Shown: piece after piece, positions 1 through 64,000 of the stretch
Layout: each line of letters opens with the position of its first letter
Position numbering within the stretch: position 1 is the stretch's first letter
NCBI GenBank assembly: GCA_030704615.1
Contig: CM060732.1
Location: 37,386,001 to 37,450,000 of the forward strand
Length of the DNA: 64,000 bases
Reading direction: 5' to 3'
Origin: Takakia lepidozioides
Lineage: Eukaryota > Plantae > Bryophyta
Translations under genes and position numbers: made by a program
Notes under the pieces: model-generated
The model's database searches: none
What the model was told of the DNA's origin: nothing
Seen by the model: only the letters and a program-made list of their open reading frames with translations

Positions 1-627
1 TATGCTTTTTCATGTCTCTCTAAGTACACACATGCCCTTGACATGCATGGAGGTTCTCTATGTTCAAGAGACTCTCTCCCTCCTCTCAACACCTATCAAT
101 AATGTTTGCCCTGTGGGTCCCTCCAGGCCAATTGGTTATGGTCATTCAGCTTTTGTACTCCAGTAAGCCAAATATGGGTAGGTATGGAGGCAGATCTGGG
201 TAGAGGCAGTTTGATGGTGCACCTAACTTAGGCTGTCTGATCTCGTTAAACCTACATTTGCTTTGTTGTGAGGACAGGAAAAGAATTTCAACTAAAACTA
301 CAGTAAATTGGTGCTCAACCTAGAGTTTCAGGGCTGACGCTTACCTTTAAACTCCTACACAGAGCCCCTGGCTAGCATTCATACCATTCTGAGAGCTCAC
401 AAGGAGGAGGAAAGAAAGGAAACTACAAAAAAGAAGGCATGACCCTATCAATCCAAGTAGACCAAACATTGCCACCAACAAGGGCCACCCCCATAGGTCG
501 TCCATGGAAATCAACAACAGCAAGAGTTCAGAACCTTAAGATGGCGAGTTCGAAACTGAAATTCGACTTTGTACACCTTGCCAGACTTTGCCCACTTCAA
601 CCACAGACTGGCTGCTCTTATGCCCCC

Positions 628-3600
628 TCACAAATGCACATTTTTCAGCACAGTAATAGCGATGTAAAAACACCTCAACAAGCCAATGACATGTTTAAGA
701 GTACATGCCTGATCAGAAGCCTGCCATCCCGCTCTTTGTTGCCTAGATCTCTGTGGCTGCTGGAGCTTGACTGGTGGAGGAGTCGAAGCTGCTCCAGCTA
801 TTATGGTTAAGGAAGCTTTTTCCTTGGGCGCTGAGGCACTTCTACTATTAGCAGTAACAATAGCAGATTTGAGGTCTTGAATCTCTTGTCGTTGTGAACG
901 ACAGATGGCTGTCAGCTTCTCATACTTGGATGTCATCTCCGCTTTGTCTGCAAGAGCTTGCTTCAGATCCAGCTTCAACCTGCCAACCTCAGATTGAAGT
1001 TGCTCATTCCTTCCCGAATGGTTGGTCTCTGGCGCCAACGTGACACACTGGTCAAACTGGGCGGCAAATGCATTGAATGCTGGGTCATTTGATGGCCCTG
1101 GGCCGTCAGGAGTGGTAGACTTGTGAGAAGAGGCCGTCACATGTGACATGTGAGAAGACCCTCCCGCATCACGCGGGGAGTGGGAACTTAATGCAGCAGG
1201 GGGTGCTTGGGGAGAACTTCCTACAGAGGGGGGAGTGTGTGAAGCTACTGCAGGCAGAGTTTCCAGAGAAGAAGTTATTCCAGCCTTCATTGGTTCATCC
1301 TCATCACTCCAATCAGAGTCATTTCTAACCTCATAGCCCTCAACATCGGCATCATCCCGGCCCCAACCCCCAGCACTTTGTATTGTTCCATGAACCTTTT
1401 TCATCAATCCTGACATACCACTCTTTTTCAAGAAAGAGCTCCGTTCCTTGGGAGGGCTGTTGCTGGCCTGTCTTGAACGGGGAGGTGGACTGCCAGATTT
1501 GGGTGCAGGGGGACTCTCAGTCCCACTGGAATTTTCCATAATAGAAGTTGTATCACTTGTCTGTGCATCCTGAGCATACTGTGTAGACCAAAAAGCACCC
1601 AATGCAGCATTGTTGGCCCCAGCCCCATTTTGGGCTGGACGACGCTCATTTTCTTTTGGGGGTAGAGGAGGTGCTCTTGATGGCATCACTGCTGGAGTCT
1701 TGGAACCTCCTGTACAAGTCAACAATGACGCATAGGCAACAAGAGCAAATGCGTAAGATCTGTGTTCCCCAAACAATGAAGGAAAACACTAGGAAAATCT
1801 TACCTTTACCTGTTGTCAGCACATGGACAGCAAAGTAGAAGTATACAATCTGTTGTCACTTGCAGCTTGCCTGCAAGAAATCAGCCATTTACTGCACATC
1901 TGCAACAGCTATCAATGAGAGCATGGATTGCTGGGTCAAGTTGTGGGGCTCAACCACACCAACCTTTCCGCCATAGAAGCACCCAACAGACTTGCCATCT
2001 CCTATGTGGCACGTATCTTGCAACCAAAAATCAGAGCTAAAATCTGTAAATTATGATTTTGCAATAACATCTTCCAAAACAAAGCACTCAACTGTGATAG
2101 TACTCACTTGCGTCAGAATGATCACGAATCAATGGCAGTGGCTTGCCTGTTGACGGAGCCTTGTCTGGATGTACTTTACGCAGGTCAATTGGAAGAGCGT
2201 CATTTACACGCTGCCAAACCTGCACCGCATCTTGAAATTTTCAGCAAAAGAGACAAATCAAACTCGCACATTGATTTATATAGGAAAATACAGAATGCTG
2301 TGAGTTTGCTTCCACACTTACATACCACCACAACAGTGTTCATCTAATACATACAATTGCATGGATACACTGCTTGCTGCCACTGAAACTAACCTAGATC
2401 AGGCAGATGAGGGGGCCGATCGAGCAAAGCCCTTGCCTGCAAAACATCTGGCCTGGCCTCTGGACTTGCGGTGAGCATGTCTTTGATCAGATCGGTGACT
2501 GTGGTGCTATAGCTTGGCACATCAGGTATACGGTAGTTGCCATTCAATATTTGCAATTTCGACTCACCATCAAATGCAGATTTGAAGTAAGCTATCCTGT
2601 ACAGGAGGCATCCAAGTGCCTGCCATACACCAATCACAACACAGGTCAACATGTAACAGAAATCTTTGCATGGATGATAAAAAGAGGTATGTCGTATAAA
2701 CAACTATCTCCACAACAACCCCCAAAACAGCTTATGAAATACAGATGCTACTTACCCAAATGTCAACTTTCTCACTGATAAGCTCCCTTTGATAGAGGTC
2801 CCACATCTGCCAAGCATCAACCGCCAAGATTCAAAACAAATGACAGAGAGAATTCATTTGACTACCATGTGGAAAGTTCTTGATTTGATATTTGTGGCAC
2901 CTTCTATCTGCAACTGACAACCTCCAACTCAAATAAATAACCTTTACTGCATCTGCAAAAAGTTCTGCATTTGATAAGACGTTCTTGAATCTGCACCAGT
3001 CAACAAGCATAATCCCTCTGGTTTGAGGAATCAATAATATACACAACAATTTTACATGAAAACAAAGGCCACAGAATTCTTCAAATACAATCTGACAAGA
3101 AGTCGGCATACGGCTTGGTTGTTGCCCATTTCCAACCCTAGCCTATAAAGTCCAGATTTTGTGTGGTTTCATAAGGGCACCATTATTTTGGTCTACCTCC
3201 AGGGGTTTACAAGCTCTTGAAAACCTAAGAGGAGGTAGCTCAGCAATAATTGCTAATGAAAACACATGTGGCCCCTTAAGAATTGACACAGAACCACAGA
3301 GACCATTCAAAAAACCTAACAGCATGGGAAGAGAGCAACCTCTGGAGCACGATAAGCAGGTGTAGTGTGCTTTCTGATGTTATCTTCCTCAACTCCCATC
3401 TCATCTGCCTTCTCAAAACGCTTATGGTTTGTGGAAGTGCTCCCAAAGTCACACAACTTCCATAAGCCATCCGTGCCCATTAGGACATTTTCAGCTTTCA
3501 AATCCCTGCGTTACACACCAATATCAAGCTATTCAAGTCCCCTTGTGCTTAAAAGTGATGATTACAGTAAAGCTTTCTGATGTAACAAGTACCAGGATAA

Positions 3601-4294
3601 AAGATTTGTGACTATAGATTTTTAACCATAAAATCGTTTGTATGTTTGGCATTTTCATTAAAGCAATGCAACTTGATATTCTCTCTCAATGCTGGCCAAA
3701 AGTCTTCAAAAATTGGTGAATCAAAGCCTTCAATATACATTGCTGTTTTTAAACAAGCTCTCCTTTCACTGTATCTCACATCAAAGAACGTTAAGGAAGC
3801 ACAATCAGAAAATAGTAGGGTGCCCGAGCCAACCTGTGAGCTATAGGAGGCGACTGAGAATGCATGGCATACACGGCATTGCAAATTTGAATGAACATGA
3901 GAAGCAACTGCTTCTCGTCGAAATAGCCAGCCCCCCGGAATTCCAACACATTTGCCAGCATCCTCTCACAGTAATCCATGACCAGGAAGCATTCCTTGGT
4001 CCGTCCCATATCATAAACAACCTGAGCGTGCAGCATTACAACATTCGGATGTTCGCGCAATGCCTTCATCACCGCCACTTCTTTTTTAACCAGATCTACA
4101 GAATCCATGTCATTACAAATTATGTGTTTCAAAGCATAACTTTTCCCAGACTGCGGATCTCTGGCCAGATACACACAAGAGAATCCACCCTGCGCAATGA
4201 TACTCCGTACTTGCAACTTCAAAGCTCCCACATCCACAGACTTCCCCTCCAGCGTTCCCTGATCTTTGGGGATAAACTGTTTCAGACGCCACAT
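628..4294 (-). CDS. NAK (Numb-associated kinase)/AAK1-like Ser/Thr protein kinase, spliced; C-terminal exon(s) uncertain
   Basis: Exons 4294-3834 (AQGGFSCVY, ALK, PIAHR), 3505-3340 (DLKAEN, CDFGS, TTPAYRAPE), 2806-2756 (MWDLY..KVDIW), 2619-2437, 2219-2147 or 2108, then a large low-complexity/coiled-coil exon from ~1710. Phases are consistent; motifs are typical of plant NAK kinases. Confidence 0.9.
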
Positions 4295-6469
4295 GGTGTC
4301 TCTCCCTCAATCCTACACCAAAACACCTCGGGACAAACACGATCAACCTCCTCGTTACCCTTTCCAACACCGCCTGATCCCGGTGCCTAATGGCTTCTAG
4401 GATTCCCCCCTAGCATTCAGCTTTCCCGCCACTCCACCCCCGCAGATCGATGGCAGCTTCAGGCCCCGCATTCGCGATCACGCGCCTCCATCCCATCTGT
4501 CACCAACCCCACACAGACTTGCCCCGTTGGGAACTTGTGCCCTCCCAGCAGACAAGAAGGATGAACCCTAGCCTAGCCTGCCCTTCATCCTCCACGTGGC
4601 CCCTATCATAGGCCGTCACGCCGCTCCCGCCCAATTATTAAGCACATACGACAAATAACTCATCCATCCATCTAGTCGGTGAAGCGTGGGGAGAAAAAAT
4701 TACTCATCCGTTATCCTATCATCCGGACCCCGGTTGTTTATTGAGAACATGGTTATCACATGGAGCACATGTTCCCCTGAGAGAGCGTGTCTGGTATGGA
4801 GAAGAAAAGGAACTATTGCCAAAGCAGCTCCTTTAACTCTTAAGCTTATTAGGGTTTGGTTTGTGGGAAGGGGTCATGATTTTGCACTGCTTCTTATGAG
4901 TAGTTCATGCAGCTGCATACCATCTCGCCAGGGGTTCTGTGCCCATGTGCTTGGGGCAGAGGGTTTCTTGTTTCTTCCACTTTGAGCTGCTCTCACAAAT
5001 CCTGACCCTTGAAGCAGCTGGCTGTTTGCATGAATTGTGCTTTACTAGAAAGGAATCCTCACAACAGCAAACCCCATCTTGAAGGTGATGGAGGCAGCTG
5101 GGATCTTATATAATATTGCTCATTCAACAGTCTTCAAGATGAACTTGGCTGTATGGCGGTTACTGCAGACCCAAGGTTCTCTATGAGACATAGGCTGCCT
5201 CGGGGCCAGCTTTTCCCTGTGGAAGACGAAGAGAAACTTCCTTTCCCTCCTCCAATATGATGCAGTAACAAACCGTTTGTCAGTCAGTCACTGTCTGGAG
5301 GATCTCTGCAACATGGATTTCCTCAATTTGTGAAGGCACCCTATCTTTTTCTCGTGCAGCTGGTTGTTGACCCCGATGTAGCTGTGCTCGGGTTGCTGTC
5401 TGAGAACTCTATTGGCCTGCAGCATGGCACATCTTTGCTACATCAATCCCAGTGCAACATAAAAGTTTGATAGCAGCACATATGCTACACCATGCTGCAC
5501 ATCCCACTAAGTAGAGAATATTTGTAGTTGGCGGGATGTTTTGTTAGCTCCACAGAGCCATGAAGTATGCGGGCACCAAGCACGGTTCACCACACTGTAG
5601 CATCTGGTTCAATTGGCATTTTCTTACTCAAGTCCTTTGAATTAACCTGTACAGCCATGAACCATGTGGCACAAATGGCTGTGTATAGATGTGACACTAT
5701 GATCTCTACTCAAGGAGAGAGAATAGGTATGACCTTCATCCACTAGAGATAGGGGGCACCCCAGCTCCAACTTGCAAGGATCTCCGGCCCGTCATTCTGA
5801 GATCGATGCCCCAATGGCCCATCCGTTGACTCAAAGAAGAGAAAGGCCTTACGAAGTGAGGTGAGCGCTGCCACGATCCCGCTCCCCAGAGCTGCCCGCA
5901 GCATGTATTCCATCTTCTTCCAGAAACGAGGGTAGCACCTCCTCCATCACTCGGTAGACGAGCAGCTTTCCAATAGCCTACATCTAGAGACTAATCAACC
6001 TTTGCGACCCAGAATTGTTGAATCCTTTACACACCCACCGTGTTTGCAAGAAAATGAAGGTGAGAGATCGGCTTTACCAACTCCAAGCTCGATTTGAAAT
6101 CCAACCTAATGCTGTGTACGCATCCCTCTGCCAACATTGCAATCCTACTCCGCAATCAACTTGCCAACGATGATGCCGCACCCAATCAGAGGGAGGCAAC
6201 ACAATTGGATAATCTAGAGGAATGCAGCTTTGTAGGGCAGGTATTTGACGGTGCCGATTGGAGAGGTCCGGCTGCATCGTCTTCAATTTCTCCATGAATG
6301 CTGCAGACATGGCCTCGCTCAAGTAAGCCCTGCAGCCCCGCTCGATAACTCTCACACGCTACAACCGTCTGCCACCCTGCATGTGAAGTTATATAGCAAG
6401 TCAAACCTGGATAAGTGTTACACGTGTTGGGGAGTAACCAACCATATTTAAGTTTAACCGTAGCACCGC

Positions 6470-6545
6470 TGTGGTGGGACCTGGGTGTTCAGGGCGCCTT
6501 GCCTGTGCGTAACGAGAGTGATCCTGGGTTCAATCCTTCAACCCT
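6470..6545 (+). mobile_element. degenerate tRNA-derived SINE-like head
   Basis: B-box-like GTGATCCTGGGTTCAATCC; the same motif recurs at 8651-8669 (minus) and 8742-8762 (plus). No intact cloverleaf. Confidence 0.35.
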
Positions 6546-7394
6546 CCATGGTTCCTTGTGTATAGAGGAGGCTTTGTAAATGTGTTGGACGTCAAACGGA
6601 GACAAGTGTAATTATGGTGTCAGTTCATCTCGAAGGATATTGCCTTCCGTTTGGAAGGTGGACAACTTCTATGGACTACTTAGGTAGACCAAGTAGATAG
6701 TTTCTCAAATGATCCGGCCTTTCAATTAGAGTACCTTATTTTCCGAACTTTGCCCACCTTCAAATTTTGGCCGGGCTGTGTGTAAACTCGGCCTAAATAA
6801 GAGCCTCGTCCCTTTGCTAGCAGCCATTCTTTTATTGGCGACTTATCGCCAAATTGCGACCTCAGAAAATAAAATCGAATATTCTGTCTCAAATTCCCTG
6901 TTTCTTCATGGATGAAATCGCCAAACTTCTCCAAATAGAAAATAAATTATGGATGAATTCGCCAAATATGGATGATATAGATGGATTAAAGTACAGAGGT
7001 GGATGACGTTTAGTAGATGAACAGGATGATTTTTTGCAAAACTCTGTAGCCACTCGTCTTGTTTTCCAATTCCCTTAAACGAAACGTCTTATTACTACCG
7101 TCCGATTGCAATGTCAATGCAATATTAAATGTTCATAAATTTCATTTAGTACTTTTCCCAACTAACTTATCATGACACACGTGAGCGTGATTTGTGCTCA
7201 CGTGAGCTTCAATTGCAGGTTTCCTTTAAGAAAAGGAATTTTATGATTGAGCAACTGATAATCAGTTCCTTGAATTATTACGTACTATGGAATGGCCCCC
7301 CAATTGCCGCCGAACCACCATTAATGGCATTTGGTGGACCCATTCTATAGCGGTAAGGATTGCGTCTGTCACCCTCTTATTGGCCTGCAAGTCC

Positions 7395-7466
7395 TAATCA
7401 AACATATCATGTTGGTAATAATCAAACATATCATGTTGGTAATAATCAAACATATCATGTTGGTAA
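7395..7466. repeat. tandem repeat, 3 x 24 bp (TAATCAAACATATCATGTTGGTAA)
   Basis: Three exact consecutive copies. Confidence 0.95.
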
Positions 7467-8650
7467 TGTGCAAACGATGTGCTAGCACTGGCAATAGGCC
7501 TACAAGTCCGCTTTCCTCCCAATCGCCTACCAGGCTGCCCAAATAGGATCCAACAATTTGGCCGCTCTACCTTCAAAAGTTTATTTGTTGGTCACAGGGC
7601 AGTGTGACCCTACGTTGTTACTTGTTACCGTCAAGGGCCTCCGTCCCCTTTATCTAAGAGAAAAAAATATTTAAAAAAAGAAAACAAACACAAAAAATAA
7701 AATTGAAATGCATCCAAAAAACCAAACATCATCTTGGCCGGCGGCATACTTGTACACCAGTTCCGTGCTGTGTCACTCACTGGATGTAGCTGGCGACCTG
7801 TCAGCTCATTGTTGCAGACTGGCAAATTTCCTTAGCAGTGAATATTCATGTATATATATATTTCTGTGTATGTATTTGTCCGGCGGAATAGTTTATGCTA
7901 GCTCCCACTATATGTCTGGCCGTTTCTGGATGTAGAGAAGAATGTGTGAGTTGGCCGGCATGTGCGTTGGGCGGCTACAGCGATCCCGATTCCTGACCTG
8001 AAAACATTACATGATACACGACTTCGGTGCTGTAAACGTTGACTGTTTTGTATAGTGGAAGCTGATGAAGCTCTCCCGCCGTGTGACCAAGGGTGTTGAG
8101 TGACCCCAGTTCATGCCTTGGAAATGGCGGAACGGGTGAGTCAGCTGCCCTCACCTGCGTAAAAACTAAAAACCAACACGTGCCCCTTTGAGTCATGCCC
8201 CGCCACGAACGAATTTTGTAAGGCCCCTAGGTTACGCCACAAGGTGCGTCCTCCTGTAAGGATGAAAACTTGTGTAGCGATTTTAACAAAGGAAATTTCT
8301 AGGTAGATTTTTGATGGACAAACTTCCCACATTGTCGTGATTTGAAGCCTACGTCGTCAGCCTACACTGGCTTACCCAACGCAGATCAATGCCCTCAATT
8401 CATGATTAGCTTCACCAACTTGTACGGGCTACCTCCCCTTTCAACTCAAAAATAAAATAAAAGAAAAGAATTGGTAGAAGGGGGACTAGCTTCTATTATT
8501 ATTATTATACTTTGTTTTATCATTAGAACCGGGAGCGACCACTCATAAATATTACAGTGAGAGGAAAAACTAACGTCTTTCTCAAGCACAAGGCCAGGCC
8601 ACTGCCCAAGGGAATGTGGGGAAGATAATACCATACACAGCAGGCAGCTA

Positions 8651-8762
8651 GATTTGAACCCAGGATCACCTGTGAGGTACTCAGTGCAACTCCTTGCTTC
8701 TTCAATGATGAAAGGAGCAGTACTGCACTGAAAGCCATCCAGGTGAGTCTGGGTTCAATATC
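8651..8762. repeat. imperfect inverted repeat (hairpin) of two SINE-like heads
   Basis: GATTTGAACCCAGGATCACCTG..TCAGTGCA..CTCCTT pairs with AAGGAG..TGCACTGA..CAGGTGAGTCTGGGTTCAATATC. Confidence 0.7.
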
Positions 8763-9200
8763 CTACTACCTCGTCGGGCGTAGTATAATCTTCTCCTTCC
8801 TTGGGCGGTGTCCCATGATCGGGCGCAAAGTGGTTATTTTCTCCTCTCACCGTTTTTTTTAATCCCTTTCTTTTTTCCAATAATTCCAAATAAAGTCTTC
8901 CAAGTTCCGCACTGCAGCTGTTTAGAAAATAAAATAAAAATTCCGAATTACAGTTCTTTTTGGCCTTTTTGTTGGGAGGAGATTTCTATTCCAATATCAT
9001 CATTACTTCAATTCTTTATTCATCAATCACGACAAATATTGCTACTAGAAGTTGTCAGTATTCAATTCTTTCTGTACTGTAGTTATTTATATATTTATTT
9101 TTACGGGAAAAGGGAACCTTCAAGTTGCAGACTTTACGTTTTTATTGACTTACAGACCAAGAGCGAAATAATGTTCTATAAATTCTCTGAATAAAAACAA

Positions 9201-9359
9201 AAACCCTGAAATGGCACGAGGGTTAGGGTTTGGGAGGCTGACATGGAGAGCAGAAACCCTGAAATGGCACGAGGGTTAGGGTTTGGGAGGCTGACATGGA
9301 GAGCAGTAACCATGAAATGGCACGAGGGTTAGGTTTTGGGAGGCTGACATGGAGAGCAG
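9201..9359. repeat. tandem repeat, 3 x 53 bp containing telo-box-like motifs
   Basis: Unit AAACCCTGAAATGGCACGAGGGTTAGGGTTTGGGAGGCTGACATGGAGAGCAG; copies 1 and 2 are identical, copy 3 has a few substitutions. Confidence 0.95.
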
Positions 9360-11345
9360 GTGCTGGGAGAGCAGGAGGTGCATGGTGGTGTCAGCTTGGT
9401 GCAGAGAAATCGGGTGGCCTTTCCGGAAAGGGTGCGATTGCTGCATGCATGCGACAACAACAAGGACACACACACATCAAATGTTTTTTTGTTTTTCTCG
9501 GTAATTGAGCCTGTGCAGGCCTGGAGGTGCCTGGCAAGGTGCGATGTCTGTGGCGAGGCTGAACATGCTGAGGGAAGATGTTGTCAGACAGACTGATGGT
9601 CAAGTGTTTTTTATGCAGCTGAACCAGGGCAGAAAGAGCCTTCCTCTGGTGTGTGATCTGTAGCCGGGGAAAGAAATTTGAAGACGACGTGAAAAGCCTG
9701 CAACACCGTGATATTCGTGGTGAACATCAATTGAAATGTTGTCGGAGAGCCTCGGACGCAGTGTTTCGCCTCGGGCACTGTGATAGTCAAACTATGTTTC
9801 CGCTGGAATCAGGACTGTAGTGTTGTTTGTGTGATCTGCTGCTGCGAGAATCTTGCAGTGAAGACGTTGTTGGAGAGGCTTCTGGCGATAATGGAGCAGG
9901 CCGGACGCTTTGCCTTTGTGACTTGTAACAGAAATCTTACATGGAGAGGACACTTTCTCAAGTTACAGAACAAGGAGACACAGTTTGCAAAGCAGGTTGT
10001 TCGTGCGCAAACAGCTGCGCTTTTGTACGCGTTTTGGCTACGGAGCAACGACTGAGTTAAGATGCACGAAGTGAGAATGACATTTGGAGTGTTTATGAGA
10101 AGGCAGATGCGATAGCGTTCTATTTGGAATTGAAAGAGACACGTACACTCTTGAAAGAAGACTCTGAGACTGGAGGAAAAGATTGATGGACAAGGAATCT
10201 GACGGATGTGGATAAGAAGTTGCGAGAAATTGCGTATCGCAGGGCTCATCCTGTTGCCGGTTGGTGGTTGCACATTCTCTTAGGGTTGTACGCTACGCGG
10301 ATTGGCGTCCGAAAGGTGTCGAGTTGGGATTGAAATTCTAGTGACACGGAATCAATCACAAATGTAGGTCTTATGTCGAAATGTCCGGCTACAGACGTTC
10401 TGAGGTGATGAGATTCAAAAGCAATTAATGGTGGTTGTTCAAGGGAAGTCTTTTCTATATGGGATGAGAATCCGTGAATGAGGGACGAATTTCATGGAGA
10501 AGCAGGGATATTGTGTGGAGAATGCTTCAGGTAAGGCTGGGAATTCAACTTCCTTGGAGAAGAAGCTTCAAATGGTTAGTATTGCAAATTGCCTGCCGGC
10601 GAGGCTCTTAGACGGAACAATGAAGGATTTCACATTGTGGGTGCCTGCTAAAGGTTAATGTAATACCAGGAAGGAAAGACTTGGTCATATTGCACATTAA
10701 GAGACTTTCAAGTTCAAAATGGTGGGTCGTACACTGTAGTGGATAAGGAAAGGGCTCATATTTGGAGTGCAGTGTGGTCATATACTGCAATTCTGAAACC
10801 AAGTAGTAGGATAGATGAATCAAATGGTGCTTTGATGACTGTCAGTCTAAGTACAATCACCCACTGTTTTGAATGGGAGTCCTTCAAGAAAGTGATATGA
10901 AGGAGATTGCAAGGTGTGGATAGGATAATGTGGTGGAGAATAATCTGCTCCAACTTTGAAGGTACCTTGGCATGTGTTTGAAGAGGCTAAACCTACTCTT
11001 CAGCAATTGGAGGTTTTCCAAAATTTTGTTTTCAACCAATAGTTGGCAATCATACACTTTGATGAAATTGCTTTTGTTGTCCTTTCTGACAATCCAACTG
11101 CTGGATTGCAGTAAATTTGTGCAAATGGTGGGAAATGTGGGAAACCCAGCAAAGTCAATTCAGCTCCAAGATAATGGGAAAAGCCTGGTTTTAATAGGCT
11201 ACTGTGTCAGGCCAGCAAGCTGTTGGCTTCCTGGGAAAGACTGGAAACAGTAATTGTAGTCCAGGTGACCCATTTATTCATAGTTGCCCACAGTTTGTTG
11301 CTTGTGCTGTGGTGGGCAGGTCGCACTGCTGTAAATTGGCTCTCC

Positions 11346-14300
11346 ATGGGTAAGGGATGTGGGATGTTGTTTTTTGGGACCATGATGATCATTTTGCTCA
11401 GCGCAAGTGTGTGCGAAGGAGGCAGAAATATAACTGTCCAGGCCCTTTCATCCTGCTACAGTAGCGTCGAGCAGGAAAACTTGGCATGCAGCAAGTCTGA
11501 TATTAGTGAGTTGCTCCTAGCGCCTCCATTACTCCTACCCTGTTCTAAGGTTATCGGCCCTGTCAAGTTTTATGGACCAAGTATTCTACATATATACTTG
11601 TAAAGCTGTCCACTCCACTGGAGAGGTTCTATGCTACAGCACTGGCATTGTTGCTCTCTTAACTTTCTGATCTGTGATAGAGATAGTGAGGCTTTGCTGA
11701 CCTCGATTCAAACTTTTGGCATCTGACAAAATTTAGATTGCATCCCACTTCCCCCCTTGTGCCCCCCCTGTAACCCTTCTTTTTGAAGGCTTGTTTCTAC
11801 ATATTTCGACCCTGAGTGGTTCTAGGAAGTTCTGTTTATGGTGTCTTCTTCTTGTGAACAATCTCTTTATCACCCTCCTCCCTCATTTCATATTTCCTGC
11901 ACTTCTGTCAACCCTTGTTTGCTAACTTCCATCTATCAACCAAAACTGATGAGACAAATTGGTGTGGCAGTGGTGATAGTTCGTGATGGGTTACAGTATT
12001 CAGAACCAGAAATAAAGCCAAGCAGGTGCTTGCAGTTGTGCGAAATGTGCTGGGATGCCAACTGGTGCCCTGTATCTTTGTATGCACCTCTGCACTTTAC
12101 CCCAGCACCAAGAATTTTGAAAAGTAATGTTTGAGCTTTATTGTCTATTACGTTTAGCTTTTAGTAGATTTTCTAATCACAATGTCTTTGCCACAGCTCC
12201 CATACTTCAAAGTGGCTTTGTTTTTAACCCTAGATTGGGCAATGGTATCAAAATCACTAATGTATTAACCAAATCGTGTAGAGCTGTTGAAGTACTAACT
12301 ACATGCAATCACTGCCTGCTGAAGACTGAAGTGAAGTCATAAAATCTCTGATGTTGAATGATTGTTGATTCAGGAACTTTTCTGCTGTATATAGTGGGAA
12401 ACGCTCTAATAGTGCAAGTATACATAACTGGAGTATCAATGAGATTTTCAAGCACAACGGATATGTGAATCTGCACAATTTGTCCTCAAAGCTAAATCAG
12501 TTATTTAGCAATGCCACTGTGTACCCCACTTTGAAATACCTCGACCTCTCGTACAACAATTTGACTGGAAACATTAGCACCTTGGAGGGCCTCAAATGGC
12601 TGACTACATTGTAAGTCCCTTTCCCGGCTGCCTTGTTTCTCCATCCTTTTGGCCCTGTGGGAATGTAAGTTATTACTAGGTCGTTACTTTGTTCATTTTT
12701 AACAGCTGTCAGAGCACTGTTTGGATTACTGTCAGAATTGAAAGCTCAAACTTTGTTTGCAAGTGACTTTGTCATGTGCAGACCACCAGGTGTTTGCTGA
12801 TAAGCAGATATGTTTGCTCAAGTGGTTCTTGAGACAGTTAGACATCGTCTTAAATATTCACTCTTACGGAACAAAGTGACACTAAGTCTGACTATTGTGG
12901 AAATGTATGTTTGACTTTGGATGTAGAGACCTCCGCAACAACAGTCTCTTTGGTAACATGAACTTCTTCACAAACATTTCTACTCTTCAAAAAGTGTGAG
13001 TACTGTCGCCATTTTTCCATGCAGAACCTTGTCATCTCTCCCCCTACTTTAGTTTTGTGAAGAATAGAAGCTTTACAATGAACAAAGGAAGCTCAATGAG
13101 CTTATGGGGCAAAGGAAAATAGTAAAGAAGCAAGACAAAAACGCGGGGCACCCTACAACCAGCCATCACAACCAACTTCTCAAAGGTGGAGAGCCACATA
13201 TAAAACAGGCTGCTAGTATAGCCATGTCAGGGGAGAGGATCAAGTAAATCACCTTCCCTGTAAGACAATGCCACCCAAGCATGGTGGAGACAATAAGGGG
13301 GATATGTGCGTGTGTGCCCGAACGACGTGTTCATGGCATCTTCATGGAAGCCATGAAGCGCCACAAGGGGAAGAAGCCAGCAATTCAATACACAAGGAAA
13401 AGCTACATTAAGTCGCTGGAATGTATCGCACATAAGCCCAGCTACCACTGGGGTTTCATATTTCTCTCCCATAGGTTCCCCCACGACCTCTGTGGACCCT
13501 GTTGGCATAATGCATTTCTTTCTCTTGTCCCATAACCTCTTTGTACTTCCACTGATGTTATAAAGTACCATTTCATTTCAATTCCTTCTACAAGACCTAC
13601 GGCAGATACTGGTGTCTTGTACCTTGATTGGAGAAAGTATCAAGATGTTGGTATCCTGCTGAGATGTGCAGCTGCTTTGTTTTGTGGGCTGTGCAACTCA
13701 GGAATGTTTCCTACAATGAGGGATTGACTATGAATTCATCTCTATTATCAGAAAGGTTTCAGCATTCCAGGTTGGTTGCTACATCGTGCTTTGTGTCTCC
13801 TTACCTCTTGCTTCCTGCAGTACCTTCACAGCTTTTTGCTCTTAATGAGATTCCAGTGGCGACCAGTATCTCATTTTGTTTTGTGGTATGCTTCTGTCGC
13901 ATCATCCCCTCCTATTCTTGGTATCTCTTTGGATGTCAACTGTTTTTAGAAATTTTACAGCCTGCCTTGGTGCTGGATGTTTTAAAAGTTCGTGTCAAAG
14001 TTGTAAATAGCTTGAGGGATAGCCCTGCTGATATAAGAATCCAATGATGGATAGATTCAGGCCGTAGGATGTGATGTTTTCTCTGCAAAGGCAACTGAGG
14101 CAGAGCCCTATAGTCTGTATAATTGCAGTGCGCGACTTTTGCACAAACCAGTGCCCTTTGTTGTAAACAGTACGTTCCCATTGTTTTAAACAGCCTTTCT
14201 TGGAAGAGGATTTGCTTTCAAACGGTCAACCAATTTAAATAATTAGGGCCAGGATTCTACACTTTTCTTTACTTTCGATAACATCTCGTGAGTTCTTGCT

Positions 14301-17300
14301 GCTTCTATTACATTGGGTTAGGGGTGTAAGGTGGGAATATTTTGGTTCCCTTCGTGTTTTGGCTTTCTTCTCAAGAACGGTTTAGTGGGATTCAAGCGCA
14401 GTTTTACCTGCGGCATCAGTCCCTCTTTCTATGAGAGGGCAGCACTCCACTAGGAGCGGCCTGGTTAGAAACAATTGGTATCTTGATCCCTTTCATGCAT
14501 ACATATGCATGTATACTTTCTTTCAACAACACTAACAAGTTAATTGGATGTGGAGGCAGTTTCTTGGGAACAAAAGATGATGGGACATGGCCAATTTCTG
14601 TTGGTAATGCTCAAGGGTATGGACCTTCTTCTCCAATTATTGGTAAGCCCCCCCCTTCCACTATCCCCGAAACAAAACTAAAGCTGTATACATGCCTTAG
14701 CTATCTGTTCTGAGCATCTGCTCACCGACCATTTCTCCCAAATCTCCCAAAATCTCTTTGTATTATGCATCGTCCACTTGCCATTCTTATTGTGTGCTCT
14801 GTTGAAGCTTCTTTCAGGCCTGAGCTACATAGTTGTGGCTGGGTTATCGTGACAAAAGAGCGACAACGTCTAAAACCTGACTACTTGTTCAAGGAAGAAT
14901 TGGAGTTTATTTCCATATCTCCTAATTCAACAACTACTGGGATGTCCTCCGGAATATCTGTCCTCATTGTCTAAATTACTGCAGCCTCTCTGAGTGGATG
15001 GTCATGTAATACTACCCACAAGCCTGTTTTGAGCAAGCATTTTGAGGAAGGCAGGAGATCAAAATCTGATAGAACAAGGTCAGGGGAATGCGGGACACCT
15101 GTTTTTACACTATGTGGCCATTCTTCCAGGTGGAACACGACATCTGAGACACATGGGAGCAATTATTGGCTTGACTTCGGGTATCATTGGAGTAGCTATA
15201 GTAACTTCAATTGTTGTATTTAATGTTTTAAGAAAGCGAGACGACAGCACTGTGCTTTCAAGAAGTCCTTCACTTGGAGGTGAGTTAAAGGGTTACTCTG
15301 TTCTACTGCCATAGGACATCTATACTGTAGGTTGGAGTTCTTTCTGTTCTATTTGTGTTTATGGTAGAATAAGGATTCACCAGACTTTCTTTGGCTTTAC
15401 TCATGCATGTAGGGGTCTTGTTGTGTTAGAAAGCTACTGATGTTACTTATTTCCCCGTCCGATGAAATGTTCCCACATACTGATGATGTGCTTCTGATGT
15501 TGGATGCAGCCAAGGTCCCAGGGATGCACCGGAGCCTAACACTGACATATGATGACTTGTCACAAGCTACCCTTCATTTCGATGAGGGACACATTCTTGG
15601 GGATGGCATCATGGGTCTACTGTTTAAGGGGTCTCTTGCTAATGGAACAGCAATCATAGTGCGCAGGATACAGAAGGGAATGCTCAAGAAGAAGCATGTC
15701 AGTGGTGTAGAGCTGCAGGCACTATATAGAATTCAGCATACAAACTGTTTGGCATTACGGAGTCATGTCAAAGCCAAACAGTCGACTCTTCTTGTTTATG
15801 ACTACATGGTCAATGGTTCCCTTGAGCAGGCACTGCATGGTGAGTCTTTCAATTTGCCTTGGTTTTTTCATGTGATCTGCATGAAGACTTCCCTTTCTCT
15901 TCTACTTTCTTGTGTCAATAGAGGCTTGATTGTTGGCCTCCCCTTATGGTTTCTGGCCATCCAAAGTCTCCCATTTCAGCTGACACAGGAAGTTGCACCC
16001 CCCCTGGAGTTTGTCTCAGAAGAGCTTGCCAGAGAAAGCTATGTGGAGAAAATGGAGTTCAATAGGTTTCAAGTCCATACCCACCACCTATACAAGGGTA
16101 AAATAGAAGTAATGTTTTGATTGTTCTGGTGTACACCAGGGAGGAAGCCTGACGAGGTGCCGTTGGCATGGCCTCTGCGGCTTCGATTCGCGCTGGGGGT
16201 GGCAAAAGCCTTGGCCTATCTGCACCATGATTGTAGTCCGCGTATTTTCCATTGCAATTTGACAGCCAGAAATGTCTTGATCGATGATTACCTGGAAGCC
16301 AAGCTGGCAGATATTGGTGTTTTCCAATTTGCTTCAGCATCCAGGTGGAAGGTCGTGGCTACAGTAGTGATGAGTGGGTATGCTGCACCCGAATATGCAG
16401 ACATGGGAGGCATGTCTGAGAAGATTGATGTGTACAGTTTTGGAATTCTGCTTCTGGAGCTTCTGACAGGGAGAAAACCAAAAGAGTTTGTGCAGTTGTC
16501 AGAGCCAACCAGCTTGGCTACTTGGGTAAGCTTTCGCTCTTTGTCTATCTCATATTTCTTGTGGATACCACCATTAGAACCTCAGACTCCCGCTGGAATG
16601 CTTCGTGGAGGAACATTATATGAAGTTATCCTGCTGTTCTGGTTTTCAACCTTTGAGAAGATTTTGAGTTACCCAGTGTCATAGAAATAGTGCTTGCTGG
16701 ATGGGTCCCGAACACTCCGGAAGCACCTGATACTGTAGCCAAGTACTCTACACCTTGAGCTCCAAAATAGAAAAAATTCGGTAAAAGCCTTGGAATCCCC
16801 TGGGCTGTTATCTTCTGAAATCATGTTGCTCTCTAGTGTGCATTTTGCGGCCCCCATGAACCAGGTTTCCATCGACATATTCAAGATAGGGAAAAATACT
16901 GACAATCAGTGCGAGTAGTTGTAGGGGCATGACTGCATGGTCAGAATTAATCTTGAGGATTCATGACCTACTGGGATGATTATTTCCCTGGGGGTAGTCA
17001 GTATATCCAGGCACCACTGGCCTCCAGTTTCAGGCAGCGTTTTGCTCCAGTTAAGTGTATTGTATCCTGTGGTATCTCACACAAATCAGGATGTCCCAAA
17101 TGCCTGGAAAGCAAAACCTGATTTTTTTTCAGGACGTGCATTCTGGTCTTGCCCAAGTGTTGCAGGTGCAGTACAAAATCTCTAATTGATGCTCAAACTG
17201 GGTTGGTGCAGGTTAGGGGACAGATAGAATGCAGTCAGGCTTGCACATTGATTGACACACATGTCAAGGCGACCACGGCATGCTCTGACAGGCTCCACCA

Positions 17301-17403
17301 GGTGTTGCGCACTGCAATGCAATGTACTGTAGCTGTCCCTCTTCACAGACCAACTATGAAGGAGGTGGTCAAGGTTCTCCAGCTTGTCACCCCATGTAAT
17401 TAG
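11346..17403 (+). CDS. LRR receptor-like kinase with few LRRs and a predicted inactive (pseudo)kinase domain, spliced
   Basis: Signal-peptide exon from 11346; LRR exons 12374-12610 (LKYLDLSYNNLTGNI) and 12927-12995 (LDLRNNSLFG); 14560-14642; 14985-15050; TM exon 15130-15279 (IIGLTSGIIGVAIVTSIVVFNVLRKR); kinase exons 15510-15839, 16140-16525 (LAYLHHDCSPRIFH, GYAAPEY, DVYSFG) and 17212-17403 (RPTMKEVV, TAG). The linkage between exon 1 and 12374 is unresolved. Confidence 0.85.
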
Positions 17404-17772
17404 GAGGAGCAGAGCTTGGCATGGTTTCTCTCATTACACCACTCGGAGACACGTACTTCCAGAGCCAGATATGGTATGTTCACGGGCAAGGTGTACGGTT
17501 GGAAACAGCAGTTTTTTGTGGTAGTTTCTTTAGAGATAGTCCTTATATTTATCCTCAATTGTTCAGATCGGTTGCTGGTTGTGTTATGCTGCACATGAGC
17601 TCTATGGCAGAATAATATGATTTGGATAACGAAAGAAAGAAAGTAGTTACCAGATTGTGTTGGCACAACGCTTTTACGGGCCAATGTATCACTGGTCAGT
17701 GAGCACATTTTCCCTCTTCATTTCTTCCTCATGGTTCCCATCCTGTCACTCTGACTAATGCACCCACGGTCT

Positions 17773-17949
17773 GCGGCGCCGCACACCGTTTAAGCCTCTG
17801 AATGTGTGCTTTGTCTGGAAGGGTAGGAATGGAGACTGCTGTTTGGCGTTCACAACAATGTAGGAAAGTGGTGTGCGGCATCGCACACCATCTCTGTAGT
17901 CTGGGTATTGACCCGTCTGGTTGGTTGGAAAAACGGTGTGCGGCGCCGC
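17773..17949. repeat. MITE-like fold-back with 19-bp perfect inverted repeats and a central palindrome
   Basis: GCGGCGCCGCACACCGTTT (17773-17791) / AAACGGTGTGCGGCGCCGC (17931-17949); TGGTGTGCG-GCAT-CGCACACCA at 17869-17890. Confidence 0.6.
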
Positions 17950-17968
17950 CCCATTTCCAGATGCTTGG

Positions 17969-18220
17969 AAGCACACCATTTTTGCTATGTATTCAATCAA
18001 GTATCCTCCATGCTTTCTGTTGCTGTCTACAGAGACATCAAAAAAAACCTTTTGGATAGGGCAGAAACGGTGTGCTTCTAAGCACATCATTTTTGCTATG
18101 TATGCAATCCATTTCAAGTACCCTCCATGTTTTCTGTTTCTGTCTGAAGAGACCTCTTTTGGATGGGGCAGAAATGGTGTGCTGCTAAGCACATCATTTC
18201 TGTTACGTATTCAATCCCTT
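17969..18220. repeat. degenerate tandem repeat, ~110 bp x 2.3
   Basis: AAGCACA(C/T)CATTT restarts at 17969, 18080 and 18187 with similar downstream sequence. Confidence 0.8.
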
Positions 18221-18770
18221 TCAAGGAGACGCGTCGCGGTAGATTCCTGATTTATGAAGGTGGATTCTTGCATCGAATGGATGCGAATGGTTTGTCATTT
18301 CATTTCTGGTTTGTCATTTGTGGTTTTCTGGTTTTATGTTTTGATGAACGAATCCCACAGTTATAAGCGCCCTTGGTTATAGGCGCCATATCTTTCTGGT
18401 GACGCGACGATGGTTGTCCTAGTGCCATGTCAGCATACCCACACCACGTGAGCAGGCTCACGCCACGTCGGTGTGACCGTATGCTCACGCCACGTCAGCT
18501 TTGTGCGCGCGACGCTAACAAGTGCGACGCTCATGCCATTATGTCGTTGGTTGGTATCCTTGGTTGGTATCCTCTTGACATGTGCAACTGCACTGTTTTG
18601 TAGGGGACAACCAACATGTAGCCCAGTGGTAAGGGCTTACGAGTGGTTGTGGGTTCAAACCAGTGTTGGCCGGGTATGGCATGTAGACATGCATACCCAG
18701 CGGTTATTTGCCGGTTATGCACATATGCATGCCCGGAAAGTGAAGCCCTGTAGGAACCGGCTATGGAAAG

Positions 18771-19657
18771 GAACCAGCAAAAGCCCAATTGAGGACAAAT
18801 ATAGGGACTATCTTTAAAGGAACTACCACACAAAACTGCTATTTCCAACCATACACCTTGCCCATGGACAGTATTGCCATATCTGGCTCTGGAAGTACGT
18901 GTATCCAAGTGGTGTATTGAGAGAAACCATGCCAAGCTCTGCTCCTCCTAAATACAGGGGGTGACAAGCTGGAGAACCTTGACCTCATAGTGTGGGTCTA
19001 TGAAGAGGCACAGCCACATTATATTGCATCGCAGTGTGCACCACCTGGTGGAGCCTGTCAGAGCAGGCTGTGGCCGCCGTGACACGTGTGTCTACTAATG
19101 TGCAAGCCTGACTGCATTCTATCTATCTCCTGCATTCTATCTACCTGCACCAACCCAGTTTGAACATCAATTAGAGAATTTGTACTGCACCTGCAAGACG
19201 GGGGCAAGACCTGAACACACCTCCTGAAAAAGTTCTGCAGATCAAATCAGGTTTAGCTGTCCAGACATTTGGGACATCCTGAATTGAGCGAGATATGCCA
19301 CAGAATACGATACACTTACTGGAGCAAGACATTGCCTGAAACTGAAGGCCAGTGTGCCTTGGTCCGCCAGAGAAATAATCATCCCAGTAGGTCATGAATC
19401 CTCAAGGCAGTCATGCCCCTACTAGTACTTGAATTGATTGTCACTATTTTCCCTATCTTCCTTGAATTTTTCCACCTGGTTCATGGGGTCACCAAATTCA
19501 TAGTAGACAGCACCATGATTTCAGAAGATAACAGCCCAGGGGACTGCGAACCTTTTATAAGCTCAAGGTGCAGAGTGCTTGGCTTTAGTATCGGTGGGTT
19601 CTGGACCCATCCAGTACCACAAACTGGGTGTGGTACTGGGTAACTGAAAATCTTCCC
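18771..19657 (-). pseudogene. inverted duplicate of the last intron, last exon and 3' UTR of the LRR-RLK
   Basis: Reverse complement aligns with ~16655-17581 (e.g. GAGAGAAACCATGCCAAGCTCTGCTCCTCCTA vs TAGGAGGAGCAGAGCTTGGCATGGTTTCTCTC) with substitutions and indels. Confidence 0.9.
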
Positions 19658-20689
19658 ATTGAGCTTCCTAACCGGCTAGAGAACCGGCATCGTGATTGTA
19701 AGCGTGTTATACCCGGAGCAGGATCCGGAGCAAATGTGGATGACGTAGAGGCAGAGCTAGATAATATAGGTATAGGGGTTGGTGATGGTAGTTAAGATTA
19801 TTGCATATGGACATATCCTGATTATGTCTTACTAGTAACAATACGTTTACAATGGTTGGGGAGATTAGGTGCACAGCATTGAAAATGTCCAAGTAAATAG
19901 GAAATTAATTAGTTGGGCATGTGGCTAAAACAATAGTTATAAACTTAGTGTATTATAGGGGCAGCTTGAAGGCAGAGATAGATGATAGATAGATGATAGG
20001 GGTTGAACCCGAGACCCACATGCCAATACACGAGTGGCTTACCACCATGCCACGGCCCTCTTGTGCAGTTTTACACACATACACAAAAATGCTAAGAGAA
20101 AGTAAAAATATAAAAATGGATGAATCCCATAACCGGTACCATGGAACCGGCAATTTTTAAGATGGCATAACTGGTAGATTGAGAACTGGACAAGAAAAAT
20201 TCATGTGTTTAATGAGAACCTGTAACCGAGATGTTGACCTTAAGTTAAAAATAAGGAATTCTCGTGCTTATGAAGCTAGGCTGCAGGTAATGACCAGATT
20301 TTGAAGCCAGGGTAAGATATGTCTCCCTGTCAACAATTGCCATAGTTCAAAACTTTGGTAGCCAGAACCACATCCATGGATGTTCACCTCAAGCAGGTCC
20401 TAGGGCTCCAAAGCAACCACCAGTACTATGTGTCCTGCAACAAGATCCTTAGAACCAAAACACCAGCAGGGTAGTAGTTCATCGAACCTTAAAATGTTGC
20501 GTGAGGTTTGCAGCCTGCGACATCGTTGTTATTAGTCAAACGACAGCCACCAAATTGTGAACACAATCGCTAAGCAAGGCAAGCAATTGCCAAAACAAGA
20601 ACGCAGCAAAAAGGAGACGAGAAGAGGGAGGACTTAGCACCAGAAGAGAGATACTTCTACAGTAAGAGGAAAGTGCTCCAGCAGAATTG

Positions 20690-21420
20690 CACTATCCAGC
20701 GAGCCCTTGTTTCTGACAGTACATAGGTACCAATGTCAGAGATTTCTCGATCTCTCCAAAGAATCGGCTGCCCCCATGGCCTCGTACACCATCATCAGGT
20801 GATGTGTAACACGCCTTGCATGGACAAAAAACCGGGCAGGTTTTGCATAATGGAAATCTCCGCTCAGCACGCCCAGCAAACAAGACTACGATTCCAGCCT
20901 TGTAACCTGTTAAAGCCAATTCACCTGCGGTACACGGATGATCTTCACGTCCAACCAGGTTGCGACAAAGGCTTGGACCTATTTACTAGGATTATCCACT
21001 TCTGCGATCTTCACCCTTTCAGGAGGTTCCAAAAACTCTCATGGAGTCCGCAAATCCAACCTCCCTTGCAGTGATCCAACACCAAATCTGTTCCAGGAGG
21101 TCCGTAAAGTCATCATACAAACACCATCCTGTAAGCCTTCTGTCTCTGATAGTACACCGACAACCTTGAGGAGAGTCTGCCGCCCCCAAAAAAAGTGCAA
21201 ACAGCAAACAGCAAACAGGTTTTCCATCAAGCTTTGAGCTTCTCGACTCTGACAATACCAGGGCCAAGGATACCATCGCATTCGTAAACAAGTTTCTGCC
21301 AAGTAATCGTGAGGGGTTCCTGTGAAAGGTAAGTCCAGGAACCACTTGGTCTCTTTCAGGGAGGCACACCACTTCAAAAAGAAACCGCATATGCCATCAT
21401 GGCAAAGCACGGAACATACC
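20690..21420 (-). pseudogene. possible decayed gene fragment of unknown identity
   Basis: Protein-like reading interrupted by stops (LQGRLDLRTP*EFLEPPERVKIAEVDNPSK*VQAFVATWLDVKIIRVPQ) with splice-like sites; no family recognised. Confidence 0.2.
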
Positions 21421-21556
21421 TTGAGGGGTAATCATGATAAACGATGGTAGAGCTTACCCGATCTTTTCATTATGATCTGCAGGTAGTCTAGGCGGTTACT
21501 TGGTCTGATGGGAAATGCAACATATCACATCCAGGGTTCAAAACATGAAGCCACCA

Positions 21557-22030
21557 AAGATAATGCTGTCACAAACAACCCTTATAAGATGCAAAAATAT
21601 ATATCAACAACCAATGCCAGTTCATTAATTCACTGCATCAGGTAAAGTTAAGTAAGGGTTATATAGAGAAATGACAGTTACATTACCTTTCTTAGAGAGA
21701 AGAAAGGCAGTAACCTGCATTGTCAAAAATATCCAGAGGAAATATCATTTTTTCTAAATAAAGAAAAATGATAAACTGCAGCAACGGGATTAAAGATAAT
21801 CCTGTCACAAATAACCCTTATAAGATGCAAAAATATATCAACAACCAATGCCAGTCATTACTTCACTGCATCAGGTAAAGTAAGCATTAGGTTATGTATA
21901 GAAATGACAGTTACATTATCTTTCTTAGAGAGAAGAAAGGCCGTAATCTGCATTGTCAAGAATAATCAGAGGAAATATCATTTTCCTAAATAAAGAAAAA
22001 TGATGATAAACCGCAGCAACATGATTAAAG
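21557..22030. repeat. tandem duplication, 2 x ~237 bp
   Basis: AAGATAAT(G/C)CTGTCACAAA(C/T)AACCCTTATAAGATGC begins at 21557 and 21793 and the copies align throughout. Confidence 0.9.
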
Positions 22031-22563
22031 AGAGGGAGAGAGAGGAGAGAGAGGGAGAGATCAGGAAACAAAAAGAAAAAGAGGAAGGTGGGGGGGGGGG
22101 GGAGTGACTGTGCAGCAGCTGCTCAGTCACTCTCTCCCCCCCCCCACCTTTTTGTTTTTTCTTTGTTGCCCCCTCTCTCCCTCTCCCTCCCTCTGGAAAC
22201 TGGGTTTATGGAATGGTTGTCCCAACTTCCATCTTTGAAAAAATTGAAAAATTGGGTTGCAGGGAATTTTAGATGTTTTTCATCCAGAATATTTTTATTT
22301 TTTTTCCCTAAGTGAAACATTTCTTCACTAATACCTGTGAGGTTTTGCTTCATCCGGACATCAACCCGGAATATATTGATTGCAAAATCCCCATCAGTAT
22401 TTATTTTATTTTTTTCAATCCAACCTGGATGAAAAAAGGACTTATTTAGGCATAAAGTTATTTTTTAGACACAAAAAAGAACTTTTTCCTATTCTAGACA
22501 TAGAAATAACTTTCTGTTACCTATTTTGGTCTTGTGCCTATTTGAGACAACCCCTTACAGCAG

Positions 22564-22570
22564 TATATAA
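22564..22570 (+). promoter_or_regulatory. TATA box (AGTATATAAG) upstream of hammerhead
   Basis: The same 10-mer lies 47-50 nt upstream of the hammerhead core in all four copies (22564+, 23794-, 53408+, 55556-). Confidence 0.65.
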
Positions 22571-22608
22571 GCTGGGGGTGAGGCTCTGTGTACCTCATTC
22601 CATTTCTC

Positions 22609-22650
22609 TCCCACTGATGAGCTCACTTGTTGAGCGAAACTAGTCTGGGA
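22609..22650 (+). ncRNA. minimal type I hammerhead ribozyme (intact core)
   Basis: UCCCA-CUGAUGA-GCUCA(CUUGU)UGAGC-GAAA-CUAG-UC/UGGGA: stem I, conserved core, stem II, palindromic ACUAGU stem III; GUC cleavage after 22645. Confidence 0.9.
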
Positions 22651-23055
22651 CTTTATAGAGATTGGCTACTATTCTGCATCTAAGGGTTCTTGTCTCAATG
22701 TTTCTTCTATGCTGTTGAGCCTTAGGTTTGCTATCATCTATTGCATGCTTTAAACTCATTCTCGAGTGTTGCGTGTTAGATGAGCATCTAAGTCGTTCTC
22801 TACTATGTCTATTCTCTAGCAAAAGAGATAGGGTACTATTCTCCTGTCATCTCAGTGAAATAGTTTCAATCACATATATTTGTCTATTTTTTTGCAGTTG
22901 CATTTAGAACATCAACATCACTTCTTTTTAGCTTTTTGTCTCTCTGGATCAACGCTATTAGTTTTGATTCCCAGGATCTAGATATCTACAAGTTTTTTCA
23001 AGGCGCCCATACCCGCCCCCCCCCCTAAAAACTTTTTGGTTCGGATTGTGTTCTT

Positions 23056-24754
23056 GAGCACCTTGGTTAAAAGAATGAAGATCAACATCTGCCTCCATTA
23101 CGTGAAGGTGATTAAAGATGTGTTGCAGCTAACACTGTAAGAAAGTTTAGGGTTCACAGAAAGTGTCAAAACAAATGTTTAGGGTTTAGGGTTTACAGAA
23201 AGTGTCGAAACAAATGTAGCAGTACAACGCGGATGCACCGGGTGCAAGATAAACACAATCCGTGCAAACAAGTTTTAGGGGGGGCAGTTATGCACCCCTG
23301 GAAAAATTTCAGATCCTGTGGATCAAACCTAAAAGGAGAGATCCTGAGAGACAGGAAACTAGAATAGAAGGTGTCCTGAAATACAACTGCAAACGTGCAA
23401 GAGGCAAAAGTGCGTATGAGAACTATTTCACTGGATGCACATGATAATAGAACCCTATCTCTGTTTTGCAAGAGAATGGACACACTAGGAACAACTTAGA
23501 TGCAGATCTCACATGCGCTATTCGAGAAGGAGTTTATGGCATGCACTATCGTATAGACACAGAACACATAACAATGCAATGATCTAAAGCAGGGGATACA
23601 AACGCATCTAAAACTCGACTTCGAAAAACTCAACAACTTCAAAGGGTAAGATCACGAGGCAAGACCACGAGGCAAGATCATGCAAAGTAGTGAAGCCAAA
23701 TCTTTATAAACCCCAGACTAGTTTCGCTCAGCACGTGAGCTCATCAGTGGGAAAGAAAAGGAATGAGATACGAACCCCACCCCCCGCTTATATACTACTA
23801 GGAGTGAACTGCCTCGTGTGGACAATCTTCCAGTGGATGTCTCGTGAGGAGAAAAACCATCCAACAAATGTCTCGGTGGGAGAAAATCATCCAGTGGATG
23901 AAAACAAGTTCTCGACAAGAGAGAACCAGATCCAAAGAATAAAAATCATCCAAATAGTTAATTGCATATCTCTCAAATACAACTAATTTCATGAGTTTAT
24001 GACTATGCAACAACCAATTATGGTGAAGTTAGAGCTTGTTGTGCAAAGTCATAAGGGCTGAAACCACTTCGAGAGGAACGTAAAACTCGTAAGAGCTTTG
24101 CACATGCAGACCATCGCGCAACCATCGTCTTGCTAAAGCCTGCAGCTGTGTTGTCCTGAACGTGTCCAACCACGATCCTCACCTTCCGATCTCCAAGAAG
24201 AAACACGGCTCGGTCTTTGTATTGTTGCCTCATCAAATGAATGAGCACCTTGGTCAAAAGAATGAAGATCAACATCTGCCTCCATTACGTGAAGGTAATT
24301 AACGATCAGTTGCAGCTAACACTGTAAGAAAGTTTAGGGTTCACAGAAAGTGTCAAAACAAATGTAGTAGTACAACGCGGATGCACCGGGTGCAAGATAA
24401 ACACATTCCGTGCAAACAAGTTTTAGGGGAGCCAGTTATGCATCCCTGGAAAAATTTCAGATCCTATGGATCAAACCTGAAAGGAGAGATCCTAAGAGAC
24501 AGGAAACTAGAATAGAAGTATGCGAGGTGTCCTGAAATACAACTGCAAACCTATGCAAGAGGCAAAAGTGCGTATGAGAACTATTTCACTGGATGCACAG
24601 GAGAATAGAACCCTATCTCTGTTTTGCAAGAGAATGGACACACTAGAAACAACTTAGATGCAGATCTCACATGCGCTACTCGAGAGGGAGTTTATGGCAT
24701 GCATTATCGTATAGACACAGAGCACATAACAATGCAATGATCTAAAACAGGGGA
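23056..24754 (-). mobile_element. tandem array (~1.5 units) of hammerhead/telomeric-repeat family X, unit ~1.15-1.19 kb
   Basis: 23056-23176 repeats at ~24244-24362, and 23195-23595 repeats at ~24343-24754; TTTAGGG repeats at the 23177 junction; interrupted by an LTR at 24755. Confidence 0.85.
23711..23752 (-). ncRNA. minimal type I hammerhead ribozyme (intact core)
   Basis: Minus strand reads UCCCA-CUGAUGA-GCUCA(CGUGC)UGAGC-GAAA-CUAG-UC/UGGGG; cleavage between 23716 and 23715. Confidence 0.9.
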
Positions 24755-26711
24755 TGTCAATGACGAGAACATGACTAAACACAAACAAGAGATAAGACTA
24801 GAGGTACAAGGCTAGACAAGAAGTCAAGGTCGGCGTGGCTGAATGCACGATGAGTAAATATGAATCAAGATGATATTTATAACAATGAACAAGAGTACAA
24901 GATATTGGAACACAACTTGAATACTGGAATGCTGGAAACTAGACTTGAGTACCAGATACTGGAAACTGGGCTAGAGTACTGGGAACTGGACTGGAGTACT
25001 GGAAACTGGAAACAAGAGTAGCTTGAACTGGTGTTGGAGAGACTGAAGAGTGTCCAGTCTCGTCTCCTATATATACTAGTTACTAAGAAGTTTCCCTAAG
25101 AAGCTGCCCCTATGGAGGTTTCTTGCTGGAGAAATTTCCAAGATTAAACAAAGGTTTCTTGATGAAGAAGCTTCCTTAAACAAAGGAGGTATCTTGATGG
25201 AGAAGTTTCCTCCAAAGGAAGCTTCCTGAGTAGTTTCCCAAGTTACTCTTGGTAATTTGGTAAACTCCCGGTAATTTGGTAAGTAATGGTAAATTATGGT
25301 AGATCATGATAAATATCGGTAAGTCATGGTAACTTCTGGTAACATGATAACTTGGTAACTTCTGGTATTTACTCCTTATAAGTTCCTCTGGGCTATGTCC
25401 GTGACATCACCCCCTCCTCTAGCGCAGAGTTCCTCGAGGAGCGGTAAAATCTTGGACTTGCTTAGAGTTGGAGAAAATCCAAAATCCGGCGAATGGTACT
25501 TGCCAAGCATTCGGCTCTTCGTTCTTGACTCAAATGATTTATAGGTCCCTGCAACCATCGATAGTGTCTAACACCTTGAACTTGGGACCACGCAGTGATT
25601 TGAGCATTCTGATTTTCGAAGTTGCCTTCAAACATGATTTCGTTGTCATCTGGGTCCGAAGCCTCAACTCCAACAGGATTATCAGACTTCGAGTAGGCTC
25701 CACTTGCTGTCGTACGGGGTTCAGACGAGGAAGTACGCGTCACATTGGTGGCCCATCGTCTCGAGAGCATCGGCATGATGTTGAAGGTCGTGAGAGTCGG
25801 AACGGTTGATCTGGTAGCTGGGTAAGCGACAACTCCAATGTATCTGGTTCCTGTGACTCCATACTGCCAATACAAGATGCAGGAGTGTTGAAGTGTAGCT
25901 ATATATAGATGTGTGGTGCTCATCCCTCCTTAGCATGTATCAGATAAATTGAATGTGGAGTCTTCACCTTGAAGCTAACTTGGCTGACATCATCGTTGAG
26001 ACGTCTTATTGACGTGTAGCTCGGCTTAGCTGGATATCGTTGATGATGAAACTCTTGGACTTTGTCAGATGCATTGACGAGGTTGGATGAAGGTTTCCAC
26101 GTTCGTTCGCTGATGTCGTAGTCTTTCCAATGTACGAAATATTCAAGACGTTTATACTTGATGCGAGAGAGGACTTCGTCGACTTCATACTCAATTTCCT
26201 GATTAACTTCGATTGGTGGAGGTGGTACGGAGACTCTCCCTGGAATATTCGATGGATGATACAACTCCAATAATGAAACATGAAAGACTGGATGGATGCG
26301 CATACTTCGTGGGAGTTCAAGCCGAAAACTGACCGGATTTATTTGTCGAATAATTTTGAATGGGCCCAGGCGTTGATAATCCAACTTCCTTGATGGTCGC
26401 GAGGTTTGTATGTCCCGTCGAAGAAGCCACACACGATCTCCAACCTTGAACTGGGGTTGGAGTTGGCGACGTGATCTGCATACTCTTGTATTGTTTTTTA
26501 GCTTCTGCGAGGTGAAATGTAAGCTCCTTGTGAATCGTAGCAAGATGAGTAGCAAGGTAGCAAGGTTTCTTGCAGCAGGGCTTTTCAACAGTCTTCATGT
26601 GGAAAGGGTTTGCTCGAGGATGATGACCATAATTGGAGAAAAATGGAGTTTGTTGGGTCGAAGAATGTATAGTGTTGTTGTAGGCAAACTCAGTCAATGA
26701 CAGAAGGTCCG
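24755..26711 (-). mobile_element. Ty3/Gypsy chromovirus 3' remnant (integrase C-terminus, chromodomain, PPT, 3' LTR)
   Basis: LTR 24755-25406 with TGTCA..TGACA termini; PPT AGAGGAGGGGG adjacent on the minus strand; AYNN/TPFF, LGPFKI, HPVFHVSLL and chromodomain EYEVDEVL..YFVHWKDY. Confidence 0.88.
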
Positions 26712-27460
26712 TGTCGCGCTGCTTTTACTCACCCATCCCTTCGCTATCCGAGGTGGGAACTCCAAGATAGAAGAGTTGGAAATCTCTAAGCACTCAGCCC
26801 GTTCAGAACAATCAGTCATGACCTACAGCTAGTGTATCATGGGGGTGTTTCCTATTTGTACTCCTTCCGCATTATGTTAGCGAGTTTCCCTTACTATCTG
26901 CAATTAAGTATCAGTTTGCTTCAGAAATCTATCAAGTTCATCCATTCATTCCACAGCTTCACTCAGGGTCTCTTACACAGTGTGAGTATGAAGTATGTAT
27001 CAGATTAATATTATCAAGTATCAGGCTGAAGCCATGGTGTCTCTATTCTACTACATTACAACTCTACTTCTTGCATTCAGCCAGTATAACAGATCGTTTT
27101 CCTCCTACTCCGTGCTCTCCCTCTTTCCTCAGAGATGCGCTCTCCGCTTCATTTCCAAGTTTGATCCCCACGAAGTGATCTCCTCCAGTCCCCGCTCCTC
27201 GTTATCTTCCTTTCCGTGGTTTCTAACCGTTTCCTCACTAACCGTCATCCGTGAACAACATGTTCCATTCGCAGATGTTGTTCCCCACAGTCGTTCCCTG
27301 TCCTGCTATCCGTTCTCTATGGTTGTGAAGCTGTGTCAAGCTGTGTGAAAATTGTGACTGGCTGTGGCCTGTGTTGGGCGTGGTGAGGGCTGTGTCGAGC
27401 TTGTGATGGCTGTGTCGGTGTGTCGGACTTGACGGGCTGTGTGTTGGCTGTGACGGGGTG

Positions 27461-30400
27461 TGTCGCGGCCCTTTGCCTTGAGGGCAGGGGGTCGGGACAC
27501 ATGAGGGGCTGCCCCTGTGGTGGGGGCAGCGGCAGCGATAGGTATGGGGGGCTGAAGCACCCTTGAGTGCCCAAGACACCCAAGGAGGCGGAGGCGCTCA
27601 CTAGGTGGAGCCCCGCACACCGGGTTGCGGTGGAGGTGGCTCCACAAGGTGGTGTGGTAGCTTAGTGGGACTTAGTGGGGTGGCATAGGACTCACCATGG
27701 GGTGGAGACCTCGAGGTGGGAGTCGTGGGGAGTCTTGGGACTCATCACGGTCCATTGGGGCGCGGTGAGTGGGCCAAGACTCACCGCGACTCACCACCGG
27801 GAGTCGAGGGTTTTCGTGGTGGTGGTTCGCCATAAAATGGCATGGCTGGTTATGAAACCCCGCGGACAGCTACAGAAGTATATATAGGGAGTAGTAACCC
27901 GAGAACGGTGCAAGCCCGTTGGTGACCAAAACTAGTGAGTAAGCGAGCGAGCCGGAAAGCGACCAAAGAGTGGGGAGCTGTTCCGGACTGCCATCTACAA
28001 AGGGAATTCTCCTAGTCCCAAATAGGTGGAGGGTTTAGAGGGAAGCGGAAGGGGACCGTTATGTCCCGGTGAGCAGCCGAACTCCAAGTTGGCCCGGCGG
28101 CCAGGTTGGGAGTCAGGCGCGCGCATCAAAGCGAGTAACTATGACTTGAAGGGGAGTTTACCGAACTGAGGTGTGCGACATTTGGTATCAGAGCTTAGAG
28201 TTCAGTACGCGATCGTCCTTGGGATTGGCCTCATCATGGGGTCGGGCAAGCCGAAGCGAAAGCGGAACGGCCCAAAAGATGATGATCCCGGTGAGCCCGA
28301 TGGGGGCGACGTGTCACCGAGGCGGCCGTTTGAGGAAGCGATTAATGTTTCCGAAAACGAGGCCGCTCAGGAGCGGGAGGAATCCGAGGAGTCGGAGCCC
28401 GAGGAATCTTTGAGAGCTCCGACAAACCAAGAGATGCCTCCCATGCCGGCAGCCTTTTGGGAAGGGTTGTTGGCGCAGTTTGGCGGGACGTTGAAAGACG
28501 TGTTGAAGGCGGCTAATGCCACTTCCACCAAGGCAAAGTTTAAGGTGAAGCCTAAGGAACCCGGCACCTTCGAGGGCGTTCGAAACCGGAAGGCACTCAA
28601 CACCTGGCTCCTGGAGCTAGAGCAGTACTTCCGGGCGGCCAAGTTGAGTGACGAGGATCGGGTGGAAGTGGCTCCCACCTATTTGAGGGGCTATGCTCAA
28701 CAATGGTGGCAGAAACGCCTTCACGACCGAGGCCCAAGCCCGGAAACCTTGAACTGGAGTGAGTTCAAGGAATTGATGAAGAGACAGTTTGTGCCCCTCA
28801 ACGCATCCTGGCTTGCCCGGGACAAGATGAGGAATTTGAAGCAAACAGATGACATTCGGGGGTATGTCCAGGCTTTCAATGTGCTGTTGCTCGAAGTCGC
28901 GGACATGGCAGAACCAGAAATGGTCTTCAACTTTGTGGCGGGACTGGCCCCATGGGCTAGGCGGAAGTTGGAGGAGAAGCCACCCAAGACTTTGAACGAG
29001 GCAATTGAGAGAGCTGAATGTTTCTCGGATGTCCCTAGGGGTGAGAGACAAGGCCGTACGGAGCTGAACCACAAGAAGACCGGCGGGAAGGTGACTCCTC
29101 CCGACCGGAAAAGAAGTGGGATAGGCCACGCGGCGAAAATGGCACGTGGAAATCGAAGGGAGGTCCTTCACACGTCAAGGCGGCACCCGGTGCTTCGAAA
29201 GGAAAAGCGGGTGGAGGAGCGACTTATGGCGGACAGAAGGCGACCTTGATGGAGTGTGTTTCAATTGCGGGGAGCCCGGGCACATGGCCAAGAAGTGCAC
29301 GAAGCCCCGGCAATTGAACATGACTCGGGCGACCACGGAGCTGTCGGAAGATACCATCAGTCGCTTGGTGGAAGCGGTGGTCGCCAGGACTTGCAAGGTA
29401 GGCAAATTTTCTTGTGAGTTGTATCAGGAAACTGGCGCCTTACGAAAGGGAGTCAGTTATTGTTCGTGGATGGGATAATATCCGGAACTAATGTGTCGTT
29501 GTTGGTGGACACAGGAGCGTCGCACTCCTTCATGACGCCGGCGGCGGCGCGAAAGTTGGGACTCCCGACAAGTGACGTGGGGGCCTCTATTGAGGTGCGC
29601 TCTGCCAAAGGAGAACCTCAGTTGGCGACAAGGTTGGCGTTTGATGTTCTCTTCAACTGGGGTTGGGAGGGACGTGAGAACTTCACTATCTGCGAGATCG
29701 ATGGAGTGGATCTCATTTTGGGAATGACCTTTTTGAGCAAATCCGGAGCGGTCATAGATGGCCGCAAGAGAGTAGTCACGCTGCCATGTGGGAATGGTGG
29801 CGAGGTTTTACGAGTGTCGGAAACGCCCAAATCCGTGGGAGGGCGAATAAACCTTCTATCAGCAAAGGAGTGGGCCGTGGAGGAGCACACGAGTCCCAGT
29901 TTTTGCTTTACATTAGAGAAGTGAAAGGAGAAGGCGATGGGGAGCCGAGCCCAGATTGGATCAAGGGGATTTTGGAGAAATACCAGGATGTGATGCCGGA
30001 GGATTTACCAAGCGGCTTGCCACCGCGAAGAGGAGTTGACCACAAAAATTGAGGTGATACCGGGATCGGAACCGCCTGCCAAGGCGCCCTACCGGTTGAG
30101 CCACAAAGAGTTGGTCGAGCTGAAGACTCAGCTCAAAGATCTAATGTCAAAGGGGTACATCCGGCCGAGTAAGTCACCTTACGGAGCCCCGGTGCTATTT
30201 GCAGACAAGAAGGATGGGACGCTGCGGATGTGTGTCGATTACAGGGCTCTGAATAAGGTGACTATCAAAAACCGGTACCCTTTGCCAAGGATCGACGACC
30301 TCTTCGATCGGTTGGCAGGAGCGAAGTATTTCAGCCGGATCGACTTGCGCTCCGGCTATCACCAAATTCGGGGGTGGCGAAGGAGATGAGGAGAAGACCG

Positions 30401-33400
30401 CGTGCAGGACAAGGTATGGTTCATATGAGTTCTTGGTGATGCCTTTTGGGCTCACCAATGCACCAGCGACATTTAGCACGCTGATGAACAGCCTTTTCCA
30501 GGAGTGGTTGGATGACTTTGTGATCGTGTACATCGACGACATCTTGTGTACTCGAAAACAAAGGAGGAGCACCTGGAGCACCTCAAAAGGGTGTTCCAAA
30601 AATTGCGAGAAGGGAAGCTGTATGCCAAAGCTTCAAAGTGCGAATTCGGGGTCACAAAAGTGGAGTTCTTGGGGCACGTGATTACACAGGATGGGATCAA
30701 AATGGATGACAGAAAGGTGAGGGCGATCTTGGACTGGGAGCCTCCGACTTCGGTCCCGGGAGTGCGATCCTTCCTAGGACTCGCCTCCTATTACCGGAAG
30801 TATGTGAGAAATTTCGCCAAGATCGCGGGGCCGCTGTCGGACCTTCTGTGTAAATCCAAAGTCTGGGTATGGAACACATTTTGTGGCCAAGCTTTTGCTG
30901 AATTGAAGCAGCGGATGACGGAAGCTCCAGTCTTAAAAATCCCGGAGTTCGATCGTCCGTTTGAGATTCATACAGATGCATCGGACTTCGCAATTGGGGT
31001 GTACTTATGCAAGATGGACGTCCAGTGGCTTACGAAAGTAAGAAACTGAATGAAGTGGAGCGACGGTGGCCGACGCACGAAAAAGAGATGAAGGCGGTGG
31101 TACATTGCCTTGAACTCTGGCGCCACTATGTTGGTTCCAACCCAGTGAAGGTGTTCACGGACAATGTCACGGTGAAGTATTTTGCCACGCAGCCCAAGTT
31201 GTCCCCAAAACAACTTAGGTGGCAAGATACTTTGGCAGTGTTCGACGTGGATATCCAGTACAAACCGGGACGGGACAATGTGGTGGCCGATGCTTTAAGT
31301 AGAAAGCAAGTAGCTCTTGTTGGTGTACAAGGGCGAGACGGCGCTCCAAAGGAAGATCCGGAAGGCTTGCCGGAAGGATGAGCTGGCAAAGTGCGTGATG
31401 CAGAACTTGAGAATGGGGGTTAAATCGCAGTTCCACTTGCAAAACGGACTGCTTGTATAAGCAAAAACGTCTCTATGTGCCAAAGGGAGGGATCAGGGAT
31501 AGTCTCTTGAGAGAATGCCATGATAGCCCGCTTGCGGGCCACGGTGGAGCCAAGCGCACTGCGGCACTCTTGAAGAAAGAGTATTTCTGGCCCAAACTGA
31601 GGGAGGAGGCAGAGGAGTATGTTAAGACATGCACCACATGCCAACAAAACCGGAGCGAGTATAAAAAGCAAGCGGGGCTGTTACAACCCTTGCCGATTCC
31701 AGAGGGGACTTGGGAAAGCGTCTCGATGGATTTTTGACTGCTATGCCGCTGTCAAAAGGATTCGATGCAATCATGGTGGTGGTAGATAGGTTCAGTAAAA
31801 TGGCCCATTTCATCCCCACCAAGGAGACGGCAACTGCGCAGGAGACAGGGCGACTTTACTTCGCCCACGTCTTAAAGCATCATGGAGTCCCGAAGGATAT
31901 TGTCTCGGACCGCGATCCAAAGTTTACGAGTAAATTCTGGAGAGCACTTTGGAAGAAGATGGGGACGAGGCTGAAGATGAGCACCGCCTTCCGACCTACG
32001 ACGGACGGCCAAACGGAAAGAGTGAATTCCGTAGTGAAGCAATTCTTGCGGAATTACGTGTCGGCAGACCAATCAGACTGGATGGAACACTTAGACGCGG
32101 CAGAGTTTGTTATAATAACACAGAACACTCCGCGACGGGAGTTTCCCCTTTGTGTTGGTCTATGGAAAAGCACCTCTGGTGCCGACAAGTTGGGCCGCCC
32201 AGGACGTTGAGGAACCGGCAGTAGCGGCGGTACTGGAAGAACGCGAGCGTTTGTTGAAGCGCAAAGTACAACATTGCCAAAGCTAGGAAACGGTATGAAA
32301 GGCAGGCGAATCGGAAGCGGAGGGAAGTGAAGTTTGAGGCAGGCACAGAGGTCTGGTTGAACATCAAGAATTTTCGACTACCTCCGGAAATGAGTCCGAA
32401 GTTCGTACCTCCGTATATGCGGGTCCCTTTCGCATTCGGAGGGTTATGAATGAGGATGTGTATGAATGGAGCTGCCAGCAAACAGCAAGGTGCACCCAGT
32501 AGTATTCCATGTCTCCCTTTTGAAGCCTTACTTCAAAGATGAAGCACGTCCGAATCGGCAGCAAGTGTTGCGTCCGCCACCTATGCTGTTGGATCATGAA
32601 AATGAACCCGAGTACGAGGTGGAGGCAATACTTAAGTCGAGGAGGTTCAAGAACCGAGAAACGGAGTATCTCGTCAAATGGAAGGGCTATCATCTTGTGA
32701 GGCATCTTGGGTGCGTGCCTCAGAAATGGGAAACGCATCCGAGGCAGTTGCAGCGTTCGAAGGGCGACCTCAAAAGCGGAAGAAGCGTTGATGGGACATC
32801 AACCTTGGAGCGTGGGGGAGGAAATGCATGCTTAGCCCGGTTTAGCTAGCTCAGGAATCCGATTGCAAAAACTTGTATTGTAAAAAAAATTTGTGATAAA
32901 GGAAATGGGTTCCAAATATTGTGCGTCCTATTGTGTTTGGAATGGTGATGCATGGGTGGTGTTGGCTGGTGTGTAGAATGCATGCTAGCTTACAAAAGTG
33001 GGAGAGGTAAATTGGGTTAATCGTGTGTTTGCGCAGTGCCGAAATCGGGTGACTCCCATCCAAGGGGCAAGGAAACTTGCGCCTTATTTGGGAGTTCAAG
33101 TGCTAGTGCGCACCTGGCGCGTGCGCGTACTATAACTGCGCTACCGAGGGGGTTGCCTTGTAGTGCGGGCTAACGCGGAAGCTACGTGCTTCCGTTCACG
33201 TACTATAATCGTGTAGCCTCGGGACGAAGTCGTAGTGCGGCTTCGGCGTGTTCCCGTACCTCAGGCCAGCATTCCAAGGCGGACCCAATTGTAGTGATTG
33301 GGGCACGGTTGGTTCAAGGTTATCTTCCTAGTCAAAGAGGGTTCCAGGTGAACCCTTGCTCAAGGTGATGCCAAAAGCGGCATCATGAGCGATCGCAAGC

Positions 33401-34417
33401 AATGTTGTTGCAGTAAGGCGATTCGATCCTCGGGGAGGATCGTTCCTTGGCCTTGAAGTAGGCCAAGAAGAGTGCACTGGGAGGAGCTGGAGAGAGGCTC
33501 CACCCTTGGCCGGGACTTGGAGGAAGTCGGCCGAACTAGCTAGTGGAGAGTGGAGTCAAGTGTGGGGTTTGGTTCTTTGCCATGGGACGCCATGGTACGG
33601 AAACAAACTCCTTGATGTGGGACGCCACAACTTGGATGTTCGTTTCTACAAAATGGACAAGTCGATGAGGACATCGACTCCCTGTTGGTAGGGGTGTGTG
33701 TCGCGGCCCTTTGCCTTGAGGGCAGGGGGTCGAGACACATGAGGGGCTGCCCCTGTGGTGGGGGCAGCGGCAGCGATAGGTATGGGGGGCTGAAGCACCC
33801 TTGAGTGCCCAAGGCACCCAAGGAGGCGGAGGCGCTCACTAGGTGGAGCCCGCACACCGGGTTGCGGTGGAGGTGGCTCCACAAGGGGTGGTGGTAGCTT
33901 AGTGGGACTTAGTGGGGGTGGCATAGGACTCACCATGGGTGGAGACCTCGAGGTGGGAGTCGTGGGGAGTTGGGACTCATCACGGTCCATTGGGGCCGCG
34001 GTGAGTGGGCCAAGACTCACCGCGACTCACCACCGGGAGTCGAGGGTTTTCGTGGTGGTTCGCCATAAAATGGCATGGCTGGTTATGAAACCCCCGCGGA
34101 CAGCTACAGAAGTATATATAGGGAGTAGTAACCCCGAGAACGGTGCAAGCCCGTTGGTGACCAAAAACTAGTGAGTAAGCGAGCGAGCCGGAAAGCGACC
34201 AAAGAGTGGGAGCTGTTCCGGACTGCCATCTACCAAAGGGAATTCTCCTAGTCCCAAATAGGTGGAGGGTTTAGAGGGAAGCGGAAGGGGACCGTTATGT
34301 CCCGGTGAGCAGCCGAAACTCCAAGTTGGCCCGGCGGCCAGGTTGGGAGTCAGGCGCGCGCATCAAAGCGAGTAACTATGACTTGAAGGGGAGTTTACCG
34401 AACTGAGGTGTGCGACA
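27461..34417 (+). mobile_element. near-complete Ty3/Gypsy chromovirus LTR retrotransposon
   Basis: LTRs 27461-28180 and 33699-34417 (TGTCGC..GCGACA); PBS TGGTATCAGAGC (tRNA-iMet) at 28183; full gag-pol domain set. Confidence 0.95.
28236..32792 (+). CDS. Gag-Pol polyprotein (frameshifted in this assembly)
   Basis: Gag, [14 protein letters not shown] knuckle, protease LVDTGAS, RT ([21 protein letters not shown]), RNase H (TDASD), integrase ([23 protein letters not shown]), chromodomain [16 protein letters not shown]. Confidence 0.9.
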
Positions 34418-34424
34418 CTGTGTA

Positions 34425-37400
34425 ACCCCCCCCCCCTCCTAAAGTGCGCTACTGTCACCCCTAAGGCTCCTGTTGGTCTCAGTCTGTGCAAAAATTAAGG
34501 GTACCCCACAGATCCCGTAAAGTGCCTAAGTCCCAGACAGTCCTCTAACATTACCCTTCCCCTCTCAAAAAGCCGTGTCCTCACGGTTACTGTTTGGGAT
34601 TTGTAACCCTTTTGTGAGCGAGCACCCTTCTGACGGTTAGAGTCTCGTGAAGGACTCCGTGTGCGAGCCCGTGTCCTGTCACTGGTTGAGGGAGATGATT
34701 GAACACTACCTGGATATGTCAGTCCCTCTGGAGGCTGATATCGAGATAATCTTTCAGGCATAGGAGACCCCCGTCGTTTTTTCTCTGCCATCTGAATTGC
34801 ATAGTCATCTGCCATGTCAAAAGAGTCCGCTGAAGAAACAGTTGTATCAGAATCCTCGTCCCCCTGAGGTGTTTTAACTGTCGAACTTTAACTGGAATTC
34901 TCTAGGGCATACAATGTTGTCCCACCATGTCTGGAAGTTTAAATTGTAAAACTTGTTGTAAGCGCTGAATTGCAAAATTGGTGAAGACCCTGAGCTCCTT
35001 GTCTGTCCAGGTGAGTGGGGTACCGATGACTTGTGAATTGTGCAAATATTTCCATGCCTCATGTCCCTTAAAGAAAATATCGTCAGGGCCGAATTTCTGT
35101 GTTGACAAATTGTTCCAGGCCGCATGAAACCATGAACGAATCTGAGAATCCTTTTGCATCATAACTTTTGCCTCATATAGGTACATATGAGGTGGCACTG
35201 AAGGTAAGACCCAATGCTCCCCAATTGGAATAACTACAGAAAGGCGTTTGCATTTCTGCTGCTCAATGTGATAACGTACCAGAAAACAGCAGCGTAGTAT
35301 AACCCGCAGCCCCATGACAATACTTGCACCTCTTTGGTTTGGTATAAATGAATCATGTACAACTTGGAAGGCAATTAATTCCTTCAACATGGGTACTTGC
35401 CTCATGCCAGTACTGCGCAAAGTGATGATCCTCAATTGGTCGATGTTCGGAAGAAACTTTCGTCCTGGTTGCCACTGGAAGCCAAATGAGATGATTTGAT
35501 AGTAATGTGCAACGACTGCGGAGGAGGACTAATTCCTTCCAAGCCAAATCCCGCACAATGGGATTGTTGAAGGGCATAATCATGCCCGACTGTACTCCCG
35601 TGCAGCTGGGTTTTAGGTGGGTTAAAAGTAGCATTCCCCCCATACCTCAGGTGTGGGGTGGTTGTGGTGGGATTTGTAGTAACAACAGGGTCAGCTACTG
35701 GCACAGTGACTTGTTGTGGCTGTGTGGTGGCACTGGCTCTTTGTACCATTGGCATCTCCTGACCCCCTGCGAAGAGACTGAAAGCCAAAGTTCTGGCTTG
35801 TAAATAAGAAGCCATCAGCTGTTCCTCAGGTACAAAAACTCTCTTGTGAATATTGAAGTGAGGTCCTCCACCTGAGTTGCAGGCCGTCTACATCCTCTGT
35901 AACTCCGCTATTTCTACTATAGACATTGTCTATAGTAGTTGTGGCAATGTTCTGCACTTGCAGTCTGAGCTCATTCATCTCGCTTGGGTGAGCTTTCGTG
36001 GTGTTTGCCTCCACCGGCCCTGTGCTGACAAGCCTGCATAAGGTGGTTATCCACCAAGTTGCTTGTGGCACCCTGAGAGTTGCTCCTCTCTGATGTTGTA
36101 AAGCCTCCATGCGCTTCGCATGAGGTTCAACCAAACTCGCATAGGCAGCAGCCAGATTATTGGCTTCCTTCCAAGCCTTGTTAGCCAAGAGAGTTCATTT
36201 CTATTTACCATGAGCGTTTGTTGCAACTCCAGGATGTACCTCTATTGATCAGCTTCAACCTGCCTGTATTGCTGAAAGTATTCTCATTGCGACAGATTGT
36301 ATTCTTCATATCGACAGGAGTTTCGCTTGCTCAAATTCTCTGCCTCTGCCTTCGTACATCTTTCCGCTTGACTGTTTTATTCTATTGTAGCTTGGTCAAG
36401 CGTAGTGTGAGGTAAGCACATTGTATGGCATCCAATCATGCACAGTCTGAATGCAACTCCGTATGTAGTGCATTCATTCTTGCAACTTGCTTTCATGCTT
36501 CACTACATTTGGTATAGTGTTGCTTATGTGCGCGTGCATGCAACTGGTTGCGCAGGCCTGCCTCAATCAATTGTTCCTTGGCCAATTGACAAAGCCGCTT
36601 TTGTACTTCTAAGTCTTGCTGTATCTTGAGAGTGACCTCCTCATGACCCCTTGTTTGCACACTTAGTGGCAAGTCGAGCCTCAAACTCCTTCCTGAGTTC
36701 CTCCCTCAAAGCTGCCAATGGGTAGTGGAACATGGGATTTGATATAAGTGCCCAACAAATTAAGTGTCATGCTTATGGAACTCATAAGCATGGCCTATTG
36801 AGGGTCATCATGGTGAGCTTGCTGCTGTTCTCTCTGATCCTCAAAGTGTGATGCCTCACGAACCATTCAGGCCATTGCCCCACCAGATTTTCTTCCTGAA
36901 CCACTTCATCCGTCACAGGTGCTGCAGTGTCTTGGCTTCTACCTGTGGTACCTCCGTCACAGGTGCGTGTATTATATGCACCGCAGGGTTTCCCCTGTAC
37001 AACCGCTGCACCTCCGGAATCACTGTTTCCCTGACCAGACCAGAATTTTCATAGAGAAGGTCCCCCTTCTCAATTCTGCCACCCCTGTTCTGTAGTGGGG
37101 ATATCTAACCCTTCTTTCTCCAAATCAATTATTTCTGGTGGAACTGCATGGACCACTTGTGGTAACTCTGTGACAAGCCGAAAATCTGGCTGTGATGGCT
37201 GTGATGTGATACTGAAGTAACTTCCTCTTCCCTCTCTGAAGGTCCTGCTTCCAATAATAGCAGCTCTCTGTGCTGCAGTGCCCCTTCCTACACAAGAGCT
37301 TGGGAAACATTATCATGCGGTTTTCGTGAAGCCAGTGGATCCGCCACTACATTCTTTCCCGCCTCTGTCTCTTAGATTGGGGTTGCCCTGCCAGTCCACC

Positions 37401-39160
37401 CTCACTGTGTGAAGAGCCTTGCCTTCATTGCAGTGGTTTCGGTCTCAAACGATCACATCTCCTTTCTTTCCCGAGCATCAAGTATGCAAGAATCAAGAAT
37501 TATTTGAGCAATGATTGGGCCAGACACTATGATAGGAGACTTTGCGGCAGTGCCCTGTAATCTTTTCATCTCCTCTACCAGTGCGTTGTACATTATGTCC
37601 GCCCATGCTACCTCTTCTCCTCTCAAGGCTTTGAATATTTCCTCTGTGAAGGATCTGCTCAAATACTGTTGGTTCTGTTTCATGGCAAACAGAACGTTCA
37701 ATACTTGGCCCCCTCCCTTAGCCCTGGGTACACGGCCTTGGTACAAGCATAACCCTGAGTTTTAAAGAAACTCCCTTCTTGGAATAAGTCCCCTATTTGC
37801 AGTCTTGCCCTGTGCTCCTCCACATGCACCTGACCTGATGGCAATTCAAACAATTGATGAAGGTATAGGGGAGTAATTTCTAATTCAACTCCCTTCACCG
37901 TTGTTGCTCCTGTCCTAGGCTCAAAGTTCTGCAATTGTTCACTATACACATGTGCTCAAATTGGCTAATGTGTACATCAGGATCCCCTTTTCCTGAATAT
38001 ATTAGAAAGGGTGGTTTTGCCCGTGTTGGTTGTAACGACATCTGTGGCCCTACCTTCTGCCCACTGACAGATGTTGGCCCTCTTGCTGGTGATGGTCCTT
38101 GAGGACCTGTTGTAGTTGTGGTGGAACTTCCACCAAGTGGTGGCCCCTGAGCAATTCCTGCTACTGGCCCCACTATATTCACAGTATTCCCAGCTCCAGT
38201 TGCACTACTTCCCACACTCCCTGTCCCCCAGAGCCAAATCCAGGCTGCCCGCCTGATCCCCCTGAGCCGACACCTTCATTGGCCTGTGATCCAAGTGCTC
38301 CACTTGATCCAGGTCCAACGGGTTGGGATGTCCTGGTTGTAGTCTCAACCTCAGCTGTTGGGTCTACTTCTTCATACTCTTCCTCTTCAATTTTTCTCTC
38401 TATTTTCTCCTCCAAGTTCTGTCCTTGGGTCTCTTCTTCACTCATGTAACTCAACTGCAATAGTGTTGGAGAGTCTGAACTCTCCGTTGGCTCTGCCACA
38501 TCCTCTCCTCCTTCTTAATCTTTCGTCTCAGAAACTGGAGTTCCTGCTTTTGGTGTTCCATGCCAACTCTTATCAAAGATTTCTGTCAAATCTTTTATCC
38601 ACGGATGTATCTCAGATCTTTCACCTCGCGGTTGATCTTCTTCCTGTACCAATTCCCTTAATCTTTCTTGCAAAGAAAAAGAAGGAGTGGCATCCAACTC
38701 TAGTTCTTCCGGTATGGGTGATGTACTTTCTGATCTTAATGGTGTGAGAGGTCCAGATGATTCCCCTATGTCTATTCCTCTCTCCTAAAGATATGGATAA
38801 TTAGCTTTCAGATAACTTTCTTTTTTGGCTGAATATCTCTGGAGTCTAGCTTCTCTTTCATCACTCATGTCCCATGTCTTTCATTTCTTTAATGTGGCAA
38901 TAACCAAAACTCTCTTCTGTAGTATCTCTACCGTGCCACTACTGATGGACACTTACACAAAGATCTGTGATCCAGGAGCCAAACACCTCCGGTTGGAGGA
39001 AAGTCCAAGAGACCAAAAAACATGGCTCTCTGCCCGAGACCTAAATCTTACAAACGCATACCCTACCCTGTCTACGATGACGCAGGGAGAGCGATGTCGG
39101 GAGAGAGTAAGAAGATCTTTCAATAAGGGGGGGTTGAGAGAGAGATCTATCTATAATGCA
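34425..39160 (-). mobile_element. internally deleted non-autonomous Athila/Tat-like LTR element (gag N-terminus joined to an env-like/3' ORF region)
   Basis: LTR end ..CCATCA at 38943 followed by PBS-like TGGCACGGTAG; gag motif YSGKGDPDVHISQFEHMC; then VKGVELEITP..LFELP / VAWADIMYNAL and coiled-coil ORFs; G-run near 34430; no pol. Confidence 0.55.
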
Positions 39161-39164
39161 GCTT

Positions 39165-42100
39165 AGAAGCAGTCGATGAAGGTTTTTGATGTTTCCAGTT
39201 AATGTCCCGTTCAAACTCCGGGGAAAGAGTGGAGTGGTGCACGAAGATCTCGCCAGGCTTGAGGGGGGAGCTCGTTCCAGCTGCATTGGTCTTGCACAGG
39301 GCTGCTGCATATGAGGCCCTGTCTGCCCCAGGTGTGTTGAAACTTCCTGTGGAGCACAGTTGCATTCGTGGCGTCACGTTCAATGTCTGCACAGAGTTTC
39401 CCCCATGCTTTCCTAGCCTCAGTTTGTAAGTCCCAAAATACAGTGGCAAGGAGAGAGGATGTTGTTGTTGTGTGGCCTTGGAAAATGTTCTTACAACGTG
39501 GTTTCCATAAATGCCACAACGTAGAGGCTCTAAGGGTTTCAAACACTGGGCAATTTAGGGTTCTATTCTTGGAAGCTGGGTCATAGTTAAGAAGGAGGTC
39601 TGTATCCGTGAGCTGTCTTCTGTCCCAATATCTATAGAATGACTTAACATATGGCCAGATTTTGGCTGGTTCTTGACATGAGAGAAGGCAATGTTCGATG
39701 GATTCCAATACTGCAGTGGAACAGCAAGCACACAAGAGGGCTCCCTGGAACTGTAGGCATTCCCCCACTTTGAGAACTCTATTAACAACCTGCCAAAGGA
39801 AAGCTGCTATCTTTGATGGCCGGGTTTTGATCCACACTGAGCCCCAAATGATTTTCTAGTTCTCATCGCGGAAGTTGTAGAGCCCCCATTTTGATTCCCA
39901 TTTCTTGTTCATGGGTTGGGTGATTGACAGGGCTTTGTAGCCCTTTTTTGTTATGCAAAGAAGGGTTCTGGGGTGGTGTTGAATTTCCATAACCATTCGG
40001 AGGGGTCAATATCCAATTCTGCCAGTGGCCTACCCAAAATCCATACAAAGGAGTTGGTTGCTAGCCAAGCTCTAGTGGTGATAGTGAGGGGTGGCTGGGG
40101 ATTCATACCCTTATCTGTGGCTGTCCAGCAGCAGACACGGATTGGAGTGAGAGGCATAGTTTGGATTGTCAAAGGTTCTGTAGAGGTAAGTGTGAGTCTT
40201 AGGGAGGTGGTGTTGATGGCGAATATGAAAACAACTATGGCATTTATGGATATGTCATCTACAAAACAATGGTAAGCTAGTTGTGAAGTATGATGAGTGC
40301 CCAGGTTTTTGGGACTGGTTCCGGAGGGCCTGCGGAAAGGGTGGCCAACCACTGCACTGGTACAGATTGAACAAGTTGTTGGTGGCCTTTTGTGGCCCTT
40401 GCGAGGCCTACAGCCTGAGCCATAGATTGTAGAGATATGAAACCAATCCCTGACCATATGTTATGAATTTGTCTGATGCCAAGGCAGTCCCATTTGGACC
40501 ACCTTTTTGCCTGGTTTTTTTGAGAAGGGGTCAGAGGAGTGTCGTTTCGAAACAAGTGTTGTCTCTTAACTTCATAGAAGGTACTTGGCTGGGCTTTTAC
40601 AAGCAGTTTCCTTAGCCGCCCTCAGGCTGACCAGATGTTAGACCATAGAGCGGATCCCACTGTCTTCAGATTGAATCCTTGAGTGAGCCAACGTAGGGAG
40701 GAGCTCCATGGGGTAGTCCTGAGAGGGGAGGATTTTGTAATGTGGTCATAGACCAAGAATTTCCACCATCCCCCCTCCGGCCCTACAAACCTGGGTATCC
40801 ATTGGCTAAGAAGAGCTACAATTTGTGTTTCTGGATCGAGTATCCCTAACCCCACCTTTTTTTTGGGTAAACAGATTTGAGCCAGGCTACAAGCGGTCGT
40901 TTGTTTTGTGATGAGGTCTCGGCTCCCCAAACAAAGTTCCTAAGCAGGCGCTTAATTTCCTGAATTTGTTTAGAGCTTGGGCGCCAGGAAGAAGCATAAT
41001 ACCATAATCCAGCTGAATGAATCTGATTAGCAACAAGGGCTCTTCCTGTAATTGAGAGATGTTTTGAACCCCAGTAAGTCAGTTTCCTCTTCAAGTTGGT
41101 CACTGTGGCAGCAAAAATCTGTTGGTCTGACAGTCCAATTCCATATGTGTAGCCCAGTAGTGTGGTGGTCTCCCCAGGTTTGAGCCACCTTAGCCCTTGA
41201 TCCATTCCCCATGAGGGCGGGGATCCCATTGTGGATTTTGAGAGGTTCCCTACCAGTAAACCTGAAGTCTTATTCCAGTTTACTTTGAATCCAGGTGCTG
41301 CACAAAACTTGTTCAAGGTAAACCCTGTCTGGTCCAAGTTTTCCGGGGTGGCTTGCAACATTAAAAAGGTATCATCAACGAACATTGAGTCCACCAAGAA
41401 ATTGTACTGCCTGGTAATGTAGTTAGTGACCCTGAGGCCCTTTAAACTGATTTTGCTGTAGCATATAGCCGAGTGTATCTACTACCATCAGAAACAGGAA
41501 AGGTGAGAGGGGGCACCCTTGCCTCACTGAGCGCTGTAGAGGGAACGAAGCTGATAGATGGCCATTGATTGAGACTCTGCTAGATGCATCGGTGAGTAAT
41601 ATCCTGACCCATTTGCAAAAGGATTGGGGAAAACCCAATTTAGCCAAGGCTGCCAGCAGGTATGAACATTCAACACGATCGAAAGCTTCTTAAAGTCTAA
41701 AAGGAGGAGGGCACTAGCTTGGTTTGTTCTAGCAGCGAAGTCTGGAATTTCCTGGGCTAGAAGGAGGTTATCCAATATGTATCTACCCTTGATAAACCCT
41801 GTTTGATTTGGCCTAATTATAGTTGGAAGTAGAGGTTGCAATCTAAGGGCCAGTGCCTTCGCCACTATCTTGTAGGCTACATTGAGGAGGGTTATGGGCC
41901 GATAATTGGATATGTTTGTTCTATCACCCTTTTTATAGAGTAAGGTTATAACTCCTTGTGTCATAATTGTGGGCATGTGTCCCCGTTGAAACACATGGTT
42001 TGCCATTGCAGTGAAATCCCTGGAGATTTCCGGCCACAATGCTTTGTAAAATTCCACCGATAAACCGTCTATGCCTGGGGATTTGTTGTTTTGAAGTTTC

Positions 42101-45100
42101 GATAATGCTTCACCCAGCTCTATATCTATGAACTCTCCTTCTAATTGGGAAGCGAACTGGTGGGACAGCAGGGTAGGGGTGTTTATCAAACATGATGTTT
42201 GTTCTTCTGTTGGTTGCAGGGAGTCGAGGTCACTATGAAAAAGATTATGGAAGTGCCTGCCAGCCAGCATGGCCATGGCCTTTGGTGTAGAAGTTGAAGT
42301 GCCTGATGGCTGTTCAATGAGCTCAGAAATTGTTTGAGAGGCACGTCTCAATCTTGTTTTGTCGAAAAAATATTTATTCATTTTTTTCTCCTTTTGTGGT
42401 CCAGTTGACACCCGCCTGCAATGTCCACTTCCTCTCCTGGATTTTGTGATGAATGTCAAGGTTGTTTCTGGCTTGGACATATGTACGGTATGTGTCTTCA
42501 TCACAACAGGTGGATTCTATTTTTGATTGACAAACTTTGAGGCATTTGTTTAAGGCTTTGACCTTCCTCTTTCTGATGCTTGCTAGTTCCTGACTCACCC
42601 TCTGACTTTCAATATTGACAGCCTTCAGCTTGGCCAGGAAGAGATGCGTAGGGTTCAGGAGGTCACTTCCCGCCTGAGTCCAAGCCCTTAGCAGTCCTTG
42701 CTTGAAGCTTGGCAGCTTAAGGATGAGGTTATTTATTTTGTAAATGCCTCTACCCCTTCTGTAAGAGTCTGGTAGGGTTATGGAGAGGGTAATTGGTGCT
42801 TGGTCAAAGCATAAGGGTATTGGTTCTCGAGGGGCTCTCTTAGCATATTGAACTAAGTCAAGGGAAAGGTAAGCTCTATCAAGACGAGCCATACTTAGAT
42901 CTGCTAGAGAACGGTTATTGGACCAGGTAAAGGTGATGTTTGATGACTGTCCAAAGATTGGTACTGCTTCTGTGAGGTTGTGTGTTTGCATGCAGTTGAA
43001 CCACTGGTCCATTTCTTCTGGGTTTGAGGTAAATAACCCCGCGCCTCTTCTATCCTCTTGCATCTCCACCATATTAAAATCTCCGGACAATATCCAACTA
43101 TCTATTGAAGGTTGTTCCCTCATTTTTGTGTTCAGAGTGTTCCAAAATTTTGCTCTGTCAGTAGAATCGTTGGGTGCATAAATATTCACCAGCCCAATTG
43201 GACCTGTTGAGTTGGGTAGGGATAAGACACAAAATTGCAATCTTCTGGGGAGCCAGGTTTCCTGCGTAGTGAGGAACGGTTGAATGGTAAGTGAAAGAAG
43301 TATTGCAATACCTCCTTTCGTACCCGTGGAAGTGGGTTTCCATAAGGAGTTAGCCAATGGCCATAGAAAATCAGTGAGGCTATCTATTTTCCCATGATCT
43401 AGTTTATGTTGCTGAAGGAATATGATGGAATGATTTGCAAGGAAGGGAGTCAGCCAGGTTTTGTTTTTCAGCCTTTGTAGAAAAGCTGGGTCTACTCCCA
43501 ACCCTCTTATATCATGAATGGAGGTTAAAGATCATTGGCAAGTCATGGTAGGCTGAGGCTGACAGTCTCATTTGATAGCCTAGAAGTGTGATAGAAGAAT
43601 TTAACCTTACTGTCTCTTGGTCGTAGGGAATTTTTCCAGACATAATTGTCCGGGGGCTTGCGAGTTTTATTCTGGATGAGTATGAAAATCCCTCTTGGTT
43701 TTGTGTTTTTGGGTAGGTCATGGGATGAAAGGAATTGTTCTGCAGACACTGTGGATATGGTTATAGATAAAACCAAGGCTTCAGTCGGGAAGAACATCAC
43801 ATTGAAAATATCGTTAAAACCAGGGTATCTCTCACTGATTGAGCCATCGGAGGGAAGAGTTCCAGAGGGTATGTTTTCTGGCAAATCAAACACTGGTAGC
43901 CTATGTCTGACCTGCTTCCCCCCCACGTATTTCTCTTTCTCGCATAATATCTAGTATCTAGCAGGGTTCCCAGATAAGACCAGATAAATGAAACAGGGTG
44001 AGAGAGAGGATGGTACCTTGTTTGGGGAAGGTGGAGAGGAGGGAGTTTAGACCTTGGGTGGAGAAGTCACTTGAGAGTTCGGCAGCGAGTTAGCCTGGGT
44101 TGTGTCAATGATTGTTGGGGAGGATAATTGTTTTGCTCGTTTCACCGAGTCCATCATGTTGTGATTCTCCTCTTGCGTAGAAGATTCCACCTGGGAGTCT
44201 GAGGAAGAGTGAGAGTGATCTGTCCATCTGGTGCAATTAATATGATCTCTTGTCCTTTGAACCTTCATTCTGTAATTTCCCCATCCACTTCAGAGTCCAA
44301 GTGGGCTCCCAGCAACTGAAACCCATTTATCAGGGTATCCTGGTTTCGAATTTGCAAACTGTGACTCCCTCTGGGGGCTGAGAGCAGGTCCTCATAAGTC
44401 CAGATAGCCTCTATCGGTGGAGGCGAGGCATAAATTTCTACATCCTCCATGAGAGCTAGAATGTGGGTTGAAGGTTTGACACTAAGTCCAGGATAGTCTT
44501 CCATGTATGCCCCCATTTTGGTGAGGGATGAAAATGAATAATGTTTTTGTTGCTTGAGGAAAAATTGCTGAATTTTCCCCTTGAACAGAATTTGCGAATT
44601 GGTATTGGGTGGGTTGGTTTGCAGGAAATGCTTGAGATCTGCTAATGTTATCCATAAAGATTCGACTGTTTTCCAGTCGTCCGATGTAATGAGGATAGCC
44701 GGGGGTTTGCTTTTTCGAAAGATCAAGGGTGTCACACATGCTGCCTTCGGGGAGTCGACAATTTCCAGTGCTGAGCATCCCACCAAGTTTAGGTGTGGGA
44801 ATGAGCCGATTTGGAGACAGTTGTTAGCAAACCTAGAATTACAAGCGATTCCAATGGTGATTTTGGGGAAGGAATTACTAGTAGGGAGGGTCAATTTGAC
44901 TACTCTTGGGGGTGAGCTATCCTGATGCTTTCCTTTTCCTTGGCCGATAGATGCCCCCTGCTGCTGTGTTTCCGTGAGTTTCCCTTTCCCTTTTGTGATG
45001 GCATTCATTTGTTGCTGGTGGGCCATCACCTCTTCTTGCATCGGATCCTTGGGTGTCTCCTCCCTTCCGGGGCTTTGCCATGATCTGAGCTGTAGAGGGT

Positions 45101-46150
45101 CATTTGGTGTTTTGTGCCGGGTTTGTTGCCCTCCTGGAATTGTTGCAGGCTCAGGTTGTGGTGTGGGAGACTGTAATTCCTGCCAGTGCTCCGCTGTTGA
45201 TTTTGGGCCCCCTCCTTGTTCCTGTCTCCGTGGTTTGGATGGGGTCATGGGCTGGGTTCGCTTGCGCTTGGCTGCCAGGCAGTCGATTCTGAGATGTCGC
45301 AACTGGCCAACAAAGGTGTCGGCTCAGGGGGATCAGGCGGGCATGGATCTGGCTCTGGGGGGGTTGGGGGTCAAAGACAGCCAAGCATCCAAGATAAGAC
45401 CCGAAATGGTTTGCAATGTCTGCCAAGTTCACCAAGTACTGGTCTGGGATCTTTGGGACTGAGATGATGTGGGGGCCCCACAGCTTTCCGTTCCTGTTCC
45501 CCATCCTAGGAGACCATGGAAATATGTTGACATTAAACCCCCTGGTATGAGGGTTAAATAGCAAAGCCTCATTAGCAGCCTCTTTTGTTTCAAAGATGAT
45601 AGACAAAAACCCCCTTCCTTTGGCATGGCAGGTAGCTGCCTCAGTTCTCCATTACCGCCAAGGTGTCTGATGGCCCAATCCCTGACTGTTGCCCTATCAA
45701 CTTTTTTCCCCGGAAAGTGAATGAGGATACCTGTCTCTTCCATTGTTGTGACTCTCCTTTGCAGTTCCGAGATGTTCATGTTGATCATGGGGTAGTCCTT
45801 GTCCAGATCATCTTGATTAAGAGCGCTCTCTTCCTCCCAGTCTACTGGTGGTTCCTCCAAAATTGGAGGGTTCGAAAAGTTTGGAATGAAGGAGTTTAAC
45901 CTGGGCATTTTGAGAAGTGGTTGGGGAGGGGAGAGAGGGTTGGTGGGAATGGGAGGGGAGGGATGTCTTACTGAACCACTGGCAGAAGCTATCCTGGATC
46001 GAGCTTGGTGTGCCATAAAGAAGCCCGTACCAGACGACGGGGTGGATCTTCTGTGCTGACTCTGCTGCCCTCTGGTGTTCCCCCGAGTCGCCAACTTCTC
46101 ATTGTTACGCAGCTGGTTGCTTCCGGGAGCCATAGTTAACAAAACAGAAG
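39165..46150 (-). mobile_element. L1-type LINE, near full length, degenerate
   Basis: ORF1 (RRM-like IFPWSP, knuckle remnant HLRIDC); endonuclease (NIYAPN, GDFN, ARLDRAY); RT (KSPGIDG, YRPITLLN, QGCPLSP, FVDD); zf-RVT (CACC..ESIEHCLLSC). Several frameshifts. Confidence 0.92.
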
Positions 46151-46718
46151 CGTTTTAAGGACTCCGCTGGTTGTGAGAGATATGGATCTTAAGAGAGGGG
46201 TTGGCGGAAAAAATAGAGGAGAGGGGTATAGGCGGGAAACGTGCTGTAGAAAGCGAATGGCTTAGAAGCTAAAGACGGCTGTGGTGGGAGGATTAGGGAT
46301 GATACAGGTAGCAAAGATGGAGATGAAAGGGAGCAGGATGTTAGGATGAACACTGTTGAAGAAAGTATTGAAAGAGAACCAAACAAAAACTTGTAATGTG
46401 CATATCATTTGAAAGCTAAGCTTGGGAGTATTTGCTATGTGGTGTAAGTAAAGCAAGCAGGAAGTCGATAGGATATGATAGAGATGGAAGAAGTTTTCAG
46501 ATGACCGTTGGAGGTTGTCTCGCAGCCTCGCCATCGCGCCTCCCTGAAGTTTCATGTTTCAACCTTTTTGGTTTCTCTTCTTACGATTTGGTTTTCATGT
46601 TTTAAATATTTATTGATTTTATTTCATTAAAATCAGGACACCCAGGGCCCAGCACGGATGGTGCAGGGGGAGAGATTGTATAACGGAGGTAAGCTGGCTG
46701 GGAGGTGGCGCACTGACC

Positions 46719-49700
46719 ATGGAGGTGGTGACCTTCACAATTATAGTGGATGACATTGTCTACCCTGATGGCCATTCCGCCATGGCCTGCCTTGGTGGTG
46801 GAGGTCAGTGTGTTAATCTCTTAATATTTGCGTCTTTGCGGAGGAGAGAGCGCTGGGGGTGTATGTAAACTAGAAACAGGCTGGCAGTTGCACCCGCACG
46901 AAGCTCTGGTTTTGTTGGAAGGAGATATGCTGTAGATCTAGATTGTGTTCATGCTTAATTGTTGGAATGTGGTTGGGTCTTTTGCCGTTTCTATGGCCTC
47001 TGGGTTGTTGATCACCAGAGATGGGGCGTGGATGCAATGCAGGGCCGCAGACTGCCTTTGGAGCAAAGCTTTGGTTTTCGGATGATGAGAGGTTTATTCC
47101 ATCTTTTCCTGTCGATTGTCTCTTTGGATCTCCATACTTCCCTGTTTCCAGTCCTTGACATGGGGGAGGACATCATGGATGACCTTAAGGGTCTACCCAC
47201 TCTCGGCACTAGACTGAAATTTAAACTCGGGGCGGGAAGCCTTCCTTTGAACAGCAAACAGAAGCAGAGAGGAAAGGGAGAGTGCAATTGCCCGTTGTGT
47301 GGGCAACCTGAAGACAATATTCATTTTCTGATTCATTGTCCGGGGTTCCCTCACTAGAGAGACGCCCTCTTCAAATCTATCAAGGGAATCGTGCCCGTAC
47401 CTCTGTTTACCAACTTTGAAAGTCTCGAGGCTGAGCCAAAAGCCCAGGCCCTTTTGGGGCCTAGTTATTGGGCAAACCACACACAGCAGGGTGATGCTTG
47501 TGTAAAGGGATTTCTAGAGGATATCTGGAAAACCCGGATCAATTGTTTATTCCAAGGTAAGTCTTACTACCGGCGTCAGCCCCTGACAAAGGTAGGTTCA
47601 GTCCCTTTGTGTTCCGCTCAAACTGGGCGCGGCAAGGTCTTATGAGTACACTCTTTTGGTCTCAATTCAAAGTTCAGTCCCTTTCAGACGACCATCTGGG
47701 CGGCCCTTTCTATCATTTCAGACTGATCCGGTATTGCGCCAAGTGTATTTTTCTAAGAAATCACAGCAGCTTGGAAGTGTAATGTAGCAGTAGCTGCATA
47801 CATTCCAGCACATCTTTCTAGCACTATATTTTGGTTTGTGTATGTTCAGGGTTGGGCTAGCGGCTGGAATAGGAGCGGACTTTCCTGCAGCTTGTAGGGC
47901 CTGGCTGGAAGATATGGGTATTGACGCAGAGGGACTTTTACAATGGCCTTTATCGACACTCAGAGCCTGGCAGGTCAGGTGAGTTAAATGTGCTCATTCT
48001 TGTCCATGATCTAGGATGTCGTTTAGTTGTCTCTCTGTGCATCTTCTTTTTGCTTTTGAACCATGCCCTTCAGAAAAAATTAGAGTATTTAGAGGTACAA
48101 GCCCCTCTTGCCCCTTAAGACCGACCTTCTCTGAACACTGCAAAATATGCCCTCAATTTAAAAGCAAGTGGAAAATGAAGGACAACTTGTTCAGCAGGAG
48201 AAAAGGTACCAGAAGTCCAGCACAAATCATCGAATGACATACTAAACATTGACTCTGATTTCTCAACGAGAGAGGGGTTCTGAGATGGATTACTAATGGT
48301 GGGCTTATGCGGCAGATACTGGAGGAAGATGGGCGACGCACACAGGTTTGGATTCCCCATTCTTCATTTCTTCCAGTCTCATTGAAGATCTGTATTTTCT
48401 TTATGCAAAAATGAAACTTGCAACCTCGACCCACTCATCGAGGTTACACAGATTACAACCACCTCAAGCAACCAATTATGGGTTTGTTTTAGGCTCTTGT
48501 TTAAATTACTGTCTCTCTCTCTTGCAAATATTAAGAATTATATTTGTCTCGTTTCATGAACAAGCAGGTTTGGAGGGTAGCGGTGGGAGATGAGGTCTGG
48601 GACATGCTGCGGCCTTCTATTAGTGCACTCCCTGCACCCTACCAGTAAACCTCTTAACACCATTTTCGTGAGCTTCCTCAACCTAGAGAACCCTTGGGTG
48701 TGGGAACTATCCATGACTTGCAATGGATCATTGCCTACTCCCTCTCATTTGAAGCATTATGTCAGGTCGACATGCCAGTATTTTGATACTGGAGCTTCCA
48801 TTGGAGGTGGCGGGCCGCTTTGATGTGCAATAGATATTTCTGGACATGCCAAGCAGCCAAGTTACATCGGATTGGATCCAAAACGTGAAGAGCTTTGTTT
48901 CATCGACAGTATGGATGCAGGATATGTGAGCTAAGGTCGTGTGTTCAAGGTGTAAATGTATTCTCTCTGATAATGGTCACTGTAAGGATATCCAACAGTC
49001 ACTGAGGCCAATCCTCCTGGCAATTGTTGCAGCACGACTATACACTGACAACCCAGCGTTAACTCAACCAATCTTCCTGCAGACAAAAGATTAGGCAAGG
49101 ACTTTGGCTTCAAGGATTTGAAGAGGTGATTAACGTCACCATATGTTTTTGTGGGCAAGAGCAGGAAGGCAAAGGCGTACCATGCTGGGGTGCACCCTAG
49201 TGGACGCGACATAGAGTTCATTCACAGCCTCAGAAATACCGGTGCTGAGGTTGTGAGCATCGAAGTCTACACTCATGCTGAAGACATCGTGACACGATCT
49301 GAGCTTCAGTACAGATTTAACTCTCACCTCATGTTCTGCAACCGTTGAGAGAGACAGAGAGGGAAAGTAAGTGACCTTGAAAACAGAGGAGGAAGGACAG
49401 ATACAAAGACTTGGAACATGATATTTTAGTACAGTGGTTAGAACTTGGGCATACCAGATGACCATCATAACACTGAATCCAAAGTGATTAAACTCTGTCA
49501 CAGGGGGTTGGTTTCTGCAGGCCACATTTTCTCCCCAAATGAGAAGGAGGCTATCTCTTTGGTGGGTCCTGGCCCTCCTTTGGAATTGATAGAACGACTT
49601 GCAGAGCTTGGTGCTGAGGTAAGAACCCTGGACTTGCTCAGTATTGTTCTACTCCACTCACAAGCACACCCTTGGGACATTGGAAGGGATTATTTGAAGT

Positions 49701-51284
49701 GACAGGATGTGAATTAATGTAGCATTTTTCATTGATTTTGTTGATGCTTGCAGATTGTGGTATTGAGGCGGGGAGCCTTGGGCTGCATTGTGCACAGGCA
49801 ATCGTTTAACCTAACCTATCTTTCTGTGCCAAGTCATTGTTATGCGTACGAGATTGGGTAAATGGAAAATCCTTTCTTGAAATGATATCATGAACTGACT
49901 AGGATTTGATTATGTCAATTACCAGGACTGATACCAGAGAGACTTGGTATGTGCCGGCATTCCACTCTCTGTTTCTCTCGGCTGGGGGCACTGATTGCCA
50001 GGGGCAAAATGCAATACAACGCCAAGGTGTTCAGGGAGTGAACATCAAAGAGATACTGGATCCGACGGGCTGCGGCAACACGTTTTGTGGGGGTTTTCTG
50101 GCGGGCTGGTATAAGACTCACAATCTCTTGACAGCAGCTCTCTGGGGTAGCATTTCGGCCAGTTTCAGTAAGTCCCTCTTTCTCTTTCTCTTCCTCGTTT
50201 TTAAGGGAGAAAGGGTCTGAACTCACAAAAGCTCGAACACAACCTTGGCAAGTGAAGAGAAGCCACTGTCAGGGCCAGGGACAAATAAACACACGTACAT
50301 CAGGGGAGACTGGTCGAGCTCTCTCTTTCCCTGTCTCTCTCTCTCTGCAGTGCCCAATCTGGGCGAGAGGTCTATGGCCAGAAGGCTCTAGGAAGTGTGT
50401 GATGAGTACATTCTCTGCATTGTGGCTGGGATTACCACTGCATCAGTAGTGCAGGAATCAACACACTGGTTTCATGATGTTAATGCCAGCCCTCTGCTGT
50501 GAGGGCTGCTGCTGTGCCCTGGGAACTCCAGGCTGAGATGTACACACTCGTAGATCGTTTGATGCCCGTGGGGAGTTCTGCATCAATGTGAATATTGGTG
50601 GCATTGGTCAATAACTAACTTCACCATATATCTCTCTGTATTTGCCATGCTGGTATGTAAGTAGGTGAGTATGTTCTCCATGTTCAAACACTGAAGCTAA
50701 TAGGATCATTAATGGAGCTCATTGTCTCACACTCTGCGGATTACCATTGTTGAGTAAATAAATGTAGCACTTCTGGTAGGAGGAGTTGCATCTTGTTTGG
50801 GACAATCAGCATGGTTAGAAGACATAAGTGAACTTTGGCGATCTCCTCAAGATGCACTGGAACTATGCCACGCCTGCGAGTCATGGATGAACTATCATAA
50901 TATTCTGGTGCTGAAGTCTGTTCATTGCACGGGGGACTCGCCCACCCATTAGCCCTCTTGTTTTGTACAGAGATTGTCAGGCCTGTTTGAGGGCTTGGTC
51001 TTGAATTCAGTGCAGGGGCCCCTGTAATATTGTGTATCAAGTGCAACATGGTTGGGTTTATGTTGCTTTTGAGAGGCCAATGGGCTGGGCAAATTGGTAC
51101 TTCCTCTCTGCATTTCTCTCCCTTTCCTCACCCCCTGTAAATCATGTCATGAATGGAAGTGGTGCTTGATGCAGTGCTGGAGTATGAGGGAGTACCAGCC
51201 CCTTCAATATGTCAATGGAGGGCTGAGGCGCAATTGCGTCTTGACCTTCTTAAACCACATGCAAAGCAACTTTCCTTCGTGTGA
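46719..51284 (+). CDS. PfkB/ribokinase-family carbohydrate kinase-like protein, spliced
   Basis: MEVVTFTIIVDDIVYPDG..LGGG; exons ~47850 (GIGADFP), ~48316, ~48568, ~49165, ~49504 (FSPNEKE), 49754-49797, 49926-50167 (DPTGCGNTFCGGF) and 51175-51284. Small early exon(s) unresolved. Confidence 0.85.
47020..47650 (+). mobile_element. 3' fragment of a non-LTR retrotransposon in a PfkB intron
   Basis: RLKFKLG..CPLCGQPEDNIHFLIHCP..IWKTR, a C-terminal zinc-finger typical of LINE ORF2. Confidence 0.65.
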
Positions 51285-52789
51285 TTCATGCGGACGTTCC
51301 ATTGACACCAACATTTTATGGGGAGTGCATTGGAGGAGGGGGCGTCCCGTGTCTTTCTACTACTGTACTCAAACAGGATGACAGTGTTGTGCAAATGGTG
51401 AGCAGAGCCTATTTTGCAAAGGTGGCAAAAACAGCCCAAATTATGCATGCTTTGACCCTCTTGGTCCAAGACCGAAATGTACTACAGAATTCTTGCCAAT
51501 CTAACTGATGTATGTGCTGATGAAGTCTCAAAAAGTATTCATTATACTGTGCTAGCTAGTGTCGTGATTGAAAGATGAGTGCAGAAACATGACATTCTTT
51601 CACTGTTGAGTAGATACTGACATGATTGTTTGGAACCATTCACTTCAACTTCAGTTGGTCCTTCATTTAAGTACTGTGAACTGAATAAGAGACCACACTT
51701 CAGATCTTGGTGAAGATTGTGACAACAATGGCTGGTCAAGATGTGCGACCATGCTGCATAGAGAAGTTTCATTACAACTCAACTTGGCAGCGTTAAAGAG
51801 TGTTGAGGTGCACTGAGGGAGATGTCAGGCTATAGATTGGGTCATTGCACTCCAAATACGTTAGGCAAGAGTTTGTATCAAGAAACAAGTGGAAATTGTG
51901 GATGAACCAAACAGGGGATGATACCAGTGGTGAAGATGGTTTGTGCAAGTCCAATCCGGAAACCCAATGCAAGTTTGAATGCATAGCAAACCTCTATTTG
52001 TGCTCCCACATGATTGTGACTAGACATAGCACAAAGACAAGGCTGAAAATGAATTGTTACCTTGAAAATAAATTCAATGTGGCACTTCCAACCACAAATC
52101 TGCTGGTGGATACCAAGTTTGGCGATCTATTTGGACCGCTTGGTGCTCTCTTCGGAATCACCTTTCGCAAACCAAACCAGATAGTTTCGAGGAAGTCCTC
52201 AGACAACGTTTATTTGGTAACTTCAATCGTGACTCAGAAGCGGTGGGCCTTTTGGTAGTCCGTGGGGTTCTCTCATTTACTTCACTTCTGGGATGAAGTG
52301 GCTGAGACCCTGATCTCCCCTGCTGCAGCGGCGTATAATGGTCTTACCACCGGGAGAGTCACTTTGGGTTGGGACACGGTTATCGGAACCTGCTTCCGTG
52401 GTGGTCTCGCCTTGTATCCCAGCCTCACAAGTCTTGCGCACATGACCGAAAAAACGGGGCTGATCCGTTGGAAAAGTGGGCTGATCTGCCCCCCTTCCCC
52501 GCGCTGATAGCGATATTCACCCAACGCGATTCGCTCAGCCTCCAAGCTGATCCGCCGGATAAAAGTAGATGAAAAAAAATAACCTTTCAGATGAAAAACA
52601 AAAGTGATTTTTCATGTTAAAACAGATGTTAGCTTGATCTTTGCCGTGCACACATCATACTCAACAGTACGGAAGTGCACGAAGTACACGACATGGAAGC
52701 TTCCCTACCTTAAGCATGGAGAGGGTGTGTAACAAATGCTCAAGGGGGTGGCATATGGGATGCTTGACACCGCCACTTGAGGAGGTTTA

Positions 52790-53077
52790 GGGTGAAATAG
52801 TCTCAGTCATACACTTTAGTCATTTGCATGTCTTTGCAATTGCACTTTAGAACATATCAACATCACTCATATCCTACCTATGTGTCTTCAGAATCATCTC
52901 TTTGAGTTTTTCTGTAGATATTTGAAGTTTTTTTCGGAGCATATAACCGGCCTTCCTAAAAACTTTTTAGTCTGTACTGAGTTACTATTGCACCCGGTGC
53001 ATTCGCGCAATTTGTTGTACAGCTATATTTATAATTCCAATCTTTTGTAGACCCTAAACCCTAAACCCTAAACCCTA
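52790..53077 (+). mobile_element. 5'-truncated diverged copy of family X ending in (CCCTAAA)3.7
   Basis: GTGAAATAG..CCTAAAACTT..TTGCACCCGGTGCAT aligns with X; telomeric repeats at 53052-53077. Confidence 0.7.
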
Positions 53078-53450
53078 GACTCTACGAGTTGCTTCAGCAA
53101 GTCCCGGAGCTTCGGTTTCTTTTTCGAGCGATGATTTGTTGGAGGAATCCGCGAAAGCTGAGTTCATTCCTAGTTAAATCTAGAATGATAGGATGATTTT
53201 GTAGTGCAAATGTCCCTAGCATTATTAATTTTGCCTCTTTGATAGCCCTAGTATTGATGTTAAAGTCAAAGGGTTCCAACAATTAATTTGGATAATTGAC
53301 TAATTAATGTAGTCTTCACTTGGAGGCTAAATTAGTGCTTTAGTGGCATTATTATTGCCTTGGGAATTATCCCATATCGTTTGCACATAGTGAGGGTGCT
53401 TTTCTAGTATATAAGGATAGGCTTGGCTCTTAGGACTTCATCTCTTGGTG

Positions 53451-53493
53451 TTCCACTGGTGAGCTTGAGCAATCAAGCGAAACTTGTTTGGGA
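53451..53493 (+). ncRNA. variant minimal type I hammerhead (core A6G, GUU triplet)
   Basis: UUCCA-CUGGUGA-GCUUGA(GCAA)UCAAGC-GAAA-CUUG-UU/UGGGA; stem II differs from X but pairing is preserved. Confidence 0.75.
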
Positions 53494-54345
53494 ATAAAAC
53501 ACCTTAACTCTTTTTGTGTCTCCACACTTAGAGAAGTCGAGAGTTTAGTCCTTGCCCGCCCAGGCAACTTGGATCGAAAGAATGCTCGGCTCCAAAGGGA
53601 ATCCCAACCCTTGGATATTTCTGAGGCTTTTTTTCTTTCCGAAGCACGGGCGTATAGAGCCTTCCGTTTGGCGCCATCTTAGCCACCACTTACAATGGGG
53701 AAGGTGGTTGGGGATATATGGTAGTTGTGTCAGGCAAGCTAATTTAGCCCCGACTACACGGTTCCCCTGTCATACGCCCGATGGTCGGAGAGAAGGGACT
53801 TGGTTGATCCTCCCTCGAGTTCATCTCGAGCGATCAGAGGATTATGGGCATGCGCAAGCCTATGCCGACCTAACCTTCTCGTCGATGACCTTATGCGGTA
53901 ATCCCTCCCATTCTTCCTTAGAGGTACGAACCTCTTTTTGAAGGTGGGGCATATAAGTTTTCCAACTAGGGGTTGAGACTTGACCCTATGTTTGTGAGTG
54001 CCTTGAGCGCATGCTTGCCCATAGTGAGCAAGATTTTTTGTCGCTAAACAAGGAGAAGCAAACATAAAAAAGCTTACGGTTGGAGCGAAAGTGCCTCATT
54101 CTTAAATTAGAGAACCTTATCTCATGAGGGCGGGAGTCCTTGCATAAGACATAATAGTCTTATAGCATCCCTTTAGGCACGATAGGCGCACTTTGTATGC
54201 ATTTGTCTTGGTTTCCATTGCATTTGTATTTGGGTCCGAACCGGCCCCCCTTAAAATTTACTGTGTATTTTTTCATTATTTTTTCTACTTTTTGTTACCT
54301 TTGCAAGCCTTTGTTGACCACCCTAAACCCTAAATTCTTTTTTCC

Positions 54346-54929
54346 ATGGCGGAACTAGCATGTAACAAACATCCATGTCCTAGCTTAGGCGTTGGCCTTT
54401 TTCATGCATCCGCATCTTCTTCTTCTAGCATGGATATCTCCATTCCTCCCCCTTTGCTTGCATTTGTGCATACATCGGTCAAGGAATTCAAAAGTCTTAG
54501 GCATGAGCATGAAAAGACTTCCAAGTACCTTCAAAAATTGCGAGTGCAATTCGAAGAAGGCACCATACCCAACTCCCTTAGAATGAGTCCTCCTAAACTT
54601 CAAATATGAGATCCTGAGGCCCAATCCGTCCTTGATGCGAGCCTGGCCGAATGCACAACCGCATATCAGATCAAGTGCTTTGAAGCACTCATCAAAGCCC
54701 AAGAATCTCGACTTGCTAGCTTGACCCACAAGCTCGAGCAATCGAAACCGGTCTTTGAGACTCGCCTCTCGGATTTGATTTCGCCTTTACGATCCTTAAA
54801 TTTGATAGGTGACAAGTCTAAGTCTTCCATTGAGTTGTGGCATCTTCATCGGCATCTTCATCTTAACAATCTCTTTGTTGCTCATGTAGATGCATTTCTC
54901 ATTCACAAACAACTTTCCGACGTCAGCAA
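54346..54929 (+). pseudogene. truncated ORF resembling the N-terminal/ORF1 region of Penelope-like elements
   Basis: About 195 codons with one in-frame TGA (54607); YLQKLRVQFEEGTIPNSLR followed by a helical/coiled-coil-like stretch; cut by telomeric repeats at 54930. Confidence 0.45.
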
Positions 54930-56170
54930 GGGTTTAGGGTTTAGGGTTCAGGGTTCACATAAAGTGTCAAAACAAATATAGCAGTACAACGCGGATGCAC
55001 CGGGTGCAAAATAAACACAATCCGTGCAAACAAGTTTTAGGGGGGGCAGTTATGCACCCCTGGAAAAATTTCAAATCCTGTGGATCAAACCTGAAAGGAG
55101 AGATCCTGAGAGACAAGAAACTATAATAGAAGTATGCGAGGTGTCCTGAAATGCAACTGCAAACCTATGCAAGAGGCAAAAGTGCATATGAGAACTATTT
55201 CACTAGATGCACAAGAGAATAGAACCCTATCTCTGTTTTGCAAGAGAATGGACACACTAAGAACAACTTAGATGCAGATCTCACATGCGCTATTCGAGAG
55301 GGAGTTTATGGCGTGCACTATCGTATAGACACAGAGCACATAACAATGCAATGATCTAAAGCAGGAGATACAAACGCATCTAAAACTCGACAACTTCGAA
55401 AAACTCAACAACTTCAAAGGGTGAGACCACGAGGCAAGATCATGCAAAGTAGTGAAGCCAAATCTTTATAAACCCCAGACTAGTTTCGCTCAGCACGTGA
55501 GCTCATTAGTGGGAAAAAAAAGGAATGAAATACAAACCCCACCCCCCGCTTATATACTACTAGGATTGAACTGCCTCGTGAGGACAAACTTCCAGTGGAT
55601 GTCTCACGAGGAGAAAAACCAACCAACAAATGTCTCGTATGGAGAAAATCGTTCAAAAAGTCTCGGTGGGAGAAAGTCATCTAGTGGATGAAAACAAGTT
55701 CTCGACAAGAGAGAACCAGATCCAAAGAATAAAAATCAACCAAATAGTCAATTGTATATATCTCAAATACAACTAACTCTGTGAATTTATAACCATGCAA
55801 CAATCAATTATGTTGAAGTTAGAGCATGTTGTGCAAAGTCGTAAGGGCTGAAACCACTTCGAAAAGAACGCAAAACTCGTAAGAGCTTTGCACACGCAGA
55901 CCATCGCGCAACCATCGTCTTGCTAAAGCCTGCAGCTGTGTTGTCCTGAACGTGTCCAACCACGATCCCCACCTTCCGACCTCCAAGAAGAAACACGGCT
56001 CGGTCTTCATATTGTTGCCTCATCAAATGAATGAGCACCTTGGTCAAAAGAATGAAGATCAATATTTGCCTCCATTACGTGAAGGTGATTAAAGATGTGT
56101 TGCAGCTAACACTGTAAGAAAGTTTAGGGTTCACAAAAAGTGTCAAAACAAATGTAGCAATACAACGGGG
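54930..56170 (-). mobile_element. full unit (+~45 nt) of family X with telomeric repeats at the left junction
   Basis: High similarity to 23177-24375; GGGTTCAC..AAAGTGTCAAAACAAAT recurs at 54951 and 56127 (1176 bp period). Confidence 0.9.
55473..55514 (-). ncRNA. hammerhead ribozyme copy with G5A core mutation (predicted inactive)
   Basis: Identical to 23711-23752 except CUGAUGA to CUAAUGA (position 55507). Confidence 0.85.
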
Positions 56171-57196
56171 ATAAACGAGCTGTTGCGGCGAGCTGCTGCG
56201 GTGCTGCTGCGGCTGCCAACGGCGCGAGTTCCCGCCATTGCAGGGCGTCTCTCCCCCGTTCACCACGGCTCTCTATCTCTTCAGCTCGTTTAGATCGCGC
56301 CTCTACGCGGCGTTCCTACCACACAGCGGAGAGATAGATCAGCCCGTGCTTAGGGCAAGAAAGCAAGAGAGAAAGTGAGGGAGGAGGCGGTGCTTACCTT
56401 GGGCGTTGGGGCAAACTCCTTGGGGCTTTGCGACCACCTCGGGCTCAGCAGCAGGTGCGTTTCTCCTCCACCCTAAACCCCACTCTCTGAACTACCTCTC
56501 TCGCAAAGAACAAACGAAAACGGGAGGGGAAAGAGGTGCTTCAAGCACTTAGGGGGAAAAAAAAAAGGGCACGACGCCTATGTGCGACGCCCGGCCGTCG
56601 CACGCCTGCGCCCTTTTTTTTTTTTGAAATGTAAAAATGGTATTTGCGACGGCGGGCCGTCGCTGCTTGCGACCCCCGACCCCATAAATAAAAAAACATG
56701 TCGCCCCCCGCGACGGCTTTTCTTCGCGGGGTACGACCCCCAGGTAAAAAATTTAAAAAAAATGCGTCGCCAAATGCGATGCGAGGGTGTCGCAGGAGGC
56801 AACGGTCGGCCTTTCTGGTCTTAGGGTTTAGGGCCTTTTGGGGTTCTTAGTTTTTATTTTTATTTTGTTTTTTTTCATATGGTACTGGGTTAGGGTGTTT
56901 GCTTTTCTTTATGGTGCTGGGTTTTGGATTGTGTGACTTTGGTTGTGGGTCTTGGGGTTGAAAGGATAAACGGTGTAATTGGGATTCATATACCCAAAAT
57001 GTGGTTCAATATGATAAGTGCAAAGCACTGGGTCTCAACAAATTTTTCCATGGTGTGGGCATCCTGAAGATAGAACGTGAGGAAGGATTTATTGTATTGG
57101 GCTCTCTAGCACCATAGGGATGCTCCGCCTTTGGTTACCAATTTTGAAAGCCCCGAGGCTAAAGCATAGGGTTTTTTCGCCAACGGTTTTTGAGAA

Positions 57197-58884
57197 ATGA
57201 AAGTGCTGGTGGTGTGTGTTAATTTGGATGGGATGATGAGGAAACATCGACCCGTTTCCCTCGAGGATGGGGAGGTAGTACCACATATCGATTGTGGCCC
57301 TAGAGCGACTGTTTTTCGTGGCGATGAGCCACCCATTGCACCTGATCCAATACAGGCTGCCAGGCACAATCGTAGAAGGGACCGGGGCCAAATTTCAAGT
57401 GATGTAGAGGATGTTGATACTCCGGGATCGAGTCGGGCGCGCCGTGGGTTGCCCCTTTGCGGGCCACCCCGTCCACCTTTGACCCCCCCGCTACAGGATT
57501 GAGTGTTGGACCTTGGTGCACTAAGTGTTGGGAACGGATACCGCTGGGCGGCACCAAACCACCGAGGCGGCGACCGCATGTTGTCGAAAAACATTACAAG
57601 AAGAACAAGATTGCGGATGTGACAAAGGTGAGTGTTTTTCCCACCCCTCTCATTAACATTCATTTTAAGGTACATTTAGGTTTATCTAATAATATAGTAT
57701 GATTGGTAAGCATACATGAATCCTAATTACGACATAAGTATTGATGCGTCGTTCATTACGCATAATGCAGCCACGACTTGATACCCAAGCTCGCAATCAC
57801 ATTGCACAGGAGGCATTTTGCGTCGGTCTACTTGCAGAATTTGTGCCAGAGCATGTGCCCGATGTGACCAGTTGGTTCCCCCAGCAGCACGTAAGTGAGA
57901 TGCGTAGGGTCCAGGGGTATCGTAGGTGTTGTAGGCGTTATAGCCGGCGACGAGCAGATCCACCCCCCCTGCAGTTTCCTTAGGCGGTCCCCCTGATTGT
58001 GCCCCCCCCCCGGTCTATTTCTTTGCCTGATCCACCTCCGGTAGTACCTAATCCGGACGTTGTATCCCTGGCTGCACCTCCGACATTACATCCTCAACCA
58101 CCTCCACTTTCACCTCCACGTGCATGTGCCCCCCGAACCCCTAGGATGGGTCGGCTTTGCCCTAGGTTTCCTCCCTTTCGGCTTGGGCGGCCTGAGCCGG
58201 ATCCTCGCCCCAGCGCATAGGACTATGTTACTGAGGACCGTCCAGCCTCGTTGTTGGGGGAATCATCTCGACCCTCCCACCTCCATCCGAGAAAATGTGG
58301 AGTTCGAGTATTGGGGGAGACGGTATGTTGTGAGAGCCGCTACAGACCCTGCTATGGGTCGGGGTTTATTCACGGTCAATGATATTGTGGTTCCTCCTCG
58401 GAGAAACAGCATGGTGGACTTGTTTCCCTATTACGGTCCATACTACACCTCCGCGGAGTTCCGTACATTACGCCTCGAAGCCCCATACATCCTACCCTAC
58501 ATTTTGTGTGTCAACGGACAGGATGTACGTAGACGGGGGTTGTCTCCCATTGAGATCAGATTTTGTGATAATGACCCCAACATCTTCGGCAATGTTGTTG
58601 GGCTGGTCAACAGTTCTTTTGGTCATCCTAGGAGAACCAATGTAGTATAGGATGAACGAAGCGATGGGCATGAGAGCTTTTGTGGTCATACGTCAGTATA
58701 CTGTGAGGGGATGCACATGTTTGTGATTACATGTGCTAGTAGGACTATTAGGGCTGGCATCGAACTATTTGCATCATACGAGTTCTCCCGGGATGATTGG
58801 GACCTCCGATTACAGTGTGAGTGGGATGTGTATGATAGAAATAGGGTTCCTTTGAGACAGGGATCGCGTAGAGGGACATTATAG
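57197..58884 (+). pseudogene. transposon accessory gene: Cys/His motif, Pro-rich linker and SET domain
   Basis: WCTKC..HVVEKH exon ending at a GTGAGT donor (57628); MGRGLFTVNDI..FPYYG..GNVVGLVNSS..NVV*..ASRTIRAGIELFASY; internal stops and frameshifts. Confidence 0.7.
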
Positions 58885-59507
58885 ATATTCTCATGATGTA
58901 CTTTGTATACATCCGATTAATCGATTGACGTAAATTTTTTTCTTGTTGCTCGTGCGGGTTGCAACTTGACATATGTGATCTAAACATACTTATGCACATG
59001 TGGACTAGATATGAGCTTGAACTAAGTTGATTCAATGGGTCATTCTAGTGTTGAACGCAGCTACGTGTCATAGAGACGAAAAATTGCGTTTCGCCTGCAG
59101 ATGATTTTTTTTTTATTCCATTTTTAAGCCATATGCTTAATGATATCATATGCAATGTGTGTGCAAAATTTGGGAGTAAATAAAAGTCATTTGGACCCAT
59201 AACCAGATTTTGTTCTCTCATTTGCACTCCAAAGCTGAATTATCTTCAATTTTATACATTCTTCATAGAAAGTTCTGCAAAAGTGACCCTAGAAATACAC
59301 TTTATTTTTTTCCATTTTTTTTTGGTCCAATTTTTTCCATGGATGTAGTGGTGCAAAGCCCGATGTCACAGAACAAAATAGAGCTAAAACTAAAATCATT
59401 ACGCCCCTCAAAACCGCAATCATACATTTTCTAAATGCAAATATTTATTTTAAATTCATTTAATTCAAAATTGGTGCAAGGGTGAGTGCGTCGTTGGGAA
59501 GGCAAAT

Positions 59508-59549
<42 letters not shown>

Positions 59550-60059
59550 TTTTAACCTGCTGGATCTTTGTACAGGTGTTGCACACATATTCAAGCACAT
59601 GTAGGAAAAAATGAAGCTTGAGCCACATCCGTTTGTTGGGTGCAATGGCATGAGAGGATTTTCTTTCACATTAATAAACAAAAAATGGTTGATAGGGTGA
59701 ATGCGTCATTGGGGGGGGGGGGGCACTGATTTTGTTTGGGTTTGAAACTTTGCATGCGTATACGTTGCGCACATACATGTAATTATTGAATGACATATTT
59801 GACACATTGAAGGTTGTTGTTTGCATTTCGCTTATAATGAAGTGTATGGTTGCAAAGACACATTATAATATATGTCCCTATGTTCATTTGTTCGTATCCC
59901 TTCCCGGTCCTTTCTCTTGGCCCCCCATCCAAAAACAACCCAAATACATCAGGCGGGAGCCTTGGACGAGACGCCGCCCCCACGGTACCGGACGATAATG
60001 ACGGTGACAATGACAATGATAGTGACAACAACAATGAGCATGGAATTAACTAGGAGGCC

Positions 60060-63000
60060 ATGGATGATCTCTTAATGCATCATGTGGGCGCTGATGCATC
60101 CCATGAAGAGGGAACCCGGCCAATCGATGATCCTAAAATGGCCCCCTCAAATGACATGGAGAGGGAGGCGAGAACTCATTTGTATGAAAGGGCGAAAGTA
60201 AGTCAACTTTCAACAATCTTACTTTTGCTCAATCTTCAAATTCGATTTGGCATAAGTAATGTTGGGATGTCTGCCATAATGTGAACTATTGCAGACTATA
60301 TCCTTGCTCCACACTTGAAACCCAAGATGCCACGGTCGCAGAAAGAGGCGCGCGAAGTCTTGGACTCTGTAGGGATGGGCTATAAGATTTTTCATGCATG
60401 TCCATGTGATAAAACCATATACTATGGAGATGATTCGCGTCTCACCAAGTGCCCAGAGTGCAAGAAAGACCGATATCGGGATGATGTCCAAGGGAAAAAA
60501 GTACCACGCAATGTATAAGCGTCATTCCCCCTCGCATGGAGATTACTTTATTTAATCTTCTCAATGCATGTAAAGTGTATTCCACAAAGTTTAGGGTTTA
60601 GAGAGTAGTACTCATGCAAGATCTGATTGTGGTTTTGGAAGGAGTGAGTGAGGAGTGGAAGGAGCGACGTTCGGTTTTGACCATTCACACCCAAATGAGG
60701 GAGAGACTGCATAAAGGGAAAGGCATAAAGGTGGTGTATTATGTGTGCTAATGGGATGATTACATGTGGGGGGCGTGGGGTATTTCATCCTAGAAAATGC
60801 ATTACTTTCCGATCATCCCGCGATTGAGGGCACAATATCGAAGCCCTGAATTGGCCAAGACTCATGAGATGGCACGCCTCGCATCGGAGCCCCTCGGGAA
60901 AGGTGTGCGGGCCACAAGATTCACAAGCATAGAGGCATATTGAAGAGATGTGGCCTTTTCTCTTGGAGGACCCACGACATGTCCACCTCGGCTTGTCCTC
61001 GGATGGGGTCAACCCATTCTCTGTCCAATCATATAGTCATTCCACTTGGCCGGTGTCCATGGTGAATTACAACATCCCTCCGTATTTTTCAATTAAAAAA
61101 TGCCATATCATGTTGGCCGCCATTGTGCCAAGTGAGTGTACTCATTTCATGTTTATTATTGCCTTAGATTTTACATTAAACTTCTGATCTCTGACTCAAT
61201 TTGGATGCAAGATTGATGAGTGACATAATCATGAAGTAAGATGTGTAATTCATTTTGTAGTATAATTTGCATATTGGTGGAGCATTGAAACAATGATGTG
61301 AATGTCTCATAGGGAAAAAACAAGTGACAAACATAGATACATACTTGCGACCTCTTGTTGATGAACTTAAGGAGCTATGGAGGGGGGTCCCGACATTGGA
61401 TGCTTTACTTGACCCTATGGCCGGACAATCTTTTCAGATGAGATGCATCTTGCTTTGGACAATTCATGATTATCTAGGTATATTATGTTCCCCATGAACA
61501 GCTCGCGTACATTCATTTGTCAATGCCGGATAATATCGATGAGAATTGGGATTGATTGAAGTAGCGGCGACAGTCTTGTGCACCGTAGTGGGGTAGATGG
61601 CATTATGGGCCATGCACATGACAATTTTTTGTTTTTGCTAATGTGGCGGGATGTGTAGTACATGACTAACTGTTTACTTGGGGCTAAGCGCCCAAGGGTA
61701 CCATGCATGCTTGCATTGTGACGATGATCTTGATGCACATAGCTCCCGCCATCTTCACAAGATGGTATTTCCCAACTACCGCAAATTTCTTCCTATGAGC
61801 CATCGATGGAGAAGAAGAGAGAAACACTTGTTTGATGGCAAAGAGGAAGTACGCCCCCCCCCTATATGACACCGTCGGGGCAGTTTTGGGATGACCGATG
61901 GAAGGAAGCCCATGCGGGCACGGACGTTGAAGTGGACGTGCCCGGCATGAAACGACTTTCAATCTTCTACGAGTTGCCATATTGGGCGGTACATATTCCA
62001 CAAAAACACCGTCAATATCCCTATGCATGCATGTGATATTGCACAATTGGTATGCGTTGCATTGTCACTTTCACGTAAATTTTTTTTGTGTAAGTCTTCG
62101 TGGGTGGGGATATATGTAGGACCTGAAAAAAACCATCTTCTAGATCCCATGCATATTGAGAAGAATGTCTACTCGTCTTTTTTTCGGGTTCTTCATGGCA
62201 CGCCGGCAAAGATTAGAGTGGCTGCAAAAGGAGATTCTCTCGGTGTTAGAAACGAGCTTGAGGAGCAGGGTCGCATGCGCCATCTCTTGGCCGAACAAAA
62301 TGGTGTGGACCCAAAGGGTGTTGTACGGTGGAAGTATAGGCGCGCATCTTGGCAATGGACAAAGGAGGAATACAAGAAAGTAATAGCCACCATAAGTGCT
62401 GTCCGAACACCAACTGGTTATGGGTCATCCCTCCGTACGAAGTTCAACAAAGAAGACGGGGTCCATGGTTTGAAGTCTCATGACTACCACAATCTATTGC
62501 AAGACATCTTGCCCATTGCAGTACGTGGGACATTGACTCCTTAGGTTCGTGAGACAATCTATAGATTGGGAGGCTTGTTTCGGTGGATTCGCTCCAAAGA
62601 GTTGGACGAAGCGGATTTTCCACGCATGAAGAAGGAGGCGGCGTAGGTAATGTGTATGTTGGAGATGCACCTTCCTCCCTCGTTCTTTGACATCCAAGTG
62701 CACTTGGTAGTGCACTTAGTGCAAGAGGCTTCGATTGCCGGCCCCGTTCATTCTCGGTGGATGTACTTCCTTGAGCGTTGTATGAAGACTTTGAAAGGAT
62801 TTGTAAGACAAATGTGCCCGGATGGTAGCATGGCGGAGGGGTATACGTTGCAAGAAGCTATGTTCTATTGCATGGAGTACATGACAAGGGTGGATGAGGA
62901 AGCCCCTCGGATGTAGAAGGAAGGGGAGGATGCACGAACCAAAGACATCGTTTTGCCCAAAAAATCGAAGAGGGTAAAATTGCCGACCTTGGTGATTGAG

Positions 63001-63800
63001 CAAGCGCATGATTTCATACTGAAGAACACCCCATCCATACATGAGTGGGAGACAAGATACAATAATCTTGTTCAGCAATGAGAGGAGGAGACGCTTGCAT
63101 GGAGGTGGAACCATCAACGGCCGGTTACTAGACGCCCACGACGAGGAGCGGGCCGCCGTAATGTTCATTTACAAAATTTGCCCATGGAATTGCAGCCTCT
63201 AAGTTCATTCCAACAGTGGCTTCAGACTTCAGTTTATGACGCCGTTGCTGAAGGAGAGGTGCTTTCAGATTTGGTGCAAGATATTGCAAGGGGCCTCTCT
63301 CAATTCGCAACCTCATACACGGCGGTTTGGGTTCACGGTCGTCATTTCCGCATTCGTGCTCTTGACATGAAGCGCAAAACAACCTTTGATTCTAGCTTGT
63401 GTGCCACATATTGGCAAGACTCCGTGTGGGGCAAGGGAGATACACGACCTGCTATGAGCAAACTTGAGTACATTGGAGAGCTTGAGAGCATACTCCAACT
63501 TCAGTATACAAGGTACCAGCCTCTTCTCTTCAAGGGAAGGTGGTTCCAGCCACATCTTATGGGCCCCTCCGCAATATTAGTGTAAGATGATTGTGGTTTC
63601 ATGCGTGTCAATGCAGATAGGCTCAATCCTACTCATCGTCCCTCCGATGAGCCTTTTTCACGGCCTTCAGACATGGAGCAAGTTTTTTTCTCCGATGACA
63701 AAACAAGGGGGGGAAATTGGAAGGTGGTTATGCATGCTCAGCCAAGAGGAAGACGTATCTATCATGGTCTCAGATCTCCATGGGGTGAGGCAATTGCGGT
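60060..63800 (+). pseudogene. CACTA Tnp2/TnpD transposase pseudogene with introns
   Basis: FHACPCDKTIY..CPEC, YFPIIPRL, LSSDGVNPF..STWPV..NYNIPP, YLRPLVDEL, DPMHIEKN, GLKSHDYH, FFDIQVHLVVHL..GPVHSRWMY..ER; multiple premature stops. Confidence 0.93.
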
Positions 63801-64000
63801 GGACGGACAGACTGGTCATAATGATGATGATGATGGAGGTACGGTAGAGGGGGTAGAAGAGGATGATGACACCCCGGACAATGCATCCCGAACCCTATAT
63901 GATGAAGCTCCAGAAGATACGGATGTTGGAGAAGGAGACGAAGACACGACCATTAACAACGAGGTGGAGGATAATTCGGAGGTGCCTTTTGAGGGCCAGG

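Follow-up and report, generated by a model that had tools for sequence, protein, structure and literature searches.

What kind of entity is a repeated DNA unit that carries a self-cutting RNA motif and ends in telomeric repeats, and by what means could it have multiplied in a plant genome? The question is raised by two loci in a 64,000-nt window (the whole stretch analysed) of the genome of Takakia lepidozioides. A sequence-only reading of this DNA had described a unit of ~1.15-1.19 kb, here called X, in tandem and inverted copies at both loci. Comparison by blastn bears this out: the unit measures 1,166-1,194 nt, and its copies, some full, some 5'-truncated, some inverted, lie at two loci whose flanks are unrelated, the spacing of direct repeats being 1148-1187 nt at locus 1 and 1176 nt at locus 2. 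With the full unit (the reverse complement of 23178-24343) as query, seven pieces were mapped (Table 1). Two full units, X1 (24343-23178) and X2 (56133-54940), both lie on the minus strand and are 90% identical to each other; 5'-truncated copies on the same strand lie at 24831-24332, 56172-56122 and 23156-23055. The plus-strand pieces (22559-23052 and 52792-53065), previously counted as X, are only 66-68% identical to it and form a distinct, diverged subfamily, X'. The existence of two loci thus stands, but their limits, given earlier as 22540-24754 and 52790-56170, shift: the first reaches ~24831 and the second spans 52786-56172.

Table 1. Features mapped at the two loci (positions are those of the window)
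Feature	Position	Strand	Remarks
X' copy	22559..23052	+	unit positions 545-1092; from TATA box; blastn 66%
AGTATATAAG box of X'	22562..22571	+	50 nt upstream of hammerhead core
X' hammerhead	22609..22650	+	intact core CUGAUGA...GAAA; stem III ACUAGU; GUC cleavage site
X unit, first 102 nt	23055..23156	-	cut at X' contact; 95% identity
X tail fragment, last ~33 nt	23145..23178	-	ends in CCCTAAAC; between two units
Full X unit X1, 1166 nt	23178..24343	-	545-nt 5' region, 525-nt tail
X1 TATA	23796-23787	-	part of X1
X1 hammerhead	23752-23711	-	intact core
X1 CCCTAAACCCTAAA	23191-23178	-	unit 3' end
5'-truncated X copy	24332..24831	-	unit positions 665-1160; aligns well from 24755
Single TTTAGGG	52786..52792	+	5' boundary of truncated X'; orientation against chain model
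5'-truncated X' copy	52792..53079	+	unit positions 913-1166; ends in (CCCTAAA)3.5
Y, 3' 1.27 kb of autonomous endonuclease-less PLE	53065..54334	+	tblastn, profile, L001 identity
Y: last 43 codons of ORF2	53065-53193	+	tblastn E 5e-14; profile E 4e-19
Y TATA	53406-53415	+	sequence
Y hammerhead	53451-53493	+	core CUGGUGA (A6 is G); GUU site
Y CCCTAAACCCTAAA	54321-54334	+	after 833-nt tail
PLE ORF1 of next copy, 5' 195 codons	54346..54930	+	93% to P0001 residues 1-191
G-strand telomeric repeats	54931..54953	+	TTTAGGG x2 plus variant
Full X unit X2, 1194 nt	54940..56133	-	blastn, sequence
X2 TATA	55558-55549	-	part of X2
X2 hammerhead	55514-55473	-	CUAAUGA (G5 is A)
X unit, last 51 nt	56122..56172	-	5' side meets unrelated GC-rich sequence

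The X unit consists of a 545-nt 5' region, a TATA box, a hammerhead motif, a tail of its own and a CCCTAAA run, which comes 525 nt past the cleavage site, close to the ~520 nt first estimated. The box AGTATATAAG is present in each X unit with the hammerhead 47-50 nt further on; its positions in the window are 22562 and 53406 (plus strand) and 23787 and 55549 (minus strand).

The hammerhead is of type I, its stem III being two base pairs capped with a 2-nt loop (ACUAGU). Two exact occurrences of the core CTGATGAG-N13-CGAAAC compare with 0.01 expected; a third copy reads CTAATGAG, and the core of a second family, Y (see below), reads CTGGTGAG. Across eight elements of six families the fold is kept (13 pairs, 93% of cells paired, against 16-45% in slid-partner controls); four pairs are altered on both sides, and the covariation score was reached by none of 500 shuffles. 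These compensatory changes uphold the type I fold that had been read from the letters. Between X and X', moreover, the hammerhead windows are 85-93% identical as against 23-85% elsewhere. An intact core (CUGANGA...GAAA, with H at 17) is found in X' (22614), X1 (23747), L001, L002 and L007, and a mutated one in X2 (G5 to A), the Y copy of the window (A6 to G) and L005; two of the five hammerhead-bearing pieces in the window have a substitution at an essential position (G5 or A6). Stem III is palindromic (ACUAGU or ACAUGU) in X, X', L002, L005 and L007, and non-palindromic in Y (ACUUGU). In a monomer a 2-nt loop on helix III is sterically forbidden; the computed energy of a double-hammerhead dimer is -25.8 kcal/mol, compared to -24.0 for two monomers. 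The suggested scan with hammerhead models turned out otherwise: no curated Rfam model gave a match at its gathering threshold, the best (HH9) reaching 19.8 bits where 52 are required, and we attribute the low score to the missing helix III. On the evidence of fold and covariation we accept the motif as a true hammerhead of the minimal type I kind, its stem III being palindromic, as predicted from sequence. Minimal hammerheads were described earlier in Penelope-like elements (PLEs) of metazoans.

The telomeric component, too, exceeds chance. Allowing up to one mismatch, CCCTAAACCCTAAA occurs 9 times in the window (0.00 expected), and telomeric 7-mers occur 21 times (~8 expected), mostly in or at these elements. 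One could suppose that a satellite of the subtelomere type, without any role at the RNA level, has brought the motifs together by coincidence, and the want of an Rfam match at the gathering threshold speaks for this; but almost none of them would be expected by chance, covariation of the stems extends over several families, and independent contigs show the TATA-hammerhead module following a gene for a PLE reverse transcriptase. We regard coincidence as hardly credible.

The module also has a constant geometry. A TATA-like box lies 47-53 nt ahead of the hammerhead core in seven elements, and in L002 the sequence TATAAG lies ~45 nt ahead of it, so that the spacing (about 45-53 nt) is constant over six element families. 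Plant snRNA-type promoters have a USE (TCCCACATCG) at a set spacing ahead of TATA. In Y and L001, TCCCATATCG starts 38 nt ahead of the start of the TATA box; in X, X', L002, L005 and L007 the best match to the USE has 3-4 mismatches. In every element the stretch from TATA box to tail includes two or more tracts of five or more T, which disfavors polymerase III as the source of full-length RNA.

X is non-coding. Searches of X for protein homology (Pfam, tblastn with 126 PLE proteins, a profile search and a protein atlas) returned no match, and the reverse transcriptase that the sequence-only reading had found wanting was not detected by Pfam, tblastn or profile. An open frame of 84-85 codons shows five synonymous versus seven non-synonymous differences. 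Searches for the source of the 545-nt 5' region (ORF2 C-terminus profile, tblastn, Pfam, protein atlas) were likewise empty. No LTR structure was found in the unit, which together with the type I topology agrees with the earlier view that X is not of the plant LTR-retrozyme type.

The neighbor of X, Y, had been seen as a diverged family with the motif order of X, leading into an ORF. The motif order and the following ORF stand; however, Y begins inside a reverse-transcriptase gene and is therefore not a non-coding family. It opens with the final 43 codons of ORF2 and continues through TATA, hammerhead and an 833-nt tail to CCCTAAA; ORF1 of the next copy follows. Y is 96% identical to a public contig, L001, and ORF1 is 93-96% identical to P0001, located on that contig. 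The order on L001 is TATA, hammerhead, CCCTAAA, ORF1, ORF2, and ORF2 contains the motifs PADKN, GRPICS, FDVESLYPSI, GTAMGS and YIDDGF. By its motifs and homologues ORF2 is a PLE-type reverse transcriptase, with the DKN-type N-terminal motif. Among its 235 homologues are PLEs with GIY-YIG and a protein of Selaginella (49% identity); the best named reverse-transcriptase matches are from Cryptomeria, Ginkgo and Selaginella (~49%). A gag ORF and a kinase exon had no near named relative, the top named kinase match being from a lycophyte (50%). The nearest relatives (580-630 aa) are without GIY-YIG, whereas distant ones have it; PF01541 is absent from full-length relatives of 600-626 aa, and the ORF2 stop lies 43 codons past the T-L-N-P motif. 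The element order recurs in a relative (53% reverse-transcriptase identity), whose assembly closes into a 3.9-kb cycle. The search within 5 kb of one Selaginella PLE locus gave no hammerhead at E <=1. The autonomous layout is accordingly ORF1, ORF2 (no endonuclease) and a 3' UTR with TATA, hammerhead, tail and (CCCTAAA)n, the telomeric repeats lying 426-833 nt from the hammerhead. Judged by sequence, Y is the 3' end of such an autonomous endonuclease-less PLE. The suspected endonuclease-less PLE is confirmed by L001, which bears ORF1 and a PLE-type reverse transcriptase and supplies the hoped-for autonomous reverse transcriptase with TATA-hammerhead-CCCTAAA ends, albeit of the Y family and with a tail other than that of X.

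What X has in common with Y, L002, L005, L007 and L008 is the telomeric tail and, at 65-68% identity over ~88 nt, the TATA-hammerhead module; apart from telomeric repeats, the tail of X shows no similarity to the tails of these elements. Because the likeness is confined to these two parts, X did not arise from the Y family by simple deletion, and that origin was rejected. A related possibility is that X is not independently mobile, but a leftover of tandem PLE 3'-UTR (pseudo-LTR) arrays that lost their coding part by recombination and were later spread by segmental duplication. Partial tandem and inverted copies are typical of PLEs (PMC8557442), autonomous 3' UTRs contain a homologue of the X module, and the window shows just two loci. 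Against this, the loci differ in flanks and in internal structure, the unit boundaries coincide at both, and X shows nothing of the ORF2 C-terminus in a profile search that detects Y at E 4e-19. We consider this origin improbable.

A promoter box, a self-cutting motif and a telomere-repeat tail are common to X and the neighboring PLE, and X stands in telomere-repeat-joined chains with an endonuclease-less PLE; this makes a hitch-hiker the most likely explanation. X is probably a non-coding, non-autonomous partner of the endonuclease-less (Coprina/Athena-like) PLEs of this plant. Several observations count against this. The X tail matches no tail of the sole autonomous family that could be read, the two substituted cores are altered at essential positions, and the Rfam score is far under threshold. 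X copies are 5-8% divergent and so show no sign of recent activity here. The surroundings in the window are Ty3, LINE and other repeats, ordinary transposons, with no long telomere tract, and the loci are not visibly at a chromosome end. Finally, the telomeric repeat at junction 52786 is oriented contrary to prediction.

We infer cleavage, priming and trans-mobilization of X from this anatomy, as follows. In a head-to-tail array, the TATA box of one unit would start an RNA that runs through its telomeric tail into the next unit. Hammerhead stem III would form solely by pairing with a second copy, and the promoter-proximal leader would be trimmed. Chromosome ends and healed breaks would offer TTTAGGG 3' overhangs to which the CCCUAAA stretch could then anneal, and there the PLE reverse transcriptase, acting in trans, would extend the annealed end. 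The expected products are 5'-truncated or longer-than-unit copies joined by telomeric repeats. In Drosophila telomeres, the 3'-end promoter of HeT-A drives the next element of a head-to-tail array, as proposed here, although HeT-A is LINE-like and poly(A)-tailed and has no ribozyme. The role of minimal PLE hammerheads has been called a mystery (PMC7761336). A TATA box at a fixed distance before the ribozyme, across diverged families of a plant that include both autonomous elements and a protein-free passenger, leads us to propose a concrete role: trimming the 5' ends of transcripts begun in the 3' UTR of the upstream neighbor.

Telomeric junctions are located at 53052-53079, 54321-54334, 23178-23191 and 54931-54953. 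Unit-to-unit junctions have one templated CCCTAAAC, while terminal junctions have 2-3.5 repeats. This difference speaks for X as a true retrozyme, in which hammerhead-to-hammerhead monomers would be ligated into 1.17-kb circles and, with priming at the internal CCCUAAA, the PLE reverse transcriptase would round the circle and lay down tandem copies of more than one unit. The promoter is internal, with the 545-nt region upstream of it, so that a template for copying this region must be read-through, multimeric or circular. Arrays longer than one unit, the closed cycle as which a related autonomous element assembles, and a tail that folds slightly better than shuffles (z = -2.6) point the same way. 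Yet a multimeric transcript of a tandem DNA array gives the same geometry without circles. Adjacent X units differ by ~5%, which, in a comparison without an outgroup, equals the divergence between loci and fits old arrays or separate templates equally. We hold the circular route to be unlikely, though less so than a leftover array.

Several known systems come close to X and its partner. Endonuclease-deficient PLEs are Coprina and Athena/Terminons (Gladyshev & Arkhipova 2007, as reported in PMC8557442 and PMC6431247). As in those accounts, the autonomous partner (Y/L001) has a reverse transcriptase without GIY-YIG, reverse-complement telomeric repeats at its 3' end, a hammerhead, and two ORFs, of which ORF1 is basic and resembles a coiled coil; also shared are chains in which 5'-truncated copies follow one another head to tail, with short telomeric stretches between them. 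In rotifer Terminons, as described in PMC6431247, the telomeric repeats follow immediately downstream of the hammerhead, whereas here they lie 426-833 nt downstream; and the same descriptions differ from our elements in that here the hammerhead is directly behind a TATA box and X has no ORF. Minimal dimeric PLE hammerheads (PMC4209133; Lunse et al. 2017, via PMC7761336) resemble that of X in their type I topology, very short palindromic helix III and predicted dimerization; the hosts in these accounts are metazoan PLEs, while here they are plant endonuclease-less PLEs and a passenger.

Animal non-LTR retrozymes (PMC7229834; bioRxiv 10.64898/2026.07.22.740005) are likewise non-coding tandem units with type I hammerheads and a weak helix III, and are thought to be derived from PLE pseudo-LTRs and mobilized by PLEs. 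Their units are 150-400 nt as against 1.17 kb, they have no telomeric tail and are confined to animals, and circular RNA has been shown for them. Plant LTR retrozymes (PMC4918200) are also non-autonomous hammerhead-bearing plant elements, with a promoter within the ribozyme-carrying repeat (PMC9695139); however, they have type III hammerheads in true LTRs, a primer-binding site, a polypurine tract, target-site duplications and Ty3-type mobilization, none of which X shows. MRC1 of Chlamydomonas, a non-autonomous Chlamys element (PMC8557442), is a green-lineage PLE derivative with a partner-like 3' end; non-autonomous Chlamys elements have pseudo-LTRs and head-to-tail insertions, as does X, but their partners have an endonuclease and the elements lack a canonical hammerhead and a telomeric tail.

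Telomere-associated retroelements are described as rare in plants by a 2025 review, whose sole PLE example is Selaginella (PMC12477314); the hammerheads reported for it are canonical, not minimal (PMC4209133, PMC12477314). Selaginella was the sole plant case of endonuclease-deficient PLEs in the literature searched, where the feature combination of X was not found described for plants. The link between non-coding ribozyme elements and PLEs would be widened from animals to plants. More tentatively, land plants may possess a telomere-targeted counterpart of animal retrozymes, in which a promoter and a dimer-dependent hammerhead yield a trimmed, possibly circular 1.17-kb non-coding RNA whose internal CCCUAAA lands on telomeric overhangs or healed breaks and is copied by the telomerase-related PLE reverse transcriptase. 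If so, a ribozyme-bearing non-coding RNA helps build or patch chromosome ends. Genes that were broken, capped by TTTAGGG and later lengthened by these elements would be a record of chromosome healing.

An exact-pattern scan of metagenome contigs gave no further X copies; a looser hammerhead pattern gave two matches there, both on unrelated contigs. Some details of the junctions may be added. At locus 1 the X' copy is cut 3' at its contact with the minus-strand X array, and the truncated X copy at 24332-24831 closes with one CCCTAAAC at the X1 junction. At locus 2 the ORF1 fragment has one in-frame TGA (54607-54609) and is cut at 54930, and the G-strand repeats that follow link it to the inverted X unit at that unit's 3' end.

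Repeat finding in the window recovered direct repeats spaced by 1148-1187 nt at 23055-24755 and by 1176 nt at 54946-56172, together with an inverted 60-nt pair (92% complementary) in which two hammerheads lie face to face. A blastn search with the whole X unit, the protein-free repeat (reverse complement of 23178-24343, 1166 nt), mapped seven pieces in the window (see table), in agreement with the tandem and inverted copies at two loci claimed by the sequence-only reading. The full units X1 and X2 share 90% identity; the two plus-strand X' copies belong to a diverged subfamily and match the X unit at 66-68% identity. Sequence flanking locus 1 is unrelated to that flanking locus 2, and the loci are therefore independent insertions. 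Neither is visibly terminal on the chromosome in the window. Despite the unrelated flanks, a tail-to-tail layout is common to both (22559-24831; 52792-56172), with diverged X' to the left on the plus strand and the X array to the right on the minus strand.

Features mapped in the window (unit positions are coordinates along X1)
Feature	Position	Strand	Method	Details
X1, full unit	24343-23178	minus	blastn	
X2, full unit	56133-54940	minus	blastn	
X fragment	24831-24332	minus	blastn	unit 665-1160
X fragment	23156-23055	minus	blastn	unit 1-102
X fragment	56172-56122	minus	blastn	unit 1110-1160
X' copy	22559-23052	plus	blastn	unit 545-1092
X' copy	52792-53065	plus	blastn	unit 913-1166
Ty3-type LTR retrotransposon	27455-34233			LTRs 27455-27998 and 33692-34233 (544-551 bp, 96.7% identical); gag ORF 28173-29249
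LINE-type element	39211-46142	minus		apurinic-type endonuclease, RT and zf-RVT; unrelated to PLE system
Protein-kinase domain	15440-16684	plus		split by stop into two ORFs; best named relative a lycophyte protein, 50% identity

The TATA box, AGTATATAAG, is found in X1, X2, X' and in Y, the second hammerhead-bearing family. Two exact matches to the hammerhead core pattern occur, against 0.01 expected. The order of motifs (stem I, UCCCA/UGGGR; CUGAUGA; a 5-6-bp stem II; GAA; AC-UA-GU; C at the predicted cleavage site) implies type I topology. Stem III, two pairs and the 2-nt loop previously described, is impossible within a single molecule; because ACUAGU is palindromic, a six-pair helix III could form between two copies. 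The double-hammerhead dimer has a predicted energy of -25.8 kcal/mol, versus -24.0 for two monomers, but is not itself the optimum predicted. Rfam models gave no match to the motif at the gathering threshold; at a relaxed threshold HH9 matched at 19.8 and 16.4 bits, score being lost at the absent helix III. Essential positions are hit in two of the five cores in the window, those of X2 (CUAAUGA, G5 to A) and Y (CUGGUGA, A6 to G). Since these cores are mutated and copies diverge by 5-8%, we consider the window copies old.

Across eight elements from six families, a TATA-like box lies 47-53 nt upstream of the core in seven and ~45 nt upstream in L002, one of the public contigs with related elements. 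In an alignment of the eight sequences the three helices are paired in 93% of cells, compared to 16-45% with partners slid; four helix pairs are altered on both sides, and none of 500 shuffles reached the covariation score. X and X' are 85-93% identical in the hammerhead windows and 23-85% identical in the remainder.

CCCTAAACCCTAAA, allowing one mismatch, occurs nine times, with none expected; the telomere unit is TTTAGGG. In X the telomeric run starts 525 nt past the predicted cleavage site, close to the ~520 nt first estimated. The predicted cleaved X RNA would start with UGGGGUUUA, complementary to its own CCCUAAA tail (23707-23715; 23178-23191, minus), and its minimum-energy fold pairs both ends; neither X' nor Y conserves this complementarity.

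Downstream of Y, an ORF at 54346-54930 is a continuous frame apart from one in-frame TGA, at 54607. Searched against 1.8 billion protein representatives, its second piece matches the PLE protein P0001 (350 aa) at 96% identity. P0001 is encoded on L001, a public contig of 4,053 nt that reads: ORF2 end, TATA, intact hammerhead, tail, CCCTAAACCCTAAA, ORF1 (350 aa), ORF2 (>541 aa). PLE RT motifs are present in ORF2. Among 235 ORF2 homologues the nearest named ones come from Cryptomeria, Ginkgo and Selaginella; they measure 580-630 aa and lack an endonuclease. GIY-YIG is present in more distant ones. The start of Y (53065-53193) corresponds to the last 43 ORF2 residues (tblastn, 70% identity to the PLE protein P0007, E 5e-14), and an ORF2 C-terminus profile recovers it at E 4e-19. 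Because this start encodes the ORF2 C-terminus and L001 shows the same order, we identify Y, from its sequence, as an autonomous PLE without endonuclease that has been truncated on its 5' side, and assign the following ORF to the chain's next copy, as its ORF1. Y has the motif order of X and leads into an ORF, as previously noted, but is a PLE 3' end and not a diverged non-coding relative of X.

ORF2 bears an in-frame telomere-like stretch, T-L-N-P (ACC CTA AAC CCT), 43 codons before its stop (L001:49-62; L002:2112-2135). Cryptomeria and other relatives keep it at the protein level, and L007 lacks it. The Y copy is truncated precisely at this stretch and joined there to a (CCCTAAA)3 run (53065-53079).

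Related contigs share the order. L002-L004 (RT identity 53%) show the ORF2 stop, ~205 nt, TATAAG, ~45 nt, a hammerhead with ACUAGU helix III, a 426-nt tail, AAACCCTAAACC and the ORF1 start. Of the three contigs, two are the same closed 3.9-kb cycle opened at different points and so stem from either a tandem array or a circle. In L005 the TATA box is followed by a hammerhead that has decayed, then by a degenerate telomere-like stretch and ORF1. In L007 an intact hammerhead with ACAUGU helix III, its TATA box 53 nt before the core, lies upstream of ORF2. The L008 tail is 67-69% identical to that of Y over ~460 nt, and the tail is therefore conserved within that lineage, which suggests a possibly structured non-coding RNA domain. 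This match covers 53600-54120 and L008:173-642; ORF1 is only ~50% identical.

The 5' 545 nt of X found no match in Pfam, tblastn, profile or protein atlas searches, in keeping with a unit lacking RT. A frame of 84-85 codons is open in both full units (24018-24275 and 55808-56062, both minus), with five synonymous versus seven non-synonymous differences; its ATG is missing in X2, no database match was found, and we see in it no evidence for coding. Apart from the ~88-nt module and its terminal repeat, no part of X could be aligned to the autonomous 3' UTRs read, and among these elements no autonomous family has a tail matching X. The X feature is confirmed as real. Its proposed link to PLEs is partly supported, by the layout, the fold and the autonomous partner, with Y reassigned to the autonomous element and X sharing only the module and the telomeric tail with it.

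PLEs that lack an endonuclease and carry both hammerheads and reverse-complement telomeric repeats are established in rotifers, fungi, protists and Selaginella (PMC8557442, PMC6431247, PMC4209133, PMC13159263). In Terminons, telomeric repeats lie directly downstream of the ribozyme (PMC6431247), whereas here they follow at a distance of hundreds of nt, with the ribozyme placed behind a promoter. Selaginella PLEs are reported to carry canonical hammerheads, the minimal dimeric ones being reported from metazoa (PMC4209133); here the minimal kind occurs in a plant lineage. Animals have non-coding hammerhead elements derived from PLE pseudo-LTRs (PMC7229834; bioRxiv 10.64898/2026.07.22.740005), and the retrozymes known from plants are LTR-type and have hammerheads of type III (PMC4918200). 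Full-text literature searches returned no description of a plant protein-free, telomere-tailed element with a type I hammerhead.

Every element ends 3' in a CCCTAAA run at its junctions, and copies are truncated on the 5' side. The next-copy ORF1 is cut at 54930 by TTTAGGG repeats and continued by an inverted, antisense X unit from the X 3' end, the geometry that would be expected if a G-strand 3' end primed on CCCUAAA of the RNA. Beside the observed layout, conserved fold, autonomous partner, telomeric junctions and 5' truncation we set a proposed mechanism. Transcription would begin ~10-25 nt before stem I, directed by a TATA box in the 3' part of a unit, the hammerhead would then remove the transcript leader, and a PLE enzyme supplied in trans would prime reverse transcription at the telomeric stretch. 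As the promoter is internal to the unit, copying of the 545 nt upstream of TATA would require a template that is read-through, multimeric or circular; such a template agrees with the single templated CCCTAAAC found where two units join, versus 2-3.5 repeats at terminal junctions. Because T runs (at least five T) occur between TATA box and tail in every element and only Y and L001 have a convincing USE-like box, we favor polymerase II for the full-length template rather than an snRNA-type promoter read by polymerase III. Against the prediction of the chain model, a single TTTAGGG at 52786-52792 is in G-strand orientation; it has a broken open frame rich in Cys/His (CNKCSRGWHMGCLTPPLEE) on one side and a sense-oriented truncated X' copy on the other.

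The window is from a transposon-rich plant genome and contains Ty3/chromovirus gag and integrase, a LINE and a kinase pseudogene. Just upstream of locus 1 is a 73-nt near-perfect palindrome of G13/C runs and (GA)n (22044-22190). At 56173-56990 the X fragment gives way to GC-rich sequence with A/T runs, then to CCCTAAACCCTAAG (56833-56820, minus) and to degenerate telomere-like repeats rich in G, possibly the relic of an older chromosome-end tract.

Follow-up and report, generated by a model that had tools for sequence, protein, structure and literature searches.

The DNA analysed here is a stretch of 64,000 nt from Takakia lepidozioides (assembly GCA_030704615.1, contig CM060732.1, positions 37,386,001–37,450,000, forward strand), referred to below as the window. 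It contains a non-coding repeat, family A, with a unit of 1148–1176 bp, which was delimited by BLAST of the region against the window and with a repeat finder; the same searches give three pieces on one strand, A1, A2 and A3 (Table 1). A1 and A2 are 94.5% identical across the unit and are separated by few indels, one of which is a 28-nt promoter-proximal repeat. The RNA sense of both copies is the minus strand, the plus strand being first-strand cDNA, and in RNA sense the unit is ordered as body, TATA box, hammerhead, tail of ~535 nt and CCCUAAA motif. The relatives A' and family B are oriented opposite to A1, A2 and A3.

Table 1. Family A, its relatives and their sequence features in the window
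Feature	Position	Strand	Description
A' (older diverged relative, inverted)	22559–23052	+	single-unit piece crossing its hammerhead; TATA 22564–22570; intact hammerhead 22610–22650
A3 fragment	23045–23177	-	0.11 unit
A2	23178–24757	-	at least 1.37 units; 1581 nt; own unit 1148–1158 bp
A2 hammerhead	23711–23751	-	intact: CCCA-CUGAUGA-GCUCA..UGAGC-GAAA-CUAGUC/UGGGG
A'-type tail, 5'-truncated	52792–53079	+	ends in (CCCTAAA)3 CCCTAGA
Family B element	53080–54334	+	USE-like ATCCCATATCG 53369–53379; TATA 53408–53414; ends in (CCCTAAA)2
Piece X	54335–54929	+	family B attached to left end
A1	54930–56172	-	1.04 units of the 1176-bp non-coding element
A1 telomeric run at cDNA start	54930–54953	+	GGG(TTTAGGG)2 then TTCAGGG
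A1 hammerhead, type I	55473–55513	-	core mutated, CUAAUGA (T at 55507); helix III palindrome ACUAGU
A1 TATA box, TATATAA	55550–55556	-	~40 nt upstream of hammerhead core, RNA sense
A1 overshoot (second pass over unit start)	56123–56172	-	TTTAGGG at 56123–56129 + ~43 nt
Second telomere-like motif sites	55035–55047, 23273–23285, 24421–24431, 23010–23028, 54245–54256, 52955–52965		

The longest open reading frame of the unit has 98 codons' worth of protein (98 aa), a Pfam search of the unit returned nothing below E = 0.008 and nothing at its cut-off, and a word search retrieved no protein homologue of the unit, its 84-aa ORF included. The sole Pfam match that might have marked a coding body, NuiA (E = 0.0085–0.068), falls under the cut-off and was treated as chance. 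Penelope-type reverse transcriptase is absent from the unit and from the ten scanned window ORFs of ≥200 aa. Within the element there is no tRNA primer-binding site at up to 2 mismatches, no polypurine tract (no purine run of ≥11 nt) and no target-site duplication beyond a chance 4-mer; because it is without all three, the element is not of the LTR type. Ty3/gypsy and LINE elements account for other ORFs of the window and include a plus-strand Ty3/gypsy element (27455–34424; ~970-bp LTRs 6.24 kb apart and 97–100% identical; gag ORF 28173–29249) and a minus-strand LINE with endonuclease, reverse transcriptase and zf-RVT domains (39211–43501). Three 53-bp tandem units holding GGGTTAGGGTTTGGG lie at 9198–9356.

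Double telomere repeats (TTTAGGGTTTAGGG, ≤1 mismatch) are found at nine places in the window, where shuffled sequence predicts 0.03. Junctions of telomere repeats with flanking DNA are found at 54930–54953, 23178–23191, 53052–53079 and 54321–54334; near-double repeats at 56820–56833 and 60590–60603 lie on no recognisable element copy. Both informative family A copies start at the motif, and 2–3 additional telomere repeats stand there in place of the upstream unit sequence: A2 opens at 23178 with TTTAGGGTTTAGGGTTTA, i.e., (TTTAGGG)2TTTA, and in A1 the single, unit-own TTTAGGG recurs at 56123, a start-to-start distance of 1176 bp. An earlier note on this DNA had described A1 as a copy that begins at the telomeric motif, runs through hammerhead and TATA box, completes the 1176-bp unit and overshoots its start by ~45 nt, and had described the other locus as a copy of at least 1.37 units starting at 23177; both descriptions were confirmed, with the overshoot measured at ~50 nt and the second start placed at 23178. 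The 1.37 units of A2 are a lower bound because its right end meets unrelated DNA. That flank (24758–26588) leads to a minus-strand Ty3/gypsy ORF with integrase SH3 and chromodomain (25920–26588), the window holds neither a second copy of the flank nor a continuation of A2, and that Ty3/gypsy insertion may have truncated A2.

Inside the copies the units meet differently. The inner junction, AAAG-TTTAGGG-TTCAC, has a single repeat and is the same by alignment in the A1 overshoot, in the second unit of A2 (motif at 24333–24339) and in A3; because it is identical at three sites whereas newly made junctions carry extra repeats, the unit junction was inherited via an RNA template. It looks like the fossil telomere-repeat junction of two stacked elements that was later copied as internal sequence. 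An origin of the extra 50 nt and of the 0.37 unit at the level of DNA (tandem duplication, unequal crossing-over, gene conversion or an assembly artefact) is accordingly very improbable: tandem repeats do expand and contract in DNA, and the window is rich in other repeats, but the same junction recurs at three sites in register with the same unit, the starts of the copies coincide with the telomere motif, to which repeats are added, and the repeated parts are 4.7–10% diverged and therefore are not collapsed or duplicated reads. DNA-level tandem duplication, which the earlier note itself had set against its reading, is rejected, independent duplications being excluded by the one-repeat junction that the three sites share.

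Details of the starts bear on how synthesis was primed. The TTCAGGG variant at the start of A1 repeats the element's own GGGTTCA, which stands there twice (54947–54960). The C of GGGTTCA can come only from the element's own UGAACCC, which argues for slippage back on the RNA template; the reverse transcriptase seems to have slid back and recopied its template in the manner of telomerase, the alternative being slippage in DNA after insertion. The motif region, AACCCUAAA, corresponds to one repeat plus two bases and is telomerase-template-like. At 23177–23195, A2 has GGGTTTACAG where the unit has GGGTTCACAG; this fits a primer ending in ...GGGTTTA that paired over a G:T wobble and was kept in the DNA.

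A3 consists of ~100 nt of body, the junction motif (23146–23152) and 25 nt more. On its left it meets the inverted A' copy, which belongs to the older subfamily and abuts by its RNA-3' side (tail-to-tail), through a GCACC microhomology instead of a telomere repeat; on its right it is joined to A2 through added telomere repeats (23177/23178), with an overlap of only G or GT. Since the left join lies ~100 nt downstream (RNA sense) of the motif, the template of A3 reached well past the motif. Such joins suit an explanation in which a reverse transcriptase working on a linear RNA of at most one unit jumps to another RNA, at its CCCUAAA region or 3' end, or slips back and re-primes: the A3/A2 junction is such an event, with a stop 25 nt past the motif, two repeats added at a 1–2-nt overlap and a new copy begun; GGGTTCA, templated by the element, is repeated at the A1 start, as slippage predicts; and the left end of A3 is joined by microhomology. 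The switch junctions that can be seen carry extra repeats, however, whereas the unit junction has one repeat and is the same in three places, and template switching or re-priming accounts better for chains than for seamless units; as the source of the copies longer than a unit it is improbable.

Past the motif, cDNA ends after 50 nt in A1 (where similarity to the unit stops, at 56172), 424 nt in A2 and 25 nt in A3, and none of the three copies ends at the hammerhead cut site or at the expected transcription start (0.46–0.50 unit). The ends of A1 (56172) and A3 (23177) are only ~25 nt apart in unit coordinates, which has a chance of roughly 4%, and in RNA sense the A1 end lies directly on the 3' side of a small hairpin, GCAC-CCG-GUGC. 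The two ends could be close because of a pause site of the reverse transcriptase or a second RNA 5' end, or by coincidence.

The ribozyme of the unit is a hammerhead whose predicted cut in A1 falls between 55478 and 55477. Its core is intact in two of four copies (A2 and A') and is decayed to CUGGUGA in family B (53453–53492). Helix II is altered on both sides between families (GCUCA/UGAGC vs. GCUUGA/UCAAGC in family B), and helix III has 2 bp and a 2-nt loop within the palindrome ACUAGU. The features of the minimal, dimer-dependent type (CUGAUGA, GAAA, helices I and II and the GUC triplet) are all present at 22610–22650 and 23711–23751. Judged by these features, it is the minimal dimer-type hammerhead of Penelope-like elements (PLEs), and self-cleavage is predicted. 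Rfam gave no hammerhead match at gathering scores; run in E-value mode, model HH9 (type I, clan CL00010) returned 14.6, 16.4 and 19.8 bits where the cut-off is 52, the best score being that of the A' copy (22610–22650), and in the HH9 alignments the helix III loop of the model is deleted. With ViennaRNA, the monomer folds at −12.0 and the dimer at −32.2 kcal/mol, the dimer by swapping helix II; no double hammerhead is formed in the prediction, to which no weight was given. PLE minimal hammerheads with such a helix III are reported to cut only as a pair (PMC4209133). A1 and A2 have one hammerhead each, of this dimer-dependent type, so that RNA transcribed through either locus would be expected to remain uncut. 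Families whose remaining sequence has diverged to about 70% still keep the hammerhead, which suggests a role of cleavage in vivo.

Outside the window, the exact family hammerhead was found in 0 metagenome contigs, and two metagenome scans yielded no family A copies; a looser hammerhead pattern matched nine contigs (L001–L009), which share only the ribozyme with the family. L001 and L002–L009 (JAAUYA01 contigs), L007 included, have hammerheads with the same ACUAGU helix III. Several of these contigs bear C-rich repeats of the CACCC type directly upstream of the ribozyme, loosely recalling the (ACACCC)n/(TCACCC)n of rotifer Athena, and L007 has two identical hammerheads 491 bp apart, in the manner of animal retrozymes.

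Three to four USE-like repeats, CTCC.ACGAGAC, precede the TATA box of A1 (about 55565–55700), and their number in family A varies between copies (the 28-nt indel of A1 vs. A2). In family B, ATCCCATATCG stands 28 nt before the TATA box and is one mismatch from the plant snRNA upstream element. We infer a promoter role for these TATA and USE-like elements from their sequence; promoter spacing in families A and B does not clearly point to either Pol II or Pol III. About 85–90 nt upstream of the priming motif stands a second telomere-like motif, which in RNA sense reads as a C-run and then UAAAA(C) and is kept in A, A' and B despite diverged surroundings; it could be a protein-binding site or an alternative landing site.

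To the left of A1, 52792–54929 forms a chain in one sense: A' tail, (CCCTAAA)3.5, family B, (CCCTAAA)2 and X. A1, which runs the other way, was primed at a break within X, at its right end, so the region records more than simple terminal additions. Copies that pass through the hammerhead are found also among single-unit relatives (22559–23052 and 53080–54334); crossing the hammerhead is thus ordinary in the group.

From the junctions, reverse transcription was primed by a DNA 3' end of TTTAGGG repeats that had annealed to CCCUAAA inside the element RNA. The template ran on in element sequence to either side of the motif, had an uncut hammerhead and exceeded one unit in length; synthesis stopped at variable points, after 1.04 and at least 1.37 units. 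The cut site lies 531–538 nt upstream (RNA sense) of the CCCUAAA motif, with which the earlier argument holds that a monomer running from hammerhead to hammerhead would give only ~520 nt of cDNA, or about 535 nt at the distance measured here; because the copy crosses the cut site and the unit junction, the template was not such a monomer. It had been concluded that crossing the cut site requires a circular template or an uncleaved multimer. The shared junction bears out an uncut template of more than a unit; a circle is not required, and rolling reverse transcription of a circular RNA, the headline of the earlier note, is not borne out, as an uncut linear multimer fits and the divergence test described below is neutral.

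With moderate confidence, A1 and A2 are read as retrocopies of a non-coding hammerhead derivative of endonuclease-less PLEs, made from a linear read-through template of several units. The template would most likely have been a linear read-through RNA of a locus with at least two units, transcribed from the TATA box of the upstream unit. Such a transcript may escape cleavage through its helix III of only 2 bp and a 2-nt loop, the type published as cutting only when two copies pair. The stretch of ~535 nt from hammerhead to motif would take the role of the PLE pseudo-LTR, A2 being a nearly full pseudo-LTR/body/pseudo-LTR copy and A1 its 5'-truncated version. The longest transcript from hammerhead to motif of a two-unit locus has 1.46 units, and no copy in the window is longer; as each of the three lies below this maximum, all fit a linear template. 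The partial tandem with an adjacent inverted copy recalls the layout of PLEs. Several points tell against the linear template. Run-off on an RNA defined by a promoter should pile up at the cut site or the transcription start, and the observed ends are elsewhere; about half a unit would be lost per generation, so that the family must regain length, which a circle would supply; and the retention of the hammerhead in diverged families suggests that its cleavage is of use in vivo.

A circular template was weighed as well. Paired hammerheads would cut multimers to 1176-nt monomers, a host RNA ligase would close them, and a telomeric end would prime at CCCUAAA for a reverse transcriptase that circles more than once. 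The geometry is compatible with it, in that the start is fixed, the ends vary and copies exceed a unit; a monomer circle with one dimer-dependent hammerhead would resist re-cutting (PMC4209133); the sequence loss per generation is solved; the hammerhead has been retained from family to family, both sides of helix II having changed; and the scheme has been published for PLEs (PMC4209133, discussion) and retrozymes (PMC7761336). Yet DNA cannot separate it from a linear multimer, the ligation junction being seamless in both; the longest copy has at least 1.37 units, with no product of several turns in the window; the sole PLE studied in vitro uses mainly unprocessed RNA, and no public RNA reads have an end at the cut site (PMC11167929); and a circle needs all the steps of the linear scheme plus cleavage and ligation. 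That the copies were rolled off a circle is for these reasons unlikely. Equally doubtful is the fuller proposition that a 1.18-kb, hammerhead-processed circular RNA is copied in rolling fashion from its CCCUAAA site by a telomerase-related reverse transcriptase, which would make the element the plant counterpart of animal non-LTR retrozymes. The earlier note had called circular templates established for retrozyme circRNAs: the circles are reported to exist, and the circle as cDNA template is put forward as the most likely pathway and not as a proven step (PMC7761336).

Divergence between successive passes was also compared. The two passes of A2 (23191–23600 vs. 24339–24755) differ at 4.7% of sites, and each differs from A1 at 4.9–5.8%; private changes in 407 sites number 12 in A1, 7 in u1 and 11 in u2, a star tree. 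That the A2 passes are no more diverged from each other than from A1 is expected if they were identical at insertion, as from a circle, but 4.7% is expected also from a template of two slightly different units, and the test is neutral because the value fits a circle and two near-identical units alike. In A1, the overshoot differs from the first pass (54946–54996) at 4–5 of ~50 sites, which is a count against a circle, although it is not significantly above the roughly 5% found elsewhere. Polarisation with the 70%-identical A' copies as outgroup was too noisy, with one clear shared-derived site.

For the way in which PLEs and retrozymes make copies of more than one unit, two templates have been put forward: a circle (2014 and 2020) and an unprocessed multimer (2024). 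The idea of a circle is thus not new, the argument having been published in 2014 (PMC4209133) and 2020 (PMC7761336). What family A adds is a cDNA start that is fixed and can be recognised: it is the telomere motif, whose distance from the ribozyme cut is known, while animal retrozymes are described without such a start; because the start is fixed, every genomic copy has a measurable length in units. If the circle were true, the literature consulted would offer no earlier retrozyme-like element whose cDNA start site is known.

Among known systems, the closest likeness is to endonuclease-deficient PLEs (Athena and Terminon of rotifers; Coprina of fungi, protists and plants, e.g., Selaginella), in which reverse-complement telomere repeats at the RNA 3' end pair with G-rich DNA ends, a type I hammerhead lies near the 3' end and 5'-truncated elements are joined head-to-tail in chains by telomere runs (PMC8557442, PMC6431247, PMC4209133), as at 52792–54929. 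In these endonuclease-less elements, the ribozyme near the 3' end stands beside the telomere repeats, in a stacked, telomere-attached arrangement (PMC6431247), and a canonical helix III is reported for the Selaginella elements (PMC4209133). The element described here differs in being without a reverse transcriptase gene, in having its hammerhead ~535 nt upstream of the motif and not adjacent to it, in the position of the motif inside a repeating 1176-bp unit, in its minimal, palindromic helix III, and in the location of its copies at internal sites in both orientations. A tie to an autonomous partner is suggested by layout, the window holding no PLE reverse transcriptase gene. If the endonuclease-less ribozyme sits downstream of the reverse transcriptase gene, copying of that gene would likewise need an uncut ribozyme.

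The standard PLE layout comprises pseudo-LTR partial tandems, 5' truncation and neighbouring inverted copies (PMC8557442), and all three are found here: A1 and A2 are partial tandems of 1.04 and at least 1.37 units, the tail at 52792 is truncated, and an inverted copy lies at 22559–23052, tail-to-tail where the published arrangement is head-to-head. In the one PLE studied in vitro, reverse transcription begins inside the RNA, the proposed template being a multi-copy unprocessed mRNA from a repetitive locus, and hammerhead mutants have no effect on insertion in vitro (PMC11167929). With endonuclease-containing PLEs the family shares insertions of more than one unit, an adjacent inverted copy and a start of reverse transcription inside the RNA (PMC11167929, PMC8557442). 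Theirs starts at a site non-homologous to the cleaved target, whereas here the start is directed by 7–11 nt of telomere-repeat pairing, with no endonuclease, AT-rich target or ORF.

Metazoan non-LTR retrozymes are likewise non-coding, have one type I, dimer-type hammerhead per unit and give insertions of more than one unit; PLE machinery has been proposed to mobilise them (PMC7761336; bioRxiv 10.64898/2026.07.22.740005), and is proposed to mobilise the present element as well. The unit here is of 1176 bp, compared with about 150–300 bp, and the host is plant-type; a TATA/USE-like promoter is present where retrozymes are described as promoter-less; and there is a defined priming motif, none being known for the animal elements (PMC7761336), which are expressed as circular RNAs. 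Plant LTR retrozymes, too, are plant retroelements that bear a hammerhead and are non-autonomous, and for them as for family A a circular template has been proposed (PMC4918200). They have a type III hammerhead in ~350-bp LTRs, a tRNA-Met site, a polypurine tract, a 4-bp duplication and Ty3/gypsy helpers, none of which is found here.

HeT-A and TART of Drosophila form head-to-tail terminal arrays in which a promoter near the 3' end of one element reads into the next; their reverse transcriptase is of another clade, they end in poly(A) and they lack a ribozyme. The order of TATA box, hammerhead, tail, junction and next body in family A fits the same promoter logic, by analogy. In the literature searched, no published description of this combination (telomere-primed, non-coding, retrozyme-like unit, plant-type) was found. 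We regard family A as a non-coding relative of endonuclease-less PLEs that is plant-type, is primed at the telomere motif and has a retrozyme-like unit.
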